IMG/VR virus record: IMGVR_UViG_3300022745_000017
Span: 124,001 to 188,000 of that record
Direction: 5' to 3' (one strand)
Length of the DNA stretch: 64,000 nt
Position numbers and translations under genes: made by a program. Positions 1 to 64,000 of this stretch are shown in pieces. The notes beneath the pieces are model-generated. The model ran no database searches. It was not told where the DNA came from and saw nothing but the letters and a program-made list of their open reading frames with translations. Positions within the stretch are counted from its first letter, which is position 1; the number at the start of each line of letters is the position of its first letter.

Positions 1-1
1 T

Positions 2-643
2 AATCAAGATGGTGAAGATTACTACACACCGCTCTTGTCCGATTTTGAGCGTGATGATGTCAAGGCTGCCATCATTGCACTAGCCACTTCTGCTCAGGTT
101 TCTTACTCGCAAAAGTCACTAGCAGAAGCACTGACTGCTTGCTATAGCCACTACGCTGATTACGTCTACATGCTCTCGCAGTCTCGTCAAAGTACACCTG
201 AAAAACAGGATGATGATGTCTGTTTGCCCATTGATTACCCACGTCTTGTCGACGTGTATGGAATTGGCAAGGAGCTGGTGCTGGTGGACGCCTCTGGCAA
301 GACAATCCCAGAAAAGACAAGTCAGCGGTTTGTAGGCGTGATTACATCGGCACAGATCTTTACCAGTGTCAAGCAAAATGGTACGCTAATGATGCTAGAC
401 GCACCATATGTGCGTTTTACGGCATCAAAAAAGGTCGGCCACGAACCGAGCTTTGTCGCACTGGTTCGACTTAACACCACAGCACACCCTGGGGCCGATC
501 AGGTTTGCTGGGAAGACGCCAATGTCGAGGAAGACTACTGGGCCGATGCTCGCCAGTACCTTTGGCTAATGGGCAATAAAAATCCAGTTCTCAAGAACAT
601 CAGGACAGAAAATCCCGGTGTTGACTGGAGTGTCTGGCAATGA
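2..643 (+). CDS. hypothetical phage protein, 5'-truncated by window edge
   Basis: frame of ORF 35..643 is open back to position 2; stop overlaps next ATG (ATGA). Confidence 0.75.
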   Translation, partial: NQDGEDYYTPLLSDFERDDVKAAIIALATSAQVSYSQKSLAEALTACYSHYADYVYMLSQSRQSTPEKQDDDVCLPIDYPRLVDVYGIGKELVLVDASGKTIPEKTSQRFVGVITSAQIFTSVKQNGTLMMLDAPYVRFTASKKVGHEPSFVALVRLNTTAHPGADQVCWEDANVEEDYWADARQYLWLMGNKNPVLKNIRTENPGVDWSVWQ

Positions 644-948
644 GCTTTGCACAAACGATCGCTGCGTTCTACATCTCCCAGTACCACCAGATCCAAGCCG
701 GTGGCTGGGCCGTGGCCATTACCATCATCATGCCTTACGTGCTGAGCGTCAACACCATGTTCAGCATGCACTACGTCGGCAAGCTGCGCACCATTGGCTG
801 GGCACTCCAGTTGGGTGGACAGTTTGGCTGGCTGCTGTGGATGGTGGTGTCTCAGAACTTCGGGTTCTTGTTGCTCAACGCCTTCATGTGGTATGTGATC
901 ATCAAGAACCTCTTGGCCTGGCGTAAGAACCCGCCGTCACAAGGCTAA
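640..948 (+). CDS. small 3-TM membrane protein, PnuC/SemiSWEET-like half transporter
   Basis: three hydrophobic helices with GW..Q..WL.W...GF...N..W pattern; strong codon bias. Confidence 0.5.
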   Translation: MSFAQTIAAFYISQYHQIQAGGWAVAITIIMPYVLSVNTMFSMHYVGKLRTIGWALQLGGQFGWLLWMVVSQNFGFLLLNAFMWYVIIKNLLAWRKNPPSQG

Positions 949-1020
949 ACAACAACCACTGCGCTGTACTGCTTGGCTAAATACCAAGCAGTACAGCGCT
1001 CTTTTTTGAGGATGATAAAC

Positions 1021-1440
1021 ATGTCTGGTTTTAAAGCATTTCTGGAATTGGCTCAGATGGAACAAGAGGAGTTAATCCAGCCAGCTGATGGTAGTGGCGC
1101 TATCGCTGTGACTTATTATGTTGACTTTCATGGCACACGCTACCGTGTAAAATGCGAGTATGTTAATAACGCAGTTGGAGCTACTAACGAGATCTCTTTC
1201 ACGCATAGTGACGAAGGGTTTAACTTACAGGAAGCTCTCACGACCCGCAAGGATGAGTTAATCTTTCAATACCTCATCAGGATGCCTAAGCGCAATACAC
1301 GGATTTATCTGGCCTTCGACGATGCAAACAACGAGGCTAGCTGTATTTGCAAACACCCCCGTTGGTGCATCAAGATCACCACCACTAAAATAACCAAACA
1401 GCTCGCAGAGGTTAACAATGAAAAAGTTCAACCCGAGTGA
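1021..1440 (+). CDS. hypothetical protein
   Basis: ORF with GAGG SD before ATG 1021. Confidence 0.7.
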   Translation: MSGFKAFLELAQMEQEELIQPADGSGAIAVTYYVDFHGTRYRVKCEYVNNAVGATNEISFTHSDEGFNLQEALTTRKDELIFQYLIRMPKRNTRIYLAFDDANNEASCICKHPRWCIKITTTKITKQLAEVNNEKVQPE

Positions 1441-1903
1441 GTTAGCACAGGTGCGCCAGCGGGTAGAAGAGTTGATGGCTAAGCCCATTGATGAAAATGT
1501 CGAACCTGAGCTACTGGCTTGTGAGTTGAGTAGCTTATACTGGGCTGGCAGCTTTTACAACGCGCTCATGCGCTCTGTGCACATGGCGTGGCGAGGTAGA
1601 ATCACTGTAGATGAGCGCCCGGTCATCTCTGGCGTTTTTGTGTGCTCAAAGTACCTACACCTCGATGTCTTGATCGCTGAGGGTAGTCTGGTTAGACAAC
1701 TATTCAATGAAACCAATACCGAGCCTGCTACCGACCCTACAAAGGCTATCCGGGCCATACTACCTGACTGCCACATCTTCGGTCAGTACTTTGAAAACAA
1801 CGGCAAGACGTACCGCGCAGTCTACACATTTCGTGTGAGTGGCTTCAAAGAGCCACCTATCTTACTTATCTCAACCACCTCTTGCAAGAAAGAACTGTTA
1901 TGA
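1418..1903 (+). CDS. hypothetical protein
   Basis: GAGG SD, overlaps neighbours in operon fashion. Confidence 0.75.
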   Translation: MKKFNPSELAQVRQRVEELMAKPIDENVEPELLACELSSLYWAGSFYNALMRSVHMAWRGRITVDERPVISGVFVCSKYLHLDVLIAEGSLVRQLFNETNTEPATDPTKAIRAILPDCHIFGQYFENNGKTYRAVYTFRVSGFKEPPILLISTTSCKKELL

Positions 1904-2481
1904 GCCAACAAGAATATGTGATCGGTGAACAAGTCGGTCAATGCTTACTAGCGACGGAGCGCGCTGACATCTTTCTTTTTCAGCGACTACCCGATGACAA
2001 TGGTAAGGCGCGCTACATGGAGATCTCTAGTAAGCAAGAGGTCGACGTGTATTACCGCTTCAAAGATGATAAAATCATTTTTGTTGATAAAGATAAGGAG
2101 AAGTCAGAGATCGTTGTGGAAAAGTTTGAAGCTGGCTACACAGTTGTTTCCGAAGAACAATTGGTTAGTCTCTACTCCTTGGAGTTCACATGGCAAAACA
2201 TCCCGATTGCCTGGACCTCAGAAGTGGCGCAAGCTCAGGGTAAGGCTATTACTGCGCTGAAGAACCAACGAGTTAAATACCGTCCGTCACCACCACCTGA
2301 GCGTCTAGAAACTATGGTCGATGAGAAGATCATCTATGTACTCTCGACTGCACTCGATGAGTTGGTGTCAGCTTGCCTAGATGAGAAGGGCAGTCCTGTT
2401 GCTCCTAGCAAAGCCGCGATCGCTAAGGCGCGCTCGATGCTACCGGCCAAGTACAAGAACACCTTTGTGAAGAAGGTGTAA
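1900..2481 (+). CDS. hypothetical protein
   Basis: ATGA coupling to upstream gene; followed by hairpin + T-tract. Confidence 0.75.
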   Translation: MSQQEYVIGEQVGQCLLATERADIFLFQRLPDDNGKARYMEISSKQEVDVYYRFKDDKIIFVDKDKEKSEIVVEKFEAGYTVVSEEQLVSLYSLEFTWQNIPIAWTSEVAQAQGKAITALKNQRVKYRPSPPPERLETMVDEKIIYVLSTALDELVSACLDEKGSPVAPSKAAIAKARSMLPAKYKNTFVKKV

Positions 2482-2489
2482 GCTGCTGA

Positions 2490-2534
2490 CACTGGGGTGA
2501 CTTGGCTCACCCCAGTGCCGGTTTGTTTCTTTTT
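2490..2534 (+). terminator. intrinsic terminator
   Basis: CACTGGGGTGA..TCACCCCAGTG stem followed by T-rich tract. Confidence 0.75.
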
Positions 2535-2552
2535 ATTCGATCCTAGAAAATC

Positions 2553-2628
2553 TCAGTCACATATATCAATGGTGAGTTAGTGATGGTGTTAAGCTGACTC
2601 GCTTCTATTTTACACCCGGAGATTGATC
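2553..2628 (+). promoter_or_regulatory. promoter motif + pseudoknot leader copy 1
   Basis: TCAGTCACATATA; stem 2572-2580/2594-2602; loop GGTGT 2585-2589 pairs ACACC 2612-2616; SD GGAG 2618. Confidence 0.8.
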
Positions 2629-3003
2629 ATGCGTATTGTTGTTACCCAAGCTGAGTTCGCTCTGTTCGCCAAACAAAATGCTGCGCTGGCAGCACTGGTG
2701 AAGAAAGAGTTTGGGATTGACCTCAAAGGTGAGGAGATCTCAATGCAAGAAGTGGCTGCAAAGTTGTCATCGAAAACGAAGTCTACCTGGGCTGACGCCT
2801 GGGTAGACCAGGATACTGAGTGCCTCGTGATCTACGTCTCGGAAGATGCCTTGCGCATCTCTGGTGCGATGATGCTGGAAAACGCCGAAGCGATCTTTGC
2901 GATCGGTAAGGCTTTCTACGCAGTATTCAGCATGGTTAAACCCATGCTGAAAGGTATTGTGGCACGGGCGGATGCCATCCGCCAGCGCTACGTGCTGAAG
3001 TGA
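2629..3003 (+). CDS. hypothetical early protein
   Basis: GGAG SD, own promoter and terminator. Confidence 0.8.
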   Translation: MRIVVTQAEFALFAKQNAALAALVKKEFGIDLKGEEISMQEVAAKLSSKTKSTWADAWVDQDTECLVIYVSEDALRISGAMMLENAEAIFAIGKAFYAVFSMVKPMLKGIVARADAIRQRYVLK

Positions 3004-3058
3004 TTACAGTGGGCCTAGGCCCACTGTAATCAGAGAAACCGGAAACGGTTTCTTTTTT
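3001..3058 (+). terminator. 32-bp perfect palindrome (GGCCTAGGCC core) plus small hairpin and T-tract
   Basis: TGATTACAGTGGGCCT|AGGCCCACTGTAATCA then GAAACCGGAAACGGTTTC-TTTTTT. Confidence 0.75.
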
Positions 3059-3076
3059 CATTCGAGATATAGACAA

Positions 3077-3151
3077 TCACATATACTCACCTTGATGAGC
3101 AATGGTGTTGCGCTTATCACTTCAAACATTTACACCAAAAAGGTTAACAAC
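3077..3151 (+). promoter_or_regulatory. promoter motif + pseudoknot leader copy 2
   Basis: TCACATATA; stem 3093-3100/3112-3119; loop TGGTGT 3103-3108 pairs ACACCA 3132-3137; SD AAGG. Confidence 0.75.
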
Positions 3152-3607
3152 ATGGACCATAAACAAGTCCTCAGAATTCTCCAAGGTAAGCCTAACTACG
3201 TGCCAGGCTACCCTTTCGCAGGACAGTTCACTGTCATGGAGCCATCTCCTGACTTGCCCTCCCGTGAGTTGTTCTTTGCGGACGAGTCTGGTAGCGTTAA
3301 GCTGCTTGCCTCATTTGCTTCGTGCAAATACAAAGGTAGCCGTATTCTGTTTGACCGTGTAGAGTTTGAGTGGCGTGAGGTGACACCACCCTCACAAGCC
3401 CTACGATTCCTGCACAGCTTTGAGCCTCTTAAAGATGGTGTCTTAGACTTCCTGATCATGGCCCCGTCAGTGCGTCTGTACCGGCTCGACACCACACGAG
3501 CTGTCAAGCACATCTCTCCTATCGGCAAGGTGGACAAGCTGTTCATCAAGCTAGATAGTAGCTGGGACAGCACTGACGCTTTCATCATCACTCGCGTAAT
3601 GGCCTAA
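3152..3607 (+). CDS. hypothetical early protein
   Basis: ATG 3152 after AAGG SD; terminator downstream. Confidence 0.75.
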   Translation: MDHKQVLRILQGKPNYVPGYPFAGQFTVMEPSPDLPSRELFFADESGSVKLLASFASCKYKGSRILFDRVEFEWREVTPPSQALRFLHSFEPLKDGVLDFLIMAPSVRLYRLDTTRAVKHISPIGKVDKLFIKLDSSWDSTDAFIITRVMA

Positions 3608-3740
3608 CCGGGTCACTACGCGAGGAGAAGCACCTGCGGGTGCTTTTTCTTTTTGTCGATTCTATTTTATCACAGCACCATATCACTTGAGTAGTCATGG
3701 CGCAGTGCTATGACCTTCTTAGCTTAGAAAGGCTACTATC

Positions 3741-4238
3741 ATGTTCAAGAATATCGTGGGTATTTTGCTGGGGTTGGTGCTCTGTATTTTGGTGAGTGCC
3801 TGTGGGCAGAGCAAGCCGCCCGAGATCCCTGTGGTCGTGGCAGCCAGTGCACCCGAAACCAAGGTCAAGGTAGTGCCTTACGAGACGTGGAGCAAGAACT
3901 CTGCGGCCAGTCGTGACAACCTCACCATCAACGCCAACGCCTACCGATCCAGTTCTGCGCGTTTGAAGGGCTACAACTTCATTGACCGGGCGGACTCCAC
4001 GATTGGCTCCAAGTGTTCGGTTGGTCATGGCTGGGCTGAAGTCATCTTCACCAAAGCGGATGAAGAAAAGAAAGATGCCACAGGCAACCCCGTCATCCAC
4101 CGTATCTCGGTGTGGTGCAGCACGTTTGACAAGTCTCGCGGCTGCATGTTGGACGACGTGTTTCGCAAGTCGAACTACACCACCGAGGCGCAAGAATGCC
4201 AAGACGGTAAACTGCCTGACCCCCTGCCGCGCATCTGA
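3741..4238 (+). CDS. putative lipoprotein
   Basis: signal peptide ending LVSA-C lipobox; several further Cys. Confidence 0.7.
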   Translation: MFKNIVGILLGLVLCILVSACGQSKPPEIPVVVAASAPETKVKVVPYETWSKNSAASRDNLTINANAYRSSSARLKGYNFIDRADSTIGSKCSVGHGWAEVIFTKADEEKKDATGNPVIHRISVWCSTFDKSRGCMLDDVFRKSNYTTEAQECQDGKLPDPLPRI

Positions 4239-4239
4239 C

Positions 4240-4356
4240 ATGTTCACCATCCCTACCTTCTTGGCCAACATCGGTGCCGCTGTCGTGGTGACTGCCCTCT
4301 TGGGCACTGGCGGTGTCGTGGGTTGGTACGCCCATAAGTACCTGGGTAAGAAATAA
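4240..4356 (+). CDS. 38-aa single-TM peptide
   Basis: MFTIPTFLANIGAAVVVTALLGTGGVVGWYAHKYLGKK; starts 1 nt after lipoprotein stop; hairpin follows. Confidence 0.6.
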   Translation: MFTIPTFLANIGAAVVVTALLGTGGVVGWYAHKYLGKK

Positions 4357-4422
4357 GCCCTGGACAGTGTGTACGGTTAACACCCGTACACACTGTCTAA
4401 CCACTCTCATTGAAAGATTTTT

Positions 4423-5205
4423 ATGCGCAGACTCACTCAACAACAAGCTCATGTCCATCAATACTTCGATGGTCGCACACGTCTTTTCATCACGAAAGAT
4501 TCCCTAAGCTCTGAAGATTCTCGTATCCAGGTCTATCGCGGCGTGATCAAAACCATTAGCATTGCCACAACAAACCAGGACGGCACTCCCAGTAAGAGAG
4601 CAATTGCCCACTACGAGGCTGTCGTAGAAAATGTGGGGTCTATATTTACAACAGTACTCTTGTCAGAGCAATTAGACAGTCTTGAGCGCGGGATTATCTG
4701 GAATACCAATCCTAACACAGTACACGATCTTAACAGTCGCTTCTTTGTGTCTGCAAAGCAAATCGCCATGTGGAGACCGCAGCAAGAGCGAATCCGTTTC
4801 TACGAGTCCATATGTCTGAATCACAAAGATTTGGTCACTTTGCATGGCTTTGATCTGTTGTACCTAGATCAGATCAAGAAGATCCAGAACTCCGGCTTGA
4901 GTGGGGCGTATGCGCCTATTGAGAAACACGAAATAGGTACGTTGACCAAGGCTGCTCGGCAAAACAATCCAGGAATCGATTCATCTTTTTGGACTGAAAA
5001 CAATGTGAAACCGGGCCACAATATCAGTGACACCTCTCTCACATTGGTCGACGAATCGGGGTTTGGTATCTTTAGCATTTTCAAGATCACAGACGATACC
5101 TACACGTTGGAGGAAGCCTGTGATGGATGCTACACGCGTGACTTCACCAAGCGACAACTCATCGAGCAACTGCGCAGCGCAATCAACTGGATTGAAAGAC
5201 AATGA
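4423..5205 (+). CDS. hypothetical protein
   Basis: 260-aa ORF coupled to next gene. Confidence 0.7.
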   Translation: MRRLTQQQAHVHQYFDGRTRLFITKDSLSSEDSRIQVYRGVIKTISIATTNQDGTPSKRAIAHYEAVVENVGSIFTTVLLSEQLDSLERGIIWNTNPNTVHDLNSRFFVSAKQIAMWRPQQERIRFYESICLNHKDLVTLHGFDLLYLDQIKKIQNSGLSGAYAPIEKHEIGTLTKAARQNNPGIDSSFWTENNVKPGHNISDTSLTLVDESGFGIFSIFKITDDTYTLEEACDGCYTRDFTKRQLIEQLRSAINWIERQ

Positions 5206-5582
5206 AACCACAACCTCCCGAGAGCTCCTATGTGCGAGATGAAGAGATAGAGGTAAAGCCGCCTCTACCTCCAAAACCGCTACCACCAACCCGGCCTAAC
5301 AACAGAGTGACTGAGACAGGATTCTCTTCATTACCACCCCAATTAGTAGCAGTCATCCTTGTGGCTGTTATATTGCTGTTTATCTTACTGATGGTTGGAG
5401 CAGAAAAATCTGATCGCCATGTGTACCCTATACGAGTCGACGTAGTTGAGAGACTACCTGATAGTCAACCAGGTATGACCTGTGACAAATACACTGAGCG
5501 CAGATGTAAGGACGCCAGTCAAACAGAATGTGTGGTCTGGGGATCACCACGGATATCTTGCTACCAGAGGAGTGCCAAATGA
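5202..5582 (+). CDS. membrane-anchored protein with Pro-rich N-terminus and 4-Cys C-domain
   Basis: TM segment LVAVILVAVILLFILLMVG; ATGA overlaps on both sides. Confidence 0.7.
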   Translation: MKPQPPESSYVRDEEIEVKPPLPPKPLPPTRPNNRVTETGFSSLPPQLVAVILVAVILLFILLMVGAEKSDRHVYPIRVDVVERLPDSQPGMTCDKYTERRCKDASQTECVVWGSPRISCYQRSAK

Positions 5583-5989
5583 ACAACCCGGCAATAGAAG
5601 AGCAGTTGCACAGCTTCGAAAAACAGATTAAAAATACCCTCAAAGTAGTTGCTAACGCAGATGGCTACAGCGAAGATGGTTGGTCTGGCGTACATCCGGC
5701 AGACCGACAAAAGGTCGCTGATGTTTTGCTAGGCGGTATCGCCTCTCTAAAAGCCATATATGCAGCAGCTCAGCATGGTCGCACTAACACCGTCGATGAG
5801 CTCCGTGAAAAACTAATGCTGGGTTGGAGCACTACCAAGTATGAGTTTAAATCGTCCTACGACACAGTTCGACATTACCGGGACCTCGCTACTTGTCTGG
5901 AGTCTCAGATCTGTATCTTTAGCTGGACAGTTTCAAAAAGCGGTGAGATTGATAATACACTAGGTGCACGCACCAGGTTGGCGTCTTAA
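5579..5989 (+). CDS. hypothetical protein
   Basis: GAGGAG SD, ATG 5579. Confidence 0.75.
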   Translation: MNNPAIEEQLHSFEKQIKNTLKVVANADGYSEDGWSGVHPADRQKVADVLLGGIASLKAIYAAAQHGRTNTVDELREKLMLGWSTTKYEFKSSYDTVRHYRDLATCLESQICIFSWTVSKSGEIDNTLGARTRLAS

Positions 5990-6000
5990 CCCAGTTTTCT

Positions 6001-6081
6001 TCAGTCACATATATCAATGGTGAGTCTTTGATGGTGTTAAAGGACTCACCTATCTGAAACATACACCCTGGAGTATTTATC
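6001..6081 (+). promoter_or_regulatory. promoter motif + pseudoknot leader copy 3
   Basis: TCAGTCACATATA; stem 6019-6029/6040-6050; GGTGT 6033-6037 pairs ACACC 6063-6067; SD GGAG 6070. Confidence 0.8.
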
Positions 6082-6510
6082 ATGCGCAAGTCCAACAGCA
6101 ACCCCGCCGACACATACATTCGCCTGATGGAGGCGGCCTCCTTAGCGAAAGCCATCTGCATTGCGATCTATGGGTCGGTGGAGAATTTCCCGAAAGACTG
6201 GGGGACAAACCTGGCGAAGTACCCTCGGCTTGCCCAATGGAAAGCTCTGCGGAGCAAGGCCGCCGACGCGGGCGAGAAGCTCTTGTCTGAGCATAAGGGG
6301 CCGGATAAACAGCGAGAGCTGTTTGTCCACTTCATGATCTACAAAGGTGACACCCTGGTGGACAAAATGGCTGCTGTGCGGTTGACGCACATTGTGAAGC
6401 CCAACACTGAAACGGCGGGGCTACTCCACATCCCAGTGGAGCACTTAGGTGCGCAGCAGCTCCAAGCCGAGCTGAACCTGTTCTTGGACACCCACCGGAT
6501 CTACGTGTAA
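6082..6510 (+). CDS. hypothetical early protein
   Basis: SD + ATG; terminator 6523-6568. Confidence 0.8.
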   Translation: MRKSNSNPADTYIRLMEAASLAKAICIAIYGSVENFPKDWGTNLAKYPRLAQWKALRSKAADAGEKLLSEHKGPDKQRELFVHFMIYKGDTLVDKMAAVRLTHIVKPNTETAGLLHIPVEHLGAQQLQAELNLFLDTHRIYV

Positions 6511-6522
6511 GTCTGGTGGGCT

Positions 6523-6568
6523 AGCTACGGGTGGGCCTCGGCCCACCCGTAGCTGCTCTTTCTTTTTT
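6523..6568 (+). terminator. intrinsic terminator
   Basis: AGCTACGGGTGGGCC-TC-GGCCCACCCGTAGCT + T-tract. Confidence 0.8.
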
Positions 6569-6639
6569 GTTTCGATTCATCTACACCCACATATCACCTA
6601 CGTGGTCTAATCTAGACTATCACTGTGAGAGTACTTATC

Positions 6640-7830
6640 ATGATCAATACGCAATCCCTGATGGAAAACTTGCAAAATGGCAAGACCGTCTACCGTGTCG
6701 GCTTTCGCTATGATCAAAACAGCAAGCAACCCATCTACAAGCTGTTCGAAGTCATTGGTTACCGAGCCGTGGTGGCCATGTCGCACACAGCTATTCACTC
6801 ATCTGTTCCAATGCCTGAGGTTAAAATGGCAGCGATCTTGAAAGGATCGTGCGAGCAAGACATCTATATCCTTGGTGGGCGACCTTCTAAAACGGATGGG
6901 GTCGAGACATGGATGATGATTTATGGTCGCTCCATCTGTAGTAACCATTACGACATTACCCGAGAGAAAGATCATGGTGACATCTGGTTTGAAGTACAGA
7001 TGTACGCTAACCTCACCTACGACAGTGAGCTGATGATCGGGGCTATCAAAGCGTTCCCCCAGGCTTGGCAAGCTGTGCCGGATGAGCTGTTGGGCGCTGC
7101 TTATTGCCTGAACTGCTACGCAGACGAGACACCTATTGATTTCGAACTCCTGAAAGCCCTGCGCAGCGGGGATACCGTGTCTGAAAAACTGGTGATCAGT
7201 ACGAAAAGCTGGGATGGTGGCCATCCCACTGACACACCTAAGGCTTATAACAAACAAGGCCTGGTGGTTACTGACCCATTTGGTCGGAGCAGCCCCACTG
7301 ACATGAGCGTCGTTCCGGCAGGGAAATTCAACCGTGCTGGCCCTACGGGGGATGGTAAGGAGTATTCCCATCACGCTTGGGTCAATCGCTTGCCTGGCTT
7401 GGTGCCTTCCTCACAACACGCATCTGCGCCCAATACCTTCAAGTGTACAGATTGCGTGCAACAAGTGACCATGTTTTGCCCAGGTGATCATAGCGGTTGT
7501 CCGAATGATTTCCGAGGTATTCGTGAGGCCATGGCTGTCGTCGCTGAAATAAATGAGTCGCCAGCCAGTGGTGAAGATGTAGGGGTTGAATCGCCGGCAG
7601 AAGTGTCTGCGTTTGCTGCGCAGCATCGCTTCGATTGTCCCACCACTTTAGAGCAGGCGCGTGAAAGCGCTGATAACCAAAGACCGGTGGTCGCGGGGTT
7701 GAGCGCTTTCTTCGATCCATCAAAAGCTTACGAGGAGGCAAATCTGAAAACTGATGAGCTGCCGCGTCAGGAGTCTAGTGATACCTCATCGCAAAGCGAC
7801 ACATCGACGCCCGATACATCCCAGGACTGA
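6640..7830 (+). CDS. hypothetical protein, paralog family A
   Basis: shares FP..W....Y.L..Y.DE motif with 8674 and 9545 ORFs; Ser/Asp-rich tail. Confidence 0.75.
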   Translation: MINTQSLMENLQNGKTVYRVGFRYDQNSKQPIYKLFEVIGYRAVVAMSHTAIHSSVPMPEVKMAAILKGSCEQDIYILGGRPSKTDGVETWMMIYGRSICSNHYDITREKDHGDIWFEVQMYANLTYDSELMIGAIKAFPQAWQAVPDELLGAAYCLNCYADETPIDFELLKALRSGDTVSEKLVISTKSWDGGHPTDTPKAYNKQGLVVTDPFGRSSPTDMSVVPAGKFNRAGPTGDGKEYSHHAWVNRLPGLVPSSQHASAPNTFKCTDCVQQVTMFCPGDHSGCPNDFRGIREAMAVVAEINESPASGEDVGVESPAEVSAFAAQHRFDCPTTLEQARESADNQRPVVAGLSAFFDPSKAYEEANLKTDELPRQESSDTSSQSDTSTPDTSQD

Positions 7831-7896
7831 TTGAACCCCAGTACACTAGGTGAGGGTCTACTCACCTAGTGTACGTCCTCTATCTCGGAGTTTTAT

Positions 7897-8208
7897 ATGG
7901 AAGTTTTCACACCTCCGGCTATCGGTAGTCATTTTGTTGGCTTTAAAGGCCCTCAGACTCCCGATAATACGTTTACTTTTAAGCGCTTTACAGTAGTTGG
8001 CTATGTGCCGATGATGTGCGCGTTTGAAATAGGCGTAAGACAGATGCAAGGCTTGCACTTGCAAGACGAAGAAAAGGTCGATTACTACCAGGCTGGCACT
8101 TGGTTACAAGATCAACAAATCTGGTTCTACCGGGTTTGTCCTACTGGCTGCGCCGGGCCTTCAGTGATACAGACAAAAGACGGTAGCGACATCTGGTTAA
8201 CCCAATAA
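7897..8208 (+). CDS. hypothetical protein, paralog family A (short duplicate)
   Basis: closely similar to 8229..8660 (GLHLQDEE.VDYYQAGTW). Confidence 0.75.
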   Translation: MEVFTPPAIGSHFVGFKGPQTPDNTFTFKRFTVVGYVPMMCAFEIGVRQMQGLHLQDEEKVDYYQAGTWLQDQQIWFYRVCPTGCAGPSVIQTKDGSDIWLTQ

Positions 8209-8228
8209 ACCCTGTACTTGGAGTTTTT

Positions 8229-8660
8229 ATGTCAATTTTCAAACAACCGTCTATCGGCAGTCGCATCATTGGCTTTAAACGCCTCGCGCTGCCTGACAAT
8301 ACTTATACCTTCAAAATCTTCACAGTGGTTGGCTATGTGCCGATGCTCTATGAAAATATGCACACGGTATGTCCGGATGAGGGCCTACATCTGCAAGACG
8401 AAGAGCAAGTCGATTACTACCAAGCAGGTACGTGGGTGCCAGATCAACAAACCTGGTACTGCCAAGAGCATCCAGTAGAATACGCGGGTCGTTTTCATAT
8501 ACAGACCAAAGGTGGTACAGACATTTGGACAAATGCCTTACCATATATCGCCAACAAAGAATACAATTGGCAAGGGCTAACCCAAGCTATTGTATTTCGC
8601 AGCCCTCAGGAAATCAAAACCCTGGTGGATGGCCACATTCATTTCGTAGATATCGATTAA
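8229..8660 (+). CDS. hypothetical protein, paralog family A
   Basis: P.IGS..IGFK...FTVVGYVPM; GGAG SD. Confidence 0.8.
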   Translation: MSIFKQPSIGSRIIGFKRLALPDNTYTFKIFTVVGYVPMLYENMHTVCPDEGLHLQDEEQVDYYQAGTWVPDQQTWYCQEHPVEYAGRFHIQTKGGTDIWTNALPYIANKEYNWQGLTQAIVFRSPQEIKTLVDGHIHFVDID

Positions 8661-8673
8661 AGGAAACTATCAC

Positions 8674-9459
8674 ATGCCTAAATACCTGCACCAGGTCATT
8701 ATTCATCCCGAAGATCTATCCAACATTGTCAACCTCCAACCAACTCAAGCGGTCTTGGACTTTGGCTATGACGATTACATGAACCAGATACCAGCACCGG
8801 CTATTGGCGCTAAGCGTGTGGCCGTCATGTTGACTGAAAAAGGAGAGTGGTTTAATAAAGTCATCACGGGGGTTGACTACAGAGTATTGACTGTGACGGA
8901 GTACACGCACGTCAAAGCGGTTAACCTAGGTGACAAGAGATCGATTTCACCGTCTATCATGAACAGTAACTCTCGGTATCCTATCTACACCGATAGTGAA
9001 GGGCTCGCTTACATCCCTGGTGGCAACAGCATCTTCGGTCGTGAAGGTGAATACCTGTTGTATGGTCGTCACAACACCCTCAGCAGCTGTGCAGTGCTCA
9101 AGGTGGTAAAGAATGGTGAAGTCATTGGTGAGGCCGTTGAAGTCCAAGCTGTTGATTTCAACTGGTATCAAAATGAATTCAAAAACATAGCGATGGTGTT
9201 GTTCCCAGAGGTCTTTCAAGAGATCGATCATGCCCACATGGACTATGCTTATAACCTGCCGCTCTACATCGACGAGCCGGCAGTAGACATCGAAGCTATC
9301 TTGAAACAAAAGGCCCCTGAGCTGGCAGGAAAATCCTCAGGAGTTAAAGGCTTCAAGCGCCGTGGGCTCAAATCCTACTTTTTAGAGCGCCCTACCATCA
9401 GGCCTAACGTGGTTGGGTGGCAAGACGTTACAGCGATTTTAGACACTGAATTAAGCTAA
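8674..9459 (+). CDS. hypothetical protein, paralog family A
   Basis: PAIGAKRVA...LTV; NLPLYIDEP. Confidence 0.8.
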   Translation: MPKYLHQVIIHPEDLSNIVNLQPTQAVLDFGYDDYMNQIPAPAIGAKRVAVMLTEKGEWFNKVITGVDYRVLTVTEYTHVKAVNLGDKRSISPSIMNSNSRYPIYTDSEGLAYIPGGNSIFGREGEYLLYGRHNTLSSCAVLKVVKNGEVIGEAVEVQAVDFNWYQNEFKNIAMVLFPEVFQEIDHAHMDYAYNLPLYIDEPAVDIEAILKQKAPELAGKSSGVKGFKRRGLKSYFLERPTIRPNVVGWQDVTAILDTELS

Positions 9460-9544
9460 GGCACACAAACCCCTATACTCACTCTAGCAGTGCCTTAGTG
9501 GGCCTGCTAGAGTGGTTTAAACACGTTTTAAAGAGGTATTTCAA

Positions 9545-10222
9545 ATGAATCAAGTCAGCAGTGAAATTGATCTAGTCACCCGACTGCGTTATCCTCTGGC
9601 ATCCATCGGCGCTAAGCGCATTGTCGCCAGTATCCCTGATAGTGAAGATCAGCTACGTGGACAAGTCGAGTTTCGTGAACTCACAGTGACGGGCCATCTT
9701 GACTGCCAGATTGATTATCACAGTCCTACAGATAAAGAAAGTCCGGTGCAGATGGGTAGAGTCCTTACAAAGAAATGGAAAGGTCTCATCTACTCTGATC
9801 AGCAAGGACGGGTGTACTGGCAGTGTGGTAGCTTGCCTGATAAGGATGGCAATGATGGCTATGTCTTTGACTATGGGAATGTCATCTTTCACAACGCATC
9901 AAGCGTCTGGGAGTTAGTGGATGGTAAACCCACTCACCTGCACTGTGAGGTGCAAGGCATTAGCTACTACATGAATGATGCTGTCTTCAAGATGCAAGCC
10001 ATGGCAGCCTTCCCTCATGTGTGGCATGACACCCCTAAGGCTTTGTGGCACTACAGCCATAACCTACCTCTCTACATCGATGAGCCTGTGCATGACTACA
10101 GTCAGTACACTTCTGAGATGAAGAGCGGTATGGACCTGGGTAAGCTCATCATCCCCGATGCAGCTAACCTGGTAGTCTCAGGAGTATTGACGCTGAGACT
10201 ACCAGGTTACGATGAGGATTGA
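9545..10222 (+). CDS. hypothetical protein, paralog family A
   Basis: SIGAKRIVA...LTV; NLPLYIDEP. Confidence 0.8.
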   Translation: MNQVSSEIDLVTRLRYPLASIGAKRIVASIPDSEDQLRGQVEFRELTVTGHLDCQIDYHSPTDKESPVQMGRVLTKKWKGLIYSDQQGRVYWQCGSLPDKDGNDGYVFDYGNVIFHNASSVWELVDGKPTHLHCEVQGISYYMNDAVFKMQAMAAFPHVWHDTPKALWHYSHNLPLYIDEPVHDYSQYTSEMKSGMDLGKLIIPDAANLVVSGVLTLRLPGYDED

Positions 10223-10870
10223 TAGGTGAGGATTAGGGTGGTTTAAGGAGGGGAGTAGGGAGATTTCATATTTCAAAAGAAAGAAGAAAGAGAGAAAAGT
10301 CTCTCCTCCTTCCTCCCTCTTCTTTCTTCTTCTTCTCTCCTCTTTCCTCTTCTTTCCCCCTTCCCCCTATCTCTCCTCTCCTTAAACCTCTCCTCTCTAT
10401 CCCCCTACCCCCAATCAACTCCTATCACCTCTCATCATCATCAATCATCTCCCTCCTACCTCCTCTCCAAAAGAGAGAAAGTAGAAAGAAAAGAAATAGA
10501 TAAACAAGAGTTTTTCACTCACACTATTAGGAGGTAGAAGTTGGTTATTAAAAAGAGGATAAGTAGGTAGTAAGTAAGACAATACAAAGAAGTGTTTAGA
10601 GCAATCTCTGATTGCTCTAAAGGAGCCCAATAACAAACGAAAAAGCTTTTATTTTCCTTTAGGTAGGAGTAGGTAGTGACTCGTAGGGTAGTAGGTATAC
10701 ATGCGTAACTACTTATCCCTACATTGTTTTTAATACTGCTTTTAAGTTAATAGAGTACACGCGCGGGCGTGTGCGCGCGTTTATAATTGATAAGGAGTGT
10801 AAAAATATAACAGATAGTACATATTAACCAAACGAGTCTTTTATATGTGTAACCTTTCCTTAGTCAAACC
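10223..10870. repeat. low-complexity polypurine/polypyrimidine non-coding island with long imperfect inverted repeat
   Basis: near-pure C/T tract ~10300-10400 flanked by A/G tracts; GGTTTAAGGAG 10240-10250 / CTCCTTAAACC 10378-10388; no credible ORF. Confidence 0.8.
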
Positions 10871-10881
10871 GGAGAATAGCT

Positions 10882-11658
10882 ATGACACACGTTAACTTGC
10901 CCTTTGAGAAGCTTTGCGCTAAGCAGCGCTTAGACCTCTATCGCAGTCTCAACATCAGCTTACAGAGCATCTGTAAGTTTGTCATCACGGACGACTTTGG
11001 TTTAACCATTGTCAACCCTGAGCCTTACTACGTCAAGATGCGTCGTCAGCTCAAAGAGCCTCACGCCTGGCAAGACATCAATCTCAACAAACACAAGGAC
11101 AACTACTCCATCATCTTGAACATGAGCATCATCCTAGCTCTCAAATACTTGGGTGTGAGCGCACCTACAGTAACCCTAGACCATGATACTTATGGCAAAG
11201 CCCAAGCGGTGGCTGTTGGGATGTTTTTGCGATACACGAAAGTCATGAGCAGTTTGTCTCTTTACAACGAGGCGATCATCAGTGGAGCCAATTGGGCGGA
11301 GGTCTATATGTTTTGTTGCCGCCCCAGTATTAGCTTCACTGCGAACAAGCCTTTAGGTGACCAACTAAAAGACCTCAATAGCTACATGGTCTATACGAAT
11401 ACAAATATGGAAAAGTTAAAGCCCGAAGACATTGGTTTGGTGGATGGTAAGGCTAAAGCGTTTTTCTATCGGTATGGCTATTGGGAGTTAAGTAGGATAT
11501 CAACTAAGTTTTTGTCGGGTGACACTGTGCGCACGAAGGTGACCCGTGAGGCACTTGATAAGCTCAATGTCAGGTTAAATGTGACGGCCGCCGAGGTCCG
11601 GACTATGCTTGAATCTGAGTACAACCAGGCAAAACAACCATCTCCCAAAAACATTTAA
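10882..11658 (+). CDS. hypothetical protein adjacent to non-coding island
   Basis: 258-aa ORF, GGAG SD. Confidence 0.8.
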   Translation: MTHVNLPFEKLCAKQRLDLYRSLNISLQSICKFVITDDFGLTIVNPEPYYVKMRRQLKEPHAWQDINLNKHKDNYSIILNMSIILALKYLGVSAPTVTLDHDTYGKAQAVAVGMFLRYTKVMSSLSLYNEAIISGANWAEVYMFCCRPSISFTANKPLGDQLKDLNSYMVYTNTNMEKLKPEDIGLVDGKAKAFFYRYGYWELSRISTKFLSGDTVRTKVTREALDKLNVRLNVTAAEVRTMLESEYNQAKQPSPKNI

Positions 11659-11717
11659 CCACATATCCCCTACCTGGAGTCAAGTGACTCCAGTCGCCCC
11701 CCAATCAAGGAACCCCT

Positions 11718-12392
11718 ATGGAAAACACGGTCAAGAAATCTGAGACTACCAACTACAACGTCGGTGACAAGATCGTCATCTGCTCAACTGCCCTTAAGCA
11801 CCCAGGTTACCATGAGCACATCCGTGATCTCAACGATGAAGGCAAACCAGAGCTCGCTGCTTTTGCAGCCTATGACTATTGTCAAGCCACCATCACCAAG
11901 ATCACCCATAGTGAGAACGAAGGCCATACCCACCTCCAAGTAGAGGCTGTCATCCTCGAAGACAACCTCGTTTTCATCCAAGAGTCCTTTAGCCATAAGC
12001 CTACCATGGGTGGACAAGCCCGCTGGCGTCTACAGACAACCGAAGGTGTGGACTACACCAAAGGCGAAGATGGCGTGGTCACCCCTTGTGGGCGCTTTCA
12101 AGACTTTACGCCAGTTGAGTTTGCACTGCGTCACTGGTGGCGCGATGTGAGCTTCATGGACTGGGGCCCAGCCCTCATGGTGGCATGGGGTCAGATGTGT
12201 GTGCAAAACTGGCCGGACTTGTTTACGCTGTGTGAGCAAATCGCTGACCCTGAGGTCTTGCAAATCCCTGAGATGCTCGACCAAGAAGAAACCCATCACT
12301 ACGAACTCACAGGGCCACAGTACCATAACCAGCAATGTGTGGCTTGTCAGCTCACAGCGCACTTTCAAGCCGACAAAGCGTTTGTAGTTTAA
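11718..12392 (+). CDS. hypothetical protein
   Basis: AAGGA SD, CACATATC-N7-TG promoter motif at 11660. Confidence 0.8.
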   Translation: MENTVKKSETTNYNVGDKIVICSTALKHPGYHEHIRDLNDEGKPELAAFAAYDYCQATITKITHSENEGHTHLQVEAVILEDNLVFIQESFSHKPTMGGQARWRLQTTEGVDYTKGEDGVVTPCGRFQDFTPVEFALRHWWRDVSFMDWGPALMVAWGQMCVQNWPDLFTLCEQIADPEVLQIPEMLDQEETHHYELTGPQYHNQQCVACQLTAHFQADKAFVV

Positions 12393-12401
12393 GGATTAGC
12401 C

Positions 12402-12890
12402 ATGAAGACGTTTCTCAGTGCCAGAACGCGCTTAGCCCTATTTAACCCAGAAGGCCAAGTCCTACTGATGGTCAGGGGTTCAAAGCACCTAGGCATTCTC
12501 TTGCCTCCGGGTGGTGGAGTTGATGCATCAGAAGACTTCGATGCCTCGATGCAACGAGAAGTCCAAGAAGAAATACAGCTTCCGGACGACGCAGTTATCT
12601 AGGACTACGAAGTCAAGTACAGCCACCGCTTACCTCAGCACATCGGTGCGTTTGAGAAGCACTACTTCCACACACAGCACCCGAACATCATCACCTTTGC
12701 AAAGTGGTATGTCGCCAGGACTAAACAGCCCGAACAAGTCACTCTCAGAGAACCAGAGAAGTTTTGCTTACACGCTTGGTTCCACCCGCACCAAATCCAC
12801 CCCTTTGCCATAAAACACGGCTTTGACATCGGAGACGGTGTTGAGCAAATCGCCAAAGCGTATGACTACCTGCTGAGCCTGGAGATTTAA
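12402..12890 (+). pseudogene. Nudix hydrolase interrupted by in-frame TAG (12600-12602)
   Basis: Nudix box PGGGVDASEDFDASMQREVQEE; frame continues 95 codons after TAG with REPEKF..HAWF motif to TAA 12890. Confidence 0.75.
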
Positions 12891-12901
12891 ACCAGATTCT
12901 T

Positions 12902-12979
12902 TCAGTCACATATATCCGGAGATGAATCGGCGATGATGCTGACTGGTTCATCTCTTTAACTGCATCAAAAGGAGTTACT
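12902..12979 (+). promoter_or_regulatory. promoter motif + pseudoknot leader copy 4
   Basis: TCAGTCACATATA; stem 12919-12930/12943-12954; TGATGC 12934-12939 pairs GCATCA 12962-12967; SD GGAG 12971. Confidence 0.8.
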
Positions 12980-13438
12980 GTGGTTGACCTCGGTGATAAT
13001 AGCAGCTTCGGGCTGCCTCGTGTCCTGACTTGTGTCACACAGGTCATGCAAGCGCTTGGTTTTGAATACCGCCTGCGTGGCACCCCCAGGGTGCGGATCG
13101 TCATGGAAATAGGTAAAAGTGGGGTCTTGGCTGGTTACAGCCATAAGGACAACACGATATACCTTACCTTAGGGGCCCCAACAGCCGCTATGTGGCATGA
13201 AGCCGTGCACGCGGGGCAACCTGATGCCGAGCATGTGGACTACTACACCTCTCTGGGCGTCATAGACCAAGAGCTCTATTCGACATCCCGAACCGAGCAG
13301 GAAGCGCGCGCTGTGACTGCTGTGTACTACCTAGCCCGCAAGCTAGGTAGTCTGGACGAGGCAATTGCGAAAGCGGTAGCTTGCCAGAAGAAGACTAGCT
13401 TGGGCAACTTAGAGCAAGCCATATCAGCTTGTATCTGA
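12980..13438 (+). CDS. putative zincin-like (HExxH) metallopeptidase
   Basis: MWHEAVHAGQ plus downstream TEQEARA. Confidence 0.65.
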   Translation: MVDLGDNSSFGLPRVLTCVTQVMQALGFEYRLRGTPRVRIVMEIGKSGVLAGYSHKDNTIYLTLGAPTAAMWHEAVHAGQPDAEHVDYYTSLGVIDQELYSTSRTEQEARAVTAVYYLARKLGSLDEAIAKAVACQKKTSLGNLEQAISACI

Positions 13439-13443
13439 GCGAG

Positions 13444-13498
13444 ATAGTCGAGAGGTGTGCTGTACAGCACACCTCTCGACTATAATCTATTTTTCTTT
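13444..13498 (+). terminator. 40-bp perfect palindrome + T-tract
   Basis: ATAGTCGAGAGGTGTGCTGT|ACAGCACACCTCTCGACTAT. Confidence 0.75.
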
Positions 13499-13571
13499 GG
13501 TAACATATACCAGCAGTGAGTCTAAATGATGCTAAGGCTCACTATCACTAACTGCATCTAGGAGATGGATT
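13499..13571 (+). promoter_or_regulatory. promoter motif + pseudoknot leader copy 5
   Basis: GGTAACATATA; stem 13515-13523/13535-13543; GATGC 13528-13532 pairs GCATC 13554-13558; SD GGAG 13561. Confidence 0.75.
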
Positions 13572-14000
13572 ATGACCTATTTGGCATTTGTGTTATCAGA
13601 CAAGACACGTTCTCGACTGATGGCTAAGCATGGAGTCGTGGAAGACCCGGCGACAAAGGTCTACGTGCACCACGTCACAATTGACTTGACGTGGGGTGCT
13701 ACGACTGCGCATGAGTCTCGTGCGGCATACTTAAACCGTATGCAGGAGACAGAAGGCCTCCGGGTGTATGCATCCGAAAACAAGGTCAGTGCACCTAATG
13801 GAGAGACGGTCTTTGCCAAGATCGTTTTCGAAGGTGTGGACACTCTGCGCTCCACCGCAGGCCCACTCCACATCACCCTCTGGGTACTCAAACCCCTGCC
13901 TGCAAAAACAGGTAGACTCATCGCTGAAGAAGCGCTGAGTAAGTTCGATGGTCAATGGGACCCAATCCCGCTGACCGGATCTTTTCAAGTGTTAAACTAA
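13572..14000 (+). CDS. 2H phosphoesterase / cyclic phosphodiesterase
   Basis: two HxT motifs (HHVTI, LHITL) about 65 aa apart. Confidence 0.7.
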   Translation: MTYLAFVLSDKTRSRLMAKHGVVEDPATKVYVHHVTIDLTWGATTAHESRAAYLNRMQETEGLRVYASENKVSAPNGETVFAKIVFEGVDTLRSTAGPLHITLWVLKPLPAKTGRLIAEEALSKFDGQWDPIPLTGSFQVLN

Positions 14001-14011
14001 AGGAGACAATC

Positions 14012-14347
14012 GTGGAATTTAATGATATCAAGGTAGTGACTGAGCAAGCCACTGTATACTTCAGCGTGGTGGATGACCGCGTAGTAGCCGGAATTACCTT
14101 TGATGGCAAGCCGGCTTTCCCCATGTCAGCTACAAAGGCTGTGCTGGCAGAGATCAGGGATAGACTTGAGGAGGCATGCTCAGATGGTTCTTATGGTCCC
14201 TTCGCTAGTTCCTTCGAGGATGTTTGGAAGGTATTTCCAGGCACTCATTATACAGCGCGTCTGAAGACAGCGATCGGCCTGGATTACGCTGGCTGGAGCG
14301 CTTGTGTGGAAGGCATGAGCAATGTATTCATGTTCAGGTTCGGTTGA
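14012..14347 (+). CDS. hypothetical protein (family C)
   Basis: AAGGAG SD + GTG; G..GP...FEDVW motif shared with 15277 ORF. Confidence 0.7.
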   Translation: MEFNDIKVVTEQATVYFSVVDDRVVAGITFDGKPAFPMSATKAVLAEIRDRLEEACSDGSYGPFASSFEDVWKVFPGTHYTARLKTAIGLDYAGWSACVEGMSNVFMFRFG

Positions 14348-14414
14348 GCTGACGTGAGGGAAATAAGAGGGCATACACCAGTCCTCTTATTTTTCTTTTA
14401 GAATGTAGTTTATT

Positions 14415-14492
14415 TCAGTCACATATAGCGACAATGAGATTGCAATAGTGCTAGTGATCTCATATACCAACTGCACTTTAGGAGTAATGAAA
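14415..14492 (+). promoter_or_regulatory. promoter motif + pseudoknot leader copy 6
   Basis: TCAGTCACATATA; stem 14434-14443/14454-14463; AGTGC 14447-14451 pairs GCACT 14473-14477; SD GGAG 14481. Confidence 0.8.
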
Positions 14493-15109
14493 ATGGAATT
14501 CGAATACATGGAGTTTGAGGAGACTGTGTCAAATACCCATATGGTGGCCCAGATGATGGGCTATCTCGGCTATGAGGTCGAAAGGGGTATCGATATGCCG
14601 ATCATCCGAGTGACTGACGAGTATGTCGGACACGCTGCCGATTGGCGACTGGTGAACGGCAGGATAAGCGCCATCACAATGTATGCTGGGCGCTGCGAGA
14701 GCTCATTGTGGCACGAGCTATGCCACCACCACCAACCGATTCTCCGGCAAGGTGTAGACCCATCATACTACCGTGAAGACGGCAGTATGGATGAGGCCGC
14801 ATATGCCGCCGACCCAGTAGAGTGCCAGGCTCGCGCCGTTGGCATGCTGGCAGTAGCTGCTAAGATACATGGGGAGCGGCGCGCTGTCGACATGGCCCTG
14901 ATAACCAGGGCTGTCCTCGGAGCCGACCCACTCCATCATGAGTTGTTCATAGCCACGCTCACCGGCTTGAAAGCTCTCTCTCTCTGTATCATGCGGAGAA
15001 GTTAGCTGTGGAGCGCCTTGATAGAGGCGATGATGTGGGTAGTTTATGCGAGGCTATCACGGCAGCCGATGAAAAAAGAGCCAAAGCACGTCGAGCAGGA
15101 CAATCCTAA
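14493..15109 (+). CDS. HExxH metallopeptidase-like paralog, frameshifted at (CT)6
   Basis: LWHELCHHHQP, VECQARAV; as written stops at 15005, removing one CT extends it to TAA 15109 with a tail matching the 12980 paralog. Confidence 0.6.
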
Positions 15110-15199
15110 GAAAGCATAAACCAAACCCAACTAACCTACCTGTAAAACGGTAGGTTAGTTGGGCTGAGTAATGTGTTTTCTTTTGTATCCTATTTTTCT

Positions 15200-15276
15200 T
15201 CAGTCACATATATCGTTGGTGACTTGGCAATGGTGCTAGTCAAGGCATATCTTTAATTGCACTTAGGAGATTGATT
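15200..15276 (+). promoter_or_regulatory. promoter motif + pseudoknot leader copy 7
   Basis: TCAGTCACATATA; stem 15220-15228/15239-15247; GGTGC 15232-15236 pairs GCACT 15259-15263; SD GGAG 15266. Confidence 0.75.
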
Positions 15277-15654
15277 ATGACACACCACGCAGCAGTATAT
15301 GAGATCACCGGATTCTTTGATGGTCAGCTGGACGGTGTAGTGGATTTTGCAGGGCTCACAGCCCTGCAAAATCCAGCACTGTTAGCAGCCGGCTTGAAAG
15401 CCGGCACAGCGGCTTGTGGCCGCACAGAGAAGGCCCTGTGGGCCATCGCCCTCAAGGAGGGTAGACTGTACCTCACCGTGGCGGGTGAGGTCGCCCAGCT
15501 AACCAAGGAGACGTGGCCTCCGGTTATCTGGGCGGTTAGTGAGCATCTGGCTCCGATCCCGCCGGAAGGCGTGGTTGGGCCGGATGTCTTTGAAGATATC
15601 TGGCACCGCATCGGTGCTCCAGTTATCGAAGGAGGGCAACATGTTCTCCATTGA
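15277..15654 (+). CDS. hypothetical early protein (family C)
   Basis: SD + ATG 15277; GVVGPDVFEDIW. Confidence 0.75.
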   Translation: MTHHAAVYEITGFFDGQLDGVVDFAGLTALQNPALLAAGLKAGTAACGRTEKALWAIALKEGRLYLTVAGEVAQLTKETWPPVIWAVSEHLAPIPPEGVVGPDVFEDIWHRIGAPVIEGGQHVLH

Positions 15655-16072
15655 TAACTGGACAGCAGAGCAGCTAAAGGATGCTGCTCTGCTGAAGGCG
15701 GGAGTGTTGTGGGAAGGCTTCTGCAAAGAGCCTCCCACAATACCGACCACCTGGCGACACGGTTGGGAGATCAAGTCAATCTTGATCCCCGGCCAGCAAG
15801 ACCCGGCCGGTGCTGAGAAGTACAGACTGGTCATAAAGCCCAAGTCTGCTGAGAACAGGCAGATTTGGCAACAAGGCCAGGTGGACTTCTTTGCTAAGCG
15901 GGGCTTCACGCCAGCGCAAGCAAAGCACCTGGCCACTAGCCGGTGGCCCTGTAAGCACGAGCTGGCTGAGGCCACTGTCAAGTACCTGCGCACCGGCAGG
16001 ATCAGCTCTTGCCTGAACCAGCGAAAAGCAGAGCTGGTCAAGCGGCTCTGTAAGGAGCTCGCTGTTTTATAA
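15641..16072 (+). CDS. hypothetical protein
   Basis: GGAGG SD before ATG 15641. Confidence 0.75.
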   Translation: MFSIDNWTAEQLKDAALLKAGVLWEGFCKEPPTIPTTWRHGWEIKSILIPGQQDPAGAEKYRLVIKPKSAENRQIWQQGQVDFFAKRGFTPAQAKHLATSRWPCKHELAEATVKYLRTGRISSCLNQRKAELVKRLCKELAVL

Positions 16073-16176
16073 ACCCACCGGTTAATCCCGGTGGGAGAAA
16101 AGACCTCAGGGCCTTTTCTTTTTTTTGTATTCGTTTACAATCACTTATTATCTATTTGAGTTCAATAGGAGAAATC

Positions 16177-17190
16177 ATGAGTAAGCAAAAACCTTTCGAT
16201 GTCCGCATCATGCGTGGACTAATCATGTCCGAAGTCACTTTCGAGAAATCCACTAGGCATTGGGCCAGCTTTGATCAGCTGATCTTCAAATCAACCTGTG
16301 GTCGCACTTTCCGCTTGGGCACAGACGATTGCTCTGCACCCGAGCTCATCGACATCGTCGGTGATTTACAAGACTTGGTTGGGCATCCTCTTTTGCAAGC
16401 GGAGTCAGTGCAGTCTAAAGCAAAGCTGTCTAACCGCTACAAGTTCTCTCGTAAGAAGGCAGATACGCACACCAAGAGCATGTGGACTTACTATAAGTTT
16501 GCTACCATCAAAGGCCATGTGCATTTGCGCTGGTTAGGTGAGTCTGATTACTATTCGGTCGAGGTAGACTTTGTCGAACTCGTTGGCCTACAAGCAGCGC
16601 ATGACCACGAGGAAGTGGCTCACCTGCGGGCAAAGCTAGAGCAAAAACAAGCCGAAGAGAAGCCAGGTAAACCCATCTTGTCCATGTGCGAGAAGCTGGC
16701 CTTTTTCGGTTACTCAGAGCTAAACGCCTGTCTAACTGTAGCCCCTGGCTCCAGCTGTATGGTGGTCAACGACAAGTCCGGCAGCACTTACACCGGGGGT
16801 GGTGACTACTTTCACACTGCGGTCGTTATGGCTTTGATAGAGTACGGGTTTGCAGACCAGATATCCTCACTGAGCAAACCCTGCGCACTCAGTGAGTTGC
16901 TGCGCGATCACGTCATGCCACTACAAACCTTAGGCATCTCCCAAGTGCAATTGGAGATTAACCCACACCTCAACCCCAACCACATACTCACACTACCCGA
17001 GTACCTAGCCACCATTGACCCACCTATCACCGAGCAAGAATCATCTGACATCCAAGATGACAACTGTTTGTTCAAATTCACTCTACAATCTGTTTGGAAA
17101 GAACATCATGGAAAATCATTCTACGCAAGGTCAGCCCAGCTCGTCAGCCATAAAGCTGCCGACTACATTAGAGCAAGCACTAGCCATTAA
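16177..17190 (+). CDS. two-domain phage protein; N-domain of the widespread WT.YK.ATIKG.V..RW.GES..YYS type
   Basis: motif recognition; GGAG SD; promoter variant at 16142. Confidence 0.7.
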   Translation: MSKQKPFDVRIMRGLIMSEVTFEKSTRHWASFDQLIFKSTCGRTFRLGTDDCSAPELIDIVGDLQDLVGHPLLQAESVQSKAKLSNRYKFSRKKADTHTKSMWTYYKFATIKGHVHLRWLGESDYYSVEVDFVELVGLQAAHDHEEVAHLRAKLEQKQAEEKPGKPILSMCEKLAFFGYSELNACLTVAPGSSCMVVNDKSGSTYTGGGDYFHTAVVMALIEYGFADQISSLSKPCALSELLRDHVMPLQTLGISQVQLEINPHLNPNHILTLPEYLATIDPPITEQESSDIQDDNCLFKFTLQSVWKEHHGKSFYARSAQLVSHKAADYIRASTSH

Positions 17191-17605
17191 GCACCTACGG
17201 GGTGGTGATAGTTATACCGCTATTTGTAAGAGGGCATACGAAGACATCATGGCATGGCATCTCATGCACATGAACACGTTCTACACGGCAAATAACCCAC
17301 CGCCTGATACTTGGATTTATGACATCGCTGCAAACAAAGACGATGTCATGCAAAAGCGCTACCACATCGATGTCCCACCTGACCTGCGACTGATGGCGAT
17401 ACGCGCGATTGCCAGTAGCTACCCGATTTACTTCGAGCACTTCACCCAAGAGAGCATGCTCGATGTCGATCCTGCGGCCTTGCAAAAGGTTATAGATAGC
17501 CTCCAAGAGTATGTCTATGGTAGCAATGACATCAACACGCTATGCAGCGCGATCTCTGTGCTAGAGACAACCATCGCTCAGATCTGCAGCCGGGCAAGTA
17601 AATAA
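17108..17605 (+). CDS. hypothetical protein
   Basis: ORF, AAGAA before ATG 17108; start uncertain. Confidence 0.65.
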   Translation: MENHSTQGQPSSSAIKLPTTLEQALAIKHLRGGDSYTAICKRAYEDIMAWHLMHMNTFYTANNPPPDTWIYDIAANKDDVMQKRYHIDVPPDLRLMAIRAIASSYPIYFEHFTQESMLDVDPAALQKVIDSLQEYVYGSNDINTLCSAISVLETTIAQICSRASK

Positions 17606-17675
17606 GCAAACCAGCTCAACATCTTTTAGAGCCACTCTAACCAGGGTGGCTACATTTTTCTTTTAGGAGTTGCTC

Positions 17676-19355
17676 ATGAACCCGAAGCACCTGAATGCTC
17701 TTGGACATTTCTCATACATGATCTTTAGCCACACGCAGATATCCCTCACCTTGCGAGAAACAGCTGCTGTGGCCAAAGACCTAGCTGTTAATACCCATAG
17801 CGATAGCGATACAGTGGTGGCAGATCTCTTAGAAGGTCGTGATTGGGATACCTTTGAAAATCTGGAGACCTATGACGATGTCTTGGAAGGCATTCGACGC
17901 TCAGATATCTTGCAGTCTGTAGCGGACTACTACATCGCAGCGATTCCTGATGATAAGCTAGCTAAAAAGCTCTTAGCGTCATCAAAGCAATTCATCTGGG
18001 GAAGGGATCTACTCAGCGTCGAGCAGGTTCGCATTTTCCTCAGCTCTATTCGCCCTGCAAATCCAGAACCCAAAGTTCTCAACATTTACAAGATGGACTT
18101 GGCTCAGATAGATGGTATTTACTGCGGTCGTCCTTCCATCTATGGCAATCTCTACGGCACTAAGGAGTTTGGCCGTGGTAATGCAGTGGTGCTCCATCAA
18201 GACTACTTGCAAAAACACCCTAAGTACGTCGAGGACATTAAACCCGACCTAGAAGGGCAAAACCTCGTTTGCTTTTGTAAACCCAAAGCTTGCCACTGCG
18301 ATAACTTACTGACCGTCTGCAACACGCCCAAAACCGAGAACCGGCTCTCTAAGCTCGTTGTAGCTGAAAAGCTGATAGAGTCCAAGCCTACACGATCTCT
18401 TATCGACAAAATAGTCGAAGACACAATTGGCAACGACGATACATTTTGGAGGTGGATCAGAGAGTTACAAGATCAGGTCAAAAAGCTGGACTTCTACTCC
18501 AAGCCCTCGGAAAAGACTGAGAAAGTCAATCAAGCCCCGCCTAAGGCTAGCCTGGGTTATGAGGGCTTACAGTACGAGCAAGGCGCTTGGCACTACACTG
18601 GCAATGAAGTCGTCAAGGAGTGCCTGCGCCGACTCCATGACACGCCGTCCGGGATTCCTAAGCAGGAGTCTTACATGCCTCGGGTGTGGGAAGAGTTTCA
18701 AGCAATGGCAGGACAGAGAGCAGCAACGCAGCTTGCTTCGCCTAAGCCGTGTGACCCAGCCCAAACCCAGCAGGGTGGTTACTTGGTGGACATCACTGAG
18801 TCTCTGCCTAAGAACTACATTTATCTGCCACACGACAATAGTGTAGCAGTGAAAACAGCAGACCTGGTTTGGTCGATCCAGCCCCACGCCGCCGGATCTA
18901 AAGAGCGCTACGAAGCTCTTTGCCAGATCTTACCCAACAAGCTGCACCAAACCCAACACCCCTTGTCTATCATTGTGGACTGTGAGAAGCTCAGGAAGAC
19001 CTTTCCCAACGGTTGTATCTGGATTACTTACACTCCCAGTGAAATGACTGACAGCAACGTCAGCATTGTCAAAGCGGTCTGTGGTGATTTGGCAGTACCT
19101 AACAGCAAGCAACTCCAGGCCTACACTTTCTCGGTGACTTGGGAGCTATGGAAGCCCCACCAGCACAATGCCGACTTCTTAGCTGACCATGGCCTGTACC
19201 AAGCATGTCAAGCCATCGCTGACTGGATCGCCATTGTGACGGAGTACGCAGCCATCTCTCCGGAAGGTACACTGATGGAGATCGGTGTGCCGGCCAGACT
19301 CAATCTGGGCAAATGCACTGCTGACATGACCAATTGCGAAATCTCGGAGTTCTAA
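17676..19355 (+). CDS. multidomain protein containing DUF4326
   Basis: IYCGRPSIYGN...LEGQNLVCFCKPKACHCDNL signature. Confidence 0.75.
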   Translation: MNPKHLNALGHFSYMIFSHTQISLTLRETAAVAKDLAVNTHSDSDTVVADLLEGRDWDTFENLETYDDVLEGIRRSDILQSVADYYIAAIPDDKLAKKLLASSKQFIWGRDLLSVEQVRIFLSSIRPANPEPKVLNIYKMDLAQIDGIYCGRPSIYGNLYGTKEFGRGNAVVLHQDYLQKHPKYVEDIKPDLEGQNLVCFCKPKACHCDNLLTVCNTPKTENRLSKLVVAEKLIESKPTRSLIDKIVEDTIGNDDTFWRWIRELQDQVKKLDFYSKPSEKTEKVNQAPPKASLGYEGLQYEQGAWHYTGNEVVKECLRRLHDTPSGIPKQESYMPRVWEEFQAMAGQRAATQLASPKPCDPAQTQQGGYLVDITESLPKNYIYLPHDNSVAVKTADLVWSIQPHAAGSKERYEALCQILPNKLHQTQHPLSIIVDCEKLRKTFPNGCIWITYTPSEMTDSNVSIVKAVCGDLAVPNSKQLQAYTFSVTWELWKPHQHNADFLADHGLYQACQAIADWIAIVTEYAAISPEGTLMEIGVPARLNLGKCTADMTNCEISEF

Positions 19356-19732
19356 TGAAACAACCTGACAAAATCATTCAAGCCACCATTTTCTCGACGT
19401 GCTACGTCGTTGTAGATGGTGAGACCCACCACCACGCAAACCTCGCTAACAAAGGCAGGCCCTACGATTACCTGGCTTCATGTCTAGAGATCGTTAGCGC
19501 CCGCTACCCTGGCCAGGTCATCAAGATCAATTGTGCCACGCGCACATTGGAGCTTCCATTTGTAGTGATCATCGCCCCCGACGAGATCACCGTTGACTAC
19601 ACTCCCGGCCACCAGCTAGAAAACAAAGTGACCCTCAAGCGAGACGAAGATCACCTCTTCAAAACCACTCGCATCCCGCAGCTCTATGACGCACTACAAA
19701 GCGCATGGAAAACCAGCTTGAAAAAGGACTGA
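19355..19732 (+). CDS. hypothetical protein
   Basis: GGAG SD, TAATG overlap. Confidence 0.7.
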   Translation: MKQPDKIIQATIFSTCYVVVDGETHHHANLANKGRPYDYLASCLEIVSARYPGQVIKINCATRTLELPFVVIIAPDEITVDYTPGHQLENKVTLKRDEDHLFKTTRIPQLYDALQSAWKTSLKKD

Positions 19733-19733
19733 T

Positions 19734-20108
19734 ATGAAACCCGATCACCCCGAGCTCATGACCAAAGGCGAGCTCGCTTACGATCAGCAGCTCCAAGAGT
19801 TCGCTGCCAAACTGAAGCCTGTGCACATCGAGCAGCTCTACTCACTCATCAAGAGCCGCCGCCCCATTGAAGATGGTTCTGTACTCAGCAAGTCTGCCCG
19901 TGATGATTTGTTGGAGATTGGCGCAATCAGTAAGGCCGTCTTCAATGGACAAGAAGGCTATCAGGTCTGCACCTACATGGGGGCTGAGCTGTTTCGCAAA
20001 GCTATGCACAAAGACGGCTTTGAAGCAGCGACGCTGGACAAGGCTATCGCTGAGTACAAAGCCCGCCACACGCCACCAGAAGACCAACCCATCTACTTCA
20101 CGGTTTAA
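19734..20108 (+). CDS. conserved phage hypothetical protein
   Basis: DG.V.SKS.RD.L.E.G motif; AAGGA SD. Confidence 0.75.
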   Translation: MKPDHPELMTKGELAYDQQLQEFAAKLKPVHIEQLYSLIKSRRPIEDGSVLSKSARDDLLEIGAISKAVFNGQEGYQVCTYMGAELFRKAMHKDGFEAATLDKAIAEYKARHTPPEDQPIYFTV

Positions 20109-20119
20109 GGATACCAATC

Positions 20120-20548
20120 ATGTCACACAAGCAAGTCAATCCAGCCCCTTACCTGCAACGCGCCATTTACGAATGGTGCCTCGCGTCAGGTTTCACACCT
20201 CACGTCGCATTCATTGCGACACCGGAAATGGGTGTGCCCATGCAGTACGTCAAGGACAACGCTGTCGCGCTCAATGTGTTGCCCAGTGCGGTAAACAATC
20301 TGACTTGGGGCGACGATTACTTGGCATTCGAAGCTCGCTTCAATGGCCAAGCCCACCACATCGTCATCCCAGTTACCCACATCTTGAAGGTGTTTGCCAA
20401 AGAAACGGGTGAGGGCCTGGATTTCATCCCTGTCTTACAAGACCCGATTCCCTTCGCTACGCAATCCCCACCAACCGATCAGCCCCATCCGGGTGAAAAC
20501 CCCTCGACTACCAAACCCCGTCCTAAACTGACCCTCGTGAAAGGTTAA
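20120..20548 (+). CDS. sspB: ClpXP adaptor SspB (stringent starvation protein B)
   Basis: PYL.RAIYEWC...GFTPH, F.ARFNG, C-terminal ClpX-binding RPKLTLVK. Confidence 0.9.
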   Translation: MSHKQVNPAPYLQRAIYEWCLASGFTPHVAFIATPEMGVPMQYVKDNAVALNVLPSAVNNLTWGDDYLAFEARFNGQAHHIVIPVTHILKVFAKETGEGLDFIPVLQDPIPFATQSPPTDQPHPGENPSTTKPRPKLTLVKG

Positions 20549-20550
20549 TC

Positions 20551-21306
20551 ATGGACCATCGCAATCCCTTAGGGGCCGCTCGTTTCATCCATACCGCCTA
20601 CGCACTCACCCACCCACTACAGTTTGCGTGGGAGCACGGTGAGCGTATCCACAAACTCTCCAAAGTCTGGGGTGCGTCAGCTAAAGACACTGTGGGCTAC
20701 CTCACAGAAGAAGCTATCAGTGTCTATGCGAACCACCCTGACACCAAGCAGCTGACCATTGCACACATTCAAAACCGCATGGCGCAGGAAATCTACACGA
20801 CTCTGGAGCGAAAAAGCGCTACTGAGTTCGAGTTCCTGGCGTTTTGCATCAACAAGTTTGAGTGCATGCCTGGTTTGGTGATGCGCCCCGGTGTCGTCGA
20901 ATGGGCTAAGCGTGCACAAGCCAACAAGACATCGCACCGCGTATCGATCCTGTCACCCAAATACCCCACCCTGAGCGACGATGACAAGCTCCGAAGTGTG
21001 CTGGTGATCGATGAGGAAGATGTCCATCTTACAGCCACCATCAGCCGCTTGGTGGAGACTTGCAACGAGTATGAGGTATGGCTCAGTTGCAAGACGATCG
21101 AAGCCTATGCCCAAGCTGTGACAGCTGCTATCGACTCTGGATCGGGGTTGCGAATAGCCCCGTGCTCCTTGAATTACGAATCCAACACCAGCAAAAGCTT
21201 TGTCCGTGCTAATCGCAATGGTGAGCTTAAAGGAGATTACACCACTGTAAGTGTCCGTATTCGAGACATCAACCCAGTCGGTAAGTTGTTGTTGCACTGG
21301 CAGTGA
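20551..21306 (+). CDS. hypothetical protein
   Basis: 251-aa ORF in operon. Confidence 0.75.
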   Translation: MDHRNPLGAARFIHTAYALTHPLQFAWEHGERIHKLSKVWGASAKDTVGYLTEEAISVYANHPDTKQLTIAHIQNRMAQEIYTTLERKSATEFEFLAFCINKFECMPGLVMRPGVVEWAKRAQANKTSHRVSILSPKYPTLSDDDKLRSVLVIDEEDVHLTATISRLVETCNEYEVWLSCKTIEAYAQAVTAAIDSGSGLRIAPCSLNYESNTSKSFVRANRNGELKGDYTTVSVRIRDINPVGKLLLHWQ

Positions 21307-21370
21307 TAGTTAGTAGGTAGGTTAAAGACCTACCTGCCGACATGTGGTTAACAAAATGTAGAGGATTACC

Positions 21371-21670
21371 ATGGCTGAAGAGCTGATCAAAAAGGTTACC
21401 CGAGACTTAAATGCAGCAGGATACGAACTCGTCGATGTACTCGATCCGAATAAACGATTCCTCATCCACCGCGTGGAAGACATAGTCGATCACCAGACAC
21501 TTAACGAGATAGATATGTGGCTATACACCAACGGTGTACACGGCGAGCTACCGCCTAAGCACATCGTTGATGGATTGACGCTTCTAGGTCTTACGGACTT
21601 TGAGCAGAGACGCTTTCATACTCTTAACGGCTTAAGCCACCTCAAAGTGTGGACTAAAATAAAGTCCTAA
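21371..21670 (+). CDS. hypothetical protein (family B)
   Basis: AAGYEL.DVL.P.KR...GV.G.LPPK shared with 21819 ORF. Confidence 0.8.
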   Translation: MAEELIKKVTRDLNAAGYELVDVLDPNKRFLIHRVEDIVDHQTLNEIDMWLYTNGVHGELPPKHIVDGLTLLGLTDFEQRRFHTLNGLSHLKVWTKIKS

Positions 21671-21738
21671 CGGTCCTTTAGCAGTGGTAGGCAGCTGGGA
21701 CTGCCTACCACTGCGTATCTATTTGACTCTATTTTTCT

Positions 21739-21818
21739 TCAGTCACATATGCTCTTAGTGAGTTGGTAATAATGCTAAGCTAACTTGTCTCATTCACTGC
21801 ATCGAGGAGATTGATATC
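21739..21818 (+). promoter_or_regulatory. promoter motif + pseudoknot leader copy 8
   Basis: TCAGTCACATAT; GU-rich stem 21758-21767/21779-21788; ATGC 21772-21775 pairs GCAT 21799-21802; SD GAGGAG. Confidence 0.7.
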
Positions 21819-22166
21819 GTGACAATGATCAAACAGCACCCACAGGGTGACCTGATCACCCGTGCAACTCGTATTCTGGCTGCGGCTGGATACGAGCTCA
21901 GCGACGTGCTCAATCCGGCCAAACGGCCGAAAATCCTGCGGCTTTATGCCGTGGGCCACTCGACAGTTAAAGCTGTCGATGAACACCTACATGCCAGTGG
22001 CGTGTACGGGAAGTTGCCACCGAAGAAAGTGGCTGCTGCGTTGAGCAGCATGGGCCTCACCGAGGCCCAACAGCGCCACTTCCACACCTTGGGCGGCGTG
22101 AAGTGGCTTACAGAGCACCTCACGGTGCATGACTTGAATGGGGAGGACCAAAATGGCACTGTCTGA
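21819..22166 (+). CDS. hypothetical protein (family B)
   Basis: paralog of 21371..21670. Confidence 0.8.
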   Translation: MTMIKQHPQGDLITRATRILAAAGYELSDVLNPAKRPKILRLYAVGHSTVKAVDEHLHASGVYGKLPPKKVAAALSSMGLTEAQQRHFHTLGGVKWLTEHLTVHDLNGEDQNGTV

Positions 22167-22425
22167 GAAAGAGATCTCCCAGGCTAAGGCCTGGGTGGAT
22201 GGCCTGCGTAACGAGGCCAAGTAGTCACTGCCGGAAGGCAGTGACTACAAGGACATGGCAGCCCATGTCCATGAGTACATCCAAATGGCCATGGAGCCTT
22301 TTGGATGGGACGACGAGCTGGTGGCTCGTCAGCCTGAAAAGGCTAAGCTGGCGACATGGGTGCTGAGCACCATGCCTGATGGGTACAATTGCCCACGCAG
22401 TTTCCTGGACTGGCTTAACGCCTGA
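22153..22425 (+). pseudogene. 90-codon gene interrupted by in-frame TAG (22222-22224)
   Basis: GGAGG SD, MALSEKEISQAKAWVDGLRNEAK*SLPEGSDY...LDWLNA; fills otherwise empty gap before terminator. Confidence 0.6.
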
Positions 22426-22510
22426 TCCGGAGAAACTGCCAAAAGAGCCCGAGGACTCTTTTTTCTTTTCTCTCTCAGCTAACATATTTTGACTGAACTA
22501 GGAGCTCATC

Positions 22511-23320
22511 ATGCAAATTCTCGCACAAGCTTACCAACACATCTTGGACAACGGCGTTGTCAAGACAGACCGCACTGGCACTGGCACGATCAGTGTCTTT
22601 GGTATGAACATGCGCTTTGACTTAGCCAAAGGCTTTCCGATTGTCACCACGAAGAAGGTTTTCTTCAAAGCCGTGGTACTAGAGCTGCTATGGTTTTTGC
22701 GCGGCGATAGCAACATCAACTGGCTCAAAGAGCGCGGTTGCAACATCTGGAATGAATGGGCTGATGCCAAGGGCGATCTTGGCCCTGTCTACGGTGTGCA
22801 GTGGCGCTCTTGGCCTTGTAACAACGGTAATACAATTGATCAAATCGCAGCTGTTATCCATCAACTCAAGCACACCCCTGATAGTCGCCGAATCATCGTG
22901 AGTGCTTGGAATGTCGGCCAACTCCACGAGATGGCTTTGATGCCATGCCACGCATTCTTTCAGTTTTACGTGACCCCAGCTACTGACACTAGCCGAGCCA
23001 AGCTCAGCTGTCAGCTCTATCAGCGCAGTGCAGACATGTTCCTGGGAGTGCCTTTCAACATCGCTAGCTACGCCCTGCTTGTGCACATGATCGCCCAGCA
23101 GGTGGATATGGATGTCGGTGAGTTCATCTGGACGGGTGGGGATTGTCACATCTACACCAACCACTTGGATCAAATCCGCCAGCAACTCTCTCGGGACCCA
23201 CTAGCCCTTCCCCAAATCAAGATCACCAAAAAGCAAGATATCAACAGCTACAACTTGGAAGACATCGAGTTGATCGGCTACGATCATTACCCCGCAATCA
23301 AAGCACCCGTCGCCGTATGA
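22511..23320 (+). CDS. thyA: thymidylate synthase
   Basis: [31 protein letters not shown]. Confidence 0.97.
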
Positions 23321-23862
23321 ATAACACCCCTGAGATTTGCCTGATTGCAGCCATGGCAAAAAACGCTGTCATTGGCAACAATGGAAAAATACCTTGGCAC
23401 GCTCCCGAGGACTTGAATTACTTCAAGAAAATCACCACAGGACAAACGGTGGTTATGGGGCGAAAAACTTGGCTGTCGCTACCTGAGGCTGTCAGGCCTT
23501 TACCAAATCGCACCAACCTGGTTTTATCGCGTTACAAAGGGGTATTGTTGAATGGAGCCACGATAGTCAGTAGCATGGAAGAAGCCATTGCGCAGACCAC
23601 TACCCCTAAGTTATTCATCATTGGTGGAGCGCAAGTCTACGAGAGTGTTGGGCATTTAGCTACCGAGCTACACATCACGACCATCGACAAAAACGTGGTA
23701 GGCGATAGTGTTTTCCCAGTACAGGTGTTAGCGCATTGTGACCCAGTTGGTTTTCACAAACTGCGCGGTTTAGCTATCACAGTGACGACCTTCCGCAGGC
23801 ACAATTTAATCGACCAATATATGCGAAAACATCCTCCAGGCACACCAGTCAATTCTTTGTAG
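23317..23862 (+). CDS. folA: dihydrofolate reductase
   Basis: [39 protein letters not shown]; ATG overlaps thyA stop. Confidence 0.93.
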
Positions 23863-23965
23863 CGGGGACTGCTTAGAGCTACCTGCTACCCAATTTATTA
23901 GCCCGGTGCCCTTAGCATTAAGCGGAACAACACCGACCCCATCTTTTCTTTTGTTAGTCAACCCA

Positions 23966-25939
23966 ATGATCACCGCAGACCCCTCTTTCGATTACGCTAA
24001 GGCCTCACGCGAGCGTTTCAAAGATTACAAACTCCCCACGGTCTTCCAGCAGTTCATGCACAAGGCGCACTACGCCCGCTGGCTGTACCCTGATAAGCGC
24101 CGAGAGAATTGGCGTGAAACAGCTGGGCGTTACTGTCTGTTCTTCGAAAAGCGGTTTCCAGGGATCTTCCCCACGGAAGAAGCATACGAGTACATCGCCA
24201 CCCTGAAGAGCATGCCCAGTATGCGGGCACTGTGGACAGCGGGCCCAGCGCTTGACCGCGACGAGATCTCTGCTTTCAACTGCTCGTTTACTGCCATCAA
24301 CGACCCGAAGAAGTTCGACGAGATCATGTACGTGCTCTCATGTGGCACGGGCGTTGGCTTCTCGGTAGAGAAAAAGCACGTCAACAAGCTACCGGTTGTG
24401 CCGTTTTACATGCGTCGCAACAAAGAAGTCATCGTCGTCGAGGACTCCAAAGACGGCTGGCAGATGGCTTATCGCCGCTTGATCCAGTGCTTGTACCGGG
24501 GACAAATCCCGACATGGGACACAAGTCAGGTACGGCCCAAGGGTGCGATCTTGAAAACATTTGGTGGTCGAGCCTCTGGCCCCATCCCACTTGAAGAGCT
24601 CTTTTACTTCACCAAGAAGATCTTCCGCCGAGCGCACGGTCGCCGCCTGACCACCCTGGAATGCCATGACATCGTTTGCAAGGTGGCTCGCTCGATCGTC
24701 TCTGGTGGTGTGCGTCGTTCCGCATTGATCTCCATCTCGGATCTCGATGACCAACTGATGCGCACAGCCAAGCCCCAGAACTTCTGGCTGGCAAACCCGC
24801 AACGTGGCCTGGCCAACAACAGTGCTGTCTACGACAACACTCCCACCGAAGAAGACTTCGACAAAGAGTGGGCTGCATTGGTGGCCTCTCGCACTGGTGA
24901 GCGTGGCTTCTTCAACCGTGGTGGTATGGTCGCCATGCTACAACAGCTGGGTCGTCGTGACGTGGCCATCCTAGTGGAAGAAGGTGGTCTCAATCCGTGT
25001 GGTGAAATCTTCTTGCGCCCCGATGGTTTGTGCAACCTCACCGAAGCCGTGGTGCGTGCTGGCGACACACTCGATCAGCTCAAGGAAAAGGTGCGTGTTG
25101 CAGCCATCCTTGGCACGTTCCAAGCGACACTGTCGAACTACCGCGACAACATCGACCCCAACTGGAAGAAGAACCAAGAAGAAGAGCGCTTGCTGGGCGT
25201 GTCCCTGACAGGTATCTTGGATCACGAGGTCTTGCAACAAGCCACCGAAGAAACCGCAGTTTGGCTGCGTGAACTCAACGCTGTGGTGGTAGCGACCAAC
25301 GTCATCTGGGCGGCTAAGCTGGGCATCCGGCCTGCCGCAGCAGCGACTTGTGTCAAGCCTTCTGGCACTGTGTCACAACTGGTGGACTCAGCATCGGGCG
25401 CACACACCCGTCACAACGACTACTACATCCGTCACAAGGTGATCGCCAAGACTGATCCTCTGGCCAAGTTCTTCCGTGCCAAGGGTTATCCGATCAAGGA
25501 CGATTACTACGAGCCAGCTATCAGTGACGTGATTGCCTTCCCGGTAAAAGCTCCCGAAGGCGCTGTGCTGCGCCACCATCGCTCTGCCATCGAGCAGCTC
25601 GAACACTATCTCATCATCCGTGAGAACTGGTGTGACCACAATCCGAGCATGACGGTGTATGTGCAAGACCACGAGTGGGGCGACTCCCAGACACCTGGCA
25701 CAGTTGGGCACTGGATGTACAAGCACTTCGAGAAGGTCGGCGGTGTGAGCTTCTTGCCTTCGGACAACAGCTCTTACAAGCAGTTGCCGTTTGAAGACTG
25801 TGATGAGTCGCACTACGGCGTCTGCAACGAAGCCTTCCCCGATGACATTGACTGGGATGAGATGGCTGCGTTCGAGAGCGAAGACATGACTTCTGGTGCA
25901 CAGGAGTTGGCGTGTGTTGGCGGTATGTGCACGCTGTAA
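23966..25939 (+). CDS. nrdJ: adenosylcobalamin-dependent (class II) ribonucleotide reductase
   Basis: PSMRALWTAG, FNCSF, GGVRRSALI, NPCGEI, TCVKPSGTVSQL, C-terminal CVGGMC. Confidence 0.93.
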   Translation: MITADPSFDYAKASRERFKDYKLPTVFQQFMHKAHYARWLYPDKRRENWRETAGRYCLFFEKRFPGIFPTEEAYEYIATLKSMPSMRALWTAGPALDRDEISAFNCSFTAINDPKKFDEIMYVLSCGTGVGFSVEKKHVNKLPVVPFYMRRNKEVIVVEDSKDGWQMAYRRLIQCLYRGQIPTWDTSQVRPKGAILKTFGGRASGPIPLEELFYFTKKIFRRAHGRRLTTLECHDIVCKVARSIVSGGVRRSALISISDLDDQLMRTAKPQNFWLANPQRGLANNSAVYDNTPTEEDFDKEWAALVASRTGERGFFNRGGMVAMLQQLGRRDVAILVEEGGLNPCGEIFLRPDGLCNLTEAVVRAGDTLDQLKEKVRVAAILGTFQATLSNYRDNIDPNWKKNQEEERLLGVSLTGILDHEVLQQATEETAVWLRELNAVVVATNVIWAAKLGIRPAAAATCVKPSGTVSQLVDSASGAHTRHNDYYIRHKVIAKTDPLAKFFRAKGYPIKDDYYEPAISDVIAFPVKAPEGAVLRHHRSAIEQLEHYLIIRENWCDHNPSMTVYVQDHEWGDSQTPGTVGHWMYKHFEKVGGVSFLPSDNSSYKQLPFEDCDESHYGVCNEAFPDDIDWDEMAAFESEDMTSGAQELACVGGMCTL

Positions 25940-26069
25940 TCGCTGATGCTTAGGCATAGCCCAGGTAGTATTGCTAGCGCAATACTACCTGGGATTATGT
26001 TTGTAGAGTATTTTAACCACTTATTACAACTAGGATCACTATTGATCTGTTCTAAAAGGAAAACCAAAT

Positions 26070-26564
26070 ATGCAACAAGATTTCGAAGAGTTCATTAAAG
26101 GCTACCCCGTCGTCATTATCACGCGCAATGGACAGCCCGTACTGGCCCATAAGTCACAGGGCCTTTACCATTTCGAAGTCTGCGGTGTCGCTCACCGCAT
26201 TCGCTCGGCTGACATTCAGGCAGTCTGTAGATACATTGACGCCACATACAGCACAGTGATTAGCCTTAATGTCGCTGAAGCTGTTGTGCAAGAACAACTC
26301 TGTAAAAACAAAGCAGGCATCTGCGTCGTGTTTATTATGCCAGAACTTGCCCTTCATATGTTTGAAGACGATGGTGAGGTCGTAACGACGCTGTGCGCTG
26401 ACGACGAACAGATCGCAGAAGCGTCACTGCAAAAAGACGGAAACGTCATCTACTCCTGTGTTGACAAGTTGGCCAGTATGCACTTGTTGACAAGTCGACT
26501 GATGTCCGCGCGTACCTGGTTGCGTGGTTTGATGCCACATCGCCCCACCTCTGCTTTTGCTTGA
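26070..26564 (+). CDS. hypothetical protein
   Basis: AAGGA SD. Confidence 0.75.
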   Translation: MQQDFEEFIKGYPVVIITRNGQPVLAHKSQGLYHFEVCGVAHRIRSADIQAVCRYIDATYSTVISLNVAEAVVQEQLCKNKAGICVVFIMPELALHMFEDDGEVVTTLCADDEQIAEASLQKDGNVIYSCVDKLASMHLLTSRLMSARTWLRGLMPHRPTSAFA

Positions 26565-26575
26565 AGGAGATCACC

Positions 26576-26740
26576 ATGTCTTTTGGAATCATCGTCTTTT
26601 TAGGTTGTTTGCTATTTCTTATCGCTGTCGCTTGGCTGGCTGTTGGTCCGAGCATTCGTGACAACGATGATGACATCTCCAAGCGCATGCGCGAGACAGA
26701 ACCGACCTGCCCCAATCTGTGGTACGACCGCTTTAACTAA
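26576..26740 (+). CDS. 54-aa single-TM protein (not in ORF track)
   Basis: AAGGAG SD; MSFGIIVFLGCLLFLIAVAWLAVGPSIRDNDDD... Confidence 0.65.
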   Translation: MSFGIIVFLGCLLFLIAVAWLAVGPSIRDNDDDISKRMRETEPTCPNLWYDRFN

Positions 26741-26753
26741 TCTGGAGTCAATC

Positions 26754-27209
26754 ATGTACGCTTCATGTCCTTCCGACATTCGACAACTCGCATGCAAAGG
26801 TGACGCCGTCACTTTCGAGCAAGTCATCCGCCGAACCTTCGATGAGGAAAGCGCCGGTGATATTCTCTCACAAAAACACATCACTTTTGACACGCATTTT
26901 GGTGATCTCAAAGGCAAACCTAACTTTTTGCGTGGCGGCAGCTATGCTGAGATCGAAGCTAAGGTTGAGAATCGCTTCAATCACCTTAGTGAAGCTGAAG
27001 CCAAGGTTCGTGGCCTGATCATGATCAAAGAAGAGCTACTATGGCAACACGCCTGGAATCTCTCGGGGTATGCCCCAATAATCTCTGCGACCACACTCCG
27101 TAGCACACCCTTGTGGATGTTGATGTACGTGATCAACCACTACCAAGAAAAGCGTGTCAAGAAGACCTTACTAACTCGCCTGAAAGGACTTGTCAACCAT
27201 GGGAATTGA
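26754..27209 (+). CDS. hypothetical protein (family D)
   Basis: GGAG SD at ATG 26754; TFDEESAGDIL resembles next gene. Confidence 0.75.
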   Translation: MYASCPSDIRQLACKGDAVTFEQVIRRTFDEESAGDILSQKHITFDTHFGDLKGKPNFLRGGSYAEIEAKVENRFNHLSEAEAKVRGLIMIKEELLWQHAWNLSGYAPIISATTLRSTPLWMLMYVINHYQEKRVKKTLLTRLKGLVNHGN

Positions 27210-27690
27210 AGTAACTGACTTGCGCCAAGTCATTAAAAAGCCAGACTATACTGTTGAAGACTTAGTCAACTACTTCTTCGATGAGTTGTCAGCAAGGGAC
27301 ATCTTGCGCAACCCGATCCTCTATGGGAGGACGTTCGAAACTTTGACCGGAATTCCAAAAGAATTTGACATCCGCAAGAACCTCATGTACTTGAATACTG
27401 ATTCACAAGGTGACTCTTATTTTGACTATGAGCGTCACCGCATGATGTTTCAGAAAATGCACAACGAGCGGTTCTCGATTCTGATGAGTCGTCCGGGGAT
27501 TGTTTGTGACATTAGCAAAATGCTGGTCATCGACATCTTGCGACTTATCAACGAGCACATCGATGAAACCCTGAACCGCTCCTCTTTGTCATTCGTGTAC
27601 TGGATACAGCGAGTGACTGGTACACCCAAGAGCGATCTTATCAACGAAGTCATACTGGTGAATTTAGAAAATGGAACAAAACACGTTTAA
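27199..27690 (+). CDS. hypothetical protein (family D)
   Basis: FFDELSARDIL; AAGGA SD. Confidence 0.75.
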   Translation: MGIEVTDLRQVIKKPDYTVEDLVNYFFDELSARDILRNPILYGRTFETLTGIPKEFDIRKNLMYLNTDSQGDSYFDYERHRMMFQKMHNERFSILMSRPGIVCDISKMLVIDILRLINEHIDETLNRSSLSFVYWIQRVTGTPKSDLINEVILVNLENGTKHV

Positions 27691-28180
27691 CACCACTTCG
27701 CGCTCGGCGTTTCGCCAAGAAGTATTGGCCAAAGTCATTGACCATGACCGTGAGTTTGTGATCCCTGCGATCACTGACGCCCTCAGTTACGTCCAATACC
27801 AGCTTAACGAAGAGATCTATTGGGATACCTTTAACGGTGTCGCCAGCATCATCGAAGAGCTGTGCAAAGTGTATCGTCACGCTCTTGCACATCACTTCCG
27901 ATTTAGCCGGCCTGCGAATTTCCACTCACCGGCACAAGCCGAACTTGTTCATGGTGTGCAGATACGTGGTGAGCACCTGTATCGCGGTAATGCGCCTTAC
28001 ATTTGCACAGACCCAGAGAAGTATCACCCACACATGGTGACATCCCTCAAGGTGATCGAGTACCGCCGGACTCGAAAAGGCAAGACTCACATGTACTGCG
28101 GCAAGCAACGCATGTTCCCACGGACTTACGCCGAGCTCGATCCGAACCACTTCCCGATCCTCTCGCGCATTTTCAAGTAA
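27671..28180 (+). CDS. hypothetical protein
   Basis: 169-aa ORF, hairpin after stop. Confidence 0.75.
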   Translation: MEQNTFNTTSRSAFRQEVLAKVIDHDREFVIPAITDALSYVQYQLNEEIYWDTFNGVASIIEELCKVYRHALAHHFRFSRPANFHSPAQAELVHGVQIRGEHLYRGNAPYICTDPEKYHPHMVTSLKVIEYRRTRKGKTHMYCGKQRMFPRTYAELDPNHFPILSRIFK

Positions 28181-28229
28181 CCAATGCCCATGAGACCGGA
28201 CAAGATTCCGGTCTCCCAAAGGAGACTTA

Positions 28230-28493
28230 ATGACCAAGCAGCGATGGCAAGTCGTTACCGAGATTCTCGATATCTCTTGGTCTCTTTTTCTCACCTGCTT
28301 GATAAAGGTAGATGGTGATGTAGATCTCGTGCTTGTGCGCATGTTGAACGATGGCGCAAGCCCAGACAAAATCAAGCTCTATACCCAAGCCTCAAAATGG
28401 CTCAGACAACATGTAAAGGAAAACAATATCGCTTTCTCTGATGTGATCAAAATGAAATTCTACCTCATCAACGACACCTATCGTCTGCGTTAA
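28230..28493 (+). CDS. hypothetical protein
   Basis: AAGGAG SD. Confidence 0.75.
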   Translation: MTKQRWQVVTEILDISWSLFLTCLIKVDGDVDLVLVRMLNDGASPDKIKLYTQASKWLRQHVKENNIAFSDVIKMKFYLINDTYRLR

Positions 28494-28502
28494 AGGATAA
28501 AC

Positions 28503-29384
28503 ATGTTCGACTTCTTCATTGTTAGTTTGTTTTACTTCCTGCTGATCAGCTACGTCGGCTTTCTATCTGAAAGGCCATTGGGTTGGCGAATCTTTCTAGC
28601 CGCCTCAGCAGGCACTTACTTCTACGCTGGCGGTAGTGCATGGTGGCCTATTATGTTGTACAGTACTGCCGATGTAACTGATTACTTTCTCAAGGCCCCG
28701 TACTACCACTCTAAGCAGCTAGCCCTGCCTCGTTGGTTTATCAGTGACACAGTGACTACCTTCGGTGCGGATGGACGCTTGACCGTCTCAGCCCACACTC
28801 CCGCTGGCTGGATGATCATGACCTCGGTTGACTCCTTACTCACATTTAAAGAGTGGCGCAGAAATGATAGTATCGCTTTCACTTATTGCATTTGCAGCGG
28901 TGATAAGCACTCTGTGGTAAGAATCCCCAAGAAAAACTTGGAGCGAATGTTAAGCCATACGACTGAGCAGTTAATCAACAGCCATCTGGATTATTTGGTC
29001 GAGCGATACAGGCGTTTTACCGATAACTTGTTTAAAAGTGAGGCTACGGAAAAGGGGACATACAGGGTCATTAACACCCTTGATAACTATTGCTTTGATG
29101 ACGCAGGTCGACTCGATACTTCCACCGTCATTGATACCAATTTCATCAAGATTCAGATTCACCGGGGTCGGCAAGTCCTTCTGGTGATCCCGCTGCAAAT
29201 GCGCTGGGAAAAGGTCGGCAGCCGCCAGGAGTTCGGCATGCATTACTACGACGTTACCAACGGCAAGAAAGACTGGAAACAACTGCGTGACTTCCGAGTT
29301 GCCTTGAGCCCAATGAGATTTACGTTTGGCCGGCGGATCTATGAGTACAAAGCTACACTGGCCTACCAACCCAACTTGCCCTGA
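28503..29384 (+). CDS. membrane protein with N-terminal TM hairpin
   Basis: two N-terminal hydrophobic helices. Confidence 0.75.
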   Translation: MFDFFIVSLFYFLLISYVGFLSERPLGWRIFLAASAGTYFYAGGSAWWPIMLYSTADVTDYFLKAPYYHSKQLALPRWFISDTVTTFGADGRLTVSAHTPAGWMIMTSVDSLLTFKEWRRNDSIAFTYCICSGDKHSVVRIPKKNLERMLSHTTEQLINSHLDYLVERYRRFTDNLFKSEATEKGTYRVINTLDNYCFDDAGRLDTSTVIDTNFIKIQIHRGRQVLLVIPLQMRWEKVGSRQEFGMHYYDVTNGKKDWKQLRDFRVALSPMRFTFGRRIYEYKATLAYQPNLP

Positions 29385-29400
29385 AAAAGGAACAACCAAA

Positions 29401-30267
29401 ATGTTAGAGTTAGAAACTAAGCAGATCGTCGGGATTAGTATCTACGTGGTACTGGCCCTTATCTCGGTCAAAGCCGTCATCTCTGAAAAGCTGCATGGGA
29501 AAAAGTGGTGGGGCATGTTGCTCATCAGCCTTTTACCAGCGTTTAACATCTTCACTGCCTTGTTCTATATCTTGGACAGGGTGGAAAAACACATCGTGAA
29601 GATCAATCAGCCATCATTCTTGCAGAATAACCGGTGGTACTCATTTCGCTTGCATCCCATCACCTTGGGTGAGCCCATGGTAGCAGACATCTGGGTGTGG
29701 ACACTGTTTGGAAAGGTTTCCTTCACTCTGCGCACAGTAGCGCCAGCCTGCTATCACACCTTCGCCCTGGCTGATATCCCTACGGCCAATCCAGTGCTCA
29801 AACTGTACGTCAACTTAGAAGGTAAAGCCGGCATCGAAGGCTATCCCTATATGTCTGGACACGGTGATCATCTTGGCCGGGTATGCGACGCCATGATTGG
29901 GAACCTTTGGGCGTACCTGACGCTGTACGACAAGGTAGCAAAGAAGAACTACCAGGATTTCAATGAACTGTTGCACAAGGCCGCGCTAGAGCCGGCAGTA
30001 GCGTCTCATGAAGTTGGGAACAACGGGGCTATGGTCTTGAAGGGAGTTAAGTGCGTTACACCCGAGATGATCTTAGCCTCTGTGTTCGAAGACGAAGCCG
30101 ATCGTGAACCAATGCTGCCAGTGCGTATCTATTGGAAAGATCAAACACTGTATCTGCTGATGTACCGGCTTAACTCACAGACGTATTTGCGGGTGCCTGC
30201 GAGAAACTTGCATCAGCGCTGCCCCATCTCGCTGATGTGGTTGGGTCAACCTCGTCAACGGAAGTAA
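29401..30267 (+). CDS. membrane protein with N-terminal TM hairpin
   Basis: two N-terminal hydrophobic helices, same architecture as upstream gene. Confidence 0.75.
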   Translation: MLELETKQIVGISIYVVLALISVKAVISEKLHGKKWWGMLLISLLPAFNIFTALFYILDRVEKHIVKINQPSFLQNNRWYSFRLHPITLGEPMVADIWVWTLFGKVSFTLRTVAPACYHTFALADIPTANPVLKLYVNLEGKAGIEGYPYMSGHGDHLGRVCDAMIGNLWAYLTLYDKVAKKNYQDFNELLHKAALEPAVASHEVGNNGAMVLKGVKCVTPEMILASVFEDEADREPMLPVRIYWKDQTLYLLMYRLNSQTYLRVPARNLHQRCPISLMWLGQPRQRK

Positions 30268-30341
30268 GCACACGTCCTCACTGATGCTATTGTACGCATC
30301 AGTGAGGACAACTCTTTTCATCCAATTATTTATTTGACACT

Positions 30342-30815
30342 ATGAAAATCGTAACAGACCAATCCCTTATGTCGGTTAGAAAAGGCATCATCATTCACGG
30401 AGTCAATGGACAAGGTAAGATGAATAAAGGCCTAGCCAAACAAATCAGACAAGCTTACCCTGTCGTTTACGAAGACTACATGAACCGACAAGCTACACAC
30501 GGCTTGTTGCTCGGTAGTATCATTGTCAGTGAGATTACTCCAGACCTAATTGTCATCAGCGGTGTATCCCAGAAGTACTACGGTAATGACCCGAATGTGA
30601 CTTATGCCAGTTTAGGTGCTATTAAGAAGATTTTCAGACTCGTGACCAACTACAATCTGAAGTACCAGCAAGGGCGCTTAGAGATTCACTACCCGAGGAT
30701 TGGTGGACAATTAGGCAATCTCCCATGGCCACAAACACAACGAGAAATAGAGGCTGAATTCAGCGATCAACTAACCTACGTCTTACACGACTACCGGCAA
30801 GACAGTGTGCCTTAG
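30342..30815 (+). CDS. macrodomain (ADP-ribose processing) protein
   Basis: IIHGVN.QG.M.KGLAKQIR..YP and YPRIGGQLG.L.W motifs. Confidence 0.8.
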   Translation: MKIVTDQSLMSVRKGIIIHGVNGQGKMNKGLAKQIRQAYPVVYEDYMNRQATHGLLLGSIIVSEITPDLIVISGVSQKYYGNDPNVTYASLGAIKKIFRLVTNYNLKYQQGRLEIHYPRIGGQLGNLPWPQTQREIEAEFSDQLTYVLHDYRQDSVP

Positions 30816-30860
30816 AATTCTATGTTGCCTACCCTTTAAATTTTTACATAGAAACTTATC

Positions 30861-32948
30861 ATGTCTACTTTTGCTCGAAGGATGTTTGGTTTTGTAAATG
30901 TCCGAGAGGAAGACGGTGTTGTTTATGTGGAGGGCGTTAATGCCCGAATCATGCATGACAACATCGACAACCTCTGGCGGACATCGCGTGTATGTGCAAA
31001 TGCTTTTTTGCATAAAGACCTCTCTAGTTTTTCTTTTCCTTCCTTTTATGCTCTGGACATTTGCTACTCGTTTGAGCGAATGCTCGCACAGCCAGAAGCT
31101 TTCTCAGGGGTTCGAACGATCTCCAAAATCGTAGAGGGTTTGCTGCAAAACACTTGGTTGAAAAAGACCAGGCAACCTCACCACGACCGACTTGATTACT
31201 CACGTCTAAAGCTACTCAATGTAACTCTGCGAGACTACCAAAGCGACTTGCTGGTAAACTACGCCAAGAACACAGACCTCTATGACCTCAAAGGCTACTT
31301 GTTTGGCGCAGCTCCGGGTACTGGCAAGACGATTACCTCTATTGCACTCCACCTCTGCTTGAAAAACGATTTAGCGATCGTCACAGTCCCACAGGTAGCC
31401 ATTGAAGACGTATGGGTGCAAACGCTCACTGGTATCTTTAAAAGGCCTGTGAAGGTATGGACTTCACACATGACTGAGGAGCCCAAGGGCGATGAGGATG
31501 TCATTGTCATCCACTATGAGTTCCTCAAGAAGCTCTTGGAGATGATCTATAAGTTTCGTCATCGCAAAGTGACGAACATCTTAGATGAGTCGCACAACTT
31601 CAATACGATTGGCACACTGCGCAGCGACCTCTACGTTGACCTCACCAGCCAGTCTAATTGCAAGGATGTGCTTTGGCTCTCAGGAACACCCATCAAGGCA
31701 CTCCCGATCGAAGCAGCACCACTCATCCGCTGCATCGATCCAAAGTTCACTGACGACTGCTATAACCGGTTTAAACGCATTTATGCAGGCGCTACTAACC
31801 AAGCCCTAGAGATCTTGCAACACCGCCTTGGCATCATCTCGATGTATGTCAAAAAGGATGTCTTGAACTTAGCCCCTCCAATTTTCCAAGATGTCAAAGT
31901 CGTCTTGAAAAATGCGAGGGACTACACCTTGCCAGCTATCCGGCAGGCGATGATAGAGTTTACGCAAAAGCAAGAGATCTACTACGCCTCACGTCGCAAA
32001 GAAGACGAGGAGTTTTTCTACGGGATCTTGAACACTTACGCAGCCACTCTTAAATCAGCTGCGCAAAAGAGCGAGTACCAAGCTTATCGCAGGTCTTTAG
32101 ATATCGTGATTCGCTCCAGTGGCTCTGCGATTGCCAGCGATGAGATCAGGGCTTGTAATGAGTTTGAAACACGCTGCATCATGCCTATCCTCAATTATGA
32201 GGAGCGCAAGATGTTCAAAGATGTTCGCTCTGTCATCAAGTACGTTAAGCTCAAGATCCAGGGCGAGTGCTTGGGCCGTGTAGTGGGGGGCTTGCGTATT
32301 CAGTGCGCTGTTGACATGGCTAAGGTATTTGACTTCCAGTCGATCTGCGAGACCACTACTAAGAAAACAGTGGTGTTCACAAGCTACGTTCAGGTGTTGT
32401 TGGAAGGACTGCAAAACGTCAAAAACAATACTGACTACACTCCACTGAGCGCTTACGCAGAAAACTCAGGCAAACTCCACGAAACTGTCAAAGAGTTCTA
32501 CGACAATGAGAATGCAAACCCACTATTTGCTACTTACAAGACTCTCTCGACTGCTGTGCCACTTACAGCGGCAGACGTAGCTGTGATTTTTGATGCACCA
32601 TTCAGAGACTACACTTTGCAACAAGCCATCGCCCGGATTCACCGCGATGACTCTCGCCCTGGGCACAAAATCACCCAGGTGTACGTCTACCTCGTGAGCC
32701 TTGACACAGGTGAAGAGATTAACATCTCGTCGCGCTCCTTTGACATCCTCAAATGGAGTCAAGAGCAAGTCCAAGCCATCACAGGTGTGCAGTCCCCCTT
32801 CGATATCACGACGCTCCAGAGTCAAAATGACCCAGCTATGGAGTCTCTTGGTTGGTATCACGACTTCCAAAACCACTGGGAAACCAGTAAAGAAGTGGAG
32901 CCGTTTACAGTCACGATGGGACAAACACCTAAGGCTTTGATGTGGTGA
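30861..32948 (+). CDS. SF2 (SNF2-like) helicase of phiKZ-like phages
   Basis: AAPGTGKT, DESH, SGTP, QAIARIHR. Confidence 0.88.
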   Translation: MSTFARRMFGFVNVREEDGVVYVEGVNARIMHDNIDNLWRTSRVCANAFLHKDLSSFSFPSFYALDICYSFERMLAQPEAFSGVRTISKIVEGLLQNTWLKKTRQPHHDRLDYSRLKLLNVTLRDYQSDLLVNYAKNTDLYDLKGYLFGAAPGTGKTITSIALHLCLKNDLAIVTVPQVAIEDVWVQTLTGIFKRPVKVWTSHMTEEPKGDEDVIVIHYEFLKKLLEMIYKFRHRKVTNILDESHNFNTIGTLRSDLYVDLTSQSNCKDVLWLSGTPIKALPIEAAPLIRCIDPKFTDDCYNRFKRIYAGATNQALEILQHRLGIISMYVKKDVLNLAPPIFQDVKVVLKNARDYTLPAIRQAMIEFTQKQEIYYASRRKEDEEFFYGILNTYAATLKSAAQKSEYQAYRRSLDIVIRSSGSAIASDEIRACNEFETRCIMPILNYEERKMFKDVRSVIKYVKLKIQGECLGRVVGGLRIQCAVDMAKVFDFQSICETTTKKTVVFTSYVQVLLEGLQNVKNNTDYTPLSAYAENSGKLHETVKEFYDNENANPLFATYKTLSTAVPLTAADVAVIFDAPFRDYTLQQAIARIHRDDSRPGHKITQVYVYLVSLDTGEEINISSRSFDILKWSQEQVQAITGVQSPFDITTLQSQNDPAMESLGWYHDFQNHWETSKEVEPFTVTMGQTPKALMW

Positions 32949-32963
32949 TTAAACTAAAATAAC

Positions 32964-33029
32964 TCGGTCACATATACTGTTAGTGTACCAGGAATGGTTT
33001 TTGGTACACTACTTTGAAGGACTGAGAAA
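32964..33029 (+). promoter_or_regulatory. promoter motif + hairpin leader (degenerate copy 9)
   Basis: TCGGTCACATATA; stem 32981-32990/33002-33011, loop GGAATGGTTTT, no pseudoknot partner. Confidence 0.6.
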
Positions 33030-33491
33030 GTGAAAATAATCATCAAGAGCAACGCTCTGCTTCACGAGAAGCTGAGCTCCCTGCGACTCAGGGGCGTCTA
33101 CTCGACGCCCGCTGAGATTACTTTGACCGGTGAGCGCCACGAGCTGCATGCCAGTGGGGTCATGAAACAGCTCACTCAGCTGATCTTGTCTTCTTACGTG
33201 CACGGCGCGGATGAGAAGGCGTCGTGGCCATTGAACCTAGCTGACAAAGCTGTGCTCAACAGCCACACCGTGACCGTCGTCGTAGACGATGGTTTGGCAG
33301 CGACCGTACCTTGGTACATGAGCGAGGAAGATTACCTCTGGCAAAGCACCAGCTTCGCCCGACGTGTCCAGGTGATGGCTAATATGCAACGCACTGGCCG
33401 ACACCCTGCGAATGAAGCTTACCACGATCTCACGACCCAAGTAGTCGTAGGTGTGATGGCATCAAAAGCCAAACAAAGGCTTGCAGCATGA
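33030..33491 (+). CDS. hypothetical early protein
   Basis: 153-aa ORF after promoter motif. Confidence 0.7.
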   Translation: MKIIIKSNALLHEKLSSLRLRGVYSTPAEITLTGERHELHASGVMKQLTQLILSSYVHGADEKASWPLNLADKAVLNSHTVTVVVDDGLAATVPWYMSEEDYLWQSTSFARRVQVMANMQRTGRHPANEAYHDLTTQVVVGVMASKAKQRLAA

Positions 33492-33757
33492 CCAGAGCCC
33501 TGTCTATCACCATAGATAAAATAATCAAAGGTGAGGAGACAATTCACTTCCTCCCCAACCAGGACCCTGACTTTCATAAAGTTTACGACTCCTATAGATT
33601 CATCACTAACAAAGGTGTTGAGTTTGAAATGGAGATGTACTACGGTGAGATTTTATCTATAAGCGATGCTGACAGAACCCTTGAAGCAAAGCTTATAGAC
33701 CCACAAGACTTGAACGCACTACTAGAGTGTGTCATTGCTAGTCAGATCAGTCCATAA
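33488..33757 (+). CDS. hypothetical protein
   Basis: ATGA overlap. Confidence 0.65.
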   Translation: MTRALSITIDKIIKGEETIHFLPNQDPDFHKVYDSYRFITNKGVEFEMEMYYGEILSISDADRTLEAKLIDPQDLNALLECVIASQISP

Positions 33758-33759
33758 CA

Positions 33760-33810
33760 GCATACTCCCCCAGGCCTAGGCCTGGGGGAGTATGCACCAC
33801 CTTTTTTCTT
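33760..33810. terminator. 36-bp perfect palindrome between convergent genes
   Basis: GCATACTCCCCCAGGCCT|AGGCCTGGGGGAGTATGC + T-tract. Confidence 0.8.
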
Positions 33811-33812
33811 GC

Positions 33813-35885
33813 TTAGCCTTGAGTGACCGTCAAAACAGCCGGGTCTAGTGGCATCTCCGGATTGAGCGGGAAGAGCGACTCTGACCAGTTAGACGATACC
33901 GTAGCGATGTTTGTCACATTAGGCACCGCGTTATGCAGATGTCGCACACTCAAGCCACTAGCAGTTTGCGAAGAAGCCAGTGTCAAGACGATACTACTGC
34001 CGCTCACGCGTGCACTATTGATCGTCACAAACGCGCCCGACTTCACCACCTCCCATCCTGTCAACTCAGCGCCAGCATCTGATAGACTCTTATAGTCCTG
34101 CATGTCAAGACCAACCGTAATCGTGAGACCATCGGCTGATAAGACTGCACTCGTTGGTGCCGCTGTGACAGAATTAATACCGGATGCAAAACCAACAGCA
34201 CGCAATGTAGCGCGAGCTAACATCACTGCAAACTTGTTTTGCGGTACTCCTGTAGCCACTGATATATTACTAACTCGCGCAAGACCCACACTGTGCGCCC
34301 CACGGTAGCGGTTCGCAGCATCAGCAATTGCTGAAGGGTTTGTCTGCAAGCGCATTACTTGGTAAGCGTCGTCAGCCACTACTTGATTAGCGGTAGGTGC
34401 GGAGAAGATCGGACTGAGCACAGCAGGTGTAGTGCTTGGAATGCCGCAGTCCGCATACAGCCCTGACACCATCGCAGTGAGCTGCGCTCGGTAGGAGGTT
34501 GGATCGGTCGCTGCGTCAGCTGTGCTATCAAAGAAGTGCAGTGCTGTAAAGCCAGTGTTTCCAGTAACCGAATTGATACGCCCAACAATGTAATTATAAT
34601 TAGTGCTACCCGGAGCATAATTGGTGATGGCTAATCCACCTAGATAAGTATTTACTACATAGCACAGTGTGGGTGCACCACTAACGATCGTTAATGCATT
34701 ACACATTGCTTGCAGAGAAGAATTAGCGAACTGCCCCGATACACTGTCGCCGATACAGATGATCGCTCCCGGCCATACGGTCGTTGATAAAGAAGTATTT
34801 ACCGCTGCCGCGAAGGCGTAAGAAATATTCCCTCCGTACATAGCAATAACATTACCGACATAAGTCGGTACACTCACTCCGCAGAGATCTTGTTCACCGA
34901 CACGTCCCTTCCCCCGGAACTCCAAGATATAAGGACCACCGTCAGGAATGCGCTTGGTGAAACCACTCCAAGAGTTATCTGTAATGACGACCGAAGTCAA
35001 ATCATCCCAATCTCGAAAGACTGTGCGATTTTTGCCAAGGACGCGGTACTCAATTCCTTGCGGCTTTAACCCTGTGAAGCTACCCTGAATTGGAGCTCGT
35101 ACCCCACCTGCGGCATCTTTCTTCCAGAATTGCTGATGACCTTTTACAGTCACTGTTCGTGAGGTGTTCGCATCCTCCGCTTGTACTTCTTCAAACCCAC
35201 CAACCACACCAACCACACCGGTGTTAGTGCTACCTTGATCGGTGAGAAAAGCTACCTTGGTAGTCCGCACGGTGAGTTCTGGAACCGCAATACTCGTATA
35301 GACGAGGTAACCGTTCTTGTAAATCAACACTTTGGAGTTGGTATTGTCCCAAGTAAATTTAAAGATTTCACCTACAGCCAAAGGTGTTACACGGAACGGC
35401 AAAGCAGTAAATACCGAGCCGACCAAGTTAATGATTTTGACAGTCACGCCATTGATAATAAAGTAAATAATAAAACGACTTGACTGCTCGCTATACCGGA
35501 TCATCACGCCGTTGTTGACGATACTGCTACCCGAAGCGTCCAGAGCTGCCGATAAAACAATGCTAAAGGATGTCGTAAAGTTCAGTCGCACTGATACGGA
35601 GTGGCTCAGCGACTGGGTGTCATATGTCAGAGCCAGTGGCGTAGTGGTGTCAGAATAGACCATCCCTTTACCACTGGCGGAAATCGTGACCTTGGTTTGT
35701 GCTGTGGCCAACGTACTAGCAGGAGCTACACACACCCAACCAGGCCGATCTGACACCTTGCTTCCAGGTGTGCCGACAAAGCGATCGTAGAGAACGCGAC
35801 GCGCTGGCGCTGGTGGATCTTGTGTGAACAAGCTGTTAGACTTCTTGCGACCACCTGCGCAAGTGACGGAACTGGTTGAACGCAT
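33813..35885 (-). CDS. putative virion/tail-spike protein: beta-sandwich N-domain + degenerate SGNH (sialate O-acetylesterase-like) domain
   Basis: GGPYILEF..VGNV..YGG, GLAITNY.PGS.NY, HFFDSTADA, C-terminal GWEV..VRHL...PL.P; S/T/G/V-rich; AAGGAG SD. Confidence 0.6.
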   Translation of the reverse strand: MRSTSSVTCAGGRKKSNSLFTQDPPAPARRVLYDRFVGTPGSKVSDRPGWVCVAPASTLATAQTKVTISASGKGMVYSDTTTPLALTYDTQSLSHSVSVRLNFTTSFSIVLSAALDASGSSIVNNGVMIRYSEQSSRFIIYFIINGVTVKIINLVGSVFTALPFRVTPLAVGEIFKFTWDNTNSKVLIYKNGYLVYTSIAVPELTVRTTKVAFLTDQGSTNTGVVGVVGGFEEVQAEDANTSRTVTVKGHQQFWKKDAAGGVRAPIQGSFTGLKPQGIEYRVLGKNRTVFRDWDDLTSVVITDNSWSGFTKRIPDGGPYILEFRGKGRVGEQDLCGVSVPTYVGNVIAMYGGNISYAFAAAVNTSLSTTVWPGAIICIGDSVSGQFANSSLQAMCNALTIVSGAPTLCYVVNTYLGGLAITNYAPGSTNYNYIVGRINSVTGNTGFTALHFFDSTADAATDPTSYRAQLTAMVSGLYADCGIPSTTPAVLSPIFSAPTANQVVADDAYQVMRLQTNPSAIADAANRYRGAHSVGLARVSNISVATGVPQNKFAVMLARATLRAVGFASGINSVTAAPTSAVLSADGLTITVGLDMQDYKSLSDAGAELTGWEVVKSGAFVTINSARVSGSSIVLTLASSQTASGLSVRHLHNAVPNVTNIATVSSNWSESLFPLNPEMPLDPAVLTVTQG

Positions 35886-35909
35886 GATAACTCCTTTTTA
35901 GTAGTTAGA

Positions 35910-36851
35910 TCAGATCAGTTCGATGATTTCCAGAACCACGGTAGCGGCATCTTCGTGTGCAGCCTTGATTGCAGAAATCGAAGAACCAGCAGCACAGGTG
36001 TAGTCACGCTCACCATTTTCCATCAACAGCGCTCCAGTGGAGCTGTTGGGGATGGTCGATCCCATGGCGATGCGGATATCGCCGCCGCGCGCCAAGACAG
36101 TAAAGCGTGTGCAGGTGCTAGTCAGGGTGACAGTATTGCCACCTGAGGAGACGTCGATTTGCCGACCAACTCCCAAGCGACCCAGAGGCTCGGTAGTGAC
36201 CCGGTCACCTTGCTCTGCTGCATTGTGGTTTTTGATCTTGACATCAGCAGTACCAGTCACCACCAGCGCGTCACCTTGTTGACTAGCGACGTGCCCCTTC
36301 AAAGCCACTGGTTGAGAGCCAACGGTAGCCACCACCAATGGGTCGCCTTGCTGCGCCGCCACATGCCCAGCCACACGGGTCGTCTGCGCACCGGACACTT
36401 GCACAAGCAGTGCATCACCTTGCTCACTTTGAACATGGTTTTTGATCTTCACCGGCAGTGCGGTGTTGGCTGTCACAACGGTGGGTACGCTGGCACTCGA
36501 AGCCGGAGCAGCTGAGTCACTCACTGAGACATCCAGCCGGCCTTTACCACCAGTAATGATGAGTCGCCCATACACGAACGGTGTAGCGATGGTGGCTTGG
36601 TCTTCAGTCGACGTACTCGAAATCTCAGCCAAAGGCTCCCAGTTGGTATCCGAAGAGCGAGCCGGATCGTAGTTGTTGGTCACCATCAAAGTGGCATTGA
36701 TGGTGTTTTGCTCCAACCCTACGAGCTTGAAAAACACGCTAGGCCCAGCCAATCGAAACACCTCAGTGATGAGTTGCTGATTGGGCTCACCTGCTGTGTC
36801 AAAGATACCTTGGTTTTGAGTGAAAGGCAAGAAGCTATTGACGGAAGACAT
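35910..36851 (-). CDS. putative virion fibre/decoration protein with four internal repeats
   Basis: 4x (K/A)(N/G)H....QGD repeats; GGAG SD before ATG 36851. Confidence 0.65.
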   Translation of the reverse strand: MSSVNSFLPFTQNQGIFDTAGEPNQQLITEVFRLAGPSVFFKLVGLEQNTINATLMVTNNYDPARSSDTNWEPLAEISSTSTEDQATIATPFVYGRLIITGGKGRLDVSVSDSAAPASSASVPTVVTANTALPVKIKNHVQSEQGDALLVQVSGAQTTRVAGHVAAQQGDPLVVATVGSQPVALKGHVASQQGDALVVTGTADVKIKNHNAAEQGDRVTTEPLGRLGVGRQIDVSSGGNTVTLTSTCTRFTVLARGGDIRIAMGSTIPNSSTGALLMENGERDYTCAAGSSISAIKAAHEDAATVVLEIIELI

Positions 36852-37030
36852 GATAAATACTCCATAAGCGAAGGGAAGAACACATAGCATAAACCTGTAA
36901 AAAATTACTCATATGCCAATTATGTGTCACGCGGCAGGTACGGCCATTAGCAGAAAATCCTTCACATCAGCAACAATGCGATGTACCCAAGTCGCGTGAC
37001 ACCCTTTAACCACTTTGAGAGGAGAGAGCT

Positions 37031-37315
37031 ATGCAACACCCTCCTTTCGGGGTGGTACACGTCCCGCTGATGGATGTATCCCAGATCCCAAAAAGCCGGT
37101 ATAAGGAAATCTACGACTTGATCGTTGAAAAGATTAAGTCGTTTATCAGAAACGCTTTACATTCATTTGCCGTTTTCCACACCTTCATAGAAGGATTGCG
37201 GCCGGCACCAGTGTTTGGGTGGGTGTGGTCGCAGGCCATGCGACCATTGTTGTGTGCCACTAACAAGGCGATGCTGCCAGAAATAAGAGCACCCCCGAGA
37301 CGACAAACGCTTTGA
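37031..37315 (+). CDS. hypothetical protein
   Basis: GAGGAG SD; C-terminal IRAPP motif; hairpin after. Confidence 0.65.
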   Translation: MQHPPFGVVHVPLMDVSQIPKSRYKEIYDLIVEKIKSFIRNALHSFAVFHTFIEGLRPAPVFGWVWSQAMRPLLCATNKAMLPEIRAPPRRQTL

Positions 37316-37445
37316 TTACCTGTGCTTGAGCATACCCCACACCACTACACCTTGAATGGATGTAGTGGTGTGGGGTATGTCCGCCATGTAAAATATCTTA
37401 AACACATATAACCCTTGTGTCACCAACCTTACCTGTGAGATCATC

Positions 37446-38453
37446 ATGGCAAACCGTAACAAAAAGCCCCTGACTAACTCTTTTGCGCGCCCACCCAAAT
37501 ATGCCATCAGTGGCACCGCCGCTGACATTCAGAAAGTAAATGGCCTCTTAGACACCAAAGAAATCGTTTACTTAGACGATACGCGAAGCATTCTCGACAA
37601 TAACCGCAAGCGCCGAGAGATGGTGGATATGTCAGACCACCGAATCATCGTGGTCAACATGTCAGACCCTCTTAACTGCATTAGTGTACTCGAAGCTGAC
37701 AATAGCCACTTGTCCCATAACCCGGCAGACATTGCTGTCATCATCGTTACACCGCCCGGCACTAAAGCGCCAAGTCTGGAATACCGCGCAACTTGGAAAC
37801 TTGGTCGCCATCTCTATAACACGGTTGGTATGGTCATTGTTGTAAATGAACTAACCCAATCGGTTGTTCGGTGTGTTGTAGGTAACTTCTTGGACAATGA
37901 AAATAAGAAGGGTAAGTTCGTGTATGGTGATAAATCAGAGACCTACCACTCTATTAGCACACATCTGGCTTGTGATAACAGCCAATATATCAAGTTGGGT
38001 ATTAAGTTGTTCGATGACTTAGATGAGATACCTGCCGACGGGATCAATTACTCTCTGGTGACGTGTGAAAGACAGGACACCGAAGCTGAGGATCTCGTTG
38101 AACACATCGCCCATGTGCTACGCGACTGTTATGTAAACCGGCATACACCGCATAATCCAGAGGACTTATCGACAGTTGGCTTCACGTTTACACTGACGGT
38201 GAACAAACAGTGGTTGACACAGCTCCAAGAAAAAGCAATCTATAGCGTAACAGATTTGAAGGACTTGCTCAGTCACGCATTGTTCACCCAGGAAAAGCCC
38301 GATCCCAGCAATGAGCTTTTCATGGCCTTCAATGCATTTGTCCAATCGCAAGAAACCCCAAAAGACATTCGTATCGACATCTTGGATGACAGACCCTATA
38401 TCGTCTGGAATGGAAAAGCTTGTCCCATCTCTGATACCCCTTCGTTTCTCTAA
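37446..38453 (+). CDS. hypothetical protein
   Basis: 335 aa; promoter motif at 37403. Confidence 0.8.
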   Translation: MANRNKKPLTNSFARPPKYAISGTAADIQKVNGLLDTKEIVYLDDTRSILDNNRKRREMVDMSDHRIIVVNMSDPLNCISVLEADNSHLSHNPADIAVIIVTPPGTKAPSLEYRATWKLGRHLYNTVGMVIVVNELTQSVVRCVVGNFLDNENKKGKFVYGDKSETYHSISTHLACDNSQYIKLGIKLFDDLDEIPADGINYSLVTCERQDTEAEDLVEHIAHVLRDCYVNRHTPHNPEDLSTVGFTFTLTVNKQWLTQLQEKAIYSVTDLKDLLSHALFTQEKPDPSNELFMAFNAFVQSQETPKDIRIDILDDRPYIVWNGKACPISDTPSFL

Positions 38454-38470
38454 ACTCTAAAGGAGTTATA

Positions 38471-38932
38471 ATGGCTGACTTTGACGGCGATGATATGCCT
38501 GGGGCTATGTTCTCAGCTCCACCCCTCAATCCTGGGCGCATTTACTCGCCCAACGAATACTTCTTGGCCCTGGGAAAAGCTATTCTCCATGGCTGCACTC
38601 CCACTACAAAAGAGTGCTTTCAAAAGGCTATGTATCCTCGCACCCCGATGGAGGAACAAACCCCTCAACAACCACTTGTCGAGTTCCGAGAAGACCGACT
38701 AGCGGTAGTCGCCATCAGTATCCTACACAGCTACATGGAAGCTAGTGCTGGGGGTACAAAAGACTGCACCATCAATTTCAAGATACCGGTGGCTGAGGAA
38801 GAAAAGATAAATCCTCACCATAGTGTGTTCAACAAAACCACACCCCCATGCAACAACACCATCTCACGCCATCTGAAGCCGTTAAAGCAGTCGTTGAAAC
38901 GACTCTGCGGCAGTGGCAAAAAACAGACGTGA
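38471..38932 (+). CDS. hypothetical protein starting with ADFDGDDM
   Basis: AAGGAG SD; terminator hairpin ~38973-39004. Confidence 0.65.
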   Translation: MADFDGDDMPGAMFSAPPLNPGRIYSPNEYFLALGKAILHGCTPTTKECFQKAMYPRTPMEEQTPQQPLVEFREDRLAVVAISILHSYMEASAGGTKDCTINFKIPVAEEEKINPHHSVFNKTTPPCNNTISRHLKPLKQSLKRLCGSGKKQT

Positions 38933-39007
38933 TCGATCCACTACCCAAGCTTTTGGAGCTGGCCGATTAACGCCTCCCTAGGACGTGAAAGCGTCCTAGG
39001 GAGGTTT

Positions 39008-39268
39008 ATGCTGTTTTTATGTATGAACACACCGTATAGAGTAGATGGGCCTTGTACGCTGTTTACTTCAACTGTAGACGGCGCTCCGCCCGAAGCAGTG
39101 AGCTTTCGCCTCGATGTGCCTTGTATGTCGTTCATGATTGATCGCAGTGAGTATGACGCTCTCCAGCGCTGGGCCAAAAACAACAACCTGAAAGGGGTCG
39201 ATGCACTCTCGAACATTGTTTTATTAGCCCTAGACCAATTCATCACCAAGCAAAAGGAAACACCATGA
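39008..39268 (+). CDS. hypothetical protein
   Basis: ORF coupled to next gene; start may be 39023. Confidence 0.55.
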   Translation: MLFLCMNTPYRVDGPCTLFTSTVDGAPPEAVSFRLDVPCMSFMIDRSEYDALQRWAKNNNLKGVDALSNIVLLALDQFITKQKETP

Positions 39269-39783
39269 AACGCTTCTTCGTACTGGTAAAAAACCCAGAT
39301 GGTAAAAATGACAAACGCCTGGCTAGCCTGGGTACAGCTAGTAAGGCCTTCATTCGCTCATTGACTGAAAAGGTCAAAGAAGAGCAGTCGCGCTTAGGCA
39401 AACAACTCACGGCTTTTGACTGGAACACGCACTTTGACTACTTCAAGAGTGTGCTGACCTCACCGGAAGCTTGGGGCGATGCCTACACACCGGCCAAGAT
39501 GGTATCAGCCACGCTGTGCACACCCGCTTACCGGGCTGAGATCGTTGCGCACGAGTATCGCAAGGACATGCACTTTGTCGCTCTGATCGACCGGACTACC
39601 GGCAATCCGATGCACTATGTGCCCTTGTCATGCAACTTCTTGCGCGGTTTGGTCAAGCGCTATCCCAGTACCGATGATTGGGACGGTGACCCAGCGTACA
39701 ACGAACGCCGTGGCAACGAGTTGATAGTAGAGCTCACCAAACTGGGCCTGCTGGTCTCCGAAGACTTTGTCGGAACTAACTGA
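39265..39783 (+). CDS. hypothetical protein
   Basis: AAGGA SD. Confidence 0.8.
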   Translation: MKRFFVLVKNPDGKNDKRLASLGTASKAFIRSLTEKVKEEQSRLGKQLTAFDWNTHFDYFKSVLTSPEAWGDAYTPAKMVSATLCTPAYRAEIVAHEYRKDMHFVALIDRTTGNPMHYVPLSCNFLRGLVKRYPSTDDWDGDPAYNERRGNELIVELTKLGLLVSEDFVGTN

Positions 39784-39835
39784 TTGCAAACCCCCAAGGG
39801 TCATAAACCACATGACCCTTTTCTAGGAGCCCCAC

Positions 39836-40192
39836 ATGTCAGACAAAAAGATCCTCAACATCTTCCGAGAAGACTTGCCGGTGTATCAAACGACACCCAA
39901 GCGCAGCTCGGACTTACAAAAACTCTACGACATCACCCTGCCTAAAGGCATGTACTTGCGCAGAGGCCGACCCAACAGCAATGTGTCTTGCAACATTCAC
40001 TTGGTTGTCAAACTCCCTACTCATGCAATACTGCCCAAAGGTTTAGCCCAAGAAGCGGTGTTTAACGTGGGCACGACCAAGAGCTGCACCAAAGAAACCA
40101 TCTCATCCAAAATCAGCGCCGCTCAACTAGCCATCGACGCTAGAGCTGCACACATCGCACGACTCATCAATTTCACAGGTACAGACAAATGA
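39836..40192 (+). CDS. hypothetical basic protein
   Basis: AGGAG SD. Confidence 0.75.
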   Translation: MSDKKILNIFREDLPVYQTTPKRSSDLQKLYDITLPKGMYLRRGRPNSNVSCNIHLVVKLPTHAILPKGLAQEAVFNVGTTKSCTKETISSKISAAQLAIDARAAHIARLINFTGTDK

Positions 40193-40770
40193 TCAAAGTA
40201 GACGTTTACTCAATGACGTATGATTTCAACACTCCACTCGATGAGATCGAGTGCTCGCCTTACGACATCGTTCGCAAGCATGTCCTCGATGCTTGTAAAG
40301 AGTTCACGAAGACTCTCGCAGGACTACCTGGCTTCGTGACAGCCCACCTTTATACAAAGGGTATTTCAGCCAAGCGGCAATTCGGTGTTCTGGACGCTAT
40401 GAAGCTGGCCGCTTTTTTCAAAGCTCCGTACAATAGCACAGAGCGATGGATTGATTTGTTTGCTGAGCAGTTGAAGTTAGACGCAGCTGTAGGTAGTGAC
40501 ACCATGTTAGGACTCCTCTGGGATATCCGCCCGGCTCCTAACAACCCACGACCCTTTTACAACATACCTAAAATCGAGTACAACCATGGCACGTACCTTT
40601 TCTATCCGCCTTATGCATACACATTCGAAACAGGCGACCGGATTGGTGATTGGTTCATAACCGATGATCATGGAAACTCTGTCGATTGCCTACACGTCTG
40701 TGATTATTGGGACCGAGTACGTCTTGGCCTAGAAGAAAATAACGAAGATGCCTTCTATGACAACGAATGA
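40189..40770 (+). CDS. conserved phage hypothetical protein
   Basis: ATGA overlap; IGDWFITDDHGN motif. Confidence 0.75.
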   Translation: MIKVDVYSMTYDFNTPLDEIECSPYDIVRKHVLDACKEFTKTLAGLPGFVTAHLYTKGISAKRQFGVLDAMKLAAFFKAPYNSTERWIDLFAEQLKLDAAVGSDTMLGLLWDIRPAPNNPRPFYNIPKIEYNHGTYLFYPPYAYTFETGDRIGDWFITDDHGNSVDCLHVCDYWDRVRLGLEENNEDAFYDNE

Positions 40771-41209
40771 ATTGAGTAGGATCTGGTTACCACCGATATT
40801 GGCACAGGTTTTGTGTGCTATTGTACACAGTGTCTTTGATGCAACTTCACCACTTTGGAGTGATACCGTGAAAAGTCGAGTTAAGTCAACCAGCCTTACA
40901 TTACTGGCTATCGCCTGTTTTGTAGCCTTGATGCTGGCCGTATTTGCCGCATCGATTTCGACGGATGGACAAGACGCACGAATGCGTCGAGCTAATCACA
41001 ACCTGATTGGCGCGATCCGCTACAGTGATCTTATCCCTAAGGAAGCGACGAACGCACAATGCTTCGCTCAGTTTGACCACGACGGTTACGCACTTTGCTC
41101 TTATCAGGTGCCACCCAGCAAGCAGGTCAACTACCTTCAGTGTCCAGCTAGCTACGATCTCGTGGTGTTATACACTGTGACCAAGTGTCGCCGAGCCCAC
41201 ATCCCATAA
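40757..41209 (+). CDS. membrane protein with Cys-rich exported domain
   Basis: two TM segments; C..DHDGYA.C...C...C. Confidence 0.7.
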   Translation: MTTNELSRIWLPPILAQVLCAIVHSVFDATSPLWSDTVKSRVKSTSLTLLAIACFVALMLAVFAASISTDGQDARMRRANHNLIGAIRYSDLIPKEATNAQCFAQFDHDGYALCSYQVPPSKQVNYLQCPASYDLVVLYTVTKCRRAHIP

Positions 41210-41275
41210 AAACACAAGCACATATAACAATTGTGATCCAGGGCATTCGTCCTGGACTTATCTAGGAGAGCCAAA

Positions 41276-41434
41276 ATGGCTAAGTCCCCACCTGTCATCG
41301 TCCCACCTAAGGCCAAGCCTGTGGTGGCCTTTTTGCTGGCTGTCATTGCAGTGATGTCCCAGTCAGGATGTGTCACACATGTCTACCGGGGTGAACCGAC
41401 CACGGCCGTAACGCCTAGTGGCAAGACAGCCTGA
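41276..41434 (+). CDS. 52-aa putative lipoprotein (not in ORF track)
   Basis: AGGAG SD; basic N-terminus, hydrophobic core, QSG-C; promoter motif 41219, hairpin after. Confidence 0.55.
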   Translation: MAKSPPVIVPPKAKPVVAFLLAVIAVMSQSGCVTHVYRGEPTTAVTPSGKTA

Positions 41435-41501
41435 CCAATGCCTCCTGAGACCGAGTAAAGTCTCAGGAGGCATTCCCACTAATCATTTTTTCATCACTCC
41501 C

Positions 41502-41771
41502 ATGACCCAAGTTCAAACTTATCTGGAATGCTTATACACGCTATCTGCCATTCCTTGGCTGTCCGCACTTTTCTTTCTCACCTCTCTCGGAGCTTTCAAT
41601 CGCTTGATTGACGCACTGACCTATCGCAACTTCGTCAGCTTCCCGGCTAAGACAGCGCCCCTACTGAGCGCAGTCGCAACAGGCGCATATAGCTTCGTCA
41701 TTAGCTTACCACACATGCCGCAAGACGTACAGCGCGTAGCGATCTACGTGACACAATCCATCCTCACTTAG
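41502..41771 (+). CDS. small membrane protein
   Basis: two hydrophobic segments. Confidence 0.55.
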   Translation: MTQVQTYLECLYTLSAIPWLSALFFLTSLGAFNRLIDALTYRNFVSFPAKTAPLLSAVATGAYSFVISLPHMPQDVQRVAIYVTQSILT

Positions 41772-41827
41772 CAAGTTTTTAACAAGCCTGCGCATTTTCT
41801 GCTAACCCCTTCAATAAAGGAAATATC

Positions 41828-43516
41828 ATGACCTCCAAAATCACTGAGCTGAACTTTTACCGCAATGACATCACATTGACGGCTTCGATGAGCGACACCA
41901 TGGCACTCTATGCGATCATGCATCATCGCCCGGACCTCAAAGAAAGTCTGCACGCCAAGATTGAAGCAGCCATACGTGAAGTCTTGCGTGAGCAAGACAA
42001 CTCATGGGGCGTCCCGATGACCACGTACTTTCCCCCGAACATGGTGGCTGTGCTTCAGAAGCGATCATTGGCGAAAGGAACGCCGATCAACAATGAGCTC
42101 ATCGACAGCTTGCGCCTGGGTATGAGCCTCTGTGAAGATATGATCCCTCATCAAAGCGCCGACAGTGAAGACCCGGTTTGCAACCTGATCTCCTTGCGAG
42201 AAATCCCAGCAACGCAACCCATGAGCACTCCCACGGCTGCACAACCTGTCGCCACACCAGCACCTCAGCCTGAAGTCAAAGCCACTGCCAAGCCACCTGA
42301 GCCAATGATCCTAGGTGATTTGGACTACGCCGAAGAAGTAGCCAAGAACGTGGGTAAGCAAGAACTCCGCGATGTCAAAGAAGCCATCGATGAAGCCGGT
42401 GCCAAGCTGCGCTACATTCCGACAGAAGGCGGCGGCAGTTTGGTGTGGCGCAAGCCGGGTGAAGATATGTCCGAGGGCTACCCCGTCCAGATCGCCATGA
42501 CGGCTTTCGACGATGACCTGCGACTCTACATCTCACGCAGCACCACGATGTTCGTGTCTGATGACATCACATCACGCGCCGGCACGTCGGAAAGCGGTTT
42601 CAGCGATGGTTACACGGCGGCCTGCATCACCAACGTCGCTATGGAGGTAGTGATGGAGAAGATGCGGTCGTCCATGGGGATCGACCGCATCACTGCTTTC
42701 TCCAATGGTCTGACGGCCCGAATGTCTGACAGCCGTACTTACGGAATCGTCATGCATCATGACGTGGCCTACATCCCCGTCATCTTCAATGCCAATGAAG
42801 GTGACTTTGTGAAGACTCATGCAAATCACTGGCTCCCTCCGTCAGTAGTTATTGAGCTGTGCATGCAGTTCCCAACAATGCTGCCCCGAATTCTCGTGCA
42901 GGTCATGGACTCACACACCGGAGGCTTCAATGAGCAAACCATGTACAAGCAAAATCATGCACTGATGCGCTCGTCTTTACCCACTCAATCGGTGGTCGAT
43001 GAGGTCGAACCCGAGGTCGAAGAGCATGAGCTTGTGGTGGTGAGCTCCGAGGGAAAACGCACCTTGTCATGGGTCATCAGTGGCACTGTCAATGGTACAC
43101 CGGGTGTGACGGTGCGCCGTGTAAAGGTCAACCCTGTCTTGAGCAAAGATGTGGACGGCATAGACTACAGTTGCAGTACTGATGACTGGAAGGATTGGAA
43201 GATCACCACGAAAGATCCCAAAGTCATCGATGGCACGATCGACCCTCTACGCATCATGACGGAAAAGGTGGCGATTCACTACGCCACGTACCTCGGCTTG
43301 ATCAACCCCTCGAAACACGTCGAGAAGATCTACGAAGAGCTGAAGGCCATGAATGCCATAATCTCAAGCGGTGATTCGTTGATTTACGTGGTGAGCCTCA
43401 TCATCCGAAACCCGGAAACCCAGCTCGATTGGCAAGAGGGCAGCGATCTGGCAAAGGGTCGCAAGTGGGTCAAGCGCCCCACCCTGTCTTGGAGCGACCA
43501 AAGTACCGCTGACTGA
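41828..43516 (+). CDS. hypothetical protein (562 aa, Pro/Ala linker)
   Basis: AAGGA SD, long ORF with biased codons. Confidence 0.85.
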   Translation: MTSKITELNFYRNDITLTASMSDTMALYAIMHHRPDLKESLHAKIEAAIREVLREQDNSWGVPMTTYFPPNMVAVLQKRSLAKGTPINNELIDSLRLGMSLCEDMIPHQSADSEDPVCNLISLREIPATQPMSTPTAAQPVATPAPQPEVKATAKPPEPMILGDLDYAEEVAKNVGKQELRDVKEAIDEAGAKLRYIPTEGGGSLVWRKPGEDMSEGYPVQIAMTAFDDDLRLYISRSTTMFVSDDITSRAGTSESGFSDGYTAACITNVAMEVVMEKMRSSMGIDRITAFSNGLTARMSDSRTYGIVMHHDVAYIPVIFNANEGDFVKTHANHWLPPSVVIELCMQFPTMLPRILVQVMDSHTGGFNEQTMYKQNHALMRSSLPTQSVVDEVEPEVEEHELVVVSSEGKRTLSWVISGTVNGTPGVTVRRVKVNPVLSKDVDGIDYSCSTDDWKDWKITTKDPKVIDGTIDPLRIMTEKVAIHYATYLGLINPSKHVEKIYEELKAMNAIISSGDSLIYVVSLIIRNPETQLDWQEGSDLAKGRKWVKRPTLSWSDQSTAD

Positions 43517-43531
43517 TGGCGTGAAGTTTGT

Positions 43532-43580
43532 GTAAGCAGACTGTGGGCCTAGGCCCACAGTCTGCTTACCTTTCTTTTTG
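43532..43580 (+). terminator. 38-bp perfect palindrome + T-tract
   Basis: GTAAGCAGACTGTGGGCCT|AGGCCCACAGTCTGCTTAC. Confidence 0.8.
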
Positions 43581-43644
43581 TCTATTTAGATACGGACACA
43601 TATCATCCCTATGGAACGCAGTTGTGTCTAAAGGAGATAAGCAA

Positions 43645-44082
43645 ATGATGGAGATATGGTTTTGTAAAACAAAAGACCCGCACGGCTATATGCAGAACTT
43701 CTACCGCAGGCCCATGGTAGACCAGGTGACTGGCTTGCTAATGTGTGCCAGTGAAGCCGTTTATCAGTCCAGAAAGTTTAACACCTTCAGTATCAAACAA
43801 GCAATCGCGCAGGCTGACAATCCTTTCATGGCTAAGCAGATCGCTTATCGCTACCCTATTGAAGTCCCAAATTGGGATAACGATAGATGCTTGGTTGAGA
43901 TGTTCAGCGTCGTGTACGATAAGTACAAACAACACCCAGACTTAGCGGAGCTACTCAAACAAACCTACCCAGCCAGGATATTTGAGCTCAGCTACAAAGA
44001 CCTCTATTGGGGAACTCCCCCTAATAAGTACGGTAAAAATCACTTAGGTCTCATCACCGAGACTGTTCGAGAAATGCTTTAA
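43645..44082 (+). CDS. NADAR (YbiA/RibX-like) family protein
   Basis: NFY, SE..YQ..KF, K..QHPDL..LL..T, E....D.YWG, GKN.LG.I...VRE. Confidence 0.88.
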   Translation: MMEIWFCKTKDPHGYMQNFYRRPMVDQVTGLLMCASEAVYQSRKFNTFSIKQAIAQADNPFMAKQIAYRYPIEVPNWDNDRCLVEMFSVVYDKYKQHPDLAELLKQTYPARIFELSYKDLYWGTPPNKYGKNHLGLITETVREML

Positions 44083-44093
44083 AGGAACTCCCC

Positions 44094-46229
44094 ATGGATA
44101 AGAACACTTACAGCAAGCTACTCCAAACAATCATTGCGCATAACTACGCTTATTACGTGCTCAATAAGCCTGTGATCAGCGACGATGCTTATAATGGCCT
44201 CTACAGTACTTTGCTGGCGATCGAGAAAGAGCACCCTGAGTACATCTTGCCCAACTCGCCTACGCAGTCCCCTGGGTCAGACTTGCATCAGATTCGCCAA
44301 GGTAAGTTCAACATCGTCAAGCACCTCACACCGATGTTGAGTCTGCGCACCGAAGTAGATACCTCCATCACCCCCATCCGTGACTTCTTTGACAGGATAG
44401 CAAAACAAAACATCTCTTACCCCCATGTCTTTAGTGAGTACAAGTATGACGGCGTCGCCCTCAGCTTGGTTTACCATAGTGAAGACGGGTGTGAAGCAGT
44501 GTTGTCTAACAGCCTGACACGCGGCGACGGCCTCTACGGTGAAGACGTGATGGTCAATGCTGAGCGGATTATTGGGGTTGACAAGTTCATCAGCTTAGCT
44601 GAAGGCGTCACTGATGCTAAGCTACCTACACTCATGAGCATTCGCGGTGAGGTCGTCATGCTCAAGAAGTATTTTGAGCGAGTCAATGCGGAGCTAGCAC
44701 TCCGTGGTGAGAAGCCTTACGCGAATTGTCGCAATGCAGCGGCCGGCATTTTACGCACATTCGACTGCCCGACGGAATCGCTCGACATGTTGGTGTTCAT
44801 CCCGTATGAAGTCTTGCTCCACAGCTCAACAGATCTAGAGACTCGTTTCGAGGACATTCATAGCTTTTATGAGTTAATCGCCCCAAAAAGCAAGACCCTG
44901 TCCTTGGCATTCGATCCTGTGGGCTTCCATGCCAGTGTCGAAGAGTGTCACACGGTTTATCAGATAATTAACGGTCAGCGTCAGCGACCATTACTGGATT
45001 TCGATATCGACGGCGTTGTCTTCAAACTCAGCTACCAACAGCGTCACCTGATGCCCCAAGCCAGTGGGCGTGAGCCGACATGGGCTTTTGCGCACAAGTT
45101 CGAACCCCAACAAGCCGTGACGACTTTGCTCAGCATTGACTTACAAGTAGGTCGCACAGGTCGTATCACACCCGTGGCTCGCATTGACCCCGTGAGTGTA
45201 GGTGGGGCCATCGTTGGCAGCGCAACGCTGCACAATGCTTCTGAGATCTCTCGACTACAGATCGGTGTTGGTGATACGGTCATCGTTCACCGTGGTGGTG
45301 ATGTGATTCCAGCCATCATCGGTGTGGCTGTCAAAGCAGTCAATCCAGTTACCTTCGAGATGCCTACAGCATGCCCAGAGTGTTCATCGACTGTGGTGGT
45401 CGACGGCGAGTCTCACTATTGCACGAACAAGAGCTGCCCGTCTCGGGTGCAAATGCGCTTTGAGCACTTCGTTAGTCGTAAAGCCATGAACATCGATGAA
45501 ATTGGTGAGCACATCATCGACTCACTGCTGCAAACTGGTTTAGTGACAACGGTGGCTGATCTCTACAGCATCGGGCAAGATAGTAGTGAGTGCTTGACCA
45601 TCGCACAGACCCAGCTTACCGCAATCACCACGCTTGTCACCAAAGGCATCTGCGGTAGCAAGACTGCTGTCAAGATTGTTCAGGCCTTGGAGAAATCCAA
45701 AAAAACGACCTTGCCAAAGTTCTTGTACGCGCTGGGCATTCGTTATGTCGGTGAAGGCACAGCCAAACGGCTAGCTAACCACTACGGCAATCTCGATGAC
45801 ATCATGAACGCCTCTCAAGCTGAGTTGGAGAAGATACCTGACATCGGCCAGACCACAGCTTCGAGTATCTTCCACTTCTTCGAACAGCAAGAAAACATCA
45901 ACCTTGTCAATGACTTGAGAGACGTTGGTGTGACCTGGTGGGAGCGATCTGGTAATTACTTAGCTAAACCATTGGCAGGTATGCGCTTTGTAATGACTGG
46001 CAGCTTTCCTAAGCCCAGGGAGTTAATGAAAGAGGTATTGGAAGAAAACGGAGCGCAGGTCAGCTCCTCGGTTGGCGCTAAGACTGATGCAGTGTTCGTT
46101 GGTGAAAAACCAACGACTGCTAAGGTAGATAAAGCTAAACATTTAAAACTTATGCTCTTGGGTTGGGATGATTTCCTAGCCATCGAAAAAGATCCTCAGA
46201 ACTGGGCAATCACCCGCGAGAAAATATAG
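44094..46229 (+). CDS. ligA: NAD-dependent DNA ligase
   Basis: KYDG motif I, TRGDG, RNAAAG, IDGVVFK, VGRTGRITPVA, Zn finger, HhH, BRCT. Confidence 0.96.
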   Translation: MDKNTYSKLLQTIIAHNYAYYVLNKPVISDDAYNGLYSTLLAIEKEHPEYILPNSPTQSPGSDLHQIRQGKFNIVKHLTPMLSLRTEVDTSITPIRDFFDRIAKQNISYPHVFSEYKYDGVALSLVYHSEDGCEAVLSNSLTRGDGLYGEDVMVNAERIIGVDKFISLAEGVTDAKLPTLMSIRGEVVMLKKYFERVNAELALRGEKPYANCRNAAAGILRTFDCPTESLDMLVFIPYEVLLHSSTDLETRFEDIHSFYELIAPKSKTLSLAFDPVGFHASVEECHTVYQIINGQRQRPLLDFDIDGVVFKLSYQQRHLMPQASGREPTWAFAHKFEPQQAVTTLLSIDLQVGRTGRITPVARIDPVSVGGAIVGSATLHNASEISRLQIGVGDTVIVHRGGDVIPAIIGVAVKAVNPVTFEMPTACPECSSTVVVDGESHYCTNKSCPSRVQMRFEHFVSRKAMNIDEIGEHIIDSLLQTGLVTTVADLYSIGQDSSECLTIAQTQLTAITTLVTKGICGSKTAVKIVQALEKSKKTTLPKFLYALGIRYVGEGTAKRLANHYGNLDDIMNASQAELEKIPDIGQTTASSIFHFFEQQENINLVNDLRDVGVTWWERSGNYLAKPLAGMRFVMTGSFPKPRELMKEVLEENGAQVSSSVGAKTDAVFVGEKPTTAKVDKAKHLKLMLLGWDDFLAIEKDPQNWAITREKI

Positions 46230-46240
46230 GAAATGAAATC

Positions 46241-46711
46241 ATGTCTATCGATCTACTCGATTACTACGATAAGATGCGAAAGCCCGAAAACATTACTTGC
46301 ACCGCTGTTTATGACGGTGAGAGGGTGTTGGAAGTCTTTCCTGTCTTTCGTAATCGCAAAAACCTGATCAATCTGTTCGAAAGCTATGGGGTTCGCCCCG
46401 TAGATAGTCCAATGGTGTTTAAGGCTTATGTAGCTGCAACGAAAGAAGCTAGGACTGCTCAACAACTGCCGACTGATGCGTGTATGTACATGCAGGCCCA
46501 CATCAGCATCGTTAAGGTGCTTGGCAGGGGTAATGGCAGTCTTTACGCCAAGGCCGCTGTACAGCCCGATCAGGCATGCTGCTTAAACCTGTGGCAATCT
46601 GGCTGCTGGCAACAGCTCGCCAGAGATTTTACGATGGGCAACCACGACTGCCTGAAAGTCATTGTCAAGCATATGCGCATGACTTATCTGAGGGATACCG
46701 CAAATGGATGA
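46241..46711 (+). CDS. hypothetical protein
   Basis: ORF in operon. Confidence 0.7.
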   Translation: MSIDLLDYYDKMRKPENITCTAVYDGERVLEVFPVFRNRKNLINLFESYGVRPVDSPMVFKAYVAATKEARTAQQLPTDACMYMQAHISIVKVLGRGNGSLYAKAAVQPDQACCLNLWQSGCWQQLARDFTMGNHDCLKVIVKHMRMTYLRDTANG

Positions 46712-47666
46712 AAACCTTAACCAAGTTTTACAGTGGGCCATGGTCTACATCAATGGCAAAATACCCTACGCCATTCCTGGGTGTGAGCTATCCGACGACC
46801 TCGATCAAGCAAAAGTCGAGTTCGTTTTGATGCCAGCCTCGTCGTCCCAAGCACAACCACTGCTGTGCTACTACGACAAAGCTCAGCAAAAAGGCGTCGT
46901 CGAGTTTTTAGGTAAGACTTATTACTTGACTACAGATAAACTGCTCCAACAGTATGACACCCGGTCGCACGACGCACTGGACAAATACGTCAGCTACTGG
47001 AAGGAGTGCCATAAGGAGCACATCCCTAGCAAGTCACACCACTTGCCAAAGAAGGTATCCCGCATTGTTCGCTCAATGATGCGAGATCATCAAATCGACA
47101 TCCCTGAAATATATGCGGTAGATGACTTCCACATGACTTGCTTCACGACAGGTGAGCAGCGTGGCTACATCAGTATCTGCAAACTCGAAAACACGCTGGT
47201 GGTTAGAAAGCTGATTTCCAATCCAACTAAAGTCGAAGTTAAGCAGTTTGATCTGACAGGCATTGGCGATGATCAGAAAAAGATCTCTGATTTAGCTACT
47301 ACTGTGTTTGAAAGTCTGTGCTTCGAGGTGTTACAAGACATCCGCAAGCGCAAGCTGGTAGATGAGTTTAACAATTCTCCAGAGCAAGCTGTCTCCAGAT
47401 TAAAGGGCTTTCAAGCAAAACGTGTCGGTGTAGACTTGCATCCCGCCTACTATGACCAACCAACAACCGATGAAGACGACAGCAATGGTTACATCGGATT
47501 CTGGGAGTTGGAGAACGGTAAAGTCTACAAAGGTTTTTTGTACGGAGACATCGAAACCATCATCGAGTCCAACGCCTCTAAGATCGATGTCACCTACATC
47601 GTCGTTAAAGAACAATCCACATTCCAGGTAGATAGACTCTACTCATCTAACACCCTCATCCATTAA
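46704..47666 (+). CDS. hypothetical protein
   Basis: 320 aa, GAGG SD. Confidence 0.8.
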   Translation: MDENLNQVLQWAMVYINGKIPYAIPGCELSDDLDQAKVEFVLMPASSSQAQPLLCYYDKAQQKGVVEFLGKTYYLTTDKLLQQYDTRSHDALDKYVSYWKECHKEHIPSKSHHLPKKVSRIVRSMMRDHQIDIPEIYAVDDFHMTCFTTGEQRGYISICKLENTLVVRKLISNPTKVEVKQFDLTGIGDDQKKISDLATTVFESLCFEVLQDIRKRKLVDEFNNSPEQAVSRLKGFQAKRVGVDLHPAYYDQPTTDEDDSNGYIGFWELENGKVYKGFLYGDIETIIESNASKIDVTYIVVKEQSTFQVDRLYSSNTLIH

Positions 47667-47675
47667 GGAGCCACC

Positions 47676-48500
47676 ATGACCATCCTCAGCGACCTCGAAA
47701 TCGACGCCTTGTGCCAAGACAAAGAAGTTACCTTTTACACCATCACTCCCAGTGGGACTGGGTTGGGGCGACAAACTCATATCAACGAGATGAGCGCCTT
47801 CTCAGCACTCTTGTCCTTTGGTTTGGATAAAACACCCTACCAAGTAGCAGCAGTGCTGCGAGCAGCTACCAAGCACGCCGAGCAGACCCCTGGTGGTACA
47901 TCCCTATACCTCTTCGACAGCTTACTCAACGAAGAGACGATCGAGCTGGAAGTGTGCCACCAACCCAACCGGCCCATGATCACACCGTTTCATAGCAAGC
48001 AGATCACCCGAGACGCTCATGACCAAAAGATCATCAGCCTGGGCCTGTCGAGCTATGGTTACGACTTGACATGTGGTGATCGCTTCAAGGTCTTCACCGA
48101 AGCATACGGTGGTCGTCTGGACGCCAAAGTCCCTAACGACAAAGCCTACGTTGAGTTTCAAGCAGGGTGCTGCGTCATCCCACCTCACGGCTTGGTGCTA
48201 GCCAATTCGGTGGAAGTGTTTGACATGCCTGCCGATGTCTTGGGTATCTGCCTGGGCAAGTCCACATATGCTCGTCTGGGTGTCGTTTGCAATACGACAC
48301 CTGCTGAGCCCGGTTGGCGCGGACACCTCACCCTGGAATTCTCCAACACCTCACCCCTACCCGTCGTCTTGCATGCTGGTGAAGGGTGCGCCCAGATGAT
48401 CTTCCTTCGTGGCAGTGCTAACGCATCTGTCACTTATGGGGATCGCGCCGGAAAGTACCAAGGCCAGGGCAATGAGCCCGTGACAGCTCGCATGAAGTAA
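47676..48500 (+). CDS. dcd: dCTP deaminase with N-terminal insertion
   Basis: ISLGLSSYGYDL, GKSTYARLG, TPAEPGWRGHLTLEFSN, Y.DR.GKYQGQ. Confidence 0.93.
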   Translation: MTILSDLEIDALCQDKEVTFYTITPSGTGLGRQTHINEMSAFSALLSFGLDKTPYQVAAVLRAATKHAEQTPGGTSLYLFDSLLNEETIELEVCHQPNRPMITPFHSKQITRDAHDQKIISLGLSSYGYDLTCGDRFKVFTEAYGGRLDAKVPNDKAYVEFQAGCCVIPPHGLVLANSVEVFDMPADVLGICLGKSTYARLGVVCNTTPAEPGWRGHLTLEFSNTSPLPVVLHAGEGCAQMIFLRGSANASVTYGDRAGKYQGQGNEPVTARMK

Positions 48501-48566
48501 GCCCACTCTTATAGGGCTATCGAATAAAAAGATAGCTCTATATCACCCCCGAAGAAAGGACATCTC

Positions 48567-48824
48567 ATGGCTATTGACCTTGATCGATCTCAAGAGATAC
48601 TTGAGTTATCTCAAGGTTTTGTAAGACGCTCCCAAGAGTGCTCACATCACTTGAAATTCATACGTGGGTTGAAACAAACCAGTAGAGAAGAAATTGATGC
48701 ATACAGGAGGAAGCGGTCTAAGTTCGACCGCATAGTAGCGGAGCTACGCCTTATGCATGGTGGGCATAAACCTGTCGACGAAAGCCGTGTTAACGAACTG
48801 CGTCAACTCTACCGGGACTCATGA
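48567..48824 (+). CDS. hypothetical protein
   Basis: AAGGA SD. Confidence 0.65.
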   Translation: MAIDLDRSQEILELSQGFVRRSQECSHHLKFIRGLKQTSREEIDAYRRKRSKFDRIVAELRLMHGGHKPVDESRVNELRQLYRDS

Positions 48825-48833
48825 AAGGCAAAC

Positions 48834-49235
48834 ATGTCGTACACAGATAAGCAAGCAGCTTTGCTTGACCAGACCAGCGAAGTCCTCGGCCCATTTGCCA
48901 GACCTTGGTTGGTGAAGATAGATCAGGCTTGGGATGGTCGAATCAATTCCAGTTTGCAAGAAGCCATATTGGACGTGTTTGGCTTAAAGCGCAGCCAGAT
49001 GCAAGACCGTGAGTTATTCGAGGTCACCAGCACTGCTGGCTTTGCTGTCAAGGCAGCCAAGTACATCCTCAAAAACACGCATGGTATCGACTGTTACAAA
49101 GGCTGGCTACCACCCATGCCTATACCCCTGGACAAGCCGTTGACGCTTTTCCAAGTCAATGTATTGTCTTACTGGATCATCAGTGTGGTTAAGACACCTC
49201 GCTGGAAATGGCCCAAACTCCCTAAAACCCCCTGA
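48834..49235 (+). CDS. hypothetical protein
   Basis: AAGG SD; hairpin after stop. Confidence 0.75.
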   Translation: MSYTDKQAALLDQTSEVLGPFARPWLVKIDQAWDGRINSSLQEAILDVFGLKRSQMQDRELFEVTSTAGFAVKAAKYILKNTHGIDCYKGWLPPMPIPLDKPLTLFQVNVLSYWIISVVKTPRWKWPKLPKTP

Positions 49236-49303
49236 TCACTAGCTCTGGACGAATAAACGTCCAGAGCTAGTGTACCCCTTAACTCACCGAAAGAAAGACC
49301 ATC

Positions 49304-50737
49304 ATGAAAGACAAACAAGGCTATAGCTTCTCCAAGGTTATTGCAGACATTCAAGACAGCCAAAGTCGTTACCCTCACGCTCAACTCTTCAAACAAGACG
49401 AGATTGACATTGCCTCACCTTTGCGAGATTATGTGCGCAATGGCCTTTTCAAGGACGGCTTCTTACATGTGCCCGGTTTGATGAAGCAGTTTCAAAGGTG
49501 CCCACCTACCATGCTAGTGGGACAAATCGCTCAGTTGTGCGAGCTGGAGGCTAATCGTGGAAAATATGGCCCTTTGCTCACGCTATGTGACCCAGACGCC
49601 AGTAAGACGATCATCGAGCACTTGAATTTTCTCTACGGTGTGTTTCCTAGCGCTATGGCGTTCATCGAAGCCAACGCAGACCAGATCAAGTACGACTTCG
49701 TTGCAAAGGACTTTTTGGAATGGGCCTGGATGCATGCGCTCAGTGCGACATCTTCCCCTACTACTTATTTACAGTTCGTAAGGTGGGTCGAGGCTACCCT
49801 GGTGGCTGTTTTACAGTACCTGCGCGACATCACCCCAGAAGCAGATCAGTGCTTGCCAATCGTGCCCGCGCGTAGCGTGGCCGCAGATCGCACCAAAGCA
49901 CCGTGGTATCCAGGCTATGTTAGACTGTCACGCAACGGCCAAATGTCGCGCGATCTCTATTACCATTGCTTAGCTGTCGTAGGCAAAAAGTGTGAGGAGG
50001 TCTATCACGAAGTGCATCGAATTGCCGAGGAAGTATCCAACGCTCATATTCGCAAACCAGCCCTTGCGACGTACACTTTTGATCCGGCAGAAATCAGCAC
50101 AGCGTCAGCGGAGATCGCCGGGTTTAATTGCCTGACGAACTACTTCCGCTCGTACTACACTGCACCCCTACCAAAAGGAGTCAGGATTGAGTCATTGATA
50201 CAGTCTGGTAACTGGGTACTCCAATTTGCTCCAGATGAGTGCGTAGCCGTAACCGTTAAGAAGCCATTCACAGTCCAAGGACTTGTCTCCTATGAAGGCA
50301 ATGTGATTGACTTGAGCAAAGACACGGAGATGCGCAACCAGTTCTGGGAACACTTTTTCGATTACAACGAAGGTACTGTTTGGCGCATGAGTGACCTCCT
50401 CAAACATTCTTTGGTTGCGTTCCCTACCTCTGTGGACATACACCAGTTCCGTGACTACATCAGCTTGTCCAGTACTTCAGGCAAGTGTGTCATAGACAGC
50501 ATCACCTCTGCTCAGACTGTGTTTAAATCCAGTGCCTTGGCAGCAGATCACGATGGAGATTTCTGCCGATCGATGTCAAAGAAGGAGATCAAGGCCAAGA
50601 CACCCCCACCTCGTGTTAAGGAGCGTTATCGTCAGCTGACCAAACAGCTCAACTGGATGAATGCTCACAACATCCAACCACCAAGCAAAATGATTGATGA
50701 GATGGAGCGCATCTGTCACGCCTACTTGGTCGCCTGA
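49304..50737 (+). CDS. hypothetical protein
   Basis: 477-aa ORF. Confidence 0.85.
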   Translation: MKDKQGYSFSKVIADIQDSQSRYPHAQLFKQDEIDIASPLRDYVRNGLFKDGFLHVPGLMKQFQRCPPTMLVGQIAQLCELEANRGKYGPLLTLCDPDASKTIIEHLNFLYGVFPSAMAFIEANADQIKYDFVAKDFLEWAWMHALSATSSPTTYLQFVRWVEATLVAVLQYLRDITPEADQCLPIVPARSVAADRTKAPWYPGYVRLSRNGQMSRDLYYHCLAVVGKKCEEVYHEVHRIAEEVSNAHIRKPALATYTFDPAEISTASAEIAGFNCLTNYFRSYYTAPLPKGVRIESLIQSGNWVLQFAPDECVAVTVKKPFTVQGLVSYEGNVIDLSKDTEMRNQFWEHFFDYNEGTVWRMSDLLKHSLVAFPTSVDIHQFRDYISLSSTSGKCVIDSITSAQTVFKSSALAADHDGDFCRSMSKKEIKAKTPPPRVKERYRQLTKQLNWMNAHNIQPPSKMIDEMERICHAYLVA

Positions 50738-50780
50738 TTAACTATAGGTGGGCGTAACAGCCCACCCACTAGGAAACGCC

Positions 50781-51146
50781 ATGAACAAACAAATACCAGA
50801 TCACACACCCTACACCACAATACCTTACTCGAAAGACAACTGGCGGCATGTGCGACTGTCTCAAGCATTTGCAAAGCCAACCATCCCAGAAGTCTTGAGT
50901 GAGATTAAGCAGCTGGTCGCTGTAGAAAACGATTTACCAGACGGTGAGTTAGACCAGCTCACTAAAACAGTGTTCGACATCGTTAGTCAAAATACCTTAT
51001 TGCTCAACCTATTGGCCGCTTTACGACCAGCTACTGTGGCCTGGCCGACCATCGAACTGGCGCCAGATAAGACTCGCTGGGAGCTGGTTAAACCACCTAA
51101 GCCTGAGTTTAAAATCACCATGCCTGATATAGGAGATAAGAAATGA
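50781..51146 (+). CDS. hypothetical protein
   Basis: AGGA SD before ATG 50781. Confidence 0.7.
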   Translation: MNKQIPDHTPYTTIPYSKDNWRHVRLSQAFAKPTIPEVLSEIKQLVAVENDLPDGELDQLTKTVFDIVSQNTLLLNLLAALRPATVAWPTIELAPDKTRWELVKPPKPEFKITMPDIGDKK

Positions 51147-51745
51147 CATCCTTGAAAGAAATCACCCTCAGTGTTGAACAAAACGGCATCAGTATCTCTT
51201 GCCAGCACAAGAAGTACTTGATCGATTGGCAGTCACTCGTCAGCATCTCACTATGCCTGATCACTACGGGCCTTGGGGACTTAGATGAACTGCCGAGTAA
51301 ACTAAACGCTGATAGCGTCAACCTGATAAAAGACATTGAGCGCGGCATCCCGTCTGAAAGCGCTAAACTGGTCAAACAAACTACACCAGCTTTCTTTGAA
51401 AACGATAGCCAGATTGCATTTTTCTGGACTTACAACGGCTCGCTCATGAAGGTGCGCCTGCATCAGCAAGTCATCGTTTACTTATCTGGCCTCGATGCTT
51501 ATTGGCGCAATGTCGATCCGATTTGCTTCGATCGTTATGACCGTCAAGAGGTGTTTAAGCGCCTAGAGCGGATCTTCAATGCCAAGACTGAATACCTTGG
51601 CTTATGTGGAAAAGAGACGGTCGAGGAGATAATTCAGCGCTTCTTGTACCACGCACAATCCTATCATCATAAACGGAATGATCCTCTCACCATGGAGTCG
51701 CTGAAGAACCAAGCTTTCTTGGCTGCTTTCGCCTCACACTTCTAA
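51143..51745 (+). CDS. hypothetical protein
   Basis: AGGAG SD, ATGA overlap. Confidence 0.75.
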   Translation: MTSLKEITLSVEQNGISISCQHKKYLIDWQSLVSISLCLITTGLGDLDELPSKLNADSVNLIKDIERGIPSESAKLVKQTTPAFFENDSQIAFFWTYNGSLMKVRLHQQVIVYLSGLDAYWRNVDPICFDRYDRQEVFKRLERIFNAKTEYLGLCGKETVEEIIQRFLYHAQSYHHKRNDPLTMESLKNQAFLAAFASHF

Positions 51746-51769
51746 ACCAACACCTCTATTAACGGCATA

Positions 51770-51826
51770 CGCAGACTGGTGGGATTACCCCACCAGTCTG
51801 CGCAGTGTTTTCTTTTTTTTTCTTTC
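51770..51826. terminator. terminator between convergent transcription units
   Basis: CGCAGACTGGTGGG..CCCACCAGTCTGCG + long T-tract. Confidence 0.8.
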
Positions 51827-52594
51827 TCACCAATTCAAGGGAACGGGTGGCTTGCCAAGACTCAATAAAGAAGCTGTGAGACTCTTAAACTCATTGTACT
51901 CAGCCTCAGAGACTTCGGTGAATTCATAGATCTCCTTGTCCTTGGCATTACACCCAACCATGCTTGACACCCCGAGGTTATCAAACTTAGCCTTGATGCG
52001 GTAAAAGCCTTTGGGCTTAGCTTCACCTTCGTCGAGAAACGGCAAGCCCTCAGCGTAGTCGTGCTCCAGGTAAAACTCAGCAACCATCAGAGGATCACTC
52101 TTAGCGCGAGGAGCAATCTCTAAGGACGTACAAAACAGCTTACCGATGGCTGTAGACTTGTACGTCGCAGTCGCTTTGTTGTAAGCCACGAGCCACACTT
52201 CACCCGTAGCTTCAGACTCCCAGAGCAACTTCTTGTTGATGGTAATAGCGTAGTTGAACGGGATGGTCTGTACGATGTAGCCGCCGTGGTAGCCAGTGAC
52301 CTTGGTCGTACTTTTTCCCATGCTATTATAGATATCGTCTTTCCAGCGATTGTATCCAATTACACACCCCATCAGACTGCGTCCCATGCAGATGCGTGGC
52401 GTCGAAGCGTTTTCAATTACCTCATCTTTGGCGGCGGTGTAAGGCAGTCGCGGGATGTAGACCTTTTGCACTTCCTTGTCAATGCGAAACAAGTGCTTGA
52501 TGCCAAGGTCTTCAGGTGTAACGATCTTGGCATTCTTTCTCACTAGAGGTGATTGCAATTGCATCCAGTGGTCGATCTCTTCTAACTCAGTCAT
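51827..52594 (-). CDS. phiKZ-like conserved protein (probable virion protein)
   Basis: TPRIC...SL.GC..G, TGEVWLV.Y motifs; ends P...W. Confidence 0.7.
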   Translation of the reverse strand: MTELEEIDHWMQLQSPLVRKNAKIVTPEDLGIKHLFRIDKEVQKVYIPRLPYTAAKDEVIENASTPRICMGRSLMGCVIGYNRWKDDIYNSMGKSTTKVTGYHGGYIVQTIPFNYAITINKKLLWESEATGEVWLVAYNKATATYKSTAIGKLFCTSLEIAPRAKSDPLMVAEFYLEHDYAEGLPFLDEGEAKPKGFYRIKAKFDNLGVSSMVGCNAKDKEIYEFTEVSEAEYNEFKSLTASLLSLGKPPVPLNW

Positions 52595-52905
52595 TTCTTA
52601 TCTCCTTTAGCCAAAGCCTTTTCTTTCCAATGCTTGCTTAGATTCACACAGGCCTTCTCACAGGTATCGAACTTCTTGCAACACGCGCTACAAGGCTCTA
52701 ACAGCTCTACAGGCTGTATCCCTAGTGTCTTGGCAATCGTCACCATCTCCGGCAGTGTTACAGGCGCTAAGCGCCCTTTCTCGATCTCCACCAACCGAGT
52801 AACTGTCATGCGCGACTTAGCTCGAAAATCAAGTACCGACATGCGAGCAGCTTTTCGCACTTTGTTGACGTTCTCACCAAAGCCTTTTGCAGATAGAGAA
52901 TCCAT
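52591..52905 (-). CDS. XRE/Cro-type helix-turn-helix protein with Cys-rich tail
   Basis: FGENV.K.RK...MS, IEKG, IAKTLGI.P.ELL. Confidence 0.8.
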   Translation of the reverse strand: MDSLSAKGFGENVNKVRKAARMSVLDFRAKSRMTVTRLVEIEKGRLAPVTLPEMVTIAKTLGIQPVELLEPCSACCKKFDTCEKACVNLSKHWKEKALAKGDKK

Positions 52906-52911
52906 TTTGTT

Positions 52912-53193
52912 TTACTCCTTGATCAGTGAGTAACCACTATCGATGTTGGCCGCAGGACTAAAGGACTCGTAGTTGTCCTCATAGATCACGTAATACCCAC
53001 CTGCAACAGGTTTGTGTTTTTCCAGGTAAGCTGAGGTCACCGTGATGATCACGGGCTCCTTATCGGGATCGACATTTTCCAGCGTCATGTAGTTAGACAG
53101 TGGCCCCATCTCAATAAAGAGAATCTTGGCAGCTTTGACCTTCTTGTGACACTGGTAGGTAGGCAACTCGGAGTTGGTAAAAGTGTTCTTCAT
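52912..53193 (-). CDS. conserved phage protein (GGYYV.YEDxYxSxSP type)
   Basis: YQCHK.V.A.KI ... HKPVAGGYYVIYEDNYESFSP. Confidence 0.75.
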   Translation of the reverse strand: MKNTFTNSELPTYQCHKKVKAAKILFIEMGPLSNYMTLENVDPDKEPVIITVTSAYLEKHKPVAGGYYVIYEDNYESFSPAANIDSGYSLIKE

Positions 53194-53213
53194 GATGGAG
53201 GTATCCTTTTCAG

Positions 53214-54737
53214 TTATGCAAATTCATCTTCGAGGTCATCAGTGGTTTGACCAGCCATGAGACCCACGCGTGCTACATTTGAGCGCTCTTTGCCGTGATC
53301 GCTTGGAATTGGGCCTGTCGGTGGGAAAGGGTAAACAATGTATTTTTGATCTTCGGGGATCTCGTCATAGCCACGGTGTTTGCCGCGCAGCAGAGTGAGC
53401 CAAGCTGACCCGCCTTTGCGCTCAATGTGGATGTACATCTCACCGTCGACCTCATTGTCCACTGCCTTACACATCTGGTACATGCCCTTGCCTTCGACTT
53501 GTTTGACGAAGTCAGTGACCCCTTCACGAATGAGGTTTTTGGCATCACTACTCAATTGATGCGGCGTAAACATGATGATGTCTTTAGAGGAGCAAAGGTT
53601 GCGAACCTTCTTGTAGAGCTCCTGGATGAACTTGCTGGTATTGGGCTCACCGTGAGGAATCGGTAGCATCGAGAGATAGTCTAGCGCCAAGACATGGACT
53701 TCATATCCATCAGCTTCATACTTAGCGATCTGATCAGCAATGTCTCGGTATGACCACCCCGACGGGTTGACCCGCATGAACTGTACATGGTAGCCTGTCG
53801 CCTTGAGATTTTTCTGTACATAGGCAGCCATCTGCTTGGCTGTGAAATTCTTCAAGTTGGCATTCTTGCCATACTCGCACATCCAGAAGTACTTGAACAA
53901 AAAGCGAAAGTTATTGACCAAGCTATCTTCAAACGAGATACGCAGCATCAAGGGCTTTTTAGTCGGATCTTTGAGGACAGGTGTGTTGATCCGGCACATC
54001 TCAGCAAACACTGATAGACTAAAGCCAGTCTTATAGCGGTGCTGTAGCGCAGGGAACACCCAACTCTCGCCTTTGCGCATTCCGCCTTGCATAGCGTCAT
54101 CTACAGCCTGAAAGCCAGTCTGCATGACAAAGCGAGAGCTACTGGAGTCTGTAACTGTTTCGTAAATCTCTTCAAACAGTTGTAGATCATCCAGACCAAC
54201 CGAAGCGACGACATTGGGGTCGGCCTTATTGTCTTTGAGCAAATGCGGCTCTAGCTTGGACTCAATCTCGTTGGCGATGTATTTGCCGACATCGTCGATC
54301 GAATCGCGCTTAAACCGCAACTGATGGGCCATCTTCTGCACGATGTCAATCATCTCAGCATCATTGAACTGCGCACGAATGTAGTTCTTGATGCTGATAG
54401 CTGTCTTCTTGATTTGCTCCTGTGTCAAATCGGTATCGATGACTTGACAAAAGCTCTCATAGAGCCTGTCATCGTTACCACAGTTAACTTGTAGACGCTG
54501 GAGCAAATCGATCTTATCATGCTCAACACCGACAGGTGACTCAACCATGTACAGCGCGGTCTCTTTGAGCGCAATCAACAACTCTTTCTCGTTGTCAATC
54601 GTCATCACTGTCTCAGGCAATTTGATCGAGTTGATTGCCTTGCGAACCATATCCGCAGAGTTATCAGTCGCTCCAGTGATATGACTCTCAAGATACAAAA
54701 GAGTAATGCTCTTAACCAGCAGAATGCGTGAGTCCAT
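53214..54737 (-). CDS. dnaB: DnaB-like replicative helicase (phiKZ gp118-like)
   Basis: QTGFQ.V..AMQGG.R.GE, atypical Walker A ALQHRYKT, LDYL, HQLS, RGKHRG; divergent from capsid gene. Confidence 0.85.
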   Translation of the reverse strand: MDSRILLVKSITLLYLESHITGATDNSADMVRKAINSIKLPETVMTIDNEKELLIALKETALYMVESPVGVEHDKIDLLQRLQVNCGNDDRLYESFCQVIDTDLTQEQIKKTAISIKNYIRAQFNDAEMIDIVQKMAHQLRFKRDSIDDVGKYIANEIESKLEPHLLKDNKADPNVVASVGLDDLQLFEEIYETVTDSSSSRFVMQTGFQAVDDAMQGGMRKGESWVFPALQHRYKTGFSLSVFAEMCRINTPVLKDPTKKPLMLRISFEDSLVNNFRFLFKYFWMCEYGKNANLKNFTAKQMAAYVQKNLKATGYHVQFMRVNPSGWSYRDIADQIAKYEADGYEVHVLALDYLSMLPIPHGEPNTSKFIQELYKKVRNLCSSKDIIMFTPHQLSSDAKNLIREGVTDFVKQVEGKGMYQMCKAVDNEVDGEMYIHIERKGGSAWLTLLRGKHRGYDEIPEDQKYIVYPFPPTGPIPSDHGKERSNVARVGLMAGQTTDDLEDEFA

Positions 54738-54889
54738 GGCGTTTGACTTGCTATGATTTTCAAAGGTTGGTAGGGATTGACTCAGGAGTCAGACATAGTA
54801 TCAAAGAGCGTTTTCAAATGTAAAAGGTAGGTGTGTTATTTTTCTTTTGATATGTTATGTTTATTGCTTTTAGCCTAGGGGTGAGCCCT

Positions 54890-55435
54890 ATGTGCGAGCT
54901 AAATAGTCCCATTTACACACATGAGGGTTCCATGTACGCCCCTGAAAAAAGAGTGAGTTTGATTCCGTCTTGGGTTTGGCGAGCGGTGCAACGCAGTGGC
55001 CTGCCAGCTGAGAGCTTGCATGACTGGAATGCCATGAAGTCACGACTATCTCAAGAAGACCTCGCTAGCTTGGTCTCCATCATGGATCAGCAAAACCGAA
55101 TCCTTGGCACACTCTACGCGACCGACTTGGCCATCGAGCCTTATGAGTATCTGAGAGAAGAGTTGTTCGATGCTGTTCGCTTGAACATGCCTTCTTTCTT
55201 GACACGTTTATTTGACGCCCCACCCGAAGGAGATATCCCTTATGAAATCAAAGACCTGGTCACCGAATATTGGACAGTGATTATCTACCCTGGTCATTTC
55301 TCCCCAAACCTGAGCAAAACCAACACTTTCAACCTCTGCCGAGAGCTCTGCATCAAGGAGTATAACCGCAGTGATTTTGAAAGTGCCGCAAAAAAAGATT
55401 TTTTCAACACATACCTGTACGGTTTAACTGTATAA
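54890..55435 (+). CDS. conserved protein between helicase and capsid genes (gp119-like position)
   Basis: ORF; synteny with phiKZ-like core block. Confidence 0.7.
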   Translation: MCELNSPIYTHEGSMYAPEKRVSLIPSWVWRAVQRSGLPAESLHDWNAMKSRLSQEDLASLVSIMDQQNRILGTLYATDLAIEPYEYLREELFDAVRLNMPSFLTRLFDAPPEGDIPYEIKDLVTEYWTVIIYPGHFSPNLSKTNTFNLCRELCIKEYNRSDFESAAKKDFFNTYLYGLTV

Positions 55436-55572
55436 ATGCTGTGACGACATTTGTGCACTCGCTGGCCCACCAGTTTGTTGTACAGAAGTCGTGTGAAAAA
55501 GCTTTTTCATCGGTTTGATCGACCACAACTTCGGCGTCTGCCTTTCACACTTTTCTTTTTGAGGATACAAAA

Positions 55573-57750
55573 ATGTCCGTCTCTGACATCCTGTTTTCCG
55601 GCGCTTTGCCGGAAGCCAAGCAACTGCCCGTGCAGCAAATCATCGGCGCTGTCGCGCAGTTGAACTCTGGCCGTCCAGCCTATGGGCGTGAGCTCGCTGA
55701 AAAGACCTTCACCATGGAAGGTATGCGGGAATCCGACACCGCTGCGCTGAAGTCCGGCGTCGACAGCCTGCTGGTGCGCCTCAAGCGTGAGTTGCCCACC
55801 GCCTCGACTGCCTCGCTCAAGGCCGCTGCCTACGCCCATGCCCATAGCGAAGCCCCCACCGCTGCGGTGAAGAACCAAGGCCGAACCCTGGCGCAAGTAC
55901 GCTCGGTGTTTGCTGCTGATGAAAACACCTTGGTGGTTTCCGCTGAAGGCATGTCCGACACCCTGGACGCCCGCTCCAGCGAGTGGCAGCTCGAAGCCTT
56001 CCAAGAGACCGAAAACACCCGTGTGCAGCAATACTCGGTGGCCTACAACCTACTGGCCAGCCGTCAAGACCTGTTCGGCGAAACCCTCTACCCCACGGTG
56101 GTGGTGGCTCCCGAGCACTATGGCTACATGGTGTCGATCAACCTGGCGATCGTTCAAGACGACGTGCGCCGCCAAACCACTGGTGCACTGGCACTGTTCA
56201 ACCGCAAAAACGTGGCATGGGCTTACACCGATGCCAACATCCTGCAAGATGAATCGACCCGCTGCGTGCCCGTGTACCGCGATGACACCGTGGACAACAG
56301 CGACAAGTTCCTGGACGCCATCGGTGTGCAGACCGTCAAGGTCGGCAACGAGATGGTGAACACCAAGCCGCTGCTGTGTGGCGTGGAACACGATCTGCTG
56401 GGCCTGAGCCAAACCAACGCCATGCTGGCGCTGGGTGAATCCGGCGTGGAAGACGATCTGGACTCATCGATCCGACTGAGCAAGATCTACGTGAAGCTGC
56501 ACTCCGGCAACACCACAGAGTACTTCTCCTTCCCCACCGACAAGCTCCCGTTCAACGACTTCAGCGGCGCGACGCAGGCCAACAGCCGCAAGATGACCCT
56601 GAACTTCGAAACCTCGGCTCTGAAGTTTGTGGCTGGTCAAAAGACCGTCGCCGGCACCACCAGTGCCCTGCTGTCCGCCCTGACCGACCGCGTCGTGCAC
56701 ATGAAGGTGGACATCTTCGGCAAGGTGACCCTGGACACCGCAACCACTGTGGTGAACCCCGCCAAGCTGACCGTCGCCTCCATCACCGCCACCGACAAGT
56801 CGCAAGTGGCTGACCCCAACATCGTGGCTGCTCTCGCCTCTGCTGAAGTGGTGGGTTACGATCTGTTGGCTTGGCGTACCAACGCGGCCCGTCGTCAACG
56901 CGGCAAGCTGCTGGACTCGCAAACCGTGAACATGCTCTACACGGTGCCTCTGCTGAGCCCGCTGTCGACCCTGCGCCCGGTTGGCAAGAACGATGCCGAA
57001 GACGCTGCCAAGGTGTCCGTGCTGATCAACGCCACCCACGTCAAGACCAGCAACGCTGCCGTGACTTCGGTGCTGGATCTGCGCGAAACCCTGGCCACCT
57101 ACGCTTCGTCGGTGGACACCTTCGGCAACTCGCCGGTGGTGCTGGGCGCTGCCTCCTACGTGCTCAAGCCGTTCTACGACAACATCGGCGCGTTCAACGT
57201 CGCCACGAATGTTGACTCGCTGACTTCGTCGGCCCGCATCGCTGACTTGCAAACGCTGCTGATCAACAAGATCCGTGACTCGGCCGCTCGCATGGCCTAC
57301 AACAGCGGTTACTTGAACGCGCTGCGTCTGCAATACAACGGCGTGCCGCCCAAGATCGTGGTGATCATCGCCACCGACCCGATCATCGAGCGCTACCTCA
57401 CCATCAACGGTGACCCGCGTCTGGCTGGTGATCAGTTCGACTACAAGATCGTCAGCTCGCTGGACAGCCGCATGTTCGGCCGTGTGCTGATCACCTTGGG
57501 CCTGGAAGAAGCCATGACCAGCGGTGCGCCCAACTGGCTGCACTTCGGCAACATGGCCTGGAAGCCCGAGTTGACTGTGGTGATGCCGATGGTGCGCAAC
57601 AACGCCAACGTGGTGGAACTGACGGTGCAACCTTGCTTCCGTCACATCAACAACCTGCCCCTGATGGTCGAAATGACCGTGACTGGCATCGAGTCCATCA
57701 TCGGTGGCAAGGTGAGCATGAACGTCAACAACACGGTCATCACGCCGTAA
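55573..57750 (+). CDS. major capsid protein (phiKZ gp120-like)
   Basis: YNL.ASRQD.FGE.LYPT.VV, RTN..RRQRG, L.FGNM.WKPE, VQP.F.H..NLP; extreme codon bias; synteny. Confidence 0.9.
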   Translation: MSVSDILFSGALPEAKQLPVQQIIGAVAQLNSGRPAYGRELAEKTFTMEGMRESDTAALKSGVDSLLVRLKRELPTASTASLKAAAYAHAHSEAPTAAVKNQGRTLAQVRSVFAADENTLVVSAEGMSDTLDARSSEWQLEAFQETENTRVQQYSVAYNLLASRQDLFGETLYPTVVVAPEHYGYMVSINLAIVQDDVRRQTTGALALFNRKNVAWAYTDANILQDESTRCVPVYRDDTVDNSDKFLDAIGVQTVKVGNEMVNTKPLLCGVEHDLLGLSQTNAMLALGESGVEDDLDSSIRLSKIYVKLHSGNTTEYFSFPTDKLPFNDFSGATQANSRKMTLNFETSALKFVAGQKTVAGTTSALLSALTDRVVHMKVDIFGKVTLDTATTVVNPAKLTVASITATDKSQVADPNIVAALASAEVVGYDLLAWRTNAARRQRGKLLDSQTVNMLYTVPLLSPLSTLRPVGKNDAEDAAKVSVLINATHVKTSNAAVTSVLDLRETLATYASSVDTFGNSPVVLGAASYVLKPFYDNIGAFNVATNVDSLTSSARIADLQTLLINKIRDSAARMAYNSGYLNALRLQYNGVPPKIVVIIATDPIIERYLTINGDPRLAGDQFDYKIVSSLDSRMFGRVLITLGLEEAMTSGAPNWLHFGNMAWKPELTVVMPMVRNNANVVELTVQPCFRHINNLPLMVEMTVTGIESIIGGKVSMNVNNTVITP

Positions 57751-57838
57751 GACAGTCTCAGACAAGTCTTGGTTGGTGTAGGGTGATTTGGTTAGCCACC
57801 AGTAACTCGAACCAACCAAGACTCTAGACAAATGTCAT

Positions 57839-57889
57839 TACTCAGCAACTACCTACTTGGCGGTGAGGCCAGTAGGTAGTTGCTGAGTA
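57839..57889 (+). terminator. long hairpin after capsid gene
   Basis: TACTCAGCAACTACCTACT..AGTAGGTAGTTGCTGAGTA. Confidence 0.65.
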
Positions 57890-58089
57890 TGCCGCATGTT
57901 CGATTATTCTTCAGTCACTTATTATCTAACTGAGTCATGGACGGTAAGGGTTGTGGCAAAATGGGCAAGACGATGCTCCATCACAACCCCTTGACTACTC
58001 GTAAGCTTACGGGTAACAAAACAACACCCTCAAAGGTTAACTAGGCATAGAACCCTTGAGTCTTAAGTTAGTTTGCTTAAGGCCTAGCA

Positions 58090-59556
58090 ATGATTATCAG
58101 CGAAATCCTGCCACCGTGTGTAAAAAATACGGCGGCTTTCATTGGGATCTTCAACAACGCGCGTGTTGGGATCAACAACCAGACTCGACTGAGCTTTGAT
58201 GCGGCTGAACAAGAGCAGCACGCCCACGGCGAAGTCAGCGAAACTTGGACGTATGTAAATTACACAAACAAAGACATCACCATCAAAGACCGCACTGGCA
58301 TTGCTTTTAAGATTAAGAGCACGCCAAAGGTCACCAATCGCCATTTTGTATTGCGGCGATGTTTTAAGATGCGATACACGGGATTTGAGTCACTGGTGAA
58401 ACTGCTACAGAGCAAGGAAGTGTTTGATGAGCCTGAACTCAATGGACTGCGTCAGAATTTACACGCCGTTCGCAAGCTCAACGCCCACTACTTAGAGTTT
58501 ACACTAGAGTACCTTATCCCGATAGAAGACCTCCAGAGAGCTGGTGGGTATATCTATCATTTTCAGACCGATAAGGTTTTGTCCATCGGCGATGTAGATG
58601 AGAGTCCCCTACATCCTTACGGACAAAGCAATAAAGATTTAACCGGCTTTGGCAGGCAAGAGTATTTCACCGTCCAGCGGGCTATCAACCACCGTGTTCG
58701 ATATGTCAGCCACGAAGATAATCCTCGCCCCCGGTATATCAAGATACTCAATCATGTCTATACTCTTTACCCAGAGCGCTTAGCACCGGCTAGGACGATG
58801 GTTATGCGCACTACAGACGGCGTCTGGTGTGCAAAGCCAATGGGGGAGTATATCCAGCTCGTACACACGTCGAGCAAGGACAATGTTTCGGGTATTTTCT
58901 CAATCATCTACACCCTTGAAGAAGCGCAAAAGGAAATCGGGGTGTTCGACTCGTATGAGATGGCTAGGAGTCACGGAGACATCGAGTCATCTCAAAAGCA
59001 AAAGCTCGCTCAAGCTCAATACGCGATCGAGCAGCTTAAACTAGAAACCCTCAGAGAAAAAGAGGCCGCTCAGCAGTCAGCAGACCTGCGCAGCAACGAG
59101 CTCGCCATGAAGAACCATGAGCTCGATCTCTTTAAGATCTCAGCAACCAGAGAAAAAGCAGCGTTAGAGCAACACGCTATCAAACTGCAATCCGATTTGC
59201 AAGAGTTAAAGACCGCGCAAATCAAGTCAGAGATTGAGCTCACCAATCTACTGGCCGAACAAAAGCGTATCGACGCAGATAGAAAGTCCAAAGACGAGCA
59301 GTTGCAACGGGAAGCCCGCCAACAAGACGAGAGGTTAGCCAGAATGCGTGACGAACATGAAGCCACCCTCAAGAAGATACGCGACGAACACGCTGATCAA
59401 CTCAAGCGTGAAGCGGCACAGCTTAAAGACAGCTACGAAGCCCGCTCACTAGCGCGTAAAGACGCATCGGAATCTATTAAAATTATCCCCGCACTCATCA
59501 TGACTATAGGTACTATCATTGCCTTTTTCTTCGGAAAGAGCACAAAGAGCGCCTGA
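58090..59556 (+). CDS. conserved coiled-coil protein with C-terminal TM (phiKZ gp122-like position)
   Basis: long heptad region, YEARS..RKD.SE..K..P + hydrophobic end. Confidence 0.75.
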   Translation: MIISEILPPCVKNTAAFIGIFNNARVGINNQTRLSFDAAEQEQHAHGEVSETWTYVNYTNKDITIKDRTGIAFKIKSTPKVTNRHFVLRRCFKMRYTGFESLVKLLQSKEVFDEPELNGLRQNLHAVRKLNAHYLEFTLEYLIPIEDLQRAGGYIYHFQTDKVLSIGDVDESPLHPYGQSNKDLTGFGRQEYFTVQRAINHRVRYVSHEDNPRPRYIKILNHVYTLYPERLAPARTMVMRTTDGVWCAKPMGEYIQLVHTSSKDNVSGIFSIIYTLEEAQKEIGVFDSYEMARSHGDIESSQKQKLAQAQYAIEQLKLETLREKEAAQQSADLRSNELAMKNHELDLFKISATREKAALEQHAIKLQSDLQELKTAQIKSEIELTNLLAEQKRIDADRKSKDEQLQREARQQDERLARMRDEHEATLKKIRDEHADQLKREAAQLKDSYEARSLARKDASESIKIIPALIMTIGTIIAFFFGKSTKSA

Positions 59557-59596
59557 GTTTAACACTGAGTGTTCAACCACCAACCTATCTTAACAT

Positions 59597-61216
59597 ATGT
59601 TCCCACAGGAAATCGAAGATGAAATCGACCGCATCACAACACCGTTCAATGAACGGATCGCTAGTGGGTTGGCTACCCACGAGCTAAAGAAGTCGGCCAC
59701 CTACATCGACAAGGTGTTAAAGAGTGTGGCCCGAGGATTTCCTTCGAGTGTGCGCTATGCCGGCTATCGCCCACTGACACCCGAAGAAGAGTTTGCCAAG
59801 CTCACGAGTATGCGCGCCCAAGCGCCTGCGACTCTGGACATCGCTAACTCGACACTGCGCATGTTTTTGTACATGTTTGAATTCCATCAGAGCGACGGTC
59901 AGATCCACAAGATCGACAAACCACTTCAATTGCTGCACGGCAGCATTGGTGGCGCTGGACGGTTTGAGATCGCAGGATCAAAATTCCTGGCTTCTCCTGT
60001 CTTAGCAGACCAAGTCTTCTCGGTGATGGAAGACCACGTCTTCATTAAGCTGATGAAAGCCAAGCTCATTGTCAAGCAGCTCTCCTATCACTGGATGGCC
60101 GCTGGCATTCGGGACTCCGCTTATGTCGCCTGGGCTGACGTTTATAATGAACGCTCTACGCCTGGCGCTCCACGCAACCCGATCACAGCTAAGACGTGCC
60201 TGGCCCATTACTTGTTTTGTAAGTTTGGGGTCACCAAAGCCTTCCGCAAATTCGCTCATGCGGAGATCAAGGTCGGTGGCATTGAGATCACGGAACAGAT
60301 GTACCCGCCTGACAAGTGGTTGATCTGTACGTCGGTTCAAATCAAACCCAAGACTTACCGGCTCTTTTACGAACCCTCTGACATTCGTGTAGCCGTGCGG
60401 ATCGATCAGCTCAACACCATGACCCGGTGTTTGTTAGCTGGCTTGTTTTATGTGGTCGACCATTTCCCCCAGCGCATGTTAGCCCGAGAGATCGATAACA
60501 TCGATACTTGGCGCGTGATGTTGGGCTTGCTCATCTGGAGTGGCACAGTCAACGAGGGCAAGCTCCTCTCGAATGTGAACAACCATTTCAACAGCTTAGA
60601 TGAGTATGTCGACAACATGGTCATTGACAAGTTGCGTGTGATTAACGTGCCTTGTCAGGATGTCTATGAGCTGTTTGGCTACGTGATCAGTAACATGATC
60701 AAGTGGCTGCAAGAAAGTAGCCGTACCAGTAACTCTATGTGGAATAAAGAGTTGGTGGTGTTGCCGTTCATCTATTACAAGGTGATCGAAGCAATTCACT
60801 TGCTTTACTTCAAGCTCAATGCAAGCCAGCACAGAGAGCTCACCCTACAGCGCGTTGAGAAAGCACTCCAGCACTTGACGCCGGGTGTGATCTACAAGGT
60901 GACAAGAAACGGTGAGGTATCGACCACCTCGTGTCCTGGTGACAATCCAGCTACACGCATGACATCCATCATTGTTCCGCAAGCCAAGAGTGCTTCTGGC
61001 ACCAGTGCTGACCGGACATCGACCACTGATCCGTCACAACGGCTCCACCCGTCGACCATTGATACCGGATGCTACCTGGCACTGCCAAAAGCAGATCCGT
61101 CAGGCCGTGGTAGAATTAACCTCGCTGTACAAACCACCGACACCGGCTTGATCGTGCGCGATCCACGCTATATCGACATTTTGAATGAAGCTGAACAATA
61201 CTTCAGCAGAAGGTAA
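59597..61216 (+). CDS. non-virion RNA polymerase beta-like subunit (phiKZ gp123-like)
   Basis: TPEEEF, I.GS....SPVLAD, HYLFCKFG, FYVVDHFP, SLDEYVD, PK.DP.GR..IN; synteny. Confidence 0.8.
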   Translation: MFPQEIEDEIDRITTPFNERIASGLATHELKKSATYIDKVLKSVARGFPSSVRYAGYRPLTPEEEFAKLTSMRAQAPATLDIANSTLRMFLYMFEFHQSDGQIHKIDKPLQLLHGSIGGAGRFEIAGSKFLASPVLADQVFSVMEDHVFIKLMKAKLIVKQLSYHWMAAGIRDSAYVAWADVYNERSTPGAPRNPITAKTCLAHYLFCKFGVTKAFRKFAHAEIKVGGIEITEQMYPPDKWLICTSVQIKPKTYRLFYEPSDIRVAVRIDQLNTMTRCLLAGLFYVVDHFPQRMLAREIDNIDTWRVMLGLLIWSGTVNEGKLLSNVNNHFNSLDEYVDNMVIDKLRVINVPCQDVYELFGYVISNMIKWLQESSRTSNSMWNKELVVLPFIYYKVIEAIHLLYFKLNASQHRELTLQRVEKALQHLTPGVIYKVTRNGEVSTTSCPGDNPATRMTSIIVPQAKSASGTSADRTSTTDPSQRLHPSTIDTGCYLALPKADPSGRGRINLAVQTTDTGLIVRDPRYIDILNEAEQYFSRR

Positions 61217-61220
61217 TAAG

Positions 61221-63275
61221 ATGCAACCACAATTTAGTATGTCTCGCGCTCAGTCGCGGCCTGTCAACTATGCACGGGGTTTTCCCTTTTCGATCCTGTG
61301 CCGGCCGACAGAAGCCACACGGGACTTGGTTGAAGAAGCGGCACTGGAGCTGGTTACGATCATCCAGCGTGAGGCAGCAAATAGCGGCCTGCGGATGTTC
61401 CTCTTCAACCAGATGAGTGATAACGGGTTCAATAACCGTGACTTCTTCGATCTGGTGCAGACAACCCTCGATTTGATCGACGCCGAGATCATGACTTATC
61501 GGCGAGTACCTGTCGGCCTGGTACAGGACTGCGCCAAGCTGGCTACGGACTGGGAAAACGTACTCAATGCAGATCGTTTTAATCTGTTTGAGTTCATCTC
61601 GCGTGACCTTCATCAGGATGTGGTCAACGGCATTAACATGGCCAAAGAAGAGCGCCGCGTGCGTCTGCGCACCCCTGCGCGCGGCGCTGAGCGTGATCCT
61701 TATCACGACGCAACGCGTTCTCGGTATACTCCCACTTACGACGATCGCCGAGGCTACGATGATCGTGGTGGTTTGCCACGCTCTTATCAGTCTGTTGCTC
61801 GTGCGCCAGTATACGCACCAACGACTGTGTCAGCTGCACCGCCTCGTGTAAGCGTGGCTGGCAATCCGCGCGAACAAGTGCCGCCGGTGCACACACCTGA
61901 TCCAGCCTACGAGCAACGTATGCGCACGCCCACAGCCCGACTCGAAGTCATCCGCGCTGGAGCAGCGATTCCGCGCCAACAACCCGTGGTCGCTGACCTG
62001 CCTAGCTGCACGAATTTGCAGCTGTCAGAGAAAGACAAAGCAATGCGCCGCGAATTGGCGCTGGCCGTCTCCAAAAATGGAACAGTTGTCGTAGACGTTC
62101 AACGCTATGATGACCCAGGTGTGCAGTTTGTTGCGACTGACAAGTGGTGGTTCATCCCTGTATTCAACGCGAAGACCCACACTCTTTACTACATCATCAA
62201 AGACGATGGGGCCATGTGTCCTATCACCGTGAAAGCTTTTGAGGAATTCGACGTGGACGCAGAAAAACACTTGGGCAAACCCGCCAACTACGTTCAAGCG
62301 GTCATTCCTCAGCCAGCAAAAGTCAAACAGCAGCAAAAGCTGCTTGACTCTATCACCGAGAGCCTCGATGCTCAAGAAGCTTTGTTCACTGACATCGTCG
62401 TGATCGAAGCCAATGAGTACGCTGCTGCCGGTGTGCCGGCAGAGGAGATACCCATGAAAGACCGAGTCTACAGCGTATGCGACTTGTCGCAAGGCTGGTT
62501 GATCGCAGACCACACCGCAGGTGTGATGAAAGAGCAGCTGGATAAACCCAGCACCATCAGCGCAGTACGTGTCAAAGTCTCACTGACTGACACGGTGATT
62601 GATTCAGCCGACTCAGCCTGGCTCGATCATCTGGGGAATATGAAAGACTTCTCCCAACTGCGAACAGCCATCACCACGCAGCTCGATAAGCTGCAATGCG
62701 GCATTCCCACCACACTCGTCAGCGAGAAAGTGATCTCCCGCATCGACAAGCGTTTAGCCAACGAGATCAGCCACGTCCTCAAGAACGTGATCGGTGTGGA
62801 CATCACGATCGACTCTTTCCTCGATCCCAACGGCGGCGGTGCGCTTATGGCGTATCTGTCAGAGAACATGCCCAGCATTGGTAGTCTGCTGCTGGATTAC
62901 CAAGAAGAGATCATCTCGGCTGCACTCAGCCGGGTGCATGGGTCCGATGAGATCTCTGAGATTCTCTACAGCCTCTGCTGCGAAACACCCACCGATCAGA
63001 AACCACCGGTGGTGATGTTCACGTCGAGCTATGTCTTGGTGAAGATCGGGTTCGAATCGACGGTGTTCTTCAACGGTATGGTCATGCCGCATGAAGTATG
63101 CCACATCAACGCCAACGAAATGCCGGTTTTGAACAAACTGTTTGCGACGTTGCGCAAAGACATGAAGACGCGTGAGCGTTTGATCATCCAGCTGGAAGAC
63201 GGTGTCACAGTCCATGTCAACCGTGGCGTGTTGGAAGACTCTCCGTTTGCTATGCGTGTTGAGAAGGCTGCTTAA
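61221..63275 (+). CDS. conserved phiKZ-like protein following nvRNAP subunit
   Basis: ~685 aa; low-complexity R/P/Y central linker; IDSF motif. Confidence 0.75.
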   Translation: MQPQFSMSRAQSRPVNYARGFPFSILCRPTEATRDLVEEAALELVTIIQREAANSGLRMFLFNQMSDNGFNNRDFFDLVQTTLDLIDAEIMTYRRVPVGLVQDCAKLATDWENVLNADRFNLFEFISRDLHQDVVNGINMAKEERRVRLRTPARGAERDPYHDATRSRYTPTYDDRRGYDDRGGLPRSYQSVARAPVYAPTTVSAAPPRVSVAGNPREQVPPVHTPDPAYEQRMRTPTARLEVIRAGAAIPRQQPVVADLPSCTNLQLSEKDKAMRRELALAVSKNGTVVVDVQRYDDPGVQFVATDKWWFIPVFNAKTHTLYYIIKDDGAMCPITVKAFEEFDVDAEKHLGKPANYVQAVIPQPAKVKQQQKLLDSITESLDAQEALFTDIVVIEANEYAAAGVPAEEIPMKDRVYSVCDLSQGWLIADHTAGVMKEQLDKPSTISAVRVKVSLTDTVIDSADSAWLDHLGNMKDFSQLRTAITTQLDKLQCGIPTTLVSEKVISRIDKRLANEISHVLKNVIGVDITIDSFLDPNGGGALMAYLSENMPSIGSLLLDYQEEIISAALSRVHGSDEISEILYSLCCETPTDQKPPVVMFTSSYVLVKIGFESTVFFNGMVMPHEVCHINANEMPVLNKLFATLRKDMKTRERLIIQLEDGVTVHVNRGVLEDSPFAMRVEKAA

Positions 63276-63297
63276 ATTGCTCGGTTAAACGGCACAA

Positions 63298-63353
63298 CTC
63301 CAGGTGGGGACGCTTACGCGTCCCCACCTGGAGCTAACCTCTATTTATTTTTC
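63298..63353. terminator. hairpin between convergent genes
   Basis: CTCCAGGTGGGGACGC-TTAC-GCGTCCCCACCTGGAG + T-tract. Confidence 0.75.
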
Positions 63354-63998
63354 TTATAAGAAGTCAGGTGGTGTATCCTCTTTTCCCGTGCCACCGTCTT
63401 CACCAGTCGGTGTTTCGCCCTCTGTGTCCGCTGGTGGTGTCTCACCATCACCGCTGCCCTCTTCACCTGTTGTCGACCCTTCGTCTCCACCACCGCTACT
63501 ACCTGGCTCTGGTGAGCTAGCACCATCACCATCAATCTGGTTGTTATCCAAGTCTTTGTTTGAGGCAGCAATCATAGGTTGGATCTCAACTGACAAAGCA
63601 GTACAGGTACGCACCAGTGCTTTCACATGGACCATTGTGTTTCTCATCAGATCCACTTGATCACTGTTGTCATCACTCACAGCTGTTAGTGCTGAGAGTT
63701 CAGGCATGTACCCATGACTAGCCATCCAGTCACGCTGTAGCTGAGACAAAGCCAATGCTTTATAGGTTTCCACCTTACTAGAGACGTTGCCAGCAGTATC
63801 AGCGTTGAAGAACGAGTCATTGATTTGTGCCTCAATGGCTTTCTTAGCCGCTTCGGAAAACTTATCAAACTCTTGGGCCTGTTGCTCCAAGTTCACACTC
63901 ACAGGCTTAAGCAGTTCAGCAGAAAAGCCCGACAAGAACATGTGTAGTCCGATCGTGACTTTCAAACGCTGAACTTGCTCATCGGTGATGTTAATCCC
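63354..63998 (-). CDS. C-terminus of large virion protein, probably portal (phiKZ gp129-like); truncated by window edge
   Basis: frame open to window end; R.WM...GYMPEL motif, acidic Gly-rich tail; position after capsid/nvRNAP block. Confidence 0.45.
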   Translation of the reverse strand, partial: GINITDEQVQRLKVTIGLHMFLSGFSAELLKPVSVNLEQQAQEFDKFSEAAKKAIEAQINDSFFNADTAGNVSSKVETYKALALSQLQRDWMASHGYMPELSALTAVSDDNSDQVDLMRNTMVHVKALVRTCTALSVEIQPMIAASNKDLDNNQIDGDGASSPEPGSSGGGDEGSTTGEEGSGDGETPPADTEGETPTGEDGGTGKEDTPPDFL

Positions 63999-64000
63999 GT

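What the first reader, a model, noticed from the sequence alone, without database searches (positions are those of the whole stretch)
2553..21818. Repeated covarying H-type pseudoknot leader abutting the SD of eight accessory genes: candidate new phage cis-regulatory RNA/regulon
Seen: eight intergenic segments (2553, 3077, 6001, 12902, 13499, 14415, 15200, 21739) share one layout. It runs promoter motif, 8-12 bp stem P1 of variable sequence with many G-U pairs, conserved 10-13 nt loop (RAT-RRTGY-TR), pyrimidine/A-rich linker, 4-6 nt complementary to the loop, then the SD 1-3 nt later. The loop/3' pairing covaries: GGTGT/ACACC (x2), TGGTGT/ACACCA, TGATGC/GCATCA, GATGC/GCATC, AGTGC/GCACT, GGTGC/GCACT, ATGC/GCAT. 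P1 sequence differs between copies while pairing is kept. The downstream genes are mostly unrelated (2H phosphodiesterase, two HExxH proteins, orphans). Inference: a selected RNA fold controlling translation or stability of an early host-takeover regulon, e.g. a riboswitch-like sensor, a protein operator, or a translation/export tag for mRNAs of a nucleus-forming phage. I do not recognise it as a known family.
Basis: partly seen in the sequence, partly recalled or inferred. Interest (0 to 1): 0.92.

Follow-up and report, generated by a model that had tools for sequence, protein, structure and literature searches.

The report
Pseudoknotted leader on phage early genes
An uncultured phiKZ-like, nucleus-forming jumbo phage puts the same promoter plus a hairpin-and-pseudoknot RNA leader in front of at least eleven unrelated small early genes; this RNA motif matches no described family and is probably a shared handle for controlling the stability or translation of those messages.

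Summary
All eight sites carry the same unit: T-rich tract, TCAGTCACATAT-type promoter, hairpin P1, conserved loop RAU-RRUGY-U, about 10 nt of linker, five nucleotides complementary to the loop (P2), then SD 0-3 nt later. A covariance model finds exactly these eight copies in the window (41-64 bits; next hit 15 bits). It finds three more elsewhere in the same 218-kb phage.

P2 pairs in 54 of 55 cells. Three of its five pairs show compensatory transitions, including a G·U intermediate. P1 sequences differ between copies but pairing is kept, 23% of pairs are G·U, and the sense strand folds better in 11 of 11 copies. This argues for an RNA structure. Rfam has no match.

The promoter fits the jumbo-phage virion-RNAP early type. 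Its predicted start lies at the base of P1, and 5'-terminal hairpins follow most CACATAT promoters in this phage.

Caveats:
- No TSS or probing data exist.
- Folding-energy z-scores are weak.
- All copies come from one phage; distant relatives share the promoter and 5' hairpin but not the pseudoknot.

Function is inferred. The most likely role is a stability and translation-control leader, possibly an operator. A riboswitch or an export tag is untested.

The parts
2553..2631 (+). Leader copy 1 (promoter to start codon), before a 124-aa orphan
   Evidence: Core CACATAT 2558-2564; predicted +1 about 2572. P1 2571-2581 / 2593-2603; loop 2582-2592. P2 2585-2589 (GGTGT) with 2612-2616 (ACACC). SD 2618-2621; ATG 2629. 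CM 53 bits.
3073..3154 (+). Leader copy 2, degenerate promoter (ACAATCACATATAC), before a 151-aa orphan
   Evidence: P1 3093-3100 / 3112-3119; loop 3101-3111. P2 3104-3108 with 3132-3136, extendable to 6 bp (TGGTGT/ACACCA). SD-like AAGG 3140-3143; ATG 3152. CM 41.5 bits.
6001..6084 (+). Leader copy 3, before a 142-aa orphan
   Evidence: P1 6019-6029 / 6040-6050. P2 6033-6037 with 6063-6067. SD 6070-6073; ATG 6082. CM 51.9 bits.
12902..12982 (+). Leader copy 4, before a 152-aa HExxH protein
   Evidence: P1 12918-12931 / 12941-12955 (14 bp with one bulge). P2 12935-12939 (GATGC) with 12962-12966 (GCATC), extendable to 6 bp. GTG start 12980. CM 58 bits.
13497..13574 (+). Leader copy 5, degenerate promoter (TTGGTAACATATAC), before a 142-aa protein with two HxT motifs
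   Evidence: P1 13515-13523 / 13535-13543. P2 13528-13532 with 13554-13558. SD 13560-13563; ATG 13572. CM 53.2 bits.
14415..14495 (+). Leader copy 6, before a 170-aa HExxH protein, a distant paralogue of the copy-4 gene
   Evidence: P1 14434-14443 / 14454-14463. P2 14447-14451 (AGTGC) with 14473-14477 (GCACT). ATG 14493. CM 48.2 bits. Paralogy 32% over 100 aa.
15200..15279 (+). Leader copy 7, before a 125-aa orphan
   Evidence: P1 15219-15228 / 15239-15248 (6 bp, one mismatch, then 3 bp). P2 15232-15236 (GGTGC) with 15259-15263 (GCACT), which includes the G·U intermediate. ATG 15277. CM 63.5 bits.
21739..21821 (+). Leader copy 8, before a 115-aa orphan
   Evidence: P1 21757-21767 / 21779-21790. 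P2 21771-21775 (AATGC) with 21799-21803 (GCATC): 4 bp plus one A·C mismatch. GTG start 21819. CM 63.6 bits.
2490..2517 (+). Terminator-like hairpin closing the preceding unit, just upstream of copy 1
   Evidence: 11-bp stem followed by a T-rich tail. Similar + strand terminators lie at 3032-3055, 13444-13483 and 21681-21714, just upstream of copies 2, 5 and 8. Together these give terminator-promoter-leader-gene cassettes.
32964..33032 (+). Degenerate relative of the leader: same promoter type, 5' hairpin with an AAUGGU-containing loop, no P2 partner
   Evidence: TCGGTCACATATAC, then an 8-bp P1 (GTGTACCA/TGGTACAC; RNAfold extends it to 12 pairs) starting at the predicted +1, then an SD and GTG 33030. 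CM only 11.7 bits.

Best explanation
Each unit is a plug-in expression cassette of a chimallin-encoding, phiKZ-like jumbo phage.

A phage-specific promoter (T-rich tract, TCAGT-CACATAT, seven bases, then (G/A)TG) is probably read by the phage's own multisubunit RNA polymerase early in infection. It starts the transcript at the foot of hairpin P1. The mRNA therefore begins with a base-paired 5' end, which in Gram-negative hosts hinders 5'-end-dependent decay by RppH and RNase E.

In this subfamily the conserved P1 loop (RAU-RRUGY-U) also pairs with five or six nucleotides lying 0-3 nt upstream of the SD. That makes an H-type pseudoknot: L1 of 3-4 nt, S2 of 5-6 bp, L3 of 6-12 nt. The whole leader folds into a compact, self-contained structure that ends at the ribosome-binding site.

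I infer that this fold sets, and probably gates, ribosome loading and lifetime for a set of unrelated early accessory mRNAs. The invariant unpaired bases at the helix junction are L1 AU, L2 U and the U before the tail. They make it a common recognition site for a trans-acting factor, most likely a protein, that could switch the whole set together.

Shown: the repeated architecture, pairing with covariation, strand asymmetry, coupling to the promoter, and absence from Rfam. Inferred: the transcription start, early timing, the stabilising role, the translational effect and the existence of a factor.
For: - Eight copies in the window and three more in the same genome; none occurs without the promoter.
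- P2: 54 of 55 cells paired, three pairs with two-sided transitions plus a G·U intermediate, 0 of 500 shuffles as good, and the register is specific.
- P1 arms differ in sequence but pair. Seven of nine P1 pairs show two-sided changes.
- 28 of 123 P1 pairs are G·U, and the sense strand is more stable than its complement in 11 of 11 copies.
- Copies are only 48-79% identical overall, and P2 classes do not track overall similarity. The loop, tail and junction bases are therefore held by selection.
- The geometry is sterically feasible, and the loop-to-tail spacing is nearly constant.
- The sites are not sigma-70-like. Terminators sit just upstream.
- In 21 of 31 CACATAT sites a hairpin begins 0-2 nt after the predicted +1, against 22% for random positions.
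- Jumbo-phage early promoters are conserved motifs of about 10 nt centred near -10, with T-rich upstream sequence, in front of hypothetical genes (PMC7598289, PMC8244752, PMC11512511).
- Paired 5' ends protect against RppH and RNase E (PMC3997798 and references in it).
- The downstream genes are unrelated orphans.
Against: - There is no TSS, probing or expression data, and the phage is uncultured.
- Whole-leader MFE z-scores are weak, averaging about -0.9.
- P2 is short (duplex energy -3.9 to -9.6 kcal/mol), and no pseudoknot-aware energy model was run.
- All copies are paralogues in one genome, so the independent compensatory events number about three to five. The shuffle controls overstate significance for related sequences.
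- The alignment behind one search was fitted to P1.
- Relatives with the same promoter keep a 5' hairpin with a similar G/U-rich loop but no pseudoknot. P2 is therefore not needed for expression from this promoter type.
- No candidate trans factor was identified.
Confidence: 0.5

Rival explanations
1. Only the promoter and a generic 5' hairpin matter. The conserved loop, tail and SD spacer are leftovers of a duplicated, mobile regulatory cassette, like PeSLs in T4-type phages. The P2 complementarity is then a weak or incidental feature without a function of its own.
For: - The terminator-promoter-leader cassettes flank unrelated orphans, as PeSLs do (PMC2839356).
- Other promoters of the same type carry unrelated hairpins.
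- Relatives lack P2.
- Energy z-scores are weak.
Against: - Copies have diverged to 48-79% identity and the P1 arms are largely rewritten. Even so, the loop, the tail and their complementarity persist, with three two-sided changes and a G·U intermediate.
- Pairing is lost on any register shift.
Confidence: 0.15
2. The pseudoknot is a ligand-sensing riboswitch. A small molecule bound at the P1/P2 junction stabilises P2 and changes access to the adjacent SD. This would make a set of early accessory genes respond to a host metabolite or signalling nucleotide.
For: - The topology is that of the small H-type pseudoknot riboswitches such as preQ1-I and SAM-II (own knowledge): a hairpin loop pairs with a tail next to the SD after an A/pyrimidine-rich linker.
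- Invariant unpaired bases cluster at the junction.
Against: - No Rfam riboswitch matches, even at E<=10.
- The SD itself lies outside P2.
- No consistent alternative SD-sequestering fold exists.
- The downstream genes share no pathway.
- The motif is confined to one phage.
Confidence: 0.1
3. The loop start codon opens a tiny upstream ORF, a minigene or leader peptide. Its translation remodels P1 and P2 and so couples to, or competes with, initiation at the main gene.
For: - Every loop holds AUG or GUG, because the invariant RUG lies inside the P2 strand.
- The reading frames run 3-11 codons (for example MVLS, MMLI, MMLR).
- A GAG lies 6-7 nt upstream in the P1 5' arm (reading).
Against: - The start codon and the SD-like GAG are both buried in P1 or P2.
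- Lengths and stop positions are not conserved.
- One frame runs into the main ORF (copy 6), and another runs for 86 codons out of frame (copy 2).
- A uORF does not explain covariation in the tail.
Confidence: 0.05
4. The hairpin acts on the polymerase rather than the ribosome. It would be either a DNA-level hairpin promoter element as in N4, or a promoter-proximal nut/put-like RNA that makes the phage RNAP resistant to terminators.
For: - The hairpin always sits at a fixed distance from the promoter core.
- Many terminators lie in the region.
- An antitermination-like mechanism has been proposed for the jumbo phage 201phi2-1 (PMC11512511).
Against: - G·U-rich stems and the sense-strand asymmetry argue against a DNA hairpin.
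- The P2 partner abuts the SD, 40 nt downstream.
- Each cassette has its own promoter right after a terminator. That is the opposite of what read-through control would need.
Confidence: 0.07

Closest known systems
Early (virion-RNAP) promoters of phiKZ-like jumbo phages
   Same: - A strongly conserved, phage-specific motif of about 10 nt with T-rich upstream sequence, found repeatedly in front of small hypothetical genes.
- Not sigma-70-like.
- The phage encodes split beta/beta' RNAP subunits and chimallin (PMC7598289, PMC8244752, PMC11512511).
   Different: - The sequence differs (CACATAT core against the AT-rich phiKZ consensus).
- The start site is not mapped.
- No conserved structured leader has been reported downstream of phiKZ or 201phi2-1 early promoters in the papers read.
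PeSL regulatory cassettes of T4-type phages
   Same: Short repeated promoter-plus-stem-loop cassettes that flank unrelated orphan genes in plastic genome regions (PMC2839356).
   Different: - PeSLs use sigma-70-like promoters, and their stem-loop is a terminator upstream of the promoter.
- Here the promoter is not sigma-70-like.
- The conserved structure lies in the transcribed leader and includes a covarying pseudoknot.
- Recombination between copies was not tested.
5'-terminal stabiliser hairpins (ompA 5' UTR, T7 gene 10 leader)
   Same: A stable hairpin within 0-2 nt of the predicted 5' end, the arrangement known to block RppH and RNase E entry (PMC3997798; the T7 example is own knowledge).
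   Different: Those hairpins have no conserved loop and no pairing to an SD-proximal tail. The 5' end here is inferred, not mapped.
Small H-type pseudoknot riboswitches (preQ1-I, SAM-II)
   Same: A hairpin loop pairs with a 3' tail next to the SD after a linker, and conserved unpaired bases sit at the junction (own knowledge, compared).
   Different: - No covariance-model match.
- P1 is about twice as long.
- The SD is not part of P2.
- There are 11 copies on unrelated genes in one phage.
T4 post-transcriptional control of early genes (gene 32 leader pseudoknot; RegA and RegB regulons)
   Same: - Phage mRNAs carry a leader pseudoknot (gene 32).
- Many unrelated early mRNAs are controlled together through a shared feature at the ribosome-binding site (RegA, RegB). 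Both points are own knowledge.
   Different: - The gene 32 pseudoknot is a single autoregulatory site far from the SD.
- RegA and RegB targets share short linear motifs, not a structured tag.
- No RegA-like or RegB-like factor was looked for here.

Membership tests
Any Rfam 15 family (riboswitches, ribozymes and phage cis-regulatory RNAs included) | Covariance-model score at or above the family's gathering threshold | tested here: not met
   No hits in the whole window at gathering thresholds. At E<=10 on 2500-3200 there were only four chance-level hits; none is a match to the leader, and the one that overlaps it is an antisense snoRNA hit at 14.6 bits.
H-type RNA pseudoknot | Hairpin-loop bases pair with a downstream single strand, and the pairing is kept through compensatory change | tested here: met
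   54 of 55 cells paired. Three of five pairs show two-sided changes. 0 of 500 shuffles do as well, and the register is specific.
H-type RNA pseudoknot | Connecting loops long enough to span the helices | tested here: met
   L1 is 3-4 nt across a 5-6 bp S2. L3 is 6-12 nt across a core P1 of about 9 bp. This was judged against textbook loop-length rules (own knowledge), not modelled in 3D.
H-type RNA pseudoknot | The fold forms in the RNA (chemical or enzymatic probing) | not testable with these tools
   Needs SHAPE/DMS or in-line probing.
phiKZ-type early (virion RNAP) promoter | The phage encodes multisubunit RNAPs and is phiKZ-like | tested here: met
   PhiKZ_MCP in the window. RNA_pol_Rpb2_6, RNA_pol_Rpb1_2 and Chimallin_Phikzvirus genes elsewhere in the same genome.
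phiKZ-type early (virion RNAP) promoter | A conserved motif of about 10 nt centred near -10 with T-rich upstream sequence, repeated before small hypothetical genes, and not sigma-70-like | tested here: inconclusive
   Motif enrichment, the T-rich tract and the gene context fit. Sigma-70 consensus sites are not enriched. The position relative to the TSS is only inferred, from the fixed CACATAT-N7-RTG spacing and the hairpin onset.
phiKZ-type early (virion RNAP) promoter | Transcribed early, by the virion RNAP | not testable with these tools
   The phage is uncultured and no transcriptome is available.
PeSL (promoter-early stem-loop) cassette | Strong sigma-70-like early promoter | tested here: not met
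   No sigma-70-type match coincides with the motif, and such matches occur at background frequency.
PeSL (promoter-early stem-loop) cassette | A terminator stem-loop paired with the promoter, flanking orphan genes | tested here: met
   Terminator-like hairpins lie directly upstream of copies 1, 2, 5 and 8. The downstream genes are orphans.
PeSL (promoter-early stem-loop) cassette | Mediates recombination and shuffling between copies | not tested
   No close relative is available for a synteny comparison.
5'-terminal stabiliser hairpin | Stem begins within about 2-4 nt of the transcript's 5' end | tested here: inconclusive
   The hairpin starts 0-2 nt after the predicted +1 in all 11 leaders and in 21 of 31 CACATAT sites, against 22% for random positions. 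The +1 is a prediction.
preQ1-I / SAM-II type pseudoknot riboswitch | Family consensus sequence and structure; SD inside P2; ligand-dependent folding | tested here: not met
   No covariance-model match. The SD lies 0-3 nt outside P2. Ligand response cannot be tested here.

The most novel reading that the evidence does not exclude
The pseudoknot is a switchable tag. It would be read by a small molecule, for example a host stress or immune-signalling nucleotide, or by a dedicated phage or host protein. Alternatively, it would mark these first mRNAs for handling or export from the early infection compartment.
Probability: 0.15. Interest if true: 0.85.

Novelty: new variant of a known kind. Interest (0 to 1): 0.55.

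Why it matters
Work on gene control in nucleus-forming jumbo phages has centred on promoters and on the phages' own polymerases. Little is known about control after transcription. This element is a structured leader with covariation support, shared by at least eleven unrelated early genes. It would be a concrete, small (about 60 nt), synthesisable object for asking three questions:
- How do such phages protect and time their first messages?
- Does a common factor read them?
- How are newly acquired orphan genes plugged into the early programme?

It also adds an RNA motif that Rfam lacks. Its reach is limited because it has so far been seen in one uncultured phage.

Tried and rejected
- **Rfam:** no family matches, at gathering or at permissive thresholds. 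There are no tRNAs.
- **Close relatives:** none in INPHARED. The best capsid identity to a cultured phage is 40%.
- **Protein-based locus search:** it returned only the phage itself. The copy-6 protein has no homologue among 5.8 billion proteins, so orthologous leaders could not be compared.
- **Whole-collection DNA scans:** I used promoter-plus-loop patterns (IMG/VR, metagenomes) and a promoter-independent GATGC-class pattern. They found the leader only in this phage. All other hits scored below the model threshold.
- **Relatives sharing the promoter:** IMGVR_UViG_3300042566_001512, and JFJP01038332 and JFJP01037420 (capsid 45% identical). They have 5' hairpins but no match to the model. A possible weak P2-like pairing in the JFJP leaders competes with a second hairpin, so I did not accept it.
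- **Kissing-loop or anti-SD alternative:** pairings of the linker with the SD are weak and inconsistent (-0.9 to -5.6 kcal/mol). Rejected as a conserved feature.
- **Sigma-70 promoter reading:** rejected.
- **Thermodynamic support alone:** z-scores are weak, so the case rests on covariation and positional consistency.
- **The 2H-like protein (13572-14000):** no hit to solved structures. The single-sequence AlphaFold model reached pLDDT 36.5, so I ran no fold search. The HExxH protein also had no PDB hit.
- **Genome walking:** I covered about 148 of 218 kb. One look-up failed, so about 70 kb was checked only by the pattern scans.

Full report
**What the window is.** The window is part of a 218-kb uncultured jumbo phage. 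It is IMGVR_UViG_3300022745_000017, positions 124001-188000, and was also assembled as ENA ERZ27252001 k141_805126.
- The window encodes a PhiKZ-type major capsid protein, a class II RNR, an NAD-dependent DNA ligase and a helicase.
- Outside the window, the same genome encodes chimallin and split RNAP beta/beta' homologues. It is therefore a nucleus-forming, phiKZ-like phage with its own multisubunit RNA polymerases.
- It has no close relative in GenBank phages. The best capsid identity to a cultured phage is 40%, to Burkholderia phage FLC9 and Ralstonia phage RP12.

**Checking the observation.** All eight sites are real and can be aligned over about 80 nt. Each has these parts in order:
- a T-rich tract;
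- the motif TCAGTCACATAT(A/G)(T/C), degenerate in two copies;
- a hairpin, P1;
- a loop with consensus RAU-RRUGY-U;
- a pyrimidine/A-rich linker;
- a 5-nt segment complementary to the loop core;
- GGAG or AGGA 0-3 nt later;
- a start codon 6-10 nt after that.

TCACATATA occurs 7 times in the window against 0.25 expected. A covariance model built from the leader without the promoter was run over both strands with filters off. It returns exactly the eight cited copies at 41-64 bits, and the next hit scores 15.5 bits. The model finds three more copies in the same genome outside the window: L009:3425, L155:2758 (the same site as L124:6030) and L155:9923, which lies before a NUDIX gene. No further copy turned up in about 148 kb of the genome read directly, nor in two whole-genome pattern scans.

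**Is the pairing real?**
- *P2 pairing.* In the MAFFT alignment of ten copies, the five core pairs form in 49 of 50 cells. Three pairs change on both sides, no shuffle of 500 reaches the observed score, and sliding the partner by 1-3 columns drops pairing to 15-52%. With eleven copies, 54 of 55 cells pair.
- *P2 haplotypes.* The haplotypes are GGUGU/ACACC, GAUGC/GCAUC, AGUGC/GCACU, GGUGC/GCACU (a G·U) and AAUGC/GCAUC (one A·C). All the differences are transitions. This is the stepwise route G-C to G·U to A-U, with an intermediate still present.
- *P1.* RNAalifold recovers it. On the model-fitted alignment, seven of nine P1 pairs show two-sided changes. P1 and P2 together are 90.8% paired against 76.8% in shuffles. 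That alignment leans towards P1, and one row is shifted by one column in P2.
- *Strand asymmetry.* 28 of 123 P1 pairs are G·U, and the sense strand folds better than its complement in 11 of 11 copies. This points to a structure in sense RNA, not in DNA.
- *Age of the copies.* The copies are only 48-79% identical overall, and the P2 classes do not follow overall similarity. They are old copies, and the loop, tail and junction bases have been held.
- *Against.* Whole-leader folding energies are barely better than dinucleotide shuffles (z from -2.0 to +0.1). P2 is short (-3.9 to -9.6 kcal/mol as a duplex). All copies are paralogues in one genome, so the independent compensatory events number about three to five.

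**The promoter and the 5' end.**
- The motif is not sigma-70-like. Sigma-70 consensus matches sit at background frequency and do not coincide with it.
- Published work says each RNAP-encoding jumbo phage has its own conserved motif of about 10 nt, centred near -10 and with T-rich sequence upstream. The motif lies in front of early operons of hypothetical genes and is read by the virion RNAP (PMC7598289, PMC8244752, PMC11512511). The motif here fits that description.
- Across all promoter-like sites in this phage the core is CACATAT, seven bases, then (G/A/T)TG. In 21 of 31 CACATAT sites a stable hairpin begins 0-2 nt after that point, against 22% for random positions.
- Examples with quite different stems and loops lie at window 6588, 11660, 32969, 41219 and 48263, and at several sites outside the window.
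- I infer that transcription starts at or just before this (G/A)TG, and that a 5'-terminal hairpin is a general property of transcripts from this promoter type.
- Base-paired 5' ends are known to hinder RppH and RNase E (PMC3997798 and the Belasco papers it cites).
- Terminator-like hairpins are enriched in the region (36 against 15.9 expected) and sit directly upstream of copies 1, 2, 5 and 8. The units are therefore terminator-promoter-leader-gene cassettes.

**What is special about the eleven copies.** They share the TCAGT extension of the promoter, the loop motif, the P2 partner, and a conserved SD-plus-spacer (GGAGAUUGAU in most).
- The geometry is L1 of 3-4 nt (RAU, with AU invariant), S2 of 5-6 bp (the central U-A and G-C pairs are invariant), L2 of 1-4 nt (first U invariant) and L3 of 6-12 nt (last U invariant).
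- The loop-to-tail distance is nearly constant.
- These loop lengths are compatible with an H-type pseudoknot by the usual rules (own knowledge).
- The first genes downstream are unrelated. Only the genes of copies 4 and 6 are distant paralogues.
- None of the eight window genes hits Pfam or PHROGs, and one had no homologue among 5.8 billion proteins.
These remain motif-level hints.

**Relatives.** Two distant relatives share the promoter almost letter for letter. One is IMGVR_UViG_3300042566_001512. The other is a phage represented by JFJP01038332 and JFJP01037420, whose capsid is 45% identical.
- Their transcripts also start with a hairpin.
- The JFJP leaders (five copies) have a GUGGU pentaloop and a second small hairpin before the SD.
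- None matches the model or has a convincing P2.
- The promoter-plus-5'-hairpin design is therefore clade-wide, G/U-rich loops recur, and the pseudoknot is specific to this lineage.

**Mechanism.** My best reading, at confidence about 0.5, has two parts. P1 caps the 5' end and protects the message. P2 docks the SD-proximal tail on the P1 loop, which makes a compact and autonomous leader that sets or gates ribosome access. The invariant junction bases form a common recognition site, most likely for a protein, through which this set of early accessory mRNAs can be controlled together.

Rivals:
- An incidental remnant of a mobile cassette (0.15).
- A ligand-sensing riboswitch (0.10).
- A polymerase-directed element such as an N4-type DNA hairpin or a nut/put-like RNA (0.07).
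- A loop-initiated mini-ORF (0.05). Every loop holds AUG or GUG and opens frames of 3-11 codons, but their ends are not conserved and the start is buried.
- An anti-SD or kissing-loop alternative, which was not supported.

**Comparison with known systems.**
- It works like a 5' stabiliser hairpin combined with a pseudoknotted translational operator.
- In genome organisation it resembles the PeSL cassettes of T4-type phages (PMC2839356).
- It is not a member of any Rfam family.
- It fails the PeSL criterion of a sigma-70 promoter.
- It fails the preQ1-I/SAM-II criteria: no model match, and the SD lies outside P2.
- Full-text searches found no paper linking jumbo phages or Chimalliviridae with pseudoknots in untranslated regions.

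**Verdict.** This is a real, repeated RNA leader with covariation support and of a new family, tied to a jumbo-phage early-type promoter. Its function is inferred, and it is confined to one uncultured phage so far. Novelty: a new variant of a known kind. Interest: 0.55.

Noticed in passing
window 6588-6640, 11660-11710, 37403, 41219-41280, 43597, 48263; also L157:19266, L157:20619, L156:17425: A second set of promoter-like sites shares the CACATAT core, often as CACATATCAC with A/T-rich rather than TCAGT upstream sequence. Each is followed by its own stable hairpin starting at the same offset. This may be a different strength or timing class of the same polymerase.
   Followed up: partly
window 32964-33032: A site with the TCGGTCACATATAC promoter and a perfect 8-bp 5' hairpin (RNAfold extends it to 12 pairs). 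Its loop contains AAUGGU, like the leader family, but it has no complementary tail. It looks like a leader that lost, or never gained, P2.
   Followed up: partly
window 57911-58090: Directly after the major capsid gene lies a T-rich tract plus TCAGTCACTTAT, one base off the promoter core. It is followed by a longer GC-rich hairpin. In the JFJP relative, full promoter-leader units sit on the corresponding side of its capsid gene (L144).
   Followed up: no
loops of all eleven leaders, e.g. window 2583-2597, 12933-12959: Every P1 loop contains AUG or GUG and opens a 3-11 codon frame (MVLS, MMLI, MMLR, MVLKDSPI and others). In copy 6 the loop GUG at 14448 is in frame with the main ORF. In copy 2 the loop AUG opens the 86-codon out-of-frame ORF 3102-3362.
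   Followed up: partly
window 12980-13438, 14493-15005 and 13572-14000: Two distantly paralogous small HExxH proteins, and a 142-aa protein with two HxT motifs (2H-phosphoesterase-like), all behind leaders. Pfam, PHROGs and PDB sequence searches find nothing. The single-sequence structure model was unusable (pLDDT 36.5).
   Followed up: partly
L144 (- strand 396, 1340), L206 (4294, 9921 and one more read from the - strand near 11661): A relative with only 45% capsid identity keeps the TCAGTCACATAT promoter nearly unchanged. It has its own leader family: a 9-bp P1 with a GUGGU pentaloop, an ACAAAC linker, and a second hairpin GCUAC-NNN-GUAGC just before the SD.
   Followed up: partly
L009:3502-3600 (upstream of the window): One leader copy drives a 32-codon ORF, followed about 120 nt later by a 663-aa gene. 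The leader therefore does not always precede an ordinary-sized protein gene.
   Followed up: no
window 15124-15165: A long (17-bp) hairpin between the copy-6 gene and the copy-7 promoter, scored as a terminator on the minus strand. On the plus strand it is followed by a T-rich run, so it may terminate in both directions.
   Followed up: no
window 17670-19355: A 561-aa protein with a DUF4326 domain, in the middle of the leader-rich region and without a leader of its own. A small DUF4326 protein also occurs in the JFJP relative (L206 14680-14961).
   Followed up: no

What the first reader, a model, noticed from the sequence alone, without database searches (positions are those of the whole stretch)
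10223..10870. 650-bp non-coding island with segregated purine/pyrimidine tracts and a ~200-bp imperfect inverted repeat
Seen: the longest gene-free stretch in the window. It contains a G/A tract, ~100 nt of almost pure C/T, further A/G tracts, nested inverted pairs (TGATAGG 10220/CCTATCA 10421; GGTTTAAGGAG 10240/CTCCTTAAACC 10378), an imperfect hairpin ~10683-10722 and an isolated CGCGCGGGCGTGTGCGCGCG patch in AT-rich DNA (~10760-10780). Inference: triplex/cruciform-prone DNA; candidate replication origin, packaging or genome-anchoring site, or ncRNA.
Basis: partly seen in the sequence, partly recalled or inferred. Interest (0 to 1): 0.65.

Follow-up and report, generated by a model that had tools for sequence, protein, structure and literature searches.

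The report
Conserved purine/pyrimidine non-coding island in jumbo phage
The largest gene-free stretch of an uncultured nucleus-forming jumbo phage is a real, strain-conserved and compositionally extreme non-coding element (a 173-base stretch without any G, folded against purine arms and followed by terminator hairpins); it most likely makes an untranslated RNA, and a role in DNA replication is not excluded.

Summary
Window 10223-10881 is 659 bp without a credible gene. It is the largest such gap in a 218-kb chimallivirus-like (phiKZ-type, nucleus-forming) freshwater phage genome.

The island holds several genome-wide extremes:
- a 69-nt pure pyrimidine run;
- a 173-nt G-free stretch (next longest 50), flanked by the two longest C-free stretches;
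- the only C5-N2-C5-N31-C5-N2-C5 cluster (G-quadruplex/i-motif type);
- two of the four most AT-rich 100-nt windows;
- the densest GTAGG repeat cluster.

The left purine arm pairs with the pyrimidine core far better than composition-matched shuffles (z about -4.7). Mirror symmetry, which H-DNA needs, is not above chance.

It is not an assembly artefact. In a sister strain the core 10252-10624 differs by about 1%, against 3.5-8.6% in the flanking genes. Three rightward terminator-like hairpins follow the core. No Rfam family, tRNA, consensus early promoter or homologous locus was found, and 58 relatives lack it; one has an analogous island.

Best reading (about 0.4): a rightward-transcribed untranslated RNA or leader unit ended by phiKZ-type terminators. 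Main rival (about 0.2): a transcription/R-loop-type replication origin. No RNA data were available.

The parts
10165..10209 (+). Perfect 17-bp hairpin (11-nt loop) inside the last 58 nt of ORF 9545-10222. It is of the long-stem type that follows most genes in this genome.
   Evidence: -30.5 kcal/mol, z -6.4. The sister strain carries 3 third-codon-position changes in the left arm; two become G-U pairs and the hairpin persists (-23.1, z -4.0).
10211..10266 (.). C-free, G-rich purine arm. It is the left arm of the long inverted repeat and one of the two longest C-free stretches of the genome.
   Evidence: The sister strain's differences cluster here, at 10218-10253.
10267..10271 (+). CATAT in a 9-nt AT spacer. 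It is only a weak match to the phage's early-promoter core, but it lies at the left edge of the strain-conserved block.
   Evidence: low PWM score; the difference-free run starts at 10252.
10275..10299 (+). 25-nt pure A-rich polypurine tract. It pairs with 10313-10339.
   Evidence: I5, I7, I13; one of only three such tracts on the + strand of the genome.
10300..10472 (+). G-free C/T-rich core of 173 nt. Its first 69 nt (10300-10368) are pure pyrimidine. It contains the genome's most extreme GC-skew window.
   Evidence: 0 G and 52 C per 100 nt.
10356..10412 (.). C5-TT-C5-N31-C5-TA-C5 cluster: i-motif type on the + strand, G-quadruplex type on the - strand. It is the only four-run C4+ motif in the genome.
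   Evidence: All third-party contigs end or start within 10366-10408.
10211..10436 (.). Long imperfect inverted repeat (nested helices): purine left arm against pyrimidine right arm, with about 35 extra nt on the right arm.
   Evidence: Retained in a sister-strain composite, which borrows window letters for the 41 nt missing from the sister contigs (-72.7 against -73.5 kcal/mol).
10468..10594 (+). Second A-rich purine block. It includes a polypurine tract at 10468-10500, a C-free stretch at 10525-10579, and a 71% AT window. It is not specifically complementary to the core.
   Evidence: The sister strain shows 2 mismatches and 1 one-base deletion in 125 nt.
10595..10621 (+). Perfect 12-bp hairpin with a 3-nt loop. 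It marks the right edge of the strain-conserved block.
   Evidence: z -3.6. Invariant in the sister strain.
10663..10731 (+). Terminator-like hairpin followed by a T5 run (10727-10731). It is decayed in the window strain and a near-perfect 22-bp stem in the sister strain. It carries four GTAGG copies.
   Evidence: window -22.7 kcal/mol, z -0.9; sister -40.7, z -7.0. Five clustered substitutions at 10704-10717. GTAGG counts.
10759..10784 (+). GC-rich 7-bp hairpin followed directly by TTAT, the phiKZ-type terminator signature.
   Evidence: The sister strain has an A>G change plus a 2-nt deletion; on reading the aligned sequences these appear to lengthen the stem to 8 bp, and the tail becomes TTATG. 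Motif from PMC10914365.
10785..10881 (+). AT-rich (71%) upstream region of ORF 10882-11658. It contains TACATATTAAC (10818-10828; one mismatch within the 10-nt promoter core, and the downstream N5-TGA element is absent), TATG (10844-10847) and the Shine-Dalgarno GGAG (10871-10874).
10843..10849 (-). Exact CACATAT promoter core on the minus strand, pointing into the island. Its flanks do not fit the consensus, so it is probably a chance match.

Best explanation
The island is a discrete, lineage-specific non-coding transcription unit read rightward, like all neighbouring genes. Transcription would enter by read-through past the hairpin at 10165-10209, or start at a weak promoter near 10267. It would produce an untranslated RNA of roughly 350-500 nt.

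The A-rich purine tract (and the G-rich arm, if it is included in the RNA) would fold back on the first part of the pyrimidine core into a long hairpin. That would leave about 80-100 nt of G-free C/U-rich RNA single-stranded.

The RNA would end at the stability hairpin 10595-10621 and/or at the two terminators, 10663-10731 (stem plus U5) and 10759-10784 (GC stem plus TTAT). Only a fraction of transcripts would reach ORF 10882, which also has its own weak promoter-like site.

Functionally this would be either a leader/ncRNA made by premature termination, as mapped for 17 5'UTR-derived RNA candidates in phiKZ, or an early-expressed decoy RNA whose C/U-rich tail binds purine-rich (GGAG-type) sequences or pyrimidine-binding proteins.

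Shown: non-coding status, extreme composition, specific arm complementarity, strain conservation, and the orientation of the terminator signals.

Inferred: that it is transcribed, the transcript ends, and any RNA-level activity.
For: 1. All flanking genes are on the + strand. Both flanking ORFs evolve like real genes, with substitutions mostly at third codon positions.
2. Three hairpins downstream of the core carry their terminator tails (U5, TTAT) on the + strand only. Stem-loop plus TTAT is the conserved phiKZ terminator motif (PMC10914365).
3. The block conserved between strains runs from 10252 to 10624, that is, from just before the CATAT spacer to the end of the first perfect hairpin. It shows 2 substitutions and 1 indel in about 300 covered nt, against 3.5-8.6% in the flanking ORFs.
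4. Hairpin complementarity exceeds composition-matched shuffles (z -4.7). It survives 8 changes in the sister strain's left arm; read by eye from the alignment, one A-U pair of helix 10240-10255/10373-10388 becomes G-U and one G-U becomes A-U. Only 12% of random equal-sized mutation sets keep the same stability.
5. The GC hairpin changes in the sister strain in a way that, read from the alignment, lengthens its stem.
6. The island sits in an early-type region: 12 of 27 CACATAT promoters lie between 121 and 146 kb, amid ORFans. That is where accessory host-takeover functions are expected.
7. phiKZ produces abundant short intergenic and 5'UTR RNAs bounded by terminators.
8. One distant relative has a roughly 700-nt non-coding Y-R-Y island directly upstream of a consensus early promoter.
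Against: - No RNA data exist: no RNA run holds the locus.
- There is no consensus early promoter on the + strand inside the island. The CATAT at 10267 is a poor match.
- If transcription starts near 10267, the outer helices (10211-10255) would lie outside the RNA. That conflicts with using their conservation as RNA evidence.
- Only two lineages are available, so covariation is anecdotal. Difference-free runs of 100-190 nt also occur in the flanking genes, so a recent recombination tract could mimic constraint.
- An RNA role does not by itself explain the strict C-free/G-free/C-free segregation, the C5 cluster, the AT-rich blocks or the GTAGG repeat density.
- No Rfam family matches.
Confidence: 0.4

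Rival explanations
1. Replication origin of the transcription/R-loop type. Transcription through the strand-asymmetric core would leave a stable purine-rich RNA:pyrimidine DNA hybrid. That hybrid would be stabilised by a G-quadruplex on the displaced strand (G5-TA-G5...G5-AA-G5). The adjacent AT-rich blocks would unwind, the GTAGG repeats would bind a phage factor, and the RNA 3' end would prime DNA synthesis, as at T4 ori(uvsY)/ori(34), ColE1 or mitochondrial CSBII.
For: - It is the largest non-coding region of the genome.
- It has the most extreme GC-skew window and a 173-nt G-free stretch.
- It has the unique C5x4/G5x4 cluster.
- It has two of the four most AT-rich 100-nt windows.
- It has 9 GTAGG copies against 0.96 expected, the densest such window in the genome.
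- It has retroviral-PPT-like A-rich purine tracts.
- It lies inside the 132-141 kb support interval of a third-codon-position skew breakpoint. The overall skew range exceeds all 300 gene-order shuffles.
- An exact CACATAT core points leftward into the core from 10849.
- Origins are typically lineage-specific.
Against: - A G-rich RNA over the core needs leftward transcription, and the only leftward promoter-like site has non-consensus flanks.
- By the bacterial convention (leading strand rich in G and T) the 136-141 kb switch would be a terminus, with the origin near 22-26 kb.
- The second breakpoint is ambiguous (about 21-22 kb or about 209 kb), so the skew may instead mark a gene-module boundary.
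- There is no recognisable initiator. The neighbouring proteins are strict ORFans with no usable fold.
- The locus lies in a hypervariable region with no synteny to the closest relative.
- GTAGG-rich stems are also common in this phage's ordinary terminators.
- The analogous island in relative G036 is not near that genome's skew extremes.
Confidence: 0.2
2. Ordinary intergenic punctuation plus selectively neutral simple sequence. The right third is simply tandem terminators and the promoter/5'UTR of ORF 10882. The R/Y part is an expanded low-complexity remnant with no function of its own.
For: - The hairpins and the AT-rich upstream region resemble the roughly 74 terminator hairpins and the promoter regions found elsewhere in the genome.
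- The tracts show short-period repeat structure.
- The island is absent from 9 cultured and 49 uncultured relatives and from the closest relative.
- It sits in an ORFan region of rapid turnover.
Against: - Slippage-prone tracts should diverge fastest, yet this is the most conserved stretch between the strains (0-1% against 3.5-8.6%).
- Arm complementarity is far above the composition-matched expectation.
- Strict G-free and C-free segregation over 173, 56 and 55 nt is not what repeat expansion alone produces.
Confidence: 0.15
3. A DNA-level structural site other than an origin. Examples are a polar replication-fork or transcription barrier (terminus-like), a recombination hotspot, or a binding array for a phage DNA-binding protein, acting through cruciform, G4/i-motif or purine-pyrimidine DNA.
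For: - Cruciform-capable palindrome (DNA fold z -3.0).
- G4/i-motif cluster.
- Proximity to the skew maximum, which is terminus-like by convention.
- GTAGG array.
- Every low-coverage assembly breaks at the C5 cluster, as expected if polymerases or sequencers stall there.
Against: - The palindrome is imperfect, with a 35-nt asymmetry, so extrusion would be costly.
- Mirror symmetry for H-DNA is at chance.
- The G4 would need a 31-nt central loop.
- The contig breaks may simply reflect low complexity at 4-7x depth.
- No candidate binding protein was found.
Confidence: 0.1
4. A Rho-type terminator: the C-rich, G-free RNA would act as a rut-like loading site for a termination helicase. This is a special case of rightward transcription.
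For: On the + strand RNA there are 173 nt with 85 C and 0 G within 10300-10468. From textbook knowledge, not tested here, this is the classical rut composition. Termination-prone hairpins lie downstream.
Against: Chimalliviruses transcribe with their own RNA polymerases inside a protein shell. Host Rho is not known to reach those polymerases or act on them. Part of the tract is sequestered in the hairpin.
Confidence: 0.05
5. A hidden small protein gene or an assembly artefact.
For: Open frames of 50-92 codons exist because pure R/Y tracts lack stop codons. There is also a 9-codon ORF with a perfect AGGAGG Shine-Dalgarno sequence at 10529-10570.
Against: The frames are low-complexity, lack start and Shine-Dalgarno context, and lie on both strands. 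A second assembler reproduces the sequence exactly at depth 107, and other samples carry both halves of the island.
Confidence: 0.03

Closest known systems
phiKZ 5'UTR-derived and intergenic ncRNA candidates made by premature termination (ONT-cappable-seq, PMC10914365)
   Same: Same virus family type, with chimallin and two multisubunit RNA polymerases. A non-coding stretch lies upstream of a gene and is closed by stem-loop terminators with a TTAT tail.
   Different: Those RNAs are 71-196 nt with mapped 5' and 3' ends. Here about 350-500 nt are inferred without RNA data, no consensus promoter was found, and the purine/pyrimidine segregation has no counterpart in phiKZ.
R-loop/transcription-primed origins: T4 ori(uvsY)/ori(34), ColE1 RNA II, mitochondrial CSBII (from general knowledge)
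   Same: A strand-asymmetric G/C tract able to hold a stable RNA:DNA hybrid, G-run clusters, adjacent easily melted AT-rich DNA, and a non-coding location in a lytic phage that has its own RNA polymerase.
   Different: No promoter of proven type faces the right way. There is no evidence of initiation, and the skew polarity points to a terminus rather than an origin.
Iteron plus AT-rich origins (lambda ori, plasmid oriV types; from general knowledge)
   Same: A short motif (GTAGG) repeated 9 times next to AT-rich blocks and a GC-rich clamp.
   Different: The repeats are 5-8 nt rather than 17-22 nt. They are irregularly spaced and partly form hairpin arms, and no initiator gene is adjacent.
H-DNA-forming homopurine-homopyrimidine mirror repeats
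   Same: A long homopyrimidine-homopurine duplex (69 nt pure).
   Different: The defining mirror symmetry is not above chance.
Non-coding Y-R-Y island of IMG/VR contig IMGVR_UViG_3300043754_000129 (G036:105,700-106,370)
   Same: A distant relative (36% DnaB identity) that uses the same promoter consensus. It has a roughly 700-nt gene-free stretch with about 60-nt pyrimidine tracts and a G-rich purine block, next to an early-type promoter.
   Different: There is no sequence similarity. The order is inverted (Y-R-Y rather than R-Y-R), the tracts are T-rich with interspersed G, no complementary arms were seen on reading the sequence (no fold was run), and it is not near a skew extreme.
Phage T5 injection-stop-signal region (from general knowledge)
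   Same: A large non-coding region of a virulent phage packed with direct and inverted repeats.
   Different: The T5 site depends on a fixed genome end. This genome assembles as circular or permuted, and no shared motifs were seen.

Membership tests
Any Rfam RNA family (including introns, riboswitches, sRNAs) | Covariance-model score at or above the family's gathering threshold | tested here: not met
   The best hits are eukaryotic miRNA/snoRNA models at 17-27 bits against thresholds of 60-100. These are low-complexity hairpin noise.
tRNA/tmRNA | ARAGORN-detectable cloverleaf | tested here: not met
   none in the whole window.
Intrinsic / phiKZ-type terminator | Stable stem-loop followed on the transcribed strand by a U-run or TTAT | tested here: met
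   10759-10780 plus TTAT, and 10663-10722 plus T5 (near-perfect 22-bp stem in the sister strain, z -7.0). Motif. Function was not assayed.
Phage early promoter of this lineage (C[AC][CT]ATAT[C/A]AC-N5-TGA) | Match to the consensus found upstream of at least 27 genes | tested here: not met
   No + strand site in the island scores like the genuine sites. There is a core-only match on the - strand at 10843-10849, and a core with one mismatch at 10818-10828.
H-DNA (intramolecular triplex) element | Homopurine-homopyrimidine tract | tested here: met
   69-nt pure pyrimidine run.
H-DNA (intramolecular triplex) element | Mirror-repeat symmetry of the tract | tested here: not met
   The best mirror arms are 8-14 nt, equal to or below shuffled C/T tracts.
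G-quadruplex / i-motif motif | Four runs of at least 3-4 G (or C) with short loops | tested here: inconclusive
   There are four C5 runs with loops of 2, 31 and 2 nt. It is unique in the genome, but the central loop exceeds the canonical limit of 7 nt. Folding was not measured.
Cruciform-forming inverted repeat | Arm complementarity above chance | tested here: met
   The repeat is imperfect, with a 35-nt arm asymmetry. Extrusion was not testable.
Iteron/AT-rich replication origin | Repeated binding motif plus an AT-rich unwinding element | tested here: inconclusive
   GTAGG occurs 9 times against 0.96 expected, and two 71% AT windows are present. The repeats are short and also typical of this phage's terminator stems.
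Iteron/AT-rich replication origin | Adjacent initiator gene and coincidence with the skew minimum | tested here: not met
   The neighbours are ORFans without a usable fold. The island lies near a skew maximum, not a minimum.
R-loop-primed origin (T4 oriF/oriG type) | Promoter reading into an unwinding element, and a persistent RNA-DNA hybrid | not testable with these tools
   Only composition could be assessed. Promoter evidence is weak.
Packaging (pac/cos) site | Location at or next to the terminase genes, or at physical genome ends | tested here: not met
   The large terminase gene is at genome 27.9-30.2 kb and the island at 134.2 kb. The 127-bp end overlap is consistent with an assembler overlap. 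Read termini were not available.

The most novel reading that the evidence does not exclude
The island is the replication origin (or one of several) of a nucleus-forming jumbo phage, and works through a G-quadruplex-stabilised R-loop on a 173-nt G-free/C-rich template flanked by AT-rich unwinding blocks. This would be a type of origin not described for Chimalliviridae; two literature searches here found nothing on such tracts or origins in jumbo phages, and a third for phiKZ with origin/GC-skew terms listed no directly relevant title among the 12 of 768 shown.
Probability: 0.15. Interest if true: 0.8.

Novelty: new variant of a known kind. Interest (0 to 1): 0.5.

Why it matters
Nucleus-forming jumbo phages separate transcription and replication from the cytoplasm, and their cis-acting DNA and RNA elements are almost unmapped.

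This locus concentrates several genome-wide extremes in 660 bp: the G-free and C-free stretches, the only G4/i-motif cluster, AT-rich blocks and a repeat array. It is also kept nearly unchanged between strains whose neighbouring genes differ by 4-9%. That makes it a well-defined, cheap-to-test candidate for one of two things:
- an early non-coding RNA with an unusual G-less C/U-rich platform;
- an R-loop-type origin.

Either result would add a new kind of element to chimallivirus biology.

If it instead proves to be neutral simple sequence plus ordinary terminators, it still shows how such tracts break low-coverage assemblies. Every low-coverage third-party assembly examined here has a contig end inside or at the edge of the island, five of them within 10366-10408.

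Tried and rejected
- Homology of the island. blastn against 50,697 phage records found nothing. Exact-motif scans of IMG/VR and JGI metagenomes returned only the source contig. A short-word blast against its own genome gave only chance 11-14-mers.
- Synteny. Both flanking proteins have no relatives except the sister strain: Pfam and PHROGs, tblastn against phages, the word search, the exhaustive representative search for the downstream protein only, and IMG/VR. The closest relative by DnaB (43% identity) shares no gene between 100 and 146 kb.
- Folding the downstream protein gave pLDDT 35, which is unusable. The ESM Atlas gave no reliable lead.
- Protein-coding reading: rejected.
- Group I/II intron or any other Rfam family: rejected.
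- H-DNA design: rejected.
- Right purine arm pairing with the core: rejected (z -0.6).
- CsrA-type GGA sponge: rejected on a hand estimate. About 10 GGA on the + strand against about 9 expected from base composition, so no enrichment.
- The similarity of the A-rich purine tract to genome 25,937-25,969 is explained there as the pyrimidine-rich 5'UTR of the tail-sheath gene on the other strand. It is not a second island.
- Four of the five Y-tract hits in relatives are short 5'UTRs or coding sequence.
- RNA evidence: no RNA run holds the locus. Read laying returned contigs only, so transcript ends, read termini and true depth could not be read.
- The chimallin word search found only the protein itself.
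Full report
**Context**

The window is bases 124,001-188,000 of a 217,973-bp IMG/VR virus contig from a freshwater metagenome. Its ends overlap by 127 bp, which looks like an assembler overlap of a circular or permuted genome.

The genome encodes a nuclear-shell (chimallin) protein, several multisubunit RNA-polymerase beta-type subunits, a tail sheath, a large terminase and a DNA polymerase. It also encodes a DnaB helicase 35-38% identical to those of Ralstonia, Burkholderia and Xanthomonas phiKZ-like phages. It is therefore a divergent nucleus-forming jumbo phage. About 92% of it is coding, almost all on the + strand.

**The observation**

Between ORF 9545-10222 and ORF 10882-11658 lie 659 bp without a credible gene. 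Both ORFs accumulate substitutions mainly at third codon positions.

Ignoring low-complexity pseudo-frames, this is the largest gap in the genome. Segment by segment, the island reads:
- a C-free, G-rich purine arm (10211-10266);
- a 9-nt AT spacer with CATAT;
- a 25-nt pure A-rich purine tract (10275-10299);
- a 173-nt G-free core (10300-10472), whose first 69 nt are pure pyrimidine;
- a second A-rich purine block containing another long C-free stretch (10468-10594);
- three hairpins (10595-10621, 10663-10722, 10759-10780);
- an AT-rich region upstream of the next gene.

The next longest pure purine or pyrimidine run in the genome is 21 nt, and the next longest G-free stretch is 50 nt.

- The core holds the only C5-N2-C5-N31-C5-N2-C5 cluster in the genome.
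- The island contains the most extreme GC-skew window and two of the four most AT-rich 100-nt windows.
- GTAGG occurs 9 times against 0.96 expected, the densest such window in the genome.

**Is the inverted repeat real?**

Yes, for the left arm. Shuffling each arm separately, which keeps the purine/pyrimidine segregation, gives -54.6 +/- 4.0 kcal/mol against the observed -73.5 (z -4.7). The minus strand gives z -4.0. With DNA parameters against dinucleotide shuffles z is -3.0.

The right purine block is not specifically complementary (z -0.6). Mirror symmetry of the pyrimidine tract is at chance, so nothing suggests selection for H-DNA.

**Artefact and conservation**

A second assembler (Logan) reproduces 9000-12500 exactly in a 10.5-kb contig at depth 107. 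It comes from what is probably the source sample, so it uses the same reads and is not independent data.

Other samples hold the phage or sister strains at 3-7x. Their contigs carry both halves of the island, but in every such sample a contig ends inside or at the edge of it, five of them between 10366 and 10408, that is, in the C5 cluster.

In the sister strain, divergence is as follows:

| Segment | Covered nt | Differences |
|---|---|---|
| Flanking ORFs | - | 3.5-8.6% |
| 10223-10253 | 30 | 4 mismatches, plus 3 indels |
| 10254-10367 | 113 | 0 |
| 10408-10468 | 61 | 0 |
| 10469-10594 | 125 | 2, plus a one-base deletion |
| Hairpin 10595-10621 | 27 | 0 |

Differences resume from 10625. The conserved block is thus about 10252-10624. 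A caveat: difference-free runs of 100-190 nt also occur inside the flanking genes. With only two lineages, a recent recombination tract cannot be excluded.

**Structure-related changes between strains**

- Five clustered substitutions (10704-10717) make the right arm of the second hairpin a perfect complement of 10663-10682 in the sister strain. The result is a 22-bp stem (-40.7 kcal/mol, z -7.0) followed by U5. The window strain carries a decayed version (-22.7, z -0.9). This looks like quasi-palindrome template switching.
- The GC patch is a hairpin followed directly by TTAT. In the sister strain an A>G change and a 2-nt deletion appear, on reading the alignment, to lengthen the stem, and the tail becomes TTATG.
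- Read by eye from the alignment, helix 10240-10255/10373-10388 keeps all its pairs in the sister strain through an A-U to G-U change, a G-U to A-U change and a one-base bulge. The partner arm 10373-10388 is not in the fetched sister contigs; its constancy is inferred from difference counts of a contig that reaches 10387.
- A composite sister sequence, which uses window letters for the unsequenced 41 nt, folds as well as the window (-72.7 against -73.5). Only 12% of random, equally sized C-free mutation sets do so. This is weak evidence.

**Transcription signals**

A motif CACATAT(C/A)AC...TGA lies 14-90 nt upstream of at least 27 genes. It is shared with a distant relative. It matches the description of jumbo-phage early promoters as a conserved AT-rich element of about 10 nt (PMC7598289). 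Twelve copies carry a conserved structured leader, and 12 of the 27 sites lie at 121-146 kb. The island therefore sits in an early-type ORFan region.

No + strand site in the island scores like a genuine promoter. A core-only match on the minus strand (10843-10849) has non-consensus flanks; roughly one chance intergenic hit of this kind is expected genome-wide.

Seventy-four perfect hairpins with stems of at least 11 bp exist, mostly just after stop codons. Many are followed by TTAT/TATG(CC) or a T-run, like the phiKZ terminator motif 'stem-loop plus TTAT' (PMC10914365). In the island the terminator tails are on the + strand only.

**Replication signals**

Whole-sequence and third-codon-position skews switch near 22-26 kb and 136-141 kb. 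The GC3 skew range exceeds all 300 gene-order shuffles. A likelihood scan places one breakpoint at 132-141 kb, which includes the island, but leaves the other ambiguous (about 21-22 kb or about 209 kb). By the bacterial convention the 136-141 kb point would be a terminus. The skew may equally mark a boundary between gene modules.

**Relatives**

- Nine cultured chimalliviruses have no purine or pyrimidine tract of 40 nt or more (the window's own genome served as positive control).
- Among 50 uncultured relatives found with a DnaB profile, none with comparable GC content has a G-free stretch of 90 nt or more.
- Five of them have a 40-nt pyrimidine tract. Four are short 5'UTRs or coding sequence.
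- One (G036, 324 kb) has a roughly 700-nt gene-free stretch: two T-rich pyrimidine tracts of about 60 nt flank a G-rich purine block, directly upstream of a consensus early promoter. This is analogous, not homologous, and it is not at a skew extreme.
- The closest relative by DnaB shares no gene with 100-146 kb of this genome and has no such island.

**Interpretation**

The right third of the island is ordinary for this phage: tandem rightward terminators plus the upstream region of ORF 10882. The unusual part is the conserved block 10252-10624.

I consider a rightward non-coding RNA or leader unit the best-supported reading (about 0.4). The reasons are:
- the orientation of every termination signal;
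- the coincidence of the conserved block with 'spacer to first hairpin';
- the early-region context;
- the documented abundance of terminator-bounded 5'UTR and intergenic RNAs in phiKZ.

Its weak points are the missing promoter, the absence of RNA data, and the fact that an RNA role does not explain the strict base segregation, the C5 cluster or the AT-rich blocks. Those features are what an R-loop/G4-type origin would need, so that rival keeps about 0.2 despite the unfavourable transcription direction and skew polarity.

The remaining readings are less likely:
- neutral simple sequence (about 0.15), which is hard to square with the conservation and the specific complementarity;
- other DNA-structural roles (about 0.1);
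- a Rho/rut-like site (about 0.05);
- coding or artefact (about 0.03).

**Verdict**

This is a real, statistically extreme and strain-conserved non-coding element, specific to this lineage and of undetermined function. Its hairpin and terminator anatomy is established. Transcription, RNA function and any replication role are inferences.

Noticed in passing
genome-wide; in the window e.g. 2558, 3078, 6006, 6588, 11660, 12907, 14420, 15205, 21744, 32969, 37403, 41219: A promoter-like consensus CACATAT(C/A)AC-N5-TGA lies 14-90 nt upstream of at least 27 genes. It is probably the virion-RNA-polymerase early promoter. The same consensus occurs in a relative with only 36% DnaB identity (G036).
   Followed up: partly
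window 2490-2640, 5940-6090, 12840-12990, 14350-14450, 15140-15290, 21680-21830, 32900-33040 (plus 5 copies outside the window): Twelve copies of a cassette of about 110 nt: a T-rich stretch, TCAGTCACATATAT, then a conserved leader of about 60 nt that visibly contains paired segments (GTGAG...CTCA, GATGC...GCATC) ending at the Shine-Dalgarno sequence. This looks like a shared structured 5'UTR for a gene class.
   Followed up: partly
genome-wide; window e.g. 961, 3001, 6523, 7841, 13444, 25960, 33760, 37331, 63298: There are 74 perfect hairpins with stems of 11-19 bp, mostly right after stop codons. Loops are often CTAG, GTAA or TTAC. Eight are followed immediately by TATGCC, resembling the published phiKZ terminator motif (stem-loop plus TTAT).
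   Followed up: partly
window 10704-10717 versus L003:296-309: Five clustered substitutions between strains convert a decayed hairpin arm into a perfect complement of the opposite arm. This is the signature of quasi-palindrome template-switch mutation or gene conversion.
   Followed up: yes
window 10529-10570: A perfect AGGAGG Shine-Dalgarno sequence lies 6 nt upstream of a TTG start and a 9-codon ORF inside the conserved purine block. It is identical in the sister strain, and its significance is unknown. Leader-peptide attenuation seems unlikely where transcription and translation are physically separated.
   Followed up: no
window 11740-11751 and 11802-11816: The start of ORF 11718-12392 contains the same 12-mer as the arm of hairpin 10165-10209 (CTGAGACTACCA), and a 15-mer 93% identical to 10202-10216. 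This may reflect a shared ancestry of the two gene ends, or a repeated hairpin.
   Followed up: no
genome 139-140 kb and about 209 kb (window about 15,000-16,000 for the first): Third-codon-position GC and keto skews of + strand genes shift sharply. The 140-209 kb block, which holds the nucleotide-metabolism and replication genes, has about twice the negative GC3 skew of the rest. This is either a replication signal or a difference in expression class.
   Followed up: partly
genome 25,922-26,202 (outside the window): A 281-bp divergent intergenic region with 37% GC holds the most AT-rich window of the genome. It also holds the only other A-rich polypurine tract, which read on the other strand is a pyrimidine-rich 5'UTR of the tail-sheath gene. 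It lies 0.5 kb from the GC3-skew minimum, so it is an alternative origin candidate.
   Followed up: partly
L124:1300-2040 (G036:105,630-106,370, minus strand): A distant relative carries a gene-free stretch of about 700 nt, in this order: a C-rich G-poor block, two T-rich pyrimidine tracts of about 60 nt around a G-rich purine block, then a consensus early promoter.
   Followed up: partly
window 1-16,000 (genome 100-146 kb more widely): All nine proteins of this stretch that were scanned (ORFs between 6625 and 15005) have no Pfam or PHROG match, and no gene between genome 100 and 146 kb has a homologue in the closest known relative. This is a hypervariable early-type accessory region.
   Followed up: partly

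What the first reader, a model, noticed from the sequence alone, without database searches (positions are those of the whole stretch)
13572..14000. Stand-alone early 2H phosphodiesterase under a pseudoknot leader: anti-CBASS (Acb1-like) or RNA-repair candidate
Seen: 142 aa with two HxT motifs (HHVTI, LHITL). Knowledge: 2H phosphoesterases include T4 Acb1, which cleaves cyclic oligonucleotide immune signals, and 2',3'-cyclic phosphodiesterases of RNA repair. Inference: early expression suggests counter-defence. A nucleotide-sensing leader above a nucleotide-degrading enzyme would be a coherent circuit.
Basis: partly seen in the sequence, partly recalled or inferred. Interest (0 to 1): 0.6.

Follow-up and report, generated by a model that had tools for sequence, protein, structure and literature searches.

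The report
Small jumbo-phage 2H cyclic phosphodiesterase
The 142-residue gene is real and encodes a very small, very divergent enzyme of the 2H phosphodiesterase fold from a freshwater jumbo phage; it resembles enzymes that open 2',3'-cyclic phosphates (RNA-damage clean-up) more than the anti-CBASS nuclease Acb1, and its 'pseudoknot leader' is a repeated promoter/leader cassette shared with at least a dozen other genes.

Summary
Observation confirmed. Window 13572..14000 (+) is a 142-aa ORF with HHVTI (33-37) and LHITL (99-103). It is under purifying selection, and both HxT motifs are invariant in 15 homologues down to about 22% identity. Pfam, PHROGs, NCBIfam and PDB sequence searches give nothing for the protein itself. 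An AlphaFold model built on the family alignment (pLDDT 81.8, pTM 0.79) is a 2H phosphoesterase: in an exhaustive search of 48,161 chains the top nine are all 2H enzymes. CNPase is best (Z 9.1-9.6, 135 of 142 residues); Trl1 CPD, drCPDase, Acb1, MHV ns2 and a phage PDE lie at Z 7-7.6.

The family is a far branch of phrog_36523 (unknown function), which is found only in a few jumbo phages. It is not phrog_755 (Acb1). It lacks Acb1's C-terminal lid with W147, and F107 is not conserved. The nearest ESM-Atlas clusters carry PF08302 (tRNA-ligase CPD), in some members with kinase, HAD or CCA-enzyme domains. Relatives sit beside NT5C-like nucleotidases, and this phage encodes an RNA ligase.

Best reading: a CPD/CNPase-type 2',3'-cyclic phosphodiesterase. 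Acb1-like activity remains possible. The pseudoknot is real but occurs in 15 or so cassette copies, so it is not a dedicated sensor. Expression timing could not be tested.

The parts
13444..13483 (+). Intrinsic terminator of the upstream 152-aa gene. It is an 18-bp hairpin followed by a T-run (13489-13498).
   Evidence: Terminator scan; the fold has z = -6.7. The relative L003 carries a compensatory change in both arms (GGTGTGC/GCACACC to GGCGTGC/GCACGCC).
13496..13511 (+). Degenerate copy (TTTGGTAACATATACC) of the repeated promoter-like box TTCAGTCACATATATC.
   Evidence: Fifteen + strand copies lie directly upstream of start codons, each about 75-80 nt before a start. Alignment A6.
13515..13558 (+). 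5' leader able to form an H-type pseudoknot. S1 is 13515-13523 with 13535-13543 (9 bp). S2 is 13528-13532 (GATGC) with 13554-13558 (GCATC). It abuts the SD.
   Evidence: S2: 88.9% of cells paired, 3 of 5 pairs changed on both sides, 4 of 500 shuffles as good, slid controls 22-44%. S1 covaries among copies, and the distant relative L002 has the same architecture with different stems. No Rfam match.
13560..13565 (+). Shine-Dalgarno AGGAGA, 6 nt before the ATG.
   Evidence: Read from the sequence; conserved across the cassette copies.
13572..14000 (+). CDS of the 142-aa 2H phosphoesterase. Key codons: Y3 13578-13580; H34 13671-13673; T36 13677-13679; R93 13848-13850; H100 13869-13871; T102 13875-13877.
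14012..14347 (+). 111-aa ORF with a GTG start and SD AAGGAG (14001-14006), 12 nt after the 2H stop. It is probably co-transcribed. Function unknown.
   Evidence: no Pfam or PHROG hit; no usable Atlas hit. It is not conserved next to the 88% relative, where an unrelated 172-aa ORF follows.
12402..12890 (+). NUDIX hydrolase gene two genes upstream, interrupted by an in-frame TAG at 12600-12602. The linkage NUDIX ... 2H is conserved in the distant relative L002.
   Evidence: Pfam NUDIX E 9e-10. The reading frame continues and resembles the intact 162-aa NUDIX of L002. The TAG is also present in an independent sample.

Best explanation
The gene encodes a minimal, stand-alone enzyme of the 2H phosphoesterase superfamily. 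It belongs to a rare, uncharacterised family of large phages and is a far branch of phrog_36523.

Shown: the two HxT motifs are invariant and the fold is 2H.

Inferred mechanism: H34 and H100 act as a metal-independent general acid and general base. T36 and T102 hold the scissile phosphate. Y3 in strand 1 stacks on the nucleoside, as Tyr168 of CNPase, Tyr647 of Trl1 CPD and Phe8 of ThpR do. The invariant R93 probably contacts a phosphate.

Inferred function: the most likely reaction is hydrolysis of a 2',3'-cyclic phosphate, on RNA 3' ends or on 2',3'-cNMPs, as in the CNPase / tRNA-ligase CPD branch. Host metal-independent RNases (anticodon nucleases, HEPN-type abortive-infection RNases) leave such ends. 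The opened ends or nucleotides would then pass to a phosphatase or nucleotidase, to the phage RNA ligase, or into nucleotide salvage.

Expression: the gene has its own copy of a promoter/pseudoknot-leader cassette that it shares with about 15 other genes. It therefore belongs to a co-regulated class and does not have a private sensor.
For: Fold:
- AlphaFold on alignment A5 gave pLDDT 81.8 and pTM 0.79.
- Foldseek against PDB put only 2H enzymes at the top, with probability up to 0.98.
- VIA-align gave CNPase Z 9.0-9.6 with 135 of 142 residues at rmsd 3.4, Trl1 KIN-CPD 6u05 Z 7.6, drCPDase 7.5, Acb1 7.4.
- In the exhaustive search of 48,161 chains the top nine were all 2H, and the only Z of 8 or more was CNPase.

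Catalytic tetrad:
- H34, T36, H100 and T102 are invariant in 15 sequences, as are Y3 and R93.

CPD leaning:
- The only Pfam signal in the family is tRNA_lig_CPD, in 2 of 15 members, best E 0.018.
- The nearest ESM-Atlas clusters by features (0.96-0.97) and by structure (TM 0.64-0.69) are viral clusters carrying PF08302. One is named tRNA-ligase phosphodiesterase, with 75% of members carrying PF08302. In others part of the members also carry AAA_33 kinase or HAD_SAK_1, and one nearest cluster consists of CCA-adding (PolyA_pol) proteins.
- Banerjee et al. 2019 (PMC7145591) show that Trl1 CPD and CNPase are each other's closest folds.

Context:
- The phage encodes an RNA ligase (phrog_548, E 3e-30) at G000 107043-108632.
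- Relatives sit directly beside NT5C-like HAD nucleotidases in four loci (L009, L010, L011, L015).
- Other relatives sit among RNR, topoisomerase and clamp-loader genes.
- NUDIX linkage is kept in L002.
- Iyer et al. 2021 (PMC7824862) assign jumbo-phage 2H enzymes to clearing 2',3'-cyclic ends.
Against: - No activity was measured; fold does not fix the substrate.
- The Z gap between CNPase (9.1-9.6) and Acb1 or other 2H enzymes (about 7-7.5) is modest.
- The top BFVD hits are proteins annotated as Acb1, at E 3e-3.
- No polynucleotide kinase, PNK3P phosphatase, Tpt1, T4-type Rnl1 or NT5C was found in this phage. The genome has no tRNA genes.
- The RNA ligase lies about 29 kb away.
- The Pfam PF08302 hits are all below the gathering score, and none is from P0001 itself.
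- The extra domains seen in the Atlas clusters are known only at the level of structural look-alike clusters, not of demonstrable sequence homologues.
Confidence: 0.5

Rival explanations
1. Acb1-like counter-defence nuclease. The enzyme cleaves 3'-5' bonds of cyclic di- or trinucleotide immune signals (CBASS, perhaps type III CRISPR cA3) through a 2',3'-cyclic intermediate, and so silences abortive infection.
For: - It has the same superfamily and the same size class (142 against 152 aa).
- hhalign puts both HxT motifs in register with T4 Acb1, at E 0.0035.
- FBB1 Acb1 scores Z 7.1-7.4.
- The best BFVD hits are annotated as Acb1.
- Y3 matches the base-stacking Y12.
- The gene lies in a block of small unknown genes of the kind where counter-defence genes often sit.
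Against: - hhalign probability is only 9%.
- T4 Acb1 is phrog_755, whereas the relatives are phrog_36523.
- The protein ends with its last beta strand (E136-141 of 142), so it has no counterpart of the lid 145-152 with W147.
- The position of F107 is not aromatic, and an invariant Arg lies one residue away.
- CNPase and CPD-type structures match better and over more residues: 135 aligned against 108-112.
- Y in strand 1 is common to 2H enzymes in general.
Confidence: 0.2
2. Phosphodiesterase for NAD-derived cyclic phosphates, such as ADP-ribose 1'',2''-cyclic phosphate. It would work with the nearby NUDIX hydrolase to destroy ADPr-type products or signals.
For: - NUDIX lies two genes upstream, and the linkage recurs in L002 and in a Logan contig.
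- Arabidopsis Appr>p CPDase is a 2H hit, Z 6.3.
- The invariant R93 could bind an extra phosphate.
- The idea is discussed for jumbo phages in PMC7824862.
Against: - The NUDIX gene here carries an in-frame TAG.
- There is no Tpt1 in the genome.
- NUDIX is absent next to most family members.
- The structural match to 1fsi is weaker than the match to CNPase.
Confidence: 0.1
3. Other or non-catalytic role. Examples are a 2'-5' oligoadenylate-type phosphodiesterase, an RNA-binding or nucleotide-sponge protein that keeps the motifs, or a purely metabolic salvage enzyme with no role in conflict.
For: - VP3 and ns2 2',5'-PDEs are hits at Z 6.3-7.3.
- The adjacency to NT5C suits plain salvage of 2',3'-cNMP.
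Against: - 2-5A is not a known bacterial signal.
- Strict invariance of all four catalytic residues argues for catalysis.
Confidence: 0.15
4. Not a 2H enzyme at all, but related to beta-sandwich repeat domains (Golvesin_C / DUF4082) of large secreted proteins.
For: The exhaustive sequence search listed four 1354-1609-aa repeat proteins at E 5e-9 to 9e-4. Their matched parts are Golvesin_C or DUF4082 repeats.
Against: - Each of those scores is the sum of four weak matches to identical repeats.
- The confident model is an alpha+beta 2H fold, and no beta-sandwich appears among the structural matches.
- True relatives share the full length and both HxT motifs.
Confidence: 0.02

Closest known systems
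CNPase catalytic domain (2',3'-cyclic nucleotide 3'-phosphodiesterase; e.g. 4wda, 2xmi) and goldfish RICH
   Same: Best structural match: Z 9.1-9.6, 135 of 142 residues, rmsd 3.4-3.5. Both have two HxT motifs. The alignment starts at CNPase residue 166, which puts Y3 at the position of Tyr168.
   Different: Sequence identity is 14-18%. CNPase is about 70 residues longer and is a eukaryotic membrane-associated protein. The conserved Arg is at a different place (R307 is 2 residues before the second His; here R93 is 7 before).
CPD domain of fungal/plant tRNA ligase Trl1 (Pfam PF08302; 6u05)
   Same: It is the only Pfam family with any signal in the family. Z 7.6 with 128 residues aligned. The nearest Atlas clusters carry PF08302. 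The HVT...HIT motifs are the same.
   Different: All hits are below the gathering score, and P0001 itself gives none. The protein is stand-alone, with no fused kinase or ligase. Trl1 CPD has no active-site Arg, whereas this family has the invariant R93.
Acb1 anti-CBASS nuclease (T4 57B, phrog_755; FBB1 structures 7t26/7t27)
   Same: Same 2H fold and size class. HxT/HxT tetrad in register. Tyr in strand 1. Phage origin. Z 7.1-7.4.
   Different: Different PHROG. No C-terminal lid or W147. F107 is not conserved. Only 108-112 residues are aligned, at rmsd 4.2-4.6.
phrog_36523 (unknown function; Agrobacterium phage Atu_ph07, Sinorhizobium phage Phosso, Ralstonia phage RsoM2USA, Salicola phage SCTP-2)
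   Same: Sequence relatives of the family: P0008 at E 5e-21, and the four phage proteins at 2e-27 to 9e-78. They share the YxAFVL, HHVT, R...HITLS and LTG motifs.
   Different: P0001 itself does not reach the profile (E above 0.1), and P0004 only reaches 0.006. P0001 has a 15-20-residue longer helix/strand insert between the motifs, and WVLKP in place of SLDKSKGRKP after the second motif.
ThpR/LigT and drCPDase (bacterial RNA 2',3'-cyclic phosphodiesterases)
   Same: 2H fold, Z 6.1-7.5. They use a catalytic Arg as well as the HxT motifs.
   Different: They are about 40 residues longer. Their Arg follows the second motif (HxTLxR), rather than preceding it.

Membership tests
2H phosphoesterase superfamily | Two H-x-T/S motifs flanked by hydrophobic residues, on two central strands | tested here: met
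   HHVTI (33-37) and LHITL (99-103). H34, T36, H100 and T102 are invariant in 15 sequences. Both lie in predicted strands E34-38 and E99-105.
2H phosphoesterase superfamily | Bilobed alpha+beta fold with a concave antiparallel sheet | tested here: met
   Model pLDDT 81.8. The top nine of 48,161 chains are all 2H. CNPase scores Z 9.6 over 135 of 142 residues.
2H phosphoesterase superfamily | Metal-independent phosphodiesterase or cyclic phosphodiesterase activity | not testable with these tools
   Needs an enzyme assay.
Acb1 (anti-CBASS nuclease) | Sequence membership (phrog_755 / detectable homology to T4 57B) | tested here: not met
   T4 Acb1 is phrog_755 at E 5e-68. Eight relatives scanned hit phrog_36523 instead (three clearly under E 1e-3 among the seven relatives). 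P0001 gave no PHROG hit at E 0.1 or better. hhalign probability is 9%.
Acb1 (anti-CBASS nuclease) | C-terminal lid (residues 145-152) with W147 that closes over the cyclic dinucleotide | tested here: not met
   The protein ends at residue 142, directly after its last strand E136-141. There is no Trp near the C terminus in any member. The feature is defined in PMC9117128.
Acb1 (anti-CBASS nuclease) | Aromatic cage Y12, W74, F107 for base stacking | tested here: inconclusive
   The Y12 equivalent, Y3, is invariant. A W/Y/F occurs in the strand after the long helix in many members but is not invariant. The F107 position is S/P, with the invariant R93 next to it. No structure-based residue mapping was possible.
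Acb1 (anti-CBASS nuclease) | Cleavage of 3'3'-cGAMP and other CBASS signals | not testable with these tools
   Needs an assay.
tRNA_lig_CPD (PF08302) | Score over Pfam's gathering threshold (23 bits) | tested here: not met
   P0001 gives no hit. P0008 scores 13.2 bits at E 0.06. Two of 15 members match, best E 0.018.
tRNA_lig_CPD (PF08302) | CNPase/CPD-type fold as the closest structural class | tested here: inconclusive
   CNPase Z 9.1-9.6 and Trl1 CPD Z 7.6, against 7.0-7.5 for other 2H branches. The Atlas neighbours carry PF08302.
phrog_36523 | Match to the family profile | tested here: inconclusive
   P0001 has no hit at E 0.1 or better. P0004 reaches E 0.0059 and P0008 5e-21. The link is transitive, through a profile search and shared motifs.
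Riboswitch / known cis-regulatory RNA for the leader | Match to an Rfam covariance model | tested here: not met
   No relevant match at E 1 or better in 12000-16000, a stretch that holds four cassette copies.

The most novel reading that the evidence does not exclude
There are two novel readings.

First, the phrog_36523-like proteins may be a second phage family of immune-signal-degrading 2H nucleases, independent of Acb1. They would have a lid-less, Arg-containing pocket and therefore a different substrate range, for example signals or RNase products that carry a 2',3'-cyclic phosphate.

Second, and independently, the roughly 95-nt promoter plus H-type pseudoknot cassette may be a new cis-regulatory RNA class that controls a regulon of about 15 genes in a phiKZ-like jumbo phage.
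Probability: 0.2. Interest if true: 0.7.

Novelty: new member of a known kind. Interest (0 to 1): 0.38.

Why it matters
The result gives a fold and a likely chemistry to a phage family that had no annotation: phrog_36523 and this far branch of it. That branch has only two true relatives among 1.84 billion cluster representatives.

The family is among the smallest 2H enzymes, at 115-143 aa, and it has an invariant Arg at an unusual place. It is therefore a compact test case for how 2H enzymes choose between RNA>p ends, 2',3'-cNMPs and cyclic oligonucleotide signals.

If it opens cyclic phosphates left by host RNases, it adds a stand-alone healing step to phage RNA repair in a phiKZ-like phage. 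That group is thought to be poor in such systems (PMC7824862). If it degrades immune signals, it is a new anti-defence family.

The repeated pseudoknot leader is a separate lead of some interest.

Tried and rejected
Searches that gave nothing or failed:
- A single-sequence AlphaFold run was useless (pLDDT 36.6).
- Pfam, PHROGs and NCBIfam gave nothing for P0001.
- PDB sequence searches with the single protein and with profiles gave only noise.
- megablast and tblastn of P0001 against 50,697 phage records found no match.
- The word-index search found only the 88% copy.
- The first viral-contig scan found nothing. The metagenome scan failed because no stretch was conserved enough.

Hits judged spurious:
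- The long repeat proteins from the exhaustive search (Golvesin_C, DUF4082). Their scores are summed over four repeats and the fold is wrong.

RNA-repair partners looked for in this genome:
- RNA_lig_T4_1, Tpt1, NT5C and PNK3P were absent.
- The AAA_33 hits are a thymidylate kinase and an AAA ATPase.
- There is no second Acb1-like gene.

TAG recoding as the reason for the broken NUDIX was rejected:
- The genome has no tRNA genes.
- In-frame TAGs are not enriched.
- TAG ends ordinary ORFs.
- No other genetic code was used anywhere.

Other points:
- The riboswitch idea for the leader was rejected: no Rfam match, and the element is multi-copy.
- Expression timing could not be tested. Only DNA runs from freshwater metagenomes hold the sequence.
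- The downstream 111-aa ORF gave no usable Atlas hit.
- Read laying was given 1,801 letters.
Full report
**1. The observation**

Window 13572..14000 (+) is an ATG-started ORF of 142 aa. AGGAGA precedes it by 6 nt.

The window is bases 124001-188000 of a 217,973-bp IMG/VR virus record with direct terminal repeats. Almost all of its genes lie on the + strand. Its 725-aa major head protein is of the phiKZ type (phrog_3231). It is at most 40% identical to that of Burkholderia phage FLC9 and Ralstonia phages RP12 and RP31. The DNA occurs in freshwater metagenomes from at least two studies. The host phage is therefore a distant, uncultured relative of the phiKZ-like jumbo phages.

**2. The gene is real and rare**

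An 88%-identical protein (P0002) is encoded on a 1.1-kb ENA contig. Against it the gene shows 31 synonymous and 17 non-synonymous codon differences, with 37 of 63 substitutions at third positions. This is purifying selection.

The exhaustive HMMER search of 1.84 billion cluster representatives found only two true relatives. These are P0002 and P0004, which is 142 aa and 31-34% identical depending on the alignment. It also listed four 1354-1609-aa proteins. Their scores are sums over four identical Golvesin_C or DUF4082 repeats. I regard those as spurious, because the fold found below is not a beta-sandwich.

A profile of the three proteins then reached P0008 (132 aa, E 0.098). P0008 shares every motif and opened up the larger family:
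- P0009 to P0014;
- five IMG/VR loci;
- four isolated jumbo phages: Sinorhizobium phage Phosso, Agrobacterium phage Atu_ph07, Ralstonia phage RsoM2USA and Salicola phage SCTP-2, of 344-490 kb. All of their copies are annotated as hypothetical protein.

These relatives are phrog_36523, of unknown function. P0001 itself matches no Pfam, PHROG or NCBIfam model and no PDB sequence.

**3. Conserved residues**

The 15-sequence alignment A5 has 22-33% identity to P0001, apart from the 88% copy. Its invariant positions are M1, Y3, A5, L8, H34, T36, R93, H100 and T102. V7, L17, H33 and P110 are nearly invariant.

Both HxT motifs are therefore under strict constraint, as expected for a catalytic 2H tetrad. 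There is also a Tyr in the first strand and an Arg seven residues before the second His.

**4. Fold**

With A5 as input, AlphaFold gave pLDDT 81.8 and pTM 0.79. The HxT motifs lie in strands 34-38 and 99-105. The ESM Atlas's own model of the same sequence has pTM 0.86.

- Foldseek against PDB returned only 2H phosphoesterases at the top. Among them were 1iuh, 1vdx, a Burkholderia phage BCSR5 phosphodiesterase, drCPDase, penguinpox cGAMP PDE, YjcG, the Trl1 kinase-CPD, VP3, AKAP18 and CNPase. E was about 1e-2 and probability up to 0.98.
- VIA-align gave CNPase Z 9.0-9.6 (135 of 142 residues, rmsd 3.4-3.6), Trl1 KIN-CPD 7.6, drCPDase 7.5, FBB1 Acb1 7.4, MHV ns2 7.3, the BCSR5 PDE 7.2 and Thermus 1iuh 7.0.
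- The Foldseek-independent search of 48,161 representative chains gave 2H enzymes in all of the first nine places and in most of the first 21. The only Z of 8 or more was CNPase.
- BFVD put proteins annotated as Acb1 and other viral 2H proteins first, at E 3e-3 to 1e-1.

The 2H fold is therefore established as well as prediction allows.

**5. Which kind of 2H enzyme**

*Points toward the CNPase / tRNA-ligase CPD branch, that is, 2',3'-cyclic phosphodiesterases:*
- It is the best and longest structural match.
- The only Pfam signal in the family is PF08302, in 2 of 15 members, below threshold.
- The nearest ESM-Atlas clusters are viral clusters of 124-157 aa that carry PF08302 in 18-75% of members.
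- In other nearest clusters part of the members carry PF08302 together with an AAA_33 kinase (271 aa) or with HAD_SAK_1 (300 aa). One nearest cluster consists of 545-aa CCA-adding (PolyA_pol) proteins. These are the partners expected of an RNA-end-healing module.
- The Trl1 CPD paper shows that CPD and CNPase are each other's closest folds. It also shows that a Tyr in strand 1 stacks on the nucleoside in CPD, as Phe8 does in ThpR (PMC7145591). The invariant Y3 is therefore a general 2H feature and not an Acb1 mark.

*Points against Acb1 membership:*
- T4 Acb1 (57B, taken from NC_000866) is phrog_755.
- hhalign of A5 against it puts both HxT motifs in register, but with a probability of only 9%.
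- Hobbs et al. 2022 define Acb1 by the tetrad, by the aromatic residues Y12, W74, F107 and W147, and by a C-terminal lid at 145-152 (PMC9117128).
- This protein stops right after its last strand, has no terminal Trp, and has S/P plus the invariant R93 where F107 would be.

*Caveat.* None of this excludes activity on cyclic oligonucleotides. It only means that the protein is not a member of that family.

**6. Context**

*In this window:*
- The gene follows a 152-aa HExxH-motif protein (12980..13438).
- It is followed by a 111-aa ORF (14012..14347) of unknown function.
- After that comes a 185-aa protein (14448..15005) that looks like a paralogue of the 152-aa one (WHEAVHAGQP against WHELCHHHQP).
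- Two genes upstream lies a NUDIX hydrolase gene.
- The order 224-aa protein, NUDIX ... 2H recurs in the distant relative L002 and in a Logan contig.

*In relatives:*
- In four loci (L009, L010, L011, L015) the 2H gene directly abuts an NT5C-like HAD nucleotidase. E is 4e-4 to 6e-7, and two are above the Pfam threshold.
- That family dephosphorylates 5'- and 2'(3')-nucleotides (my own knowledge). The pair would therefore convert 2',3'-cNMP to a nucleoside, as E. coli CpdB does in one protein.
- Elsewhere the gene sits among RNR, topoisomerase II, clamp-loader and ClpX/IF3 genes.

*In this genome:*
- It encodes an RNA ligase (529 aa; phrog_548 at E 3e-30; Pfam RNA_ligase 25.8 bits) at G000 107043-108632.
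- No polynucleotide kinase, PNK3P, Tpt1, T4-type Rnl1 or NT5C was found.
- It has no tRNA genes.

Iyer et al. 2021 propose that jumbo-phage 2H enzymes clear 2',3'-cyclic ends, either as part of RNA repair or to remove signals of RNA attack (PMC7824862).

**7. The leader**

The 18-bp hairpin at 13444-13483 plus its T-run is an intrinsic terminator for the upstream gene. It has a compensatory change in L003.

A box follows at 13496-13511 (TTTGGTAACATATACC). It is the most degenerate copy of TTCAGTCACATATATC. Fifteen + strand copies lie directly upstream of start codons, each about 75-80 nt before an SD and a start codon. Within the window they are at 2552, 6000, 12901, 13496, 14414, 15199, 21738 and 32963.

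The transcribed part can form an H-type pseudoknot:
- S1 is 13515-13523 with 13535-13543.
- S2 is GATGC at 13528-13532 with GCATC at 13554-13558.
- S2 touches the SD.

The support for each stem is as follows.
- S2 is kept in 88.9% of cells in nine copies. Three of its five pairs changed on both sides. Four of 500 shuffles do as well, and slid controls pair at 22-44%.
- S1 covaries, for example AGTGTGTTAG/CTGACACACT and ATGAGATTGC/GTGATCTCAT.
- The leader of the distant homologue in L002 has the same architecture with unrelated stem sequences.
- The leader is 93.7% identical to that of L003, whereas the coding region is 85% identical.

Because the same element precedes many unrelated genes and matches no Rfam family, it is a class-wide promoter/leader cassette. 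Plausible roles are a translational operator, an enhancer or an mRNA stabiliser. It is not a dedicated nucleotide sensor for this enzyme.

Whether the class is early cannot be told. Only DNA runs hold the sequence.

**8. Verdict**

| Reading | My estimate |
|---|---|
| Intact 2H phosphoesterase | about 0.9 |
| CPD/CNPase-type 2',3'-cyclic phosphodiesterase acting on RNA ends or 2',3'-cNMPs left by host RNases | about 0.5 |
| Acb1-like signal nuclease | about 0.2 |
| ADPr-cyclic-phosphate PDE working with NUDIX | about 0.1 |

It is a new, very divergent member of a known superfamily. Interest is moderate.

- Read laying received 1,801 letters.
- No genetic code other than table 11 was used.
- The broken NUDIX gene was only described.

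Noticed in passing
window 12402-12890 (+), TAG at 12600-12602: The NUDIX hydrolase gene has a single in-frame TAG. The frame continues and resembles the intact 162-aa NUDIX of the relative L002. The same TAG is present in a contig from an independent freshwater sample (X2). The genome has no tRNA genes and shows no general TAG recoding. The gene is therefore a nonsense allele or pseudogene, or it depends on host read-through.
   Followed up: partly
window 2552, 6000, 12901, 13496, 14414, 15199, 21738, 32963; also G000 20115, 27237, 67104, 67800, 74965, 109982, 121455: A repeated cassette of about 95 nt, always on the + strand. It consists of the box TTCAGTCACATATATC, an H-type pseudoknot with covarying stems, CTGCATC, an SD and a start codon. 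It matches no Rfam family. A distant phage (L002) has the same architecture with different stem sequences. It is a candidate new cis-regulatory RNA and promoter class of this phage lineage.
   Followed up: partly
window 12980-13438 and 14448-15005 (+): Two apparently paralogous small proteins with an HExxH motif (WHEAVHAGQP and WHELCHHHQP) flank the 2H gene. Each has its own cassette. The only hit is a weak Pfam match to Tox-MPTase4 (E 0.075). They may be small metallopeptidases.
   Followed up: no
G000:C1:107043-108632 (outside the window; L020 844-2433): A 529-aa RNA ligase (phrog_548 at E 3e-30; Pfam RNA_ligase 25.8 bits, just under threshold). It has an unassigned N-terminal region of about 190 aa. 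No kinase or phosphatase partner was found beside it.
   Followed up: partly
L009 5404-5907, L010 5404-5919, L011 5406-6005, L015 3486-4004: NT5C-like HAD nucleotidase genes directly abut the 2H homologue in four metagenomic phage loci. In L015 the stop and start codons overlap. This suggests a two-step pathway from 2',3'-cNMP to nucleoside.
   Followed up: partly
window 13444-13483: The perfect 40-nt palindromic terminator breaks the Logan assembly graph of run X1. The contigs end there, and a 40-mer contig has double depth.
   Followed up: no
L003 568-1086 against window 14012-14347: The gene downstream of the 2H gene differs completely between this phage and its 88% relative (172 aa against 111 aa, unrelated). 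The leader and the 2H gene are conserved. The gene set is therefore mosaic at this spot.
   Followed up: no
L004 3993-7799: In the contig that carries P0008, the neighbouring ribonucleotide reductase large subunit is 1268 aa. It has homing-endonuclease/LAGLIDADG hits, so it probably contains an intein.
   Followed up: no
window 16156-17190 (+): A 344-aa protein with DUF7448 (E 1e-11) and phrog_2650, of unknown function.
   Followed up: no
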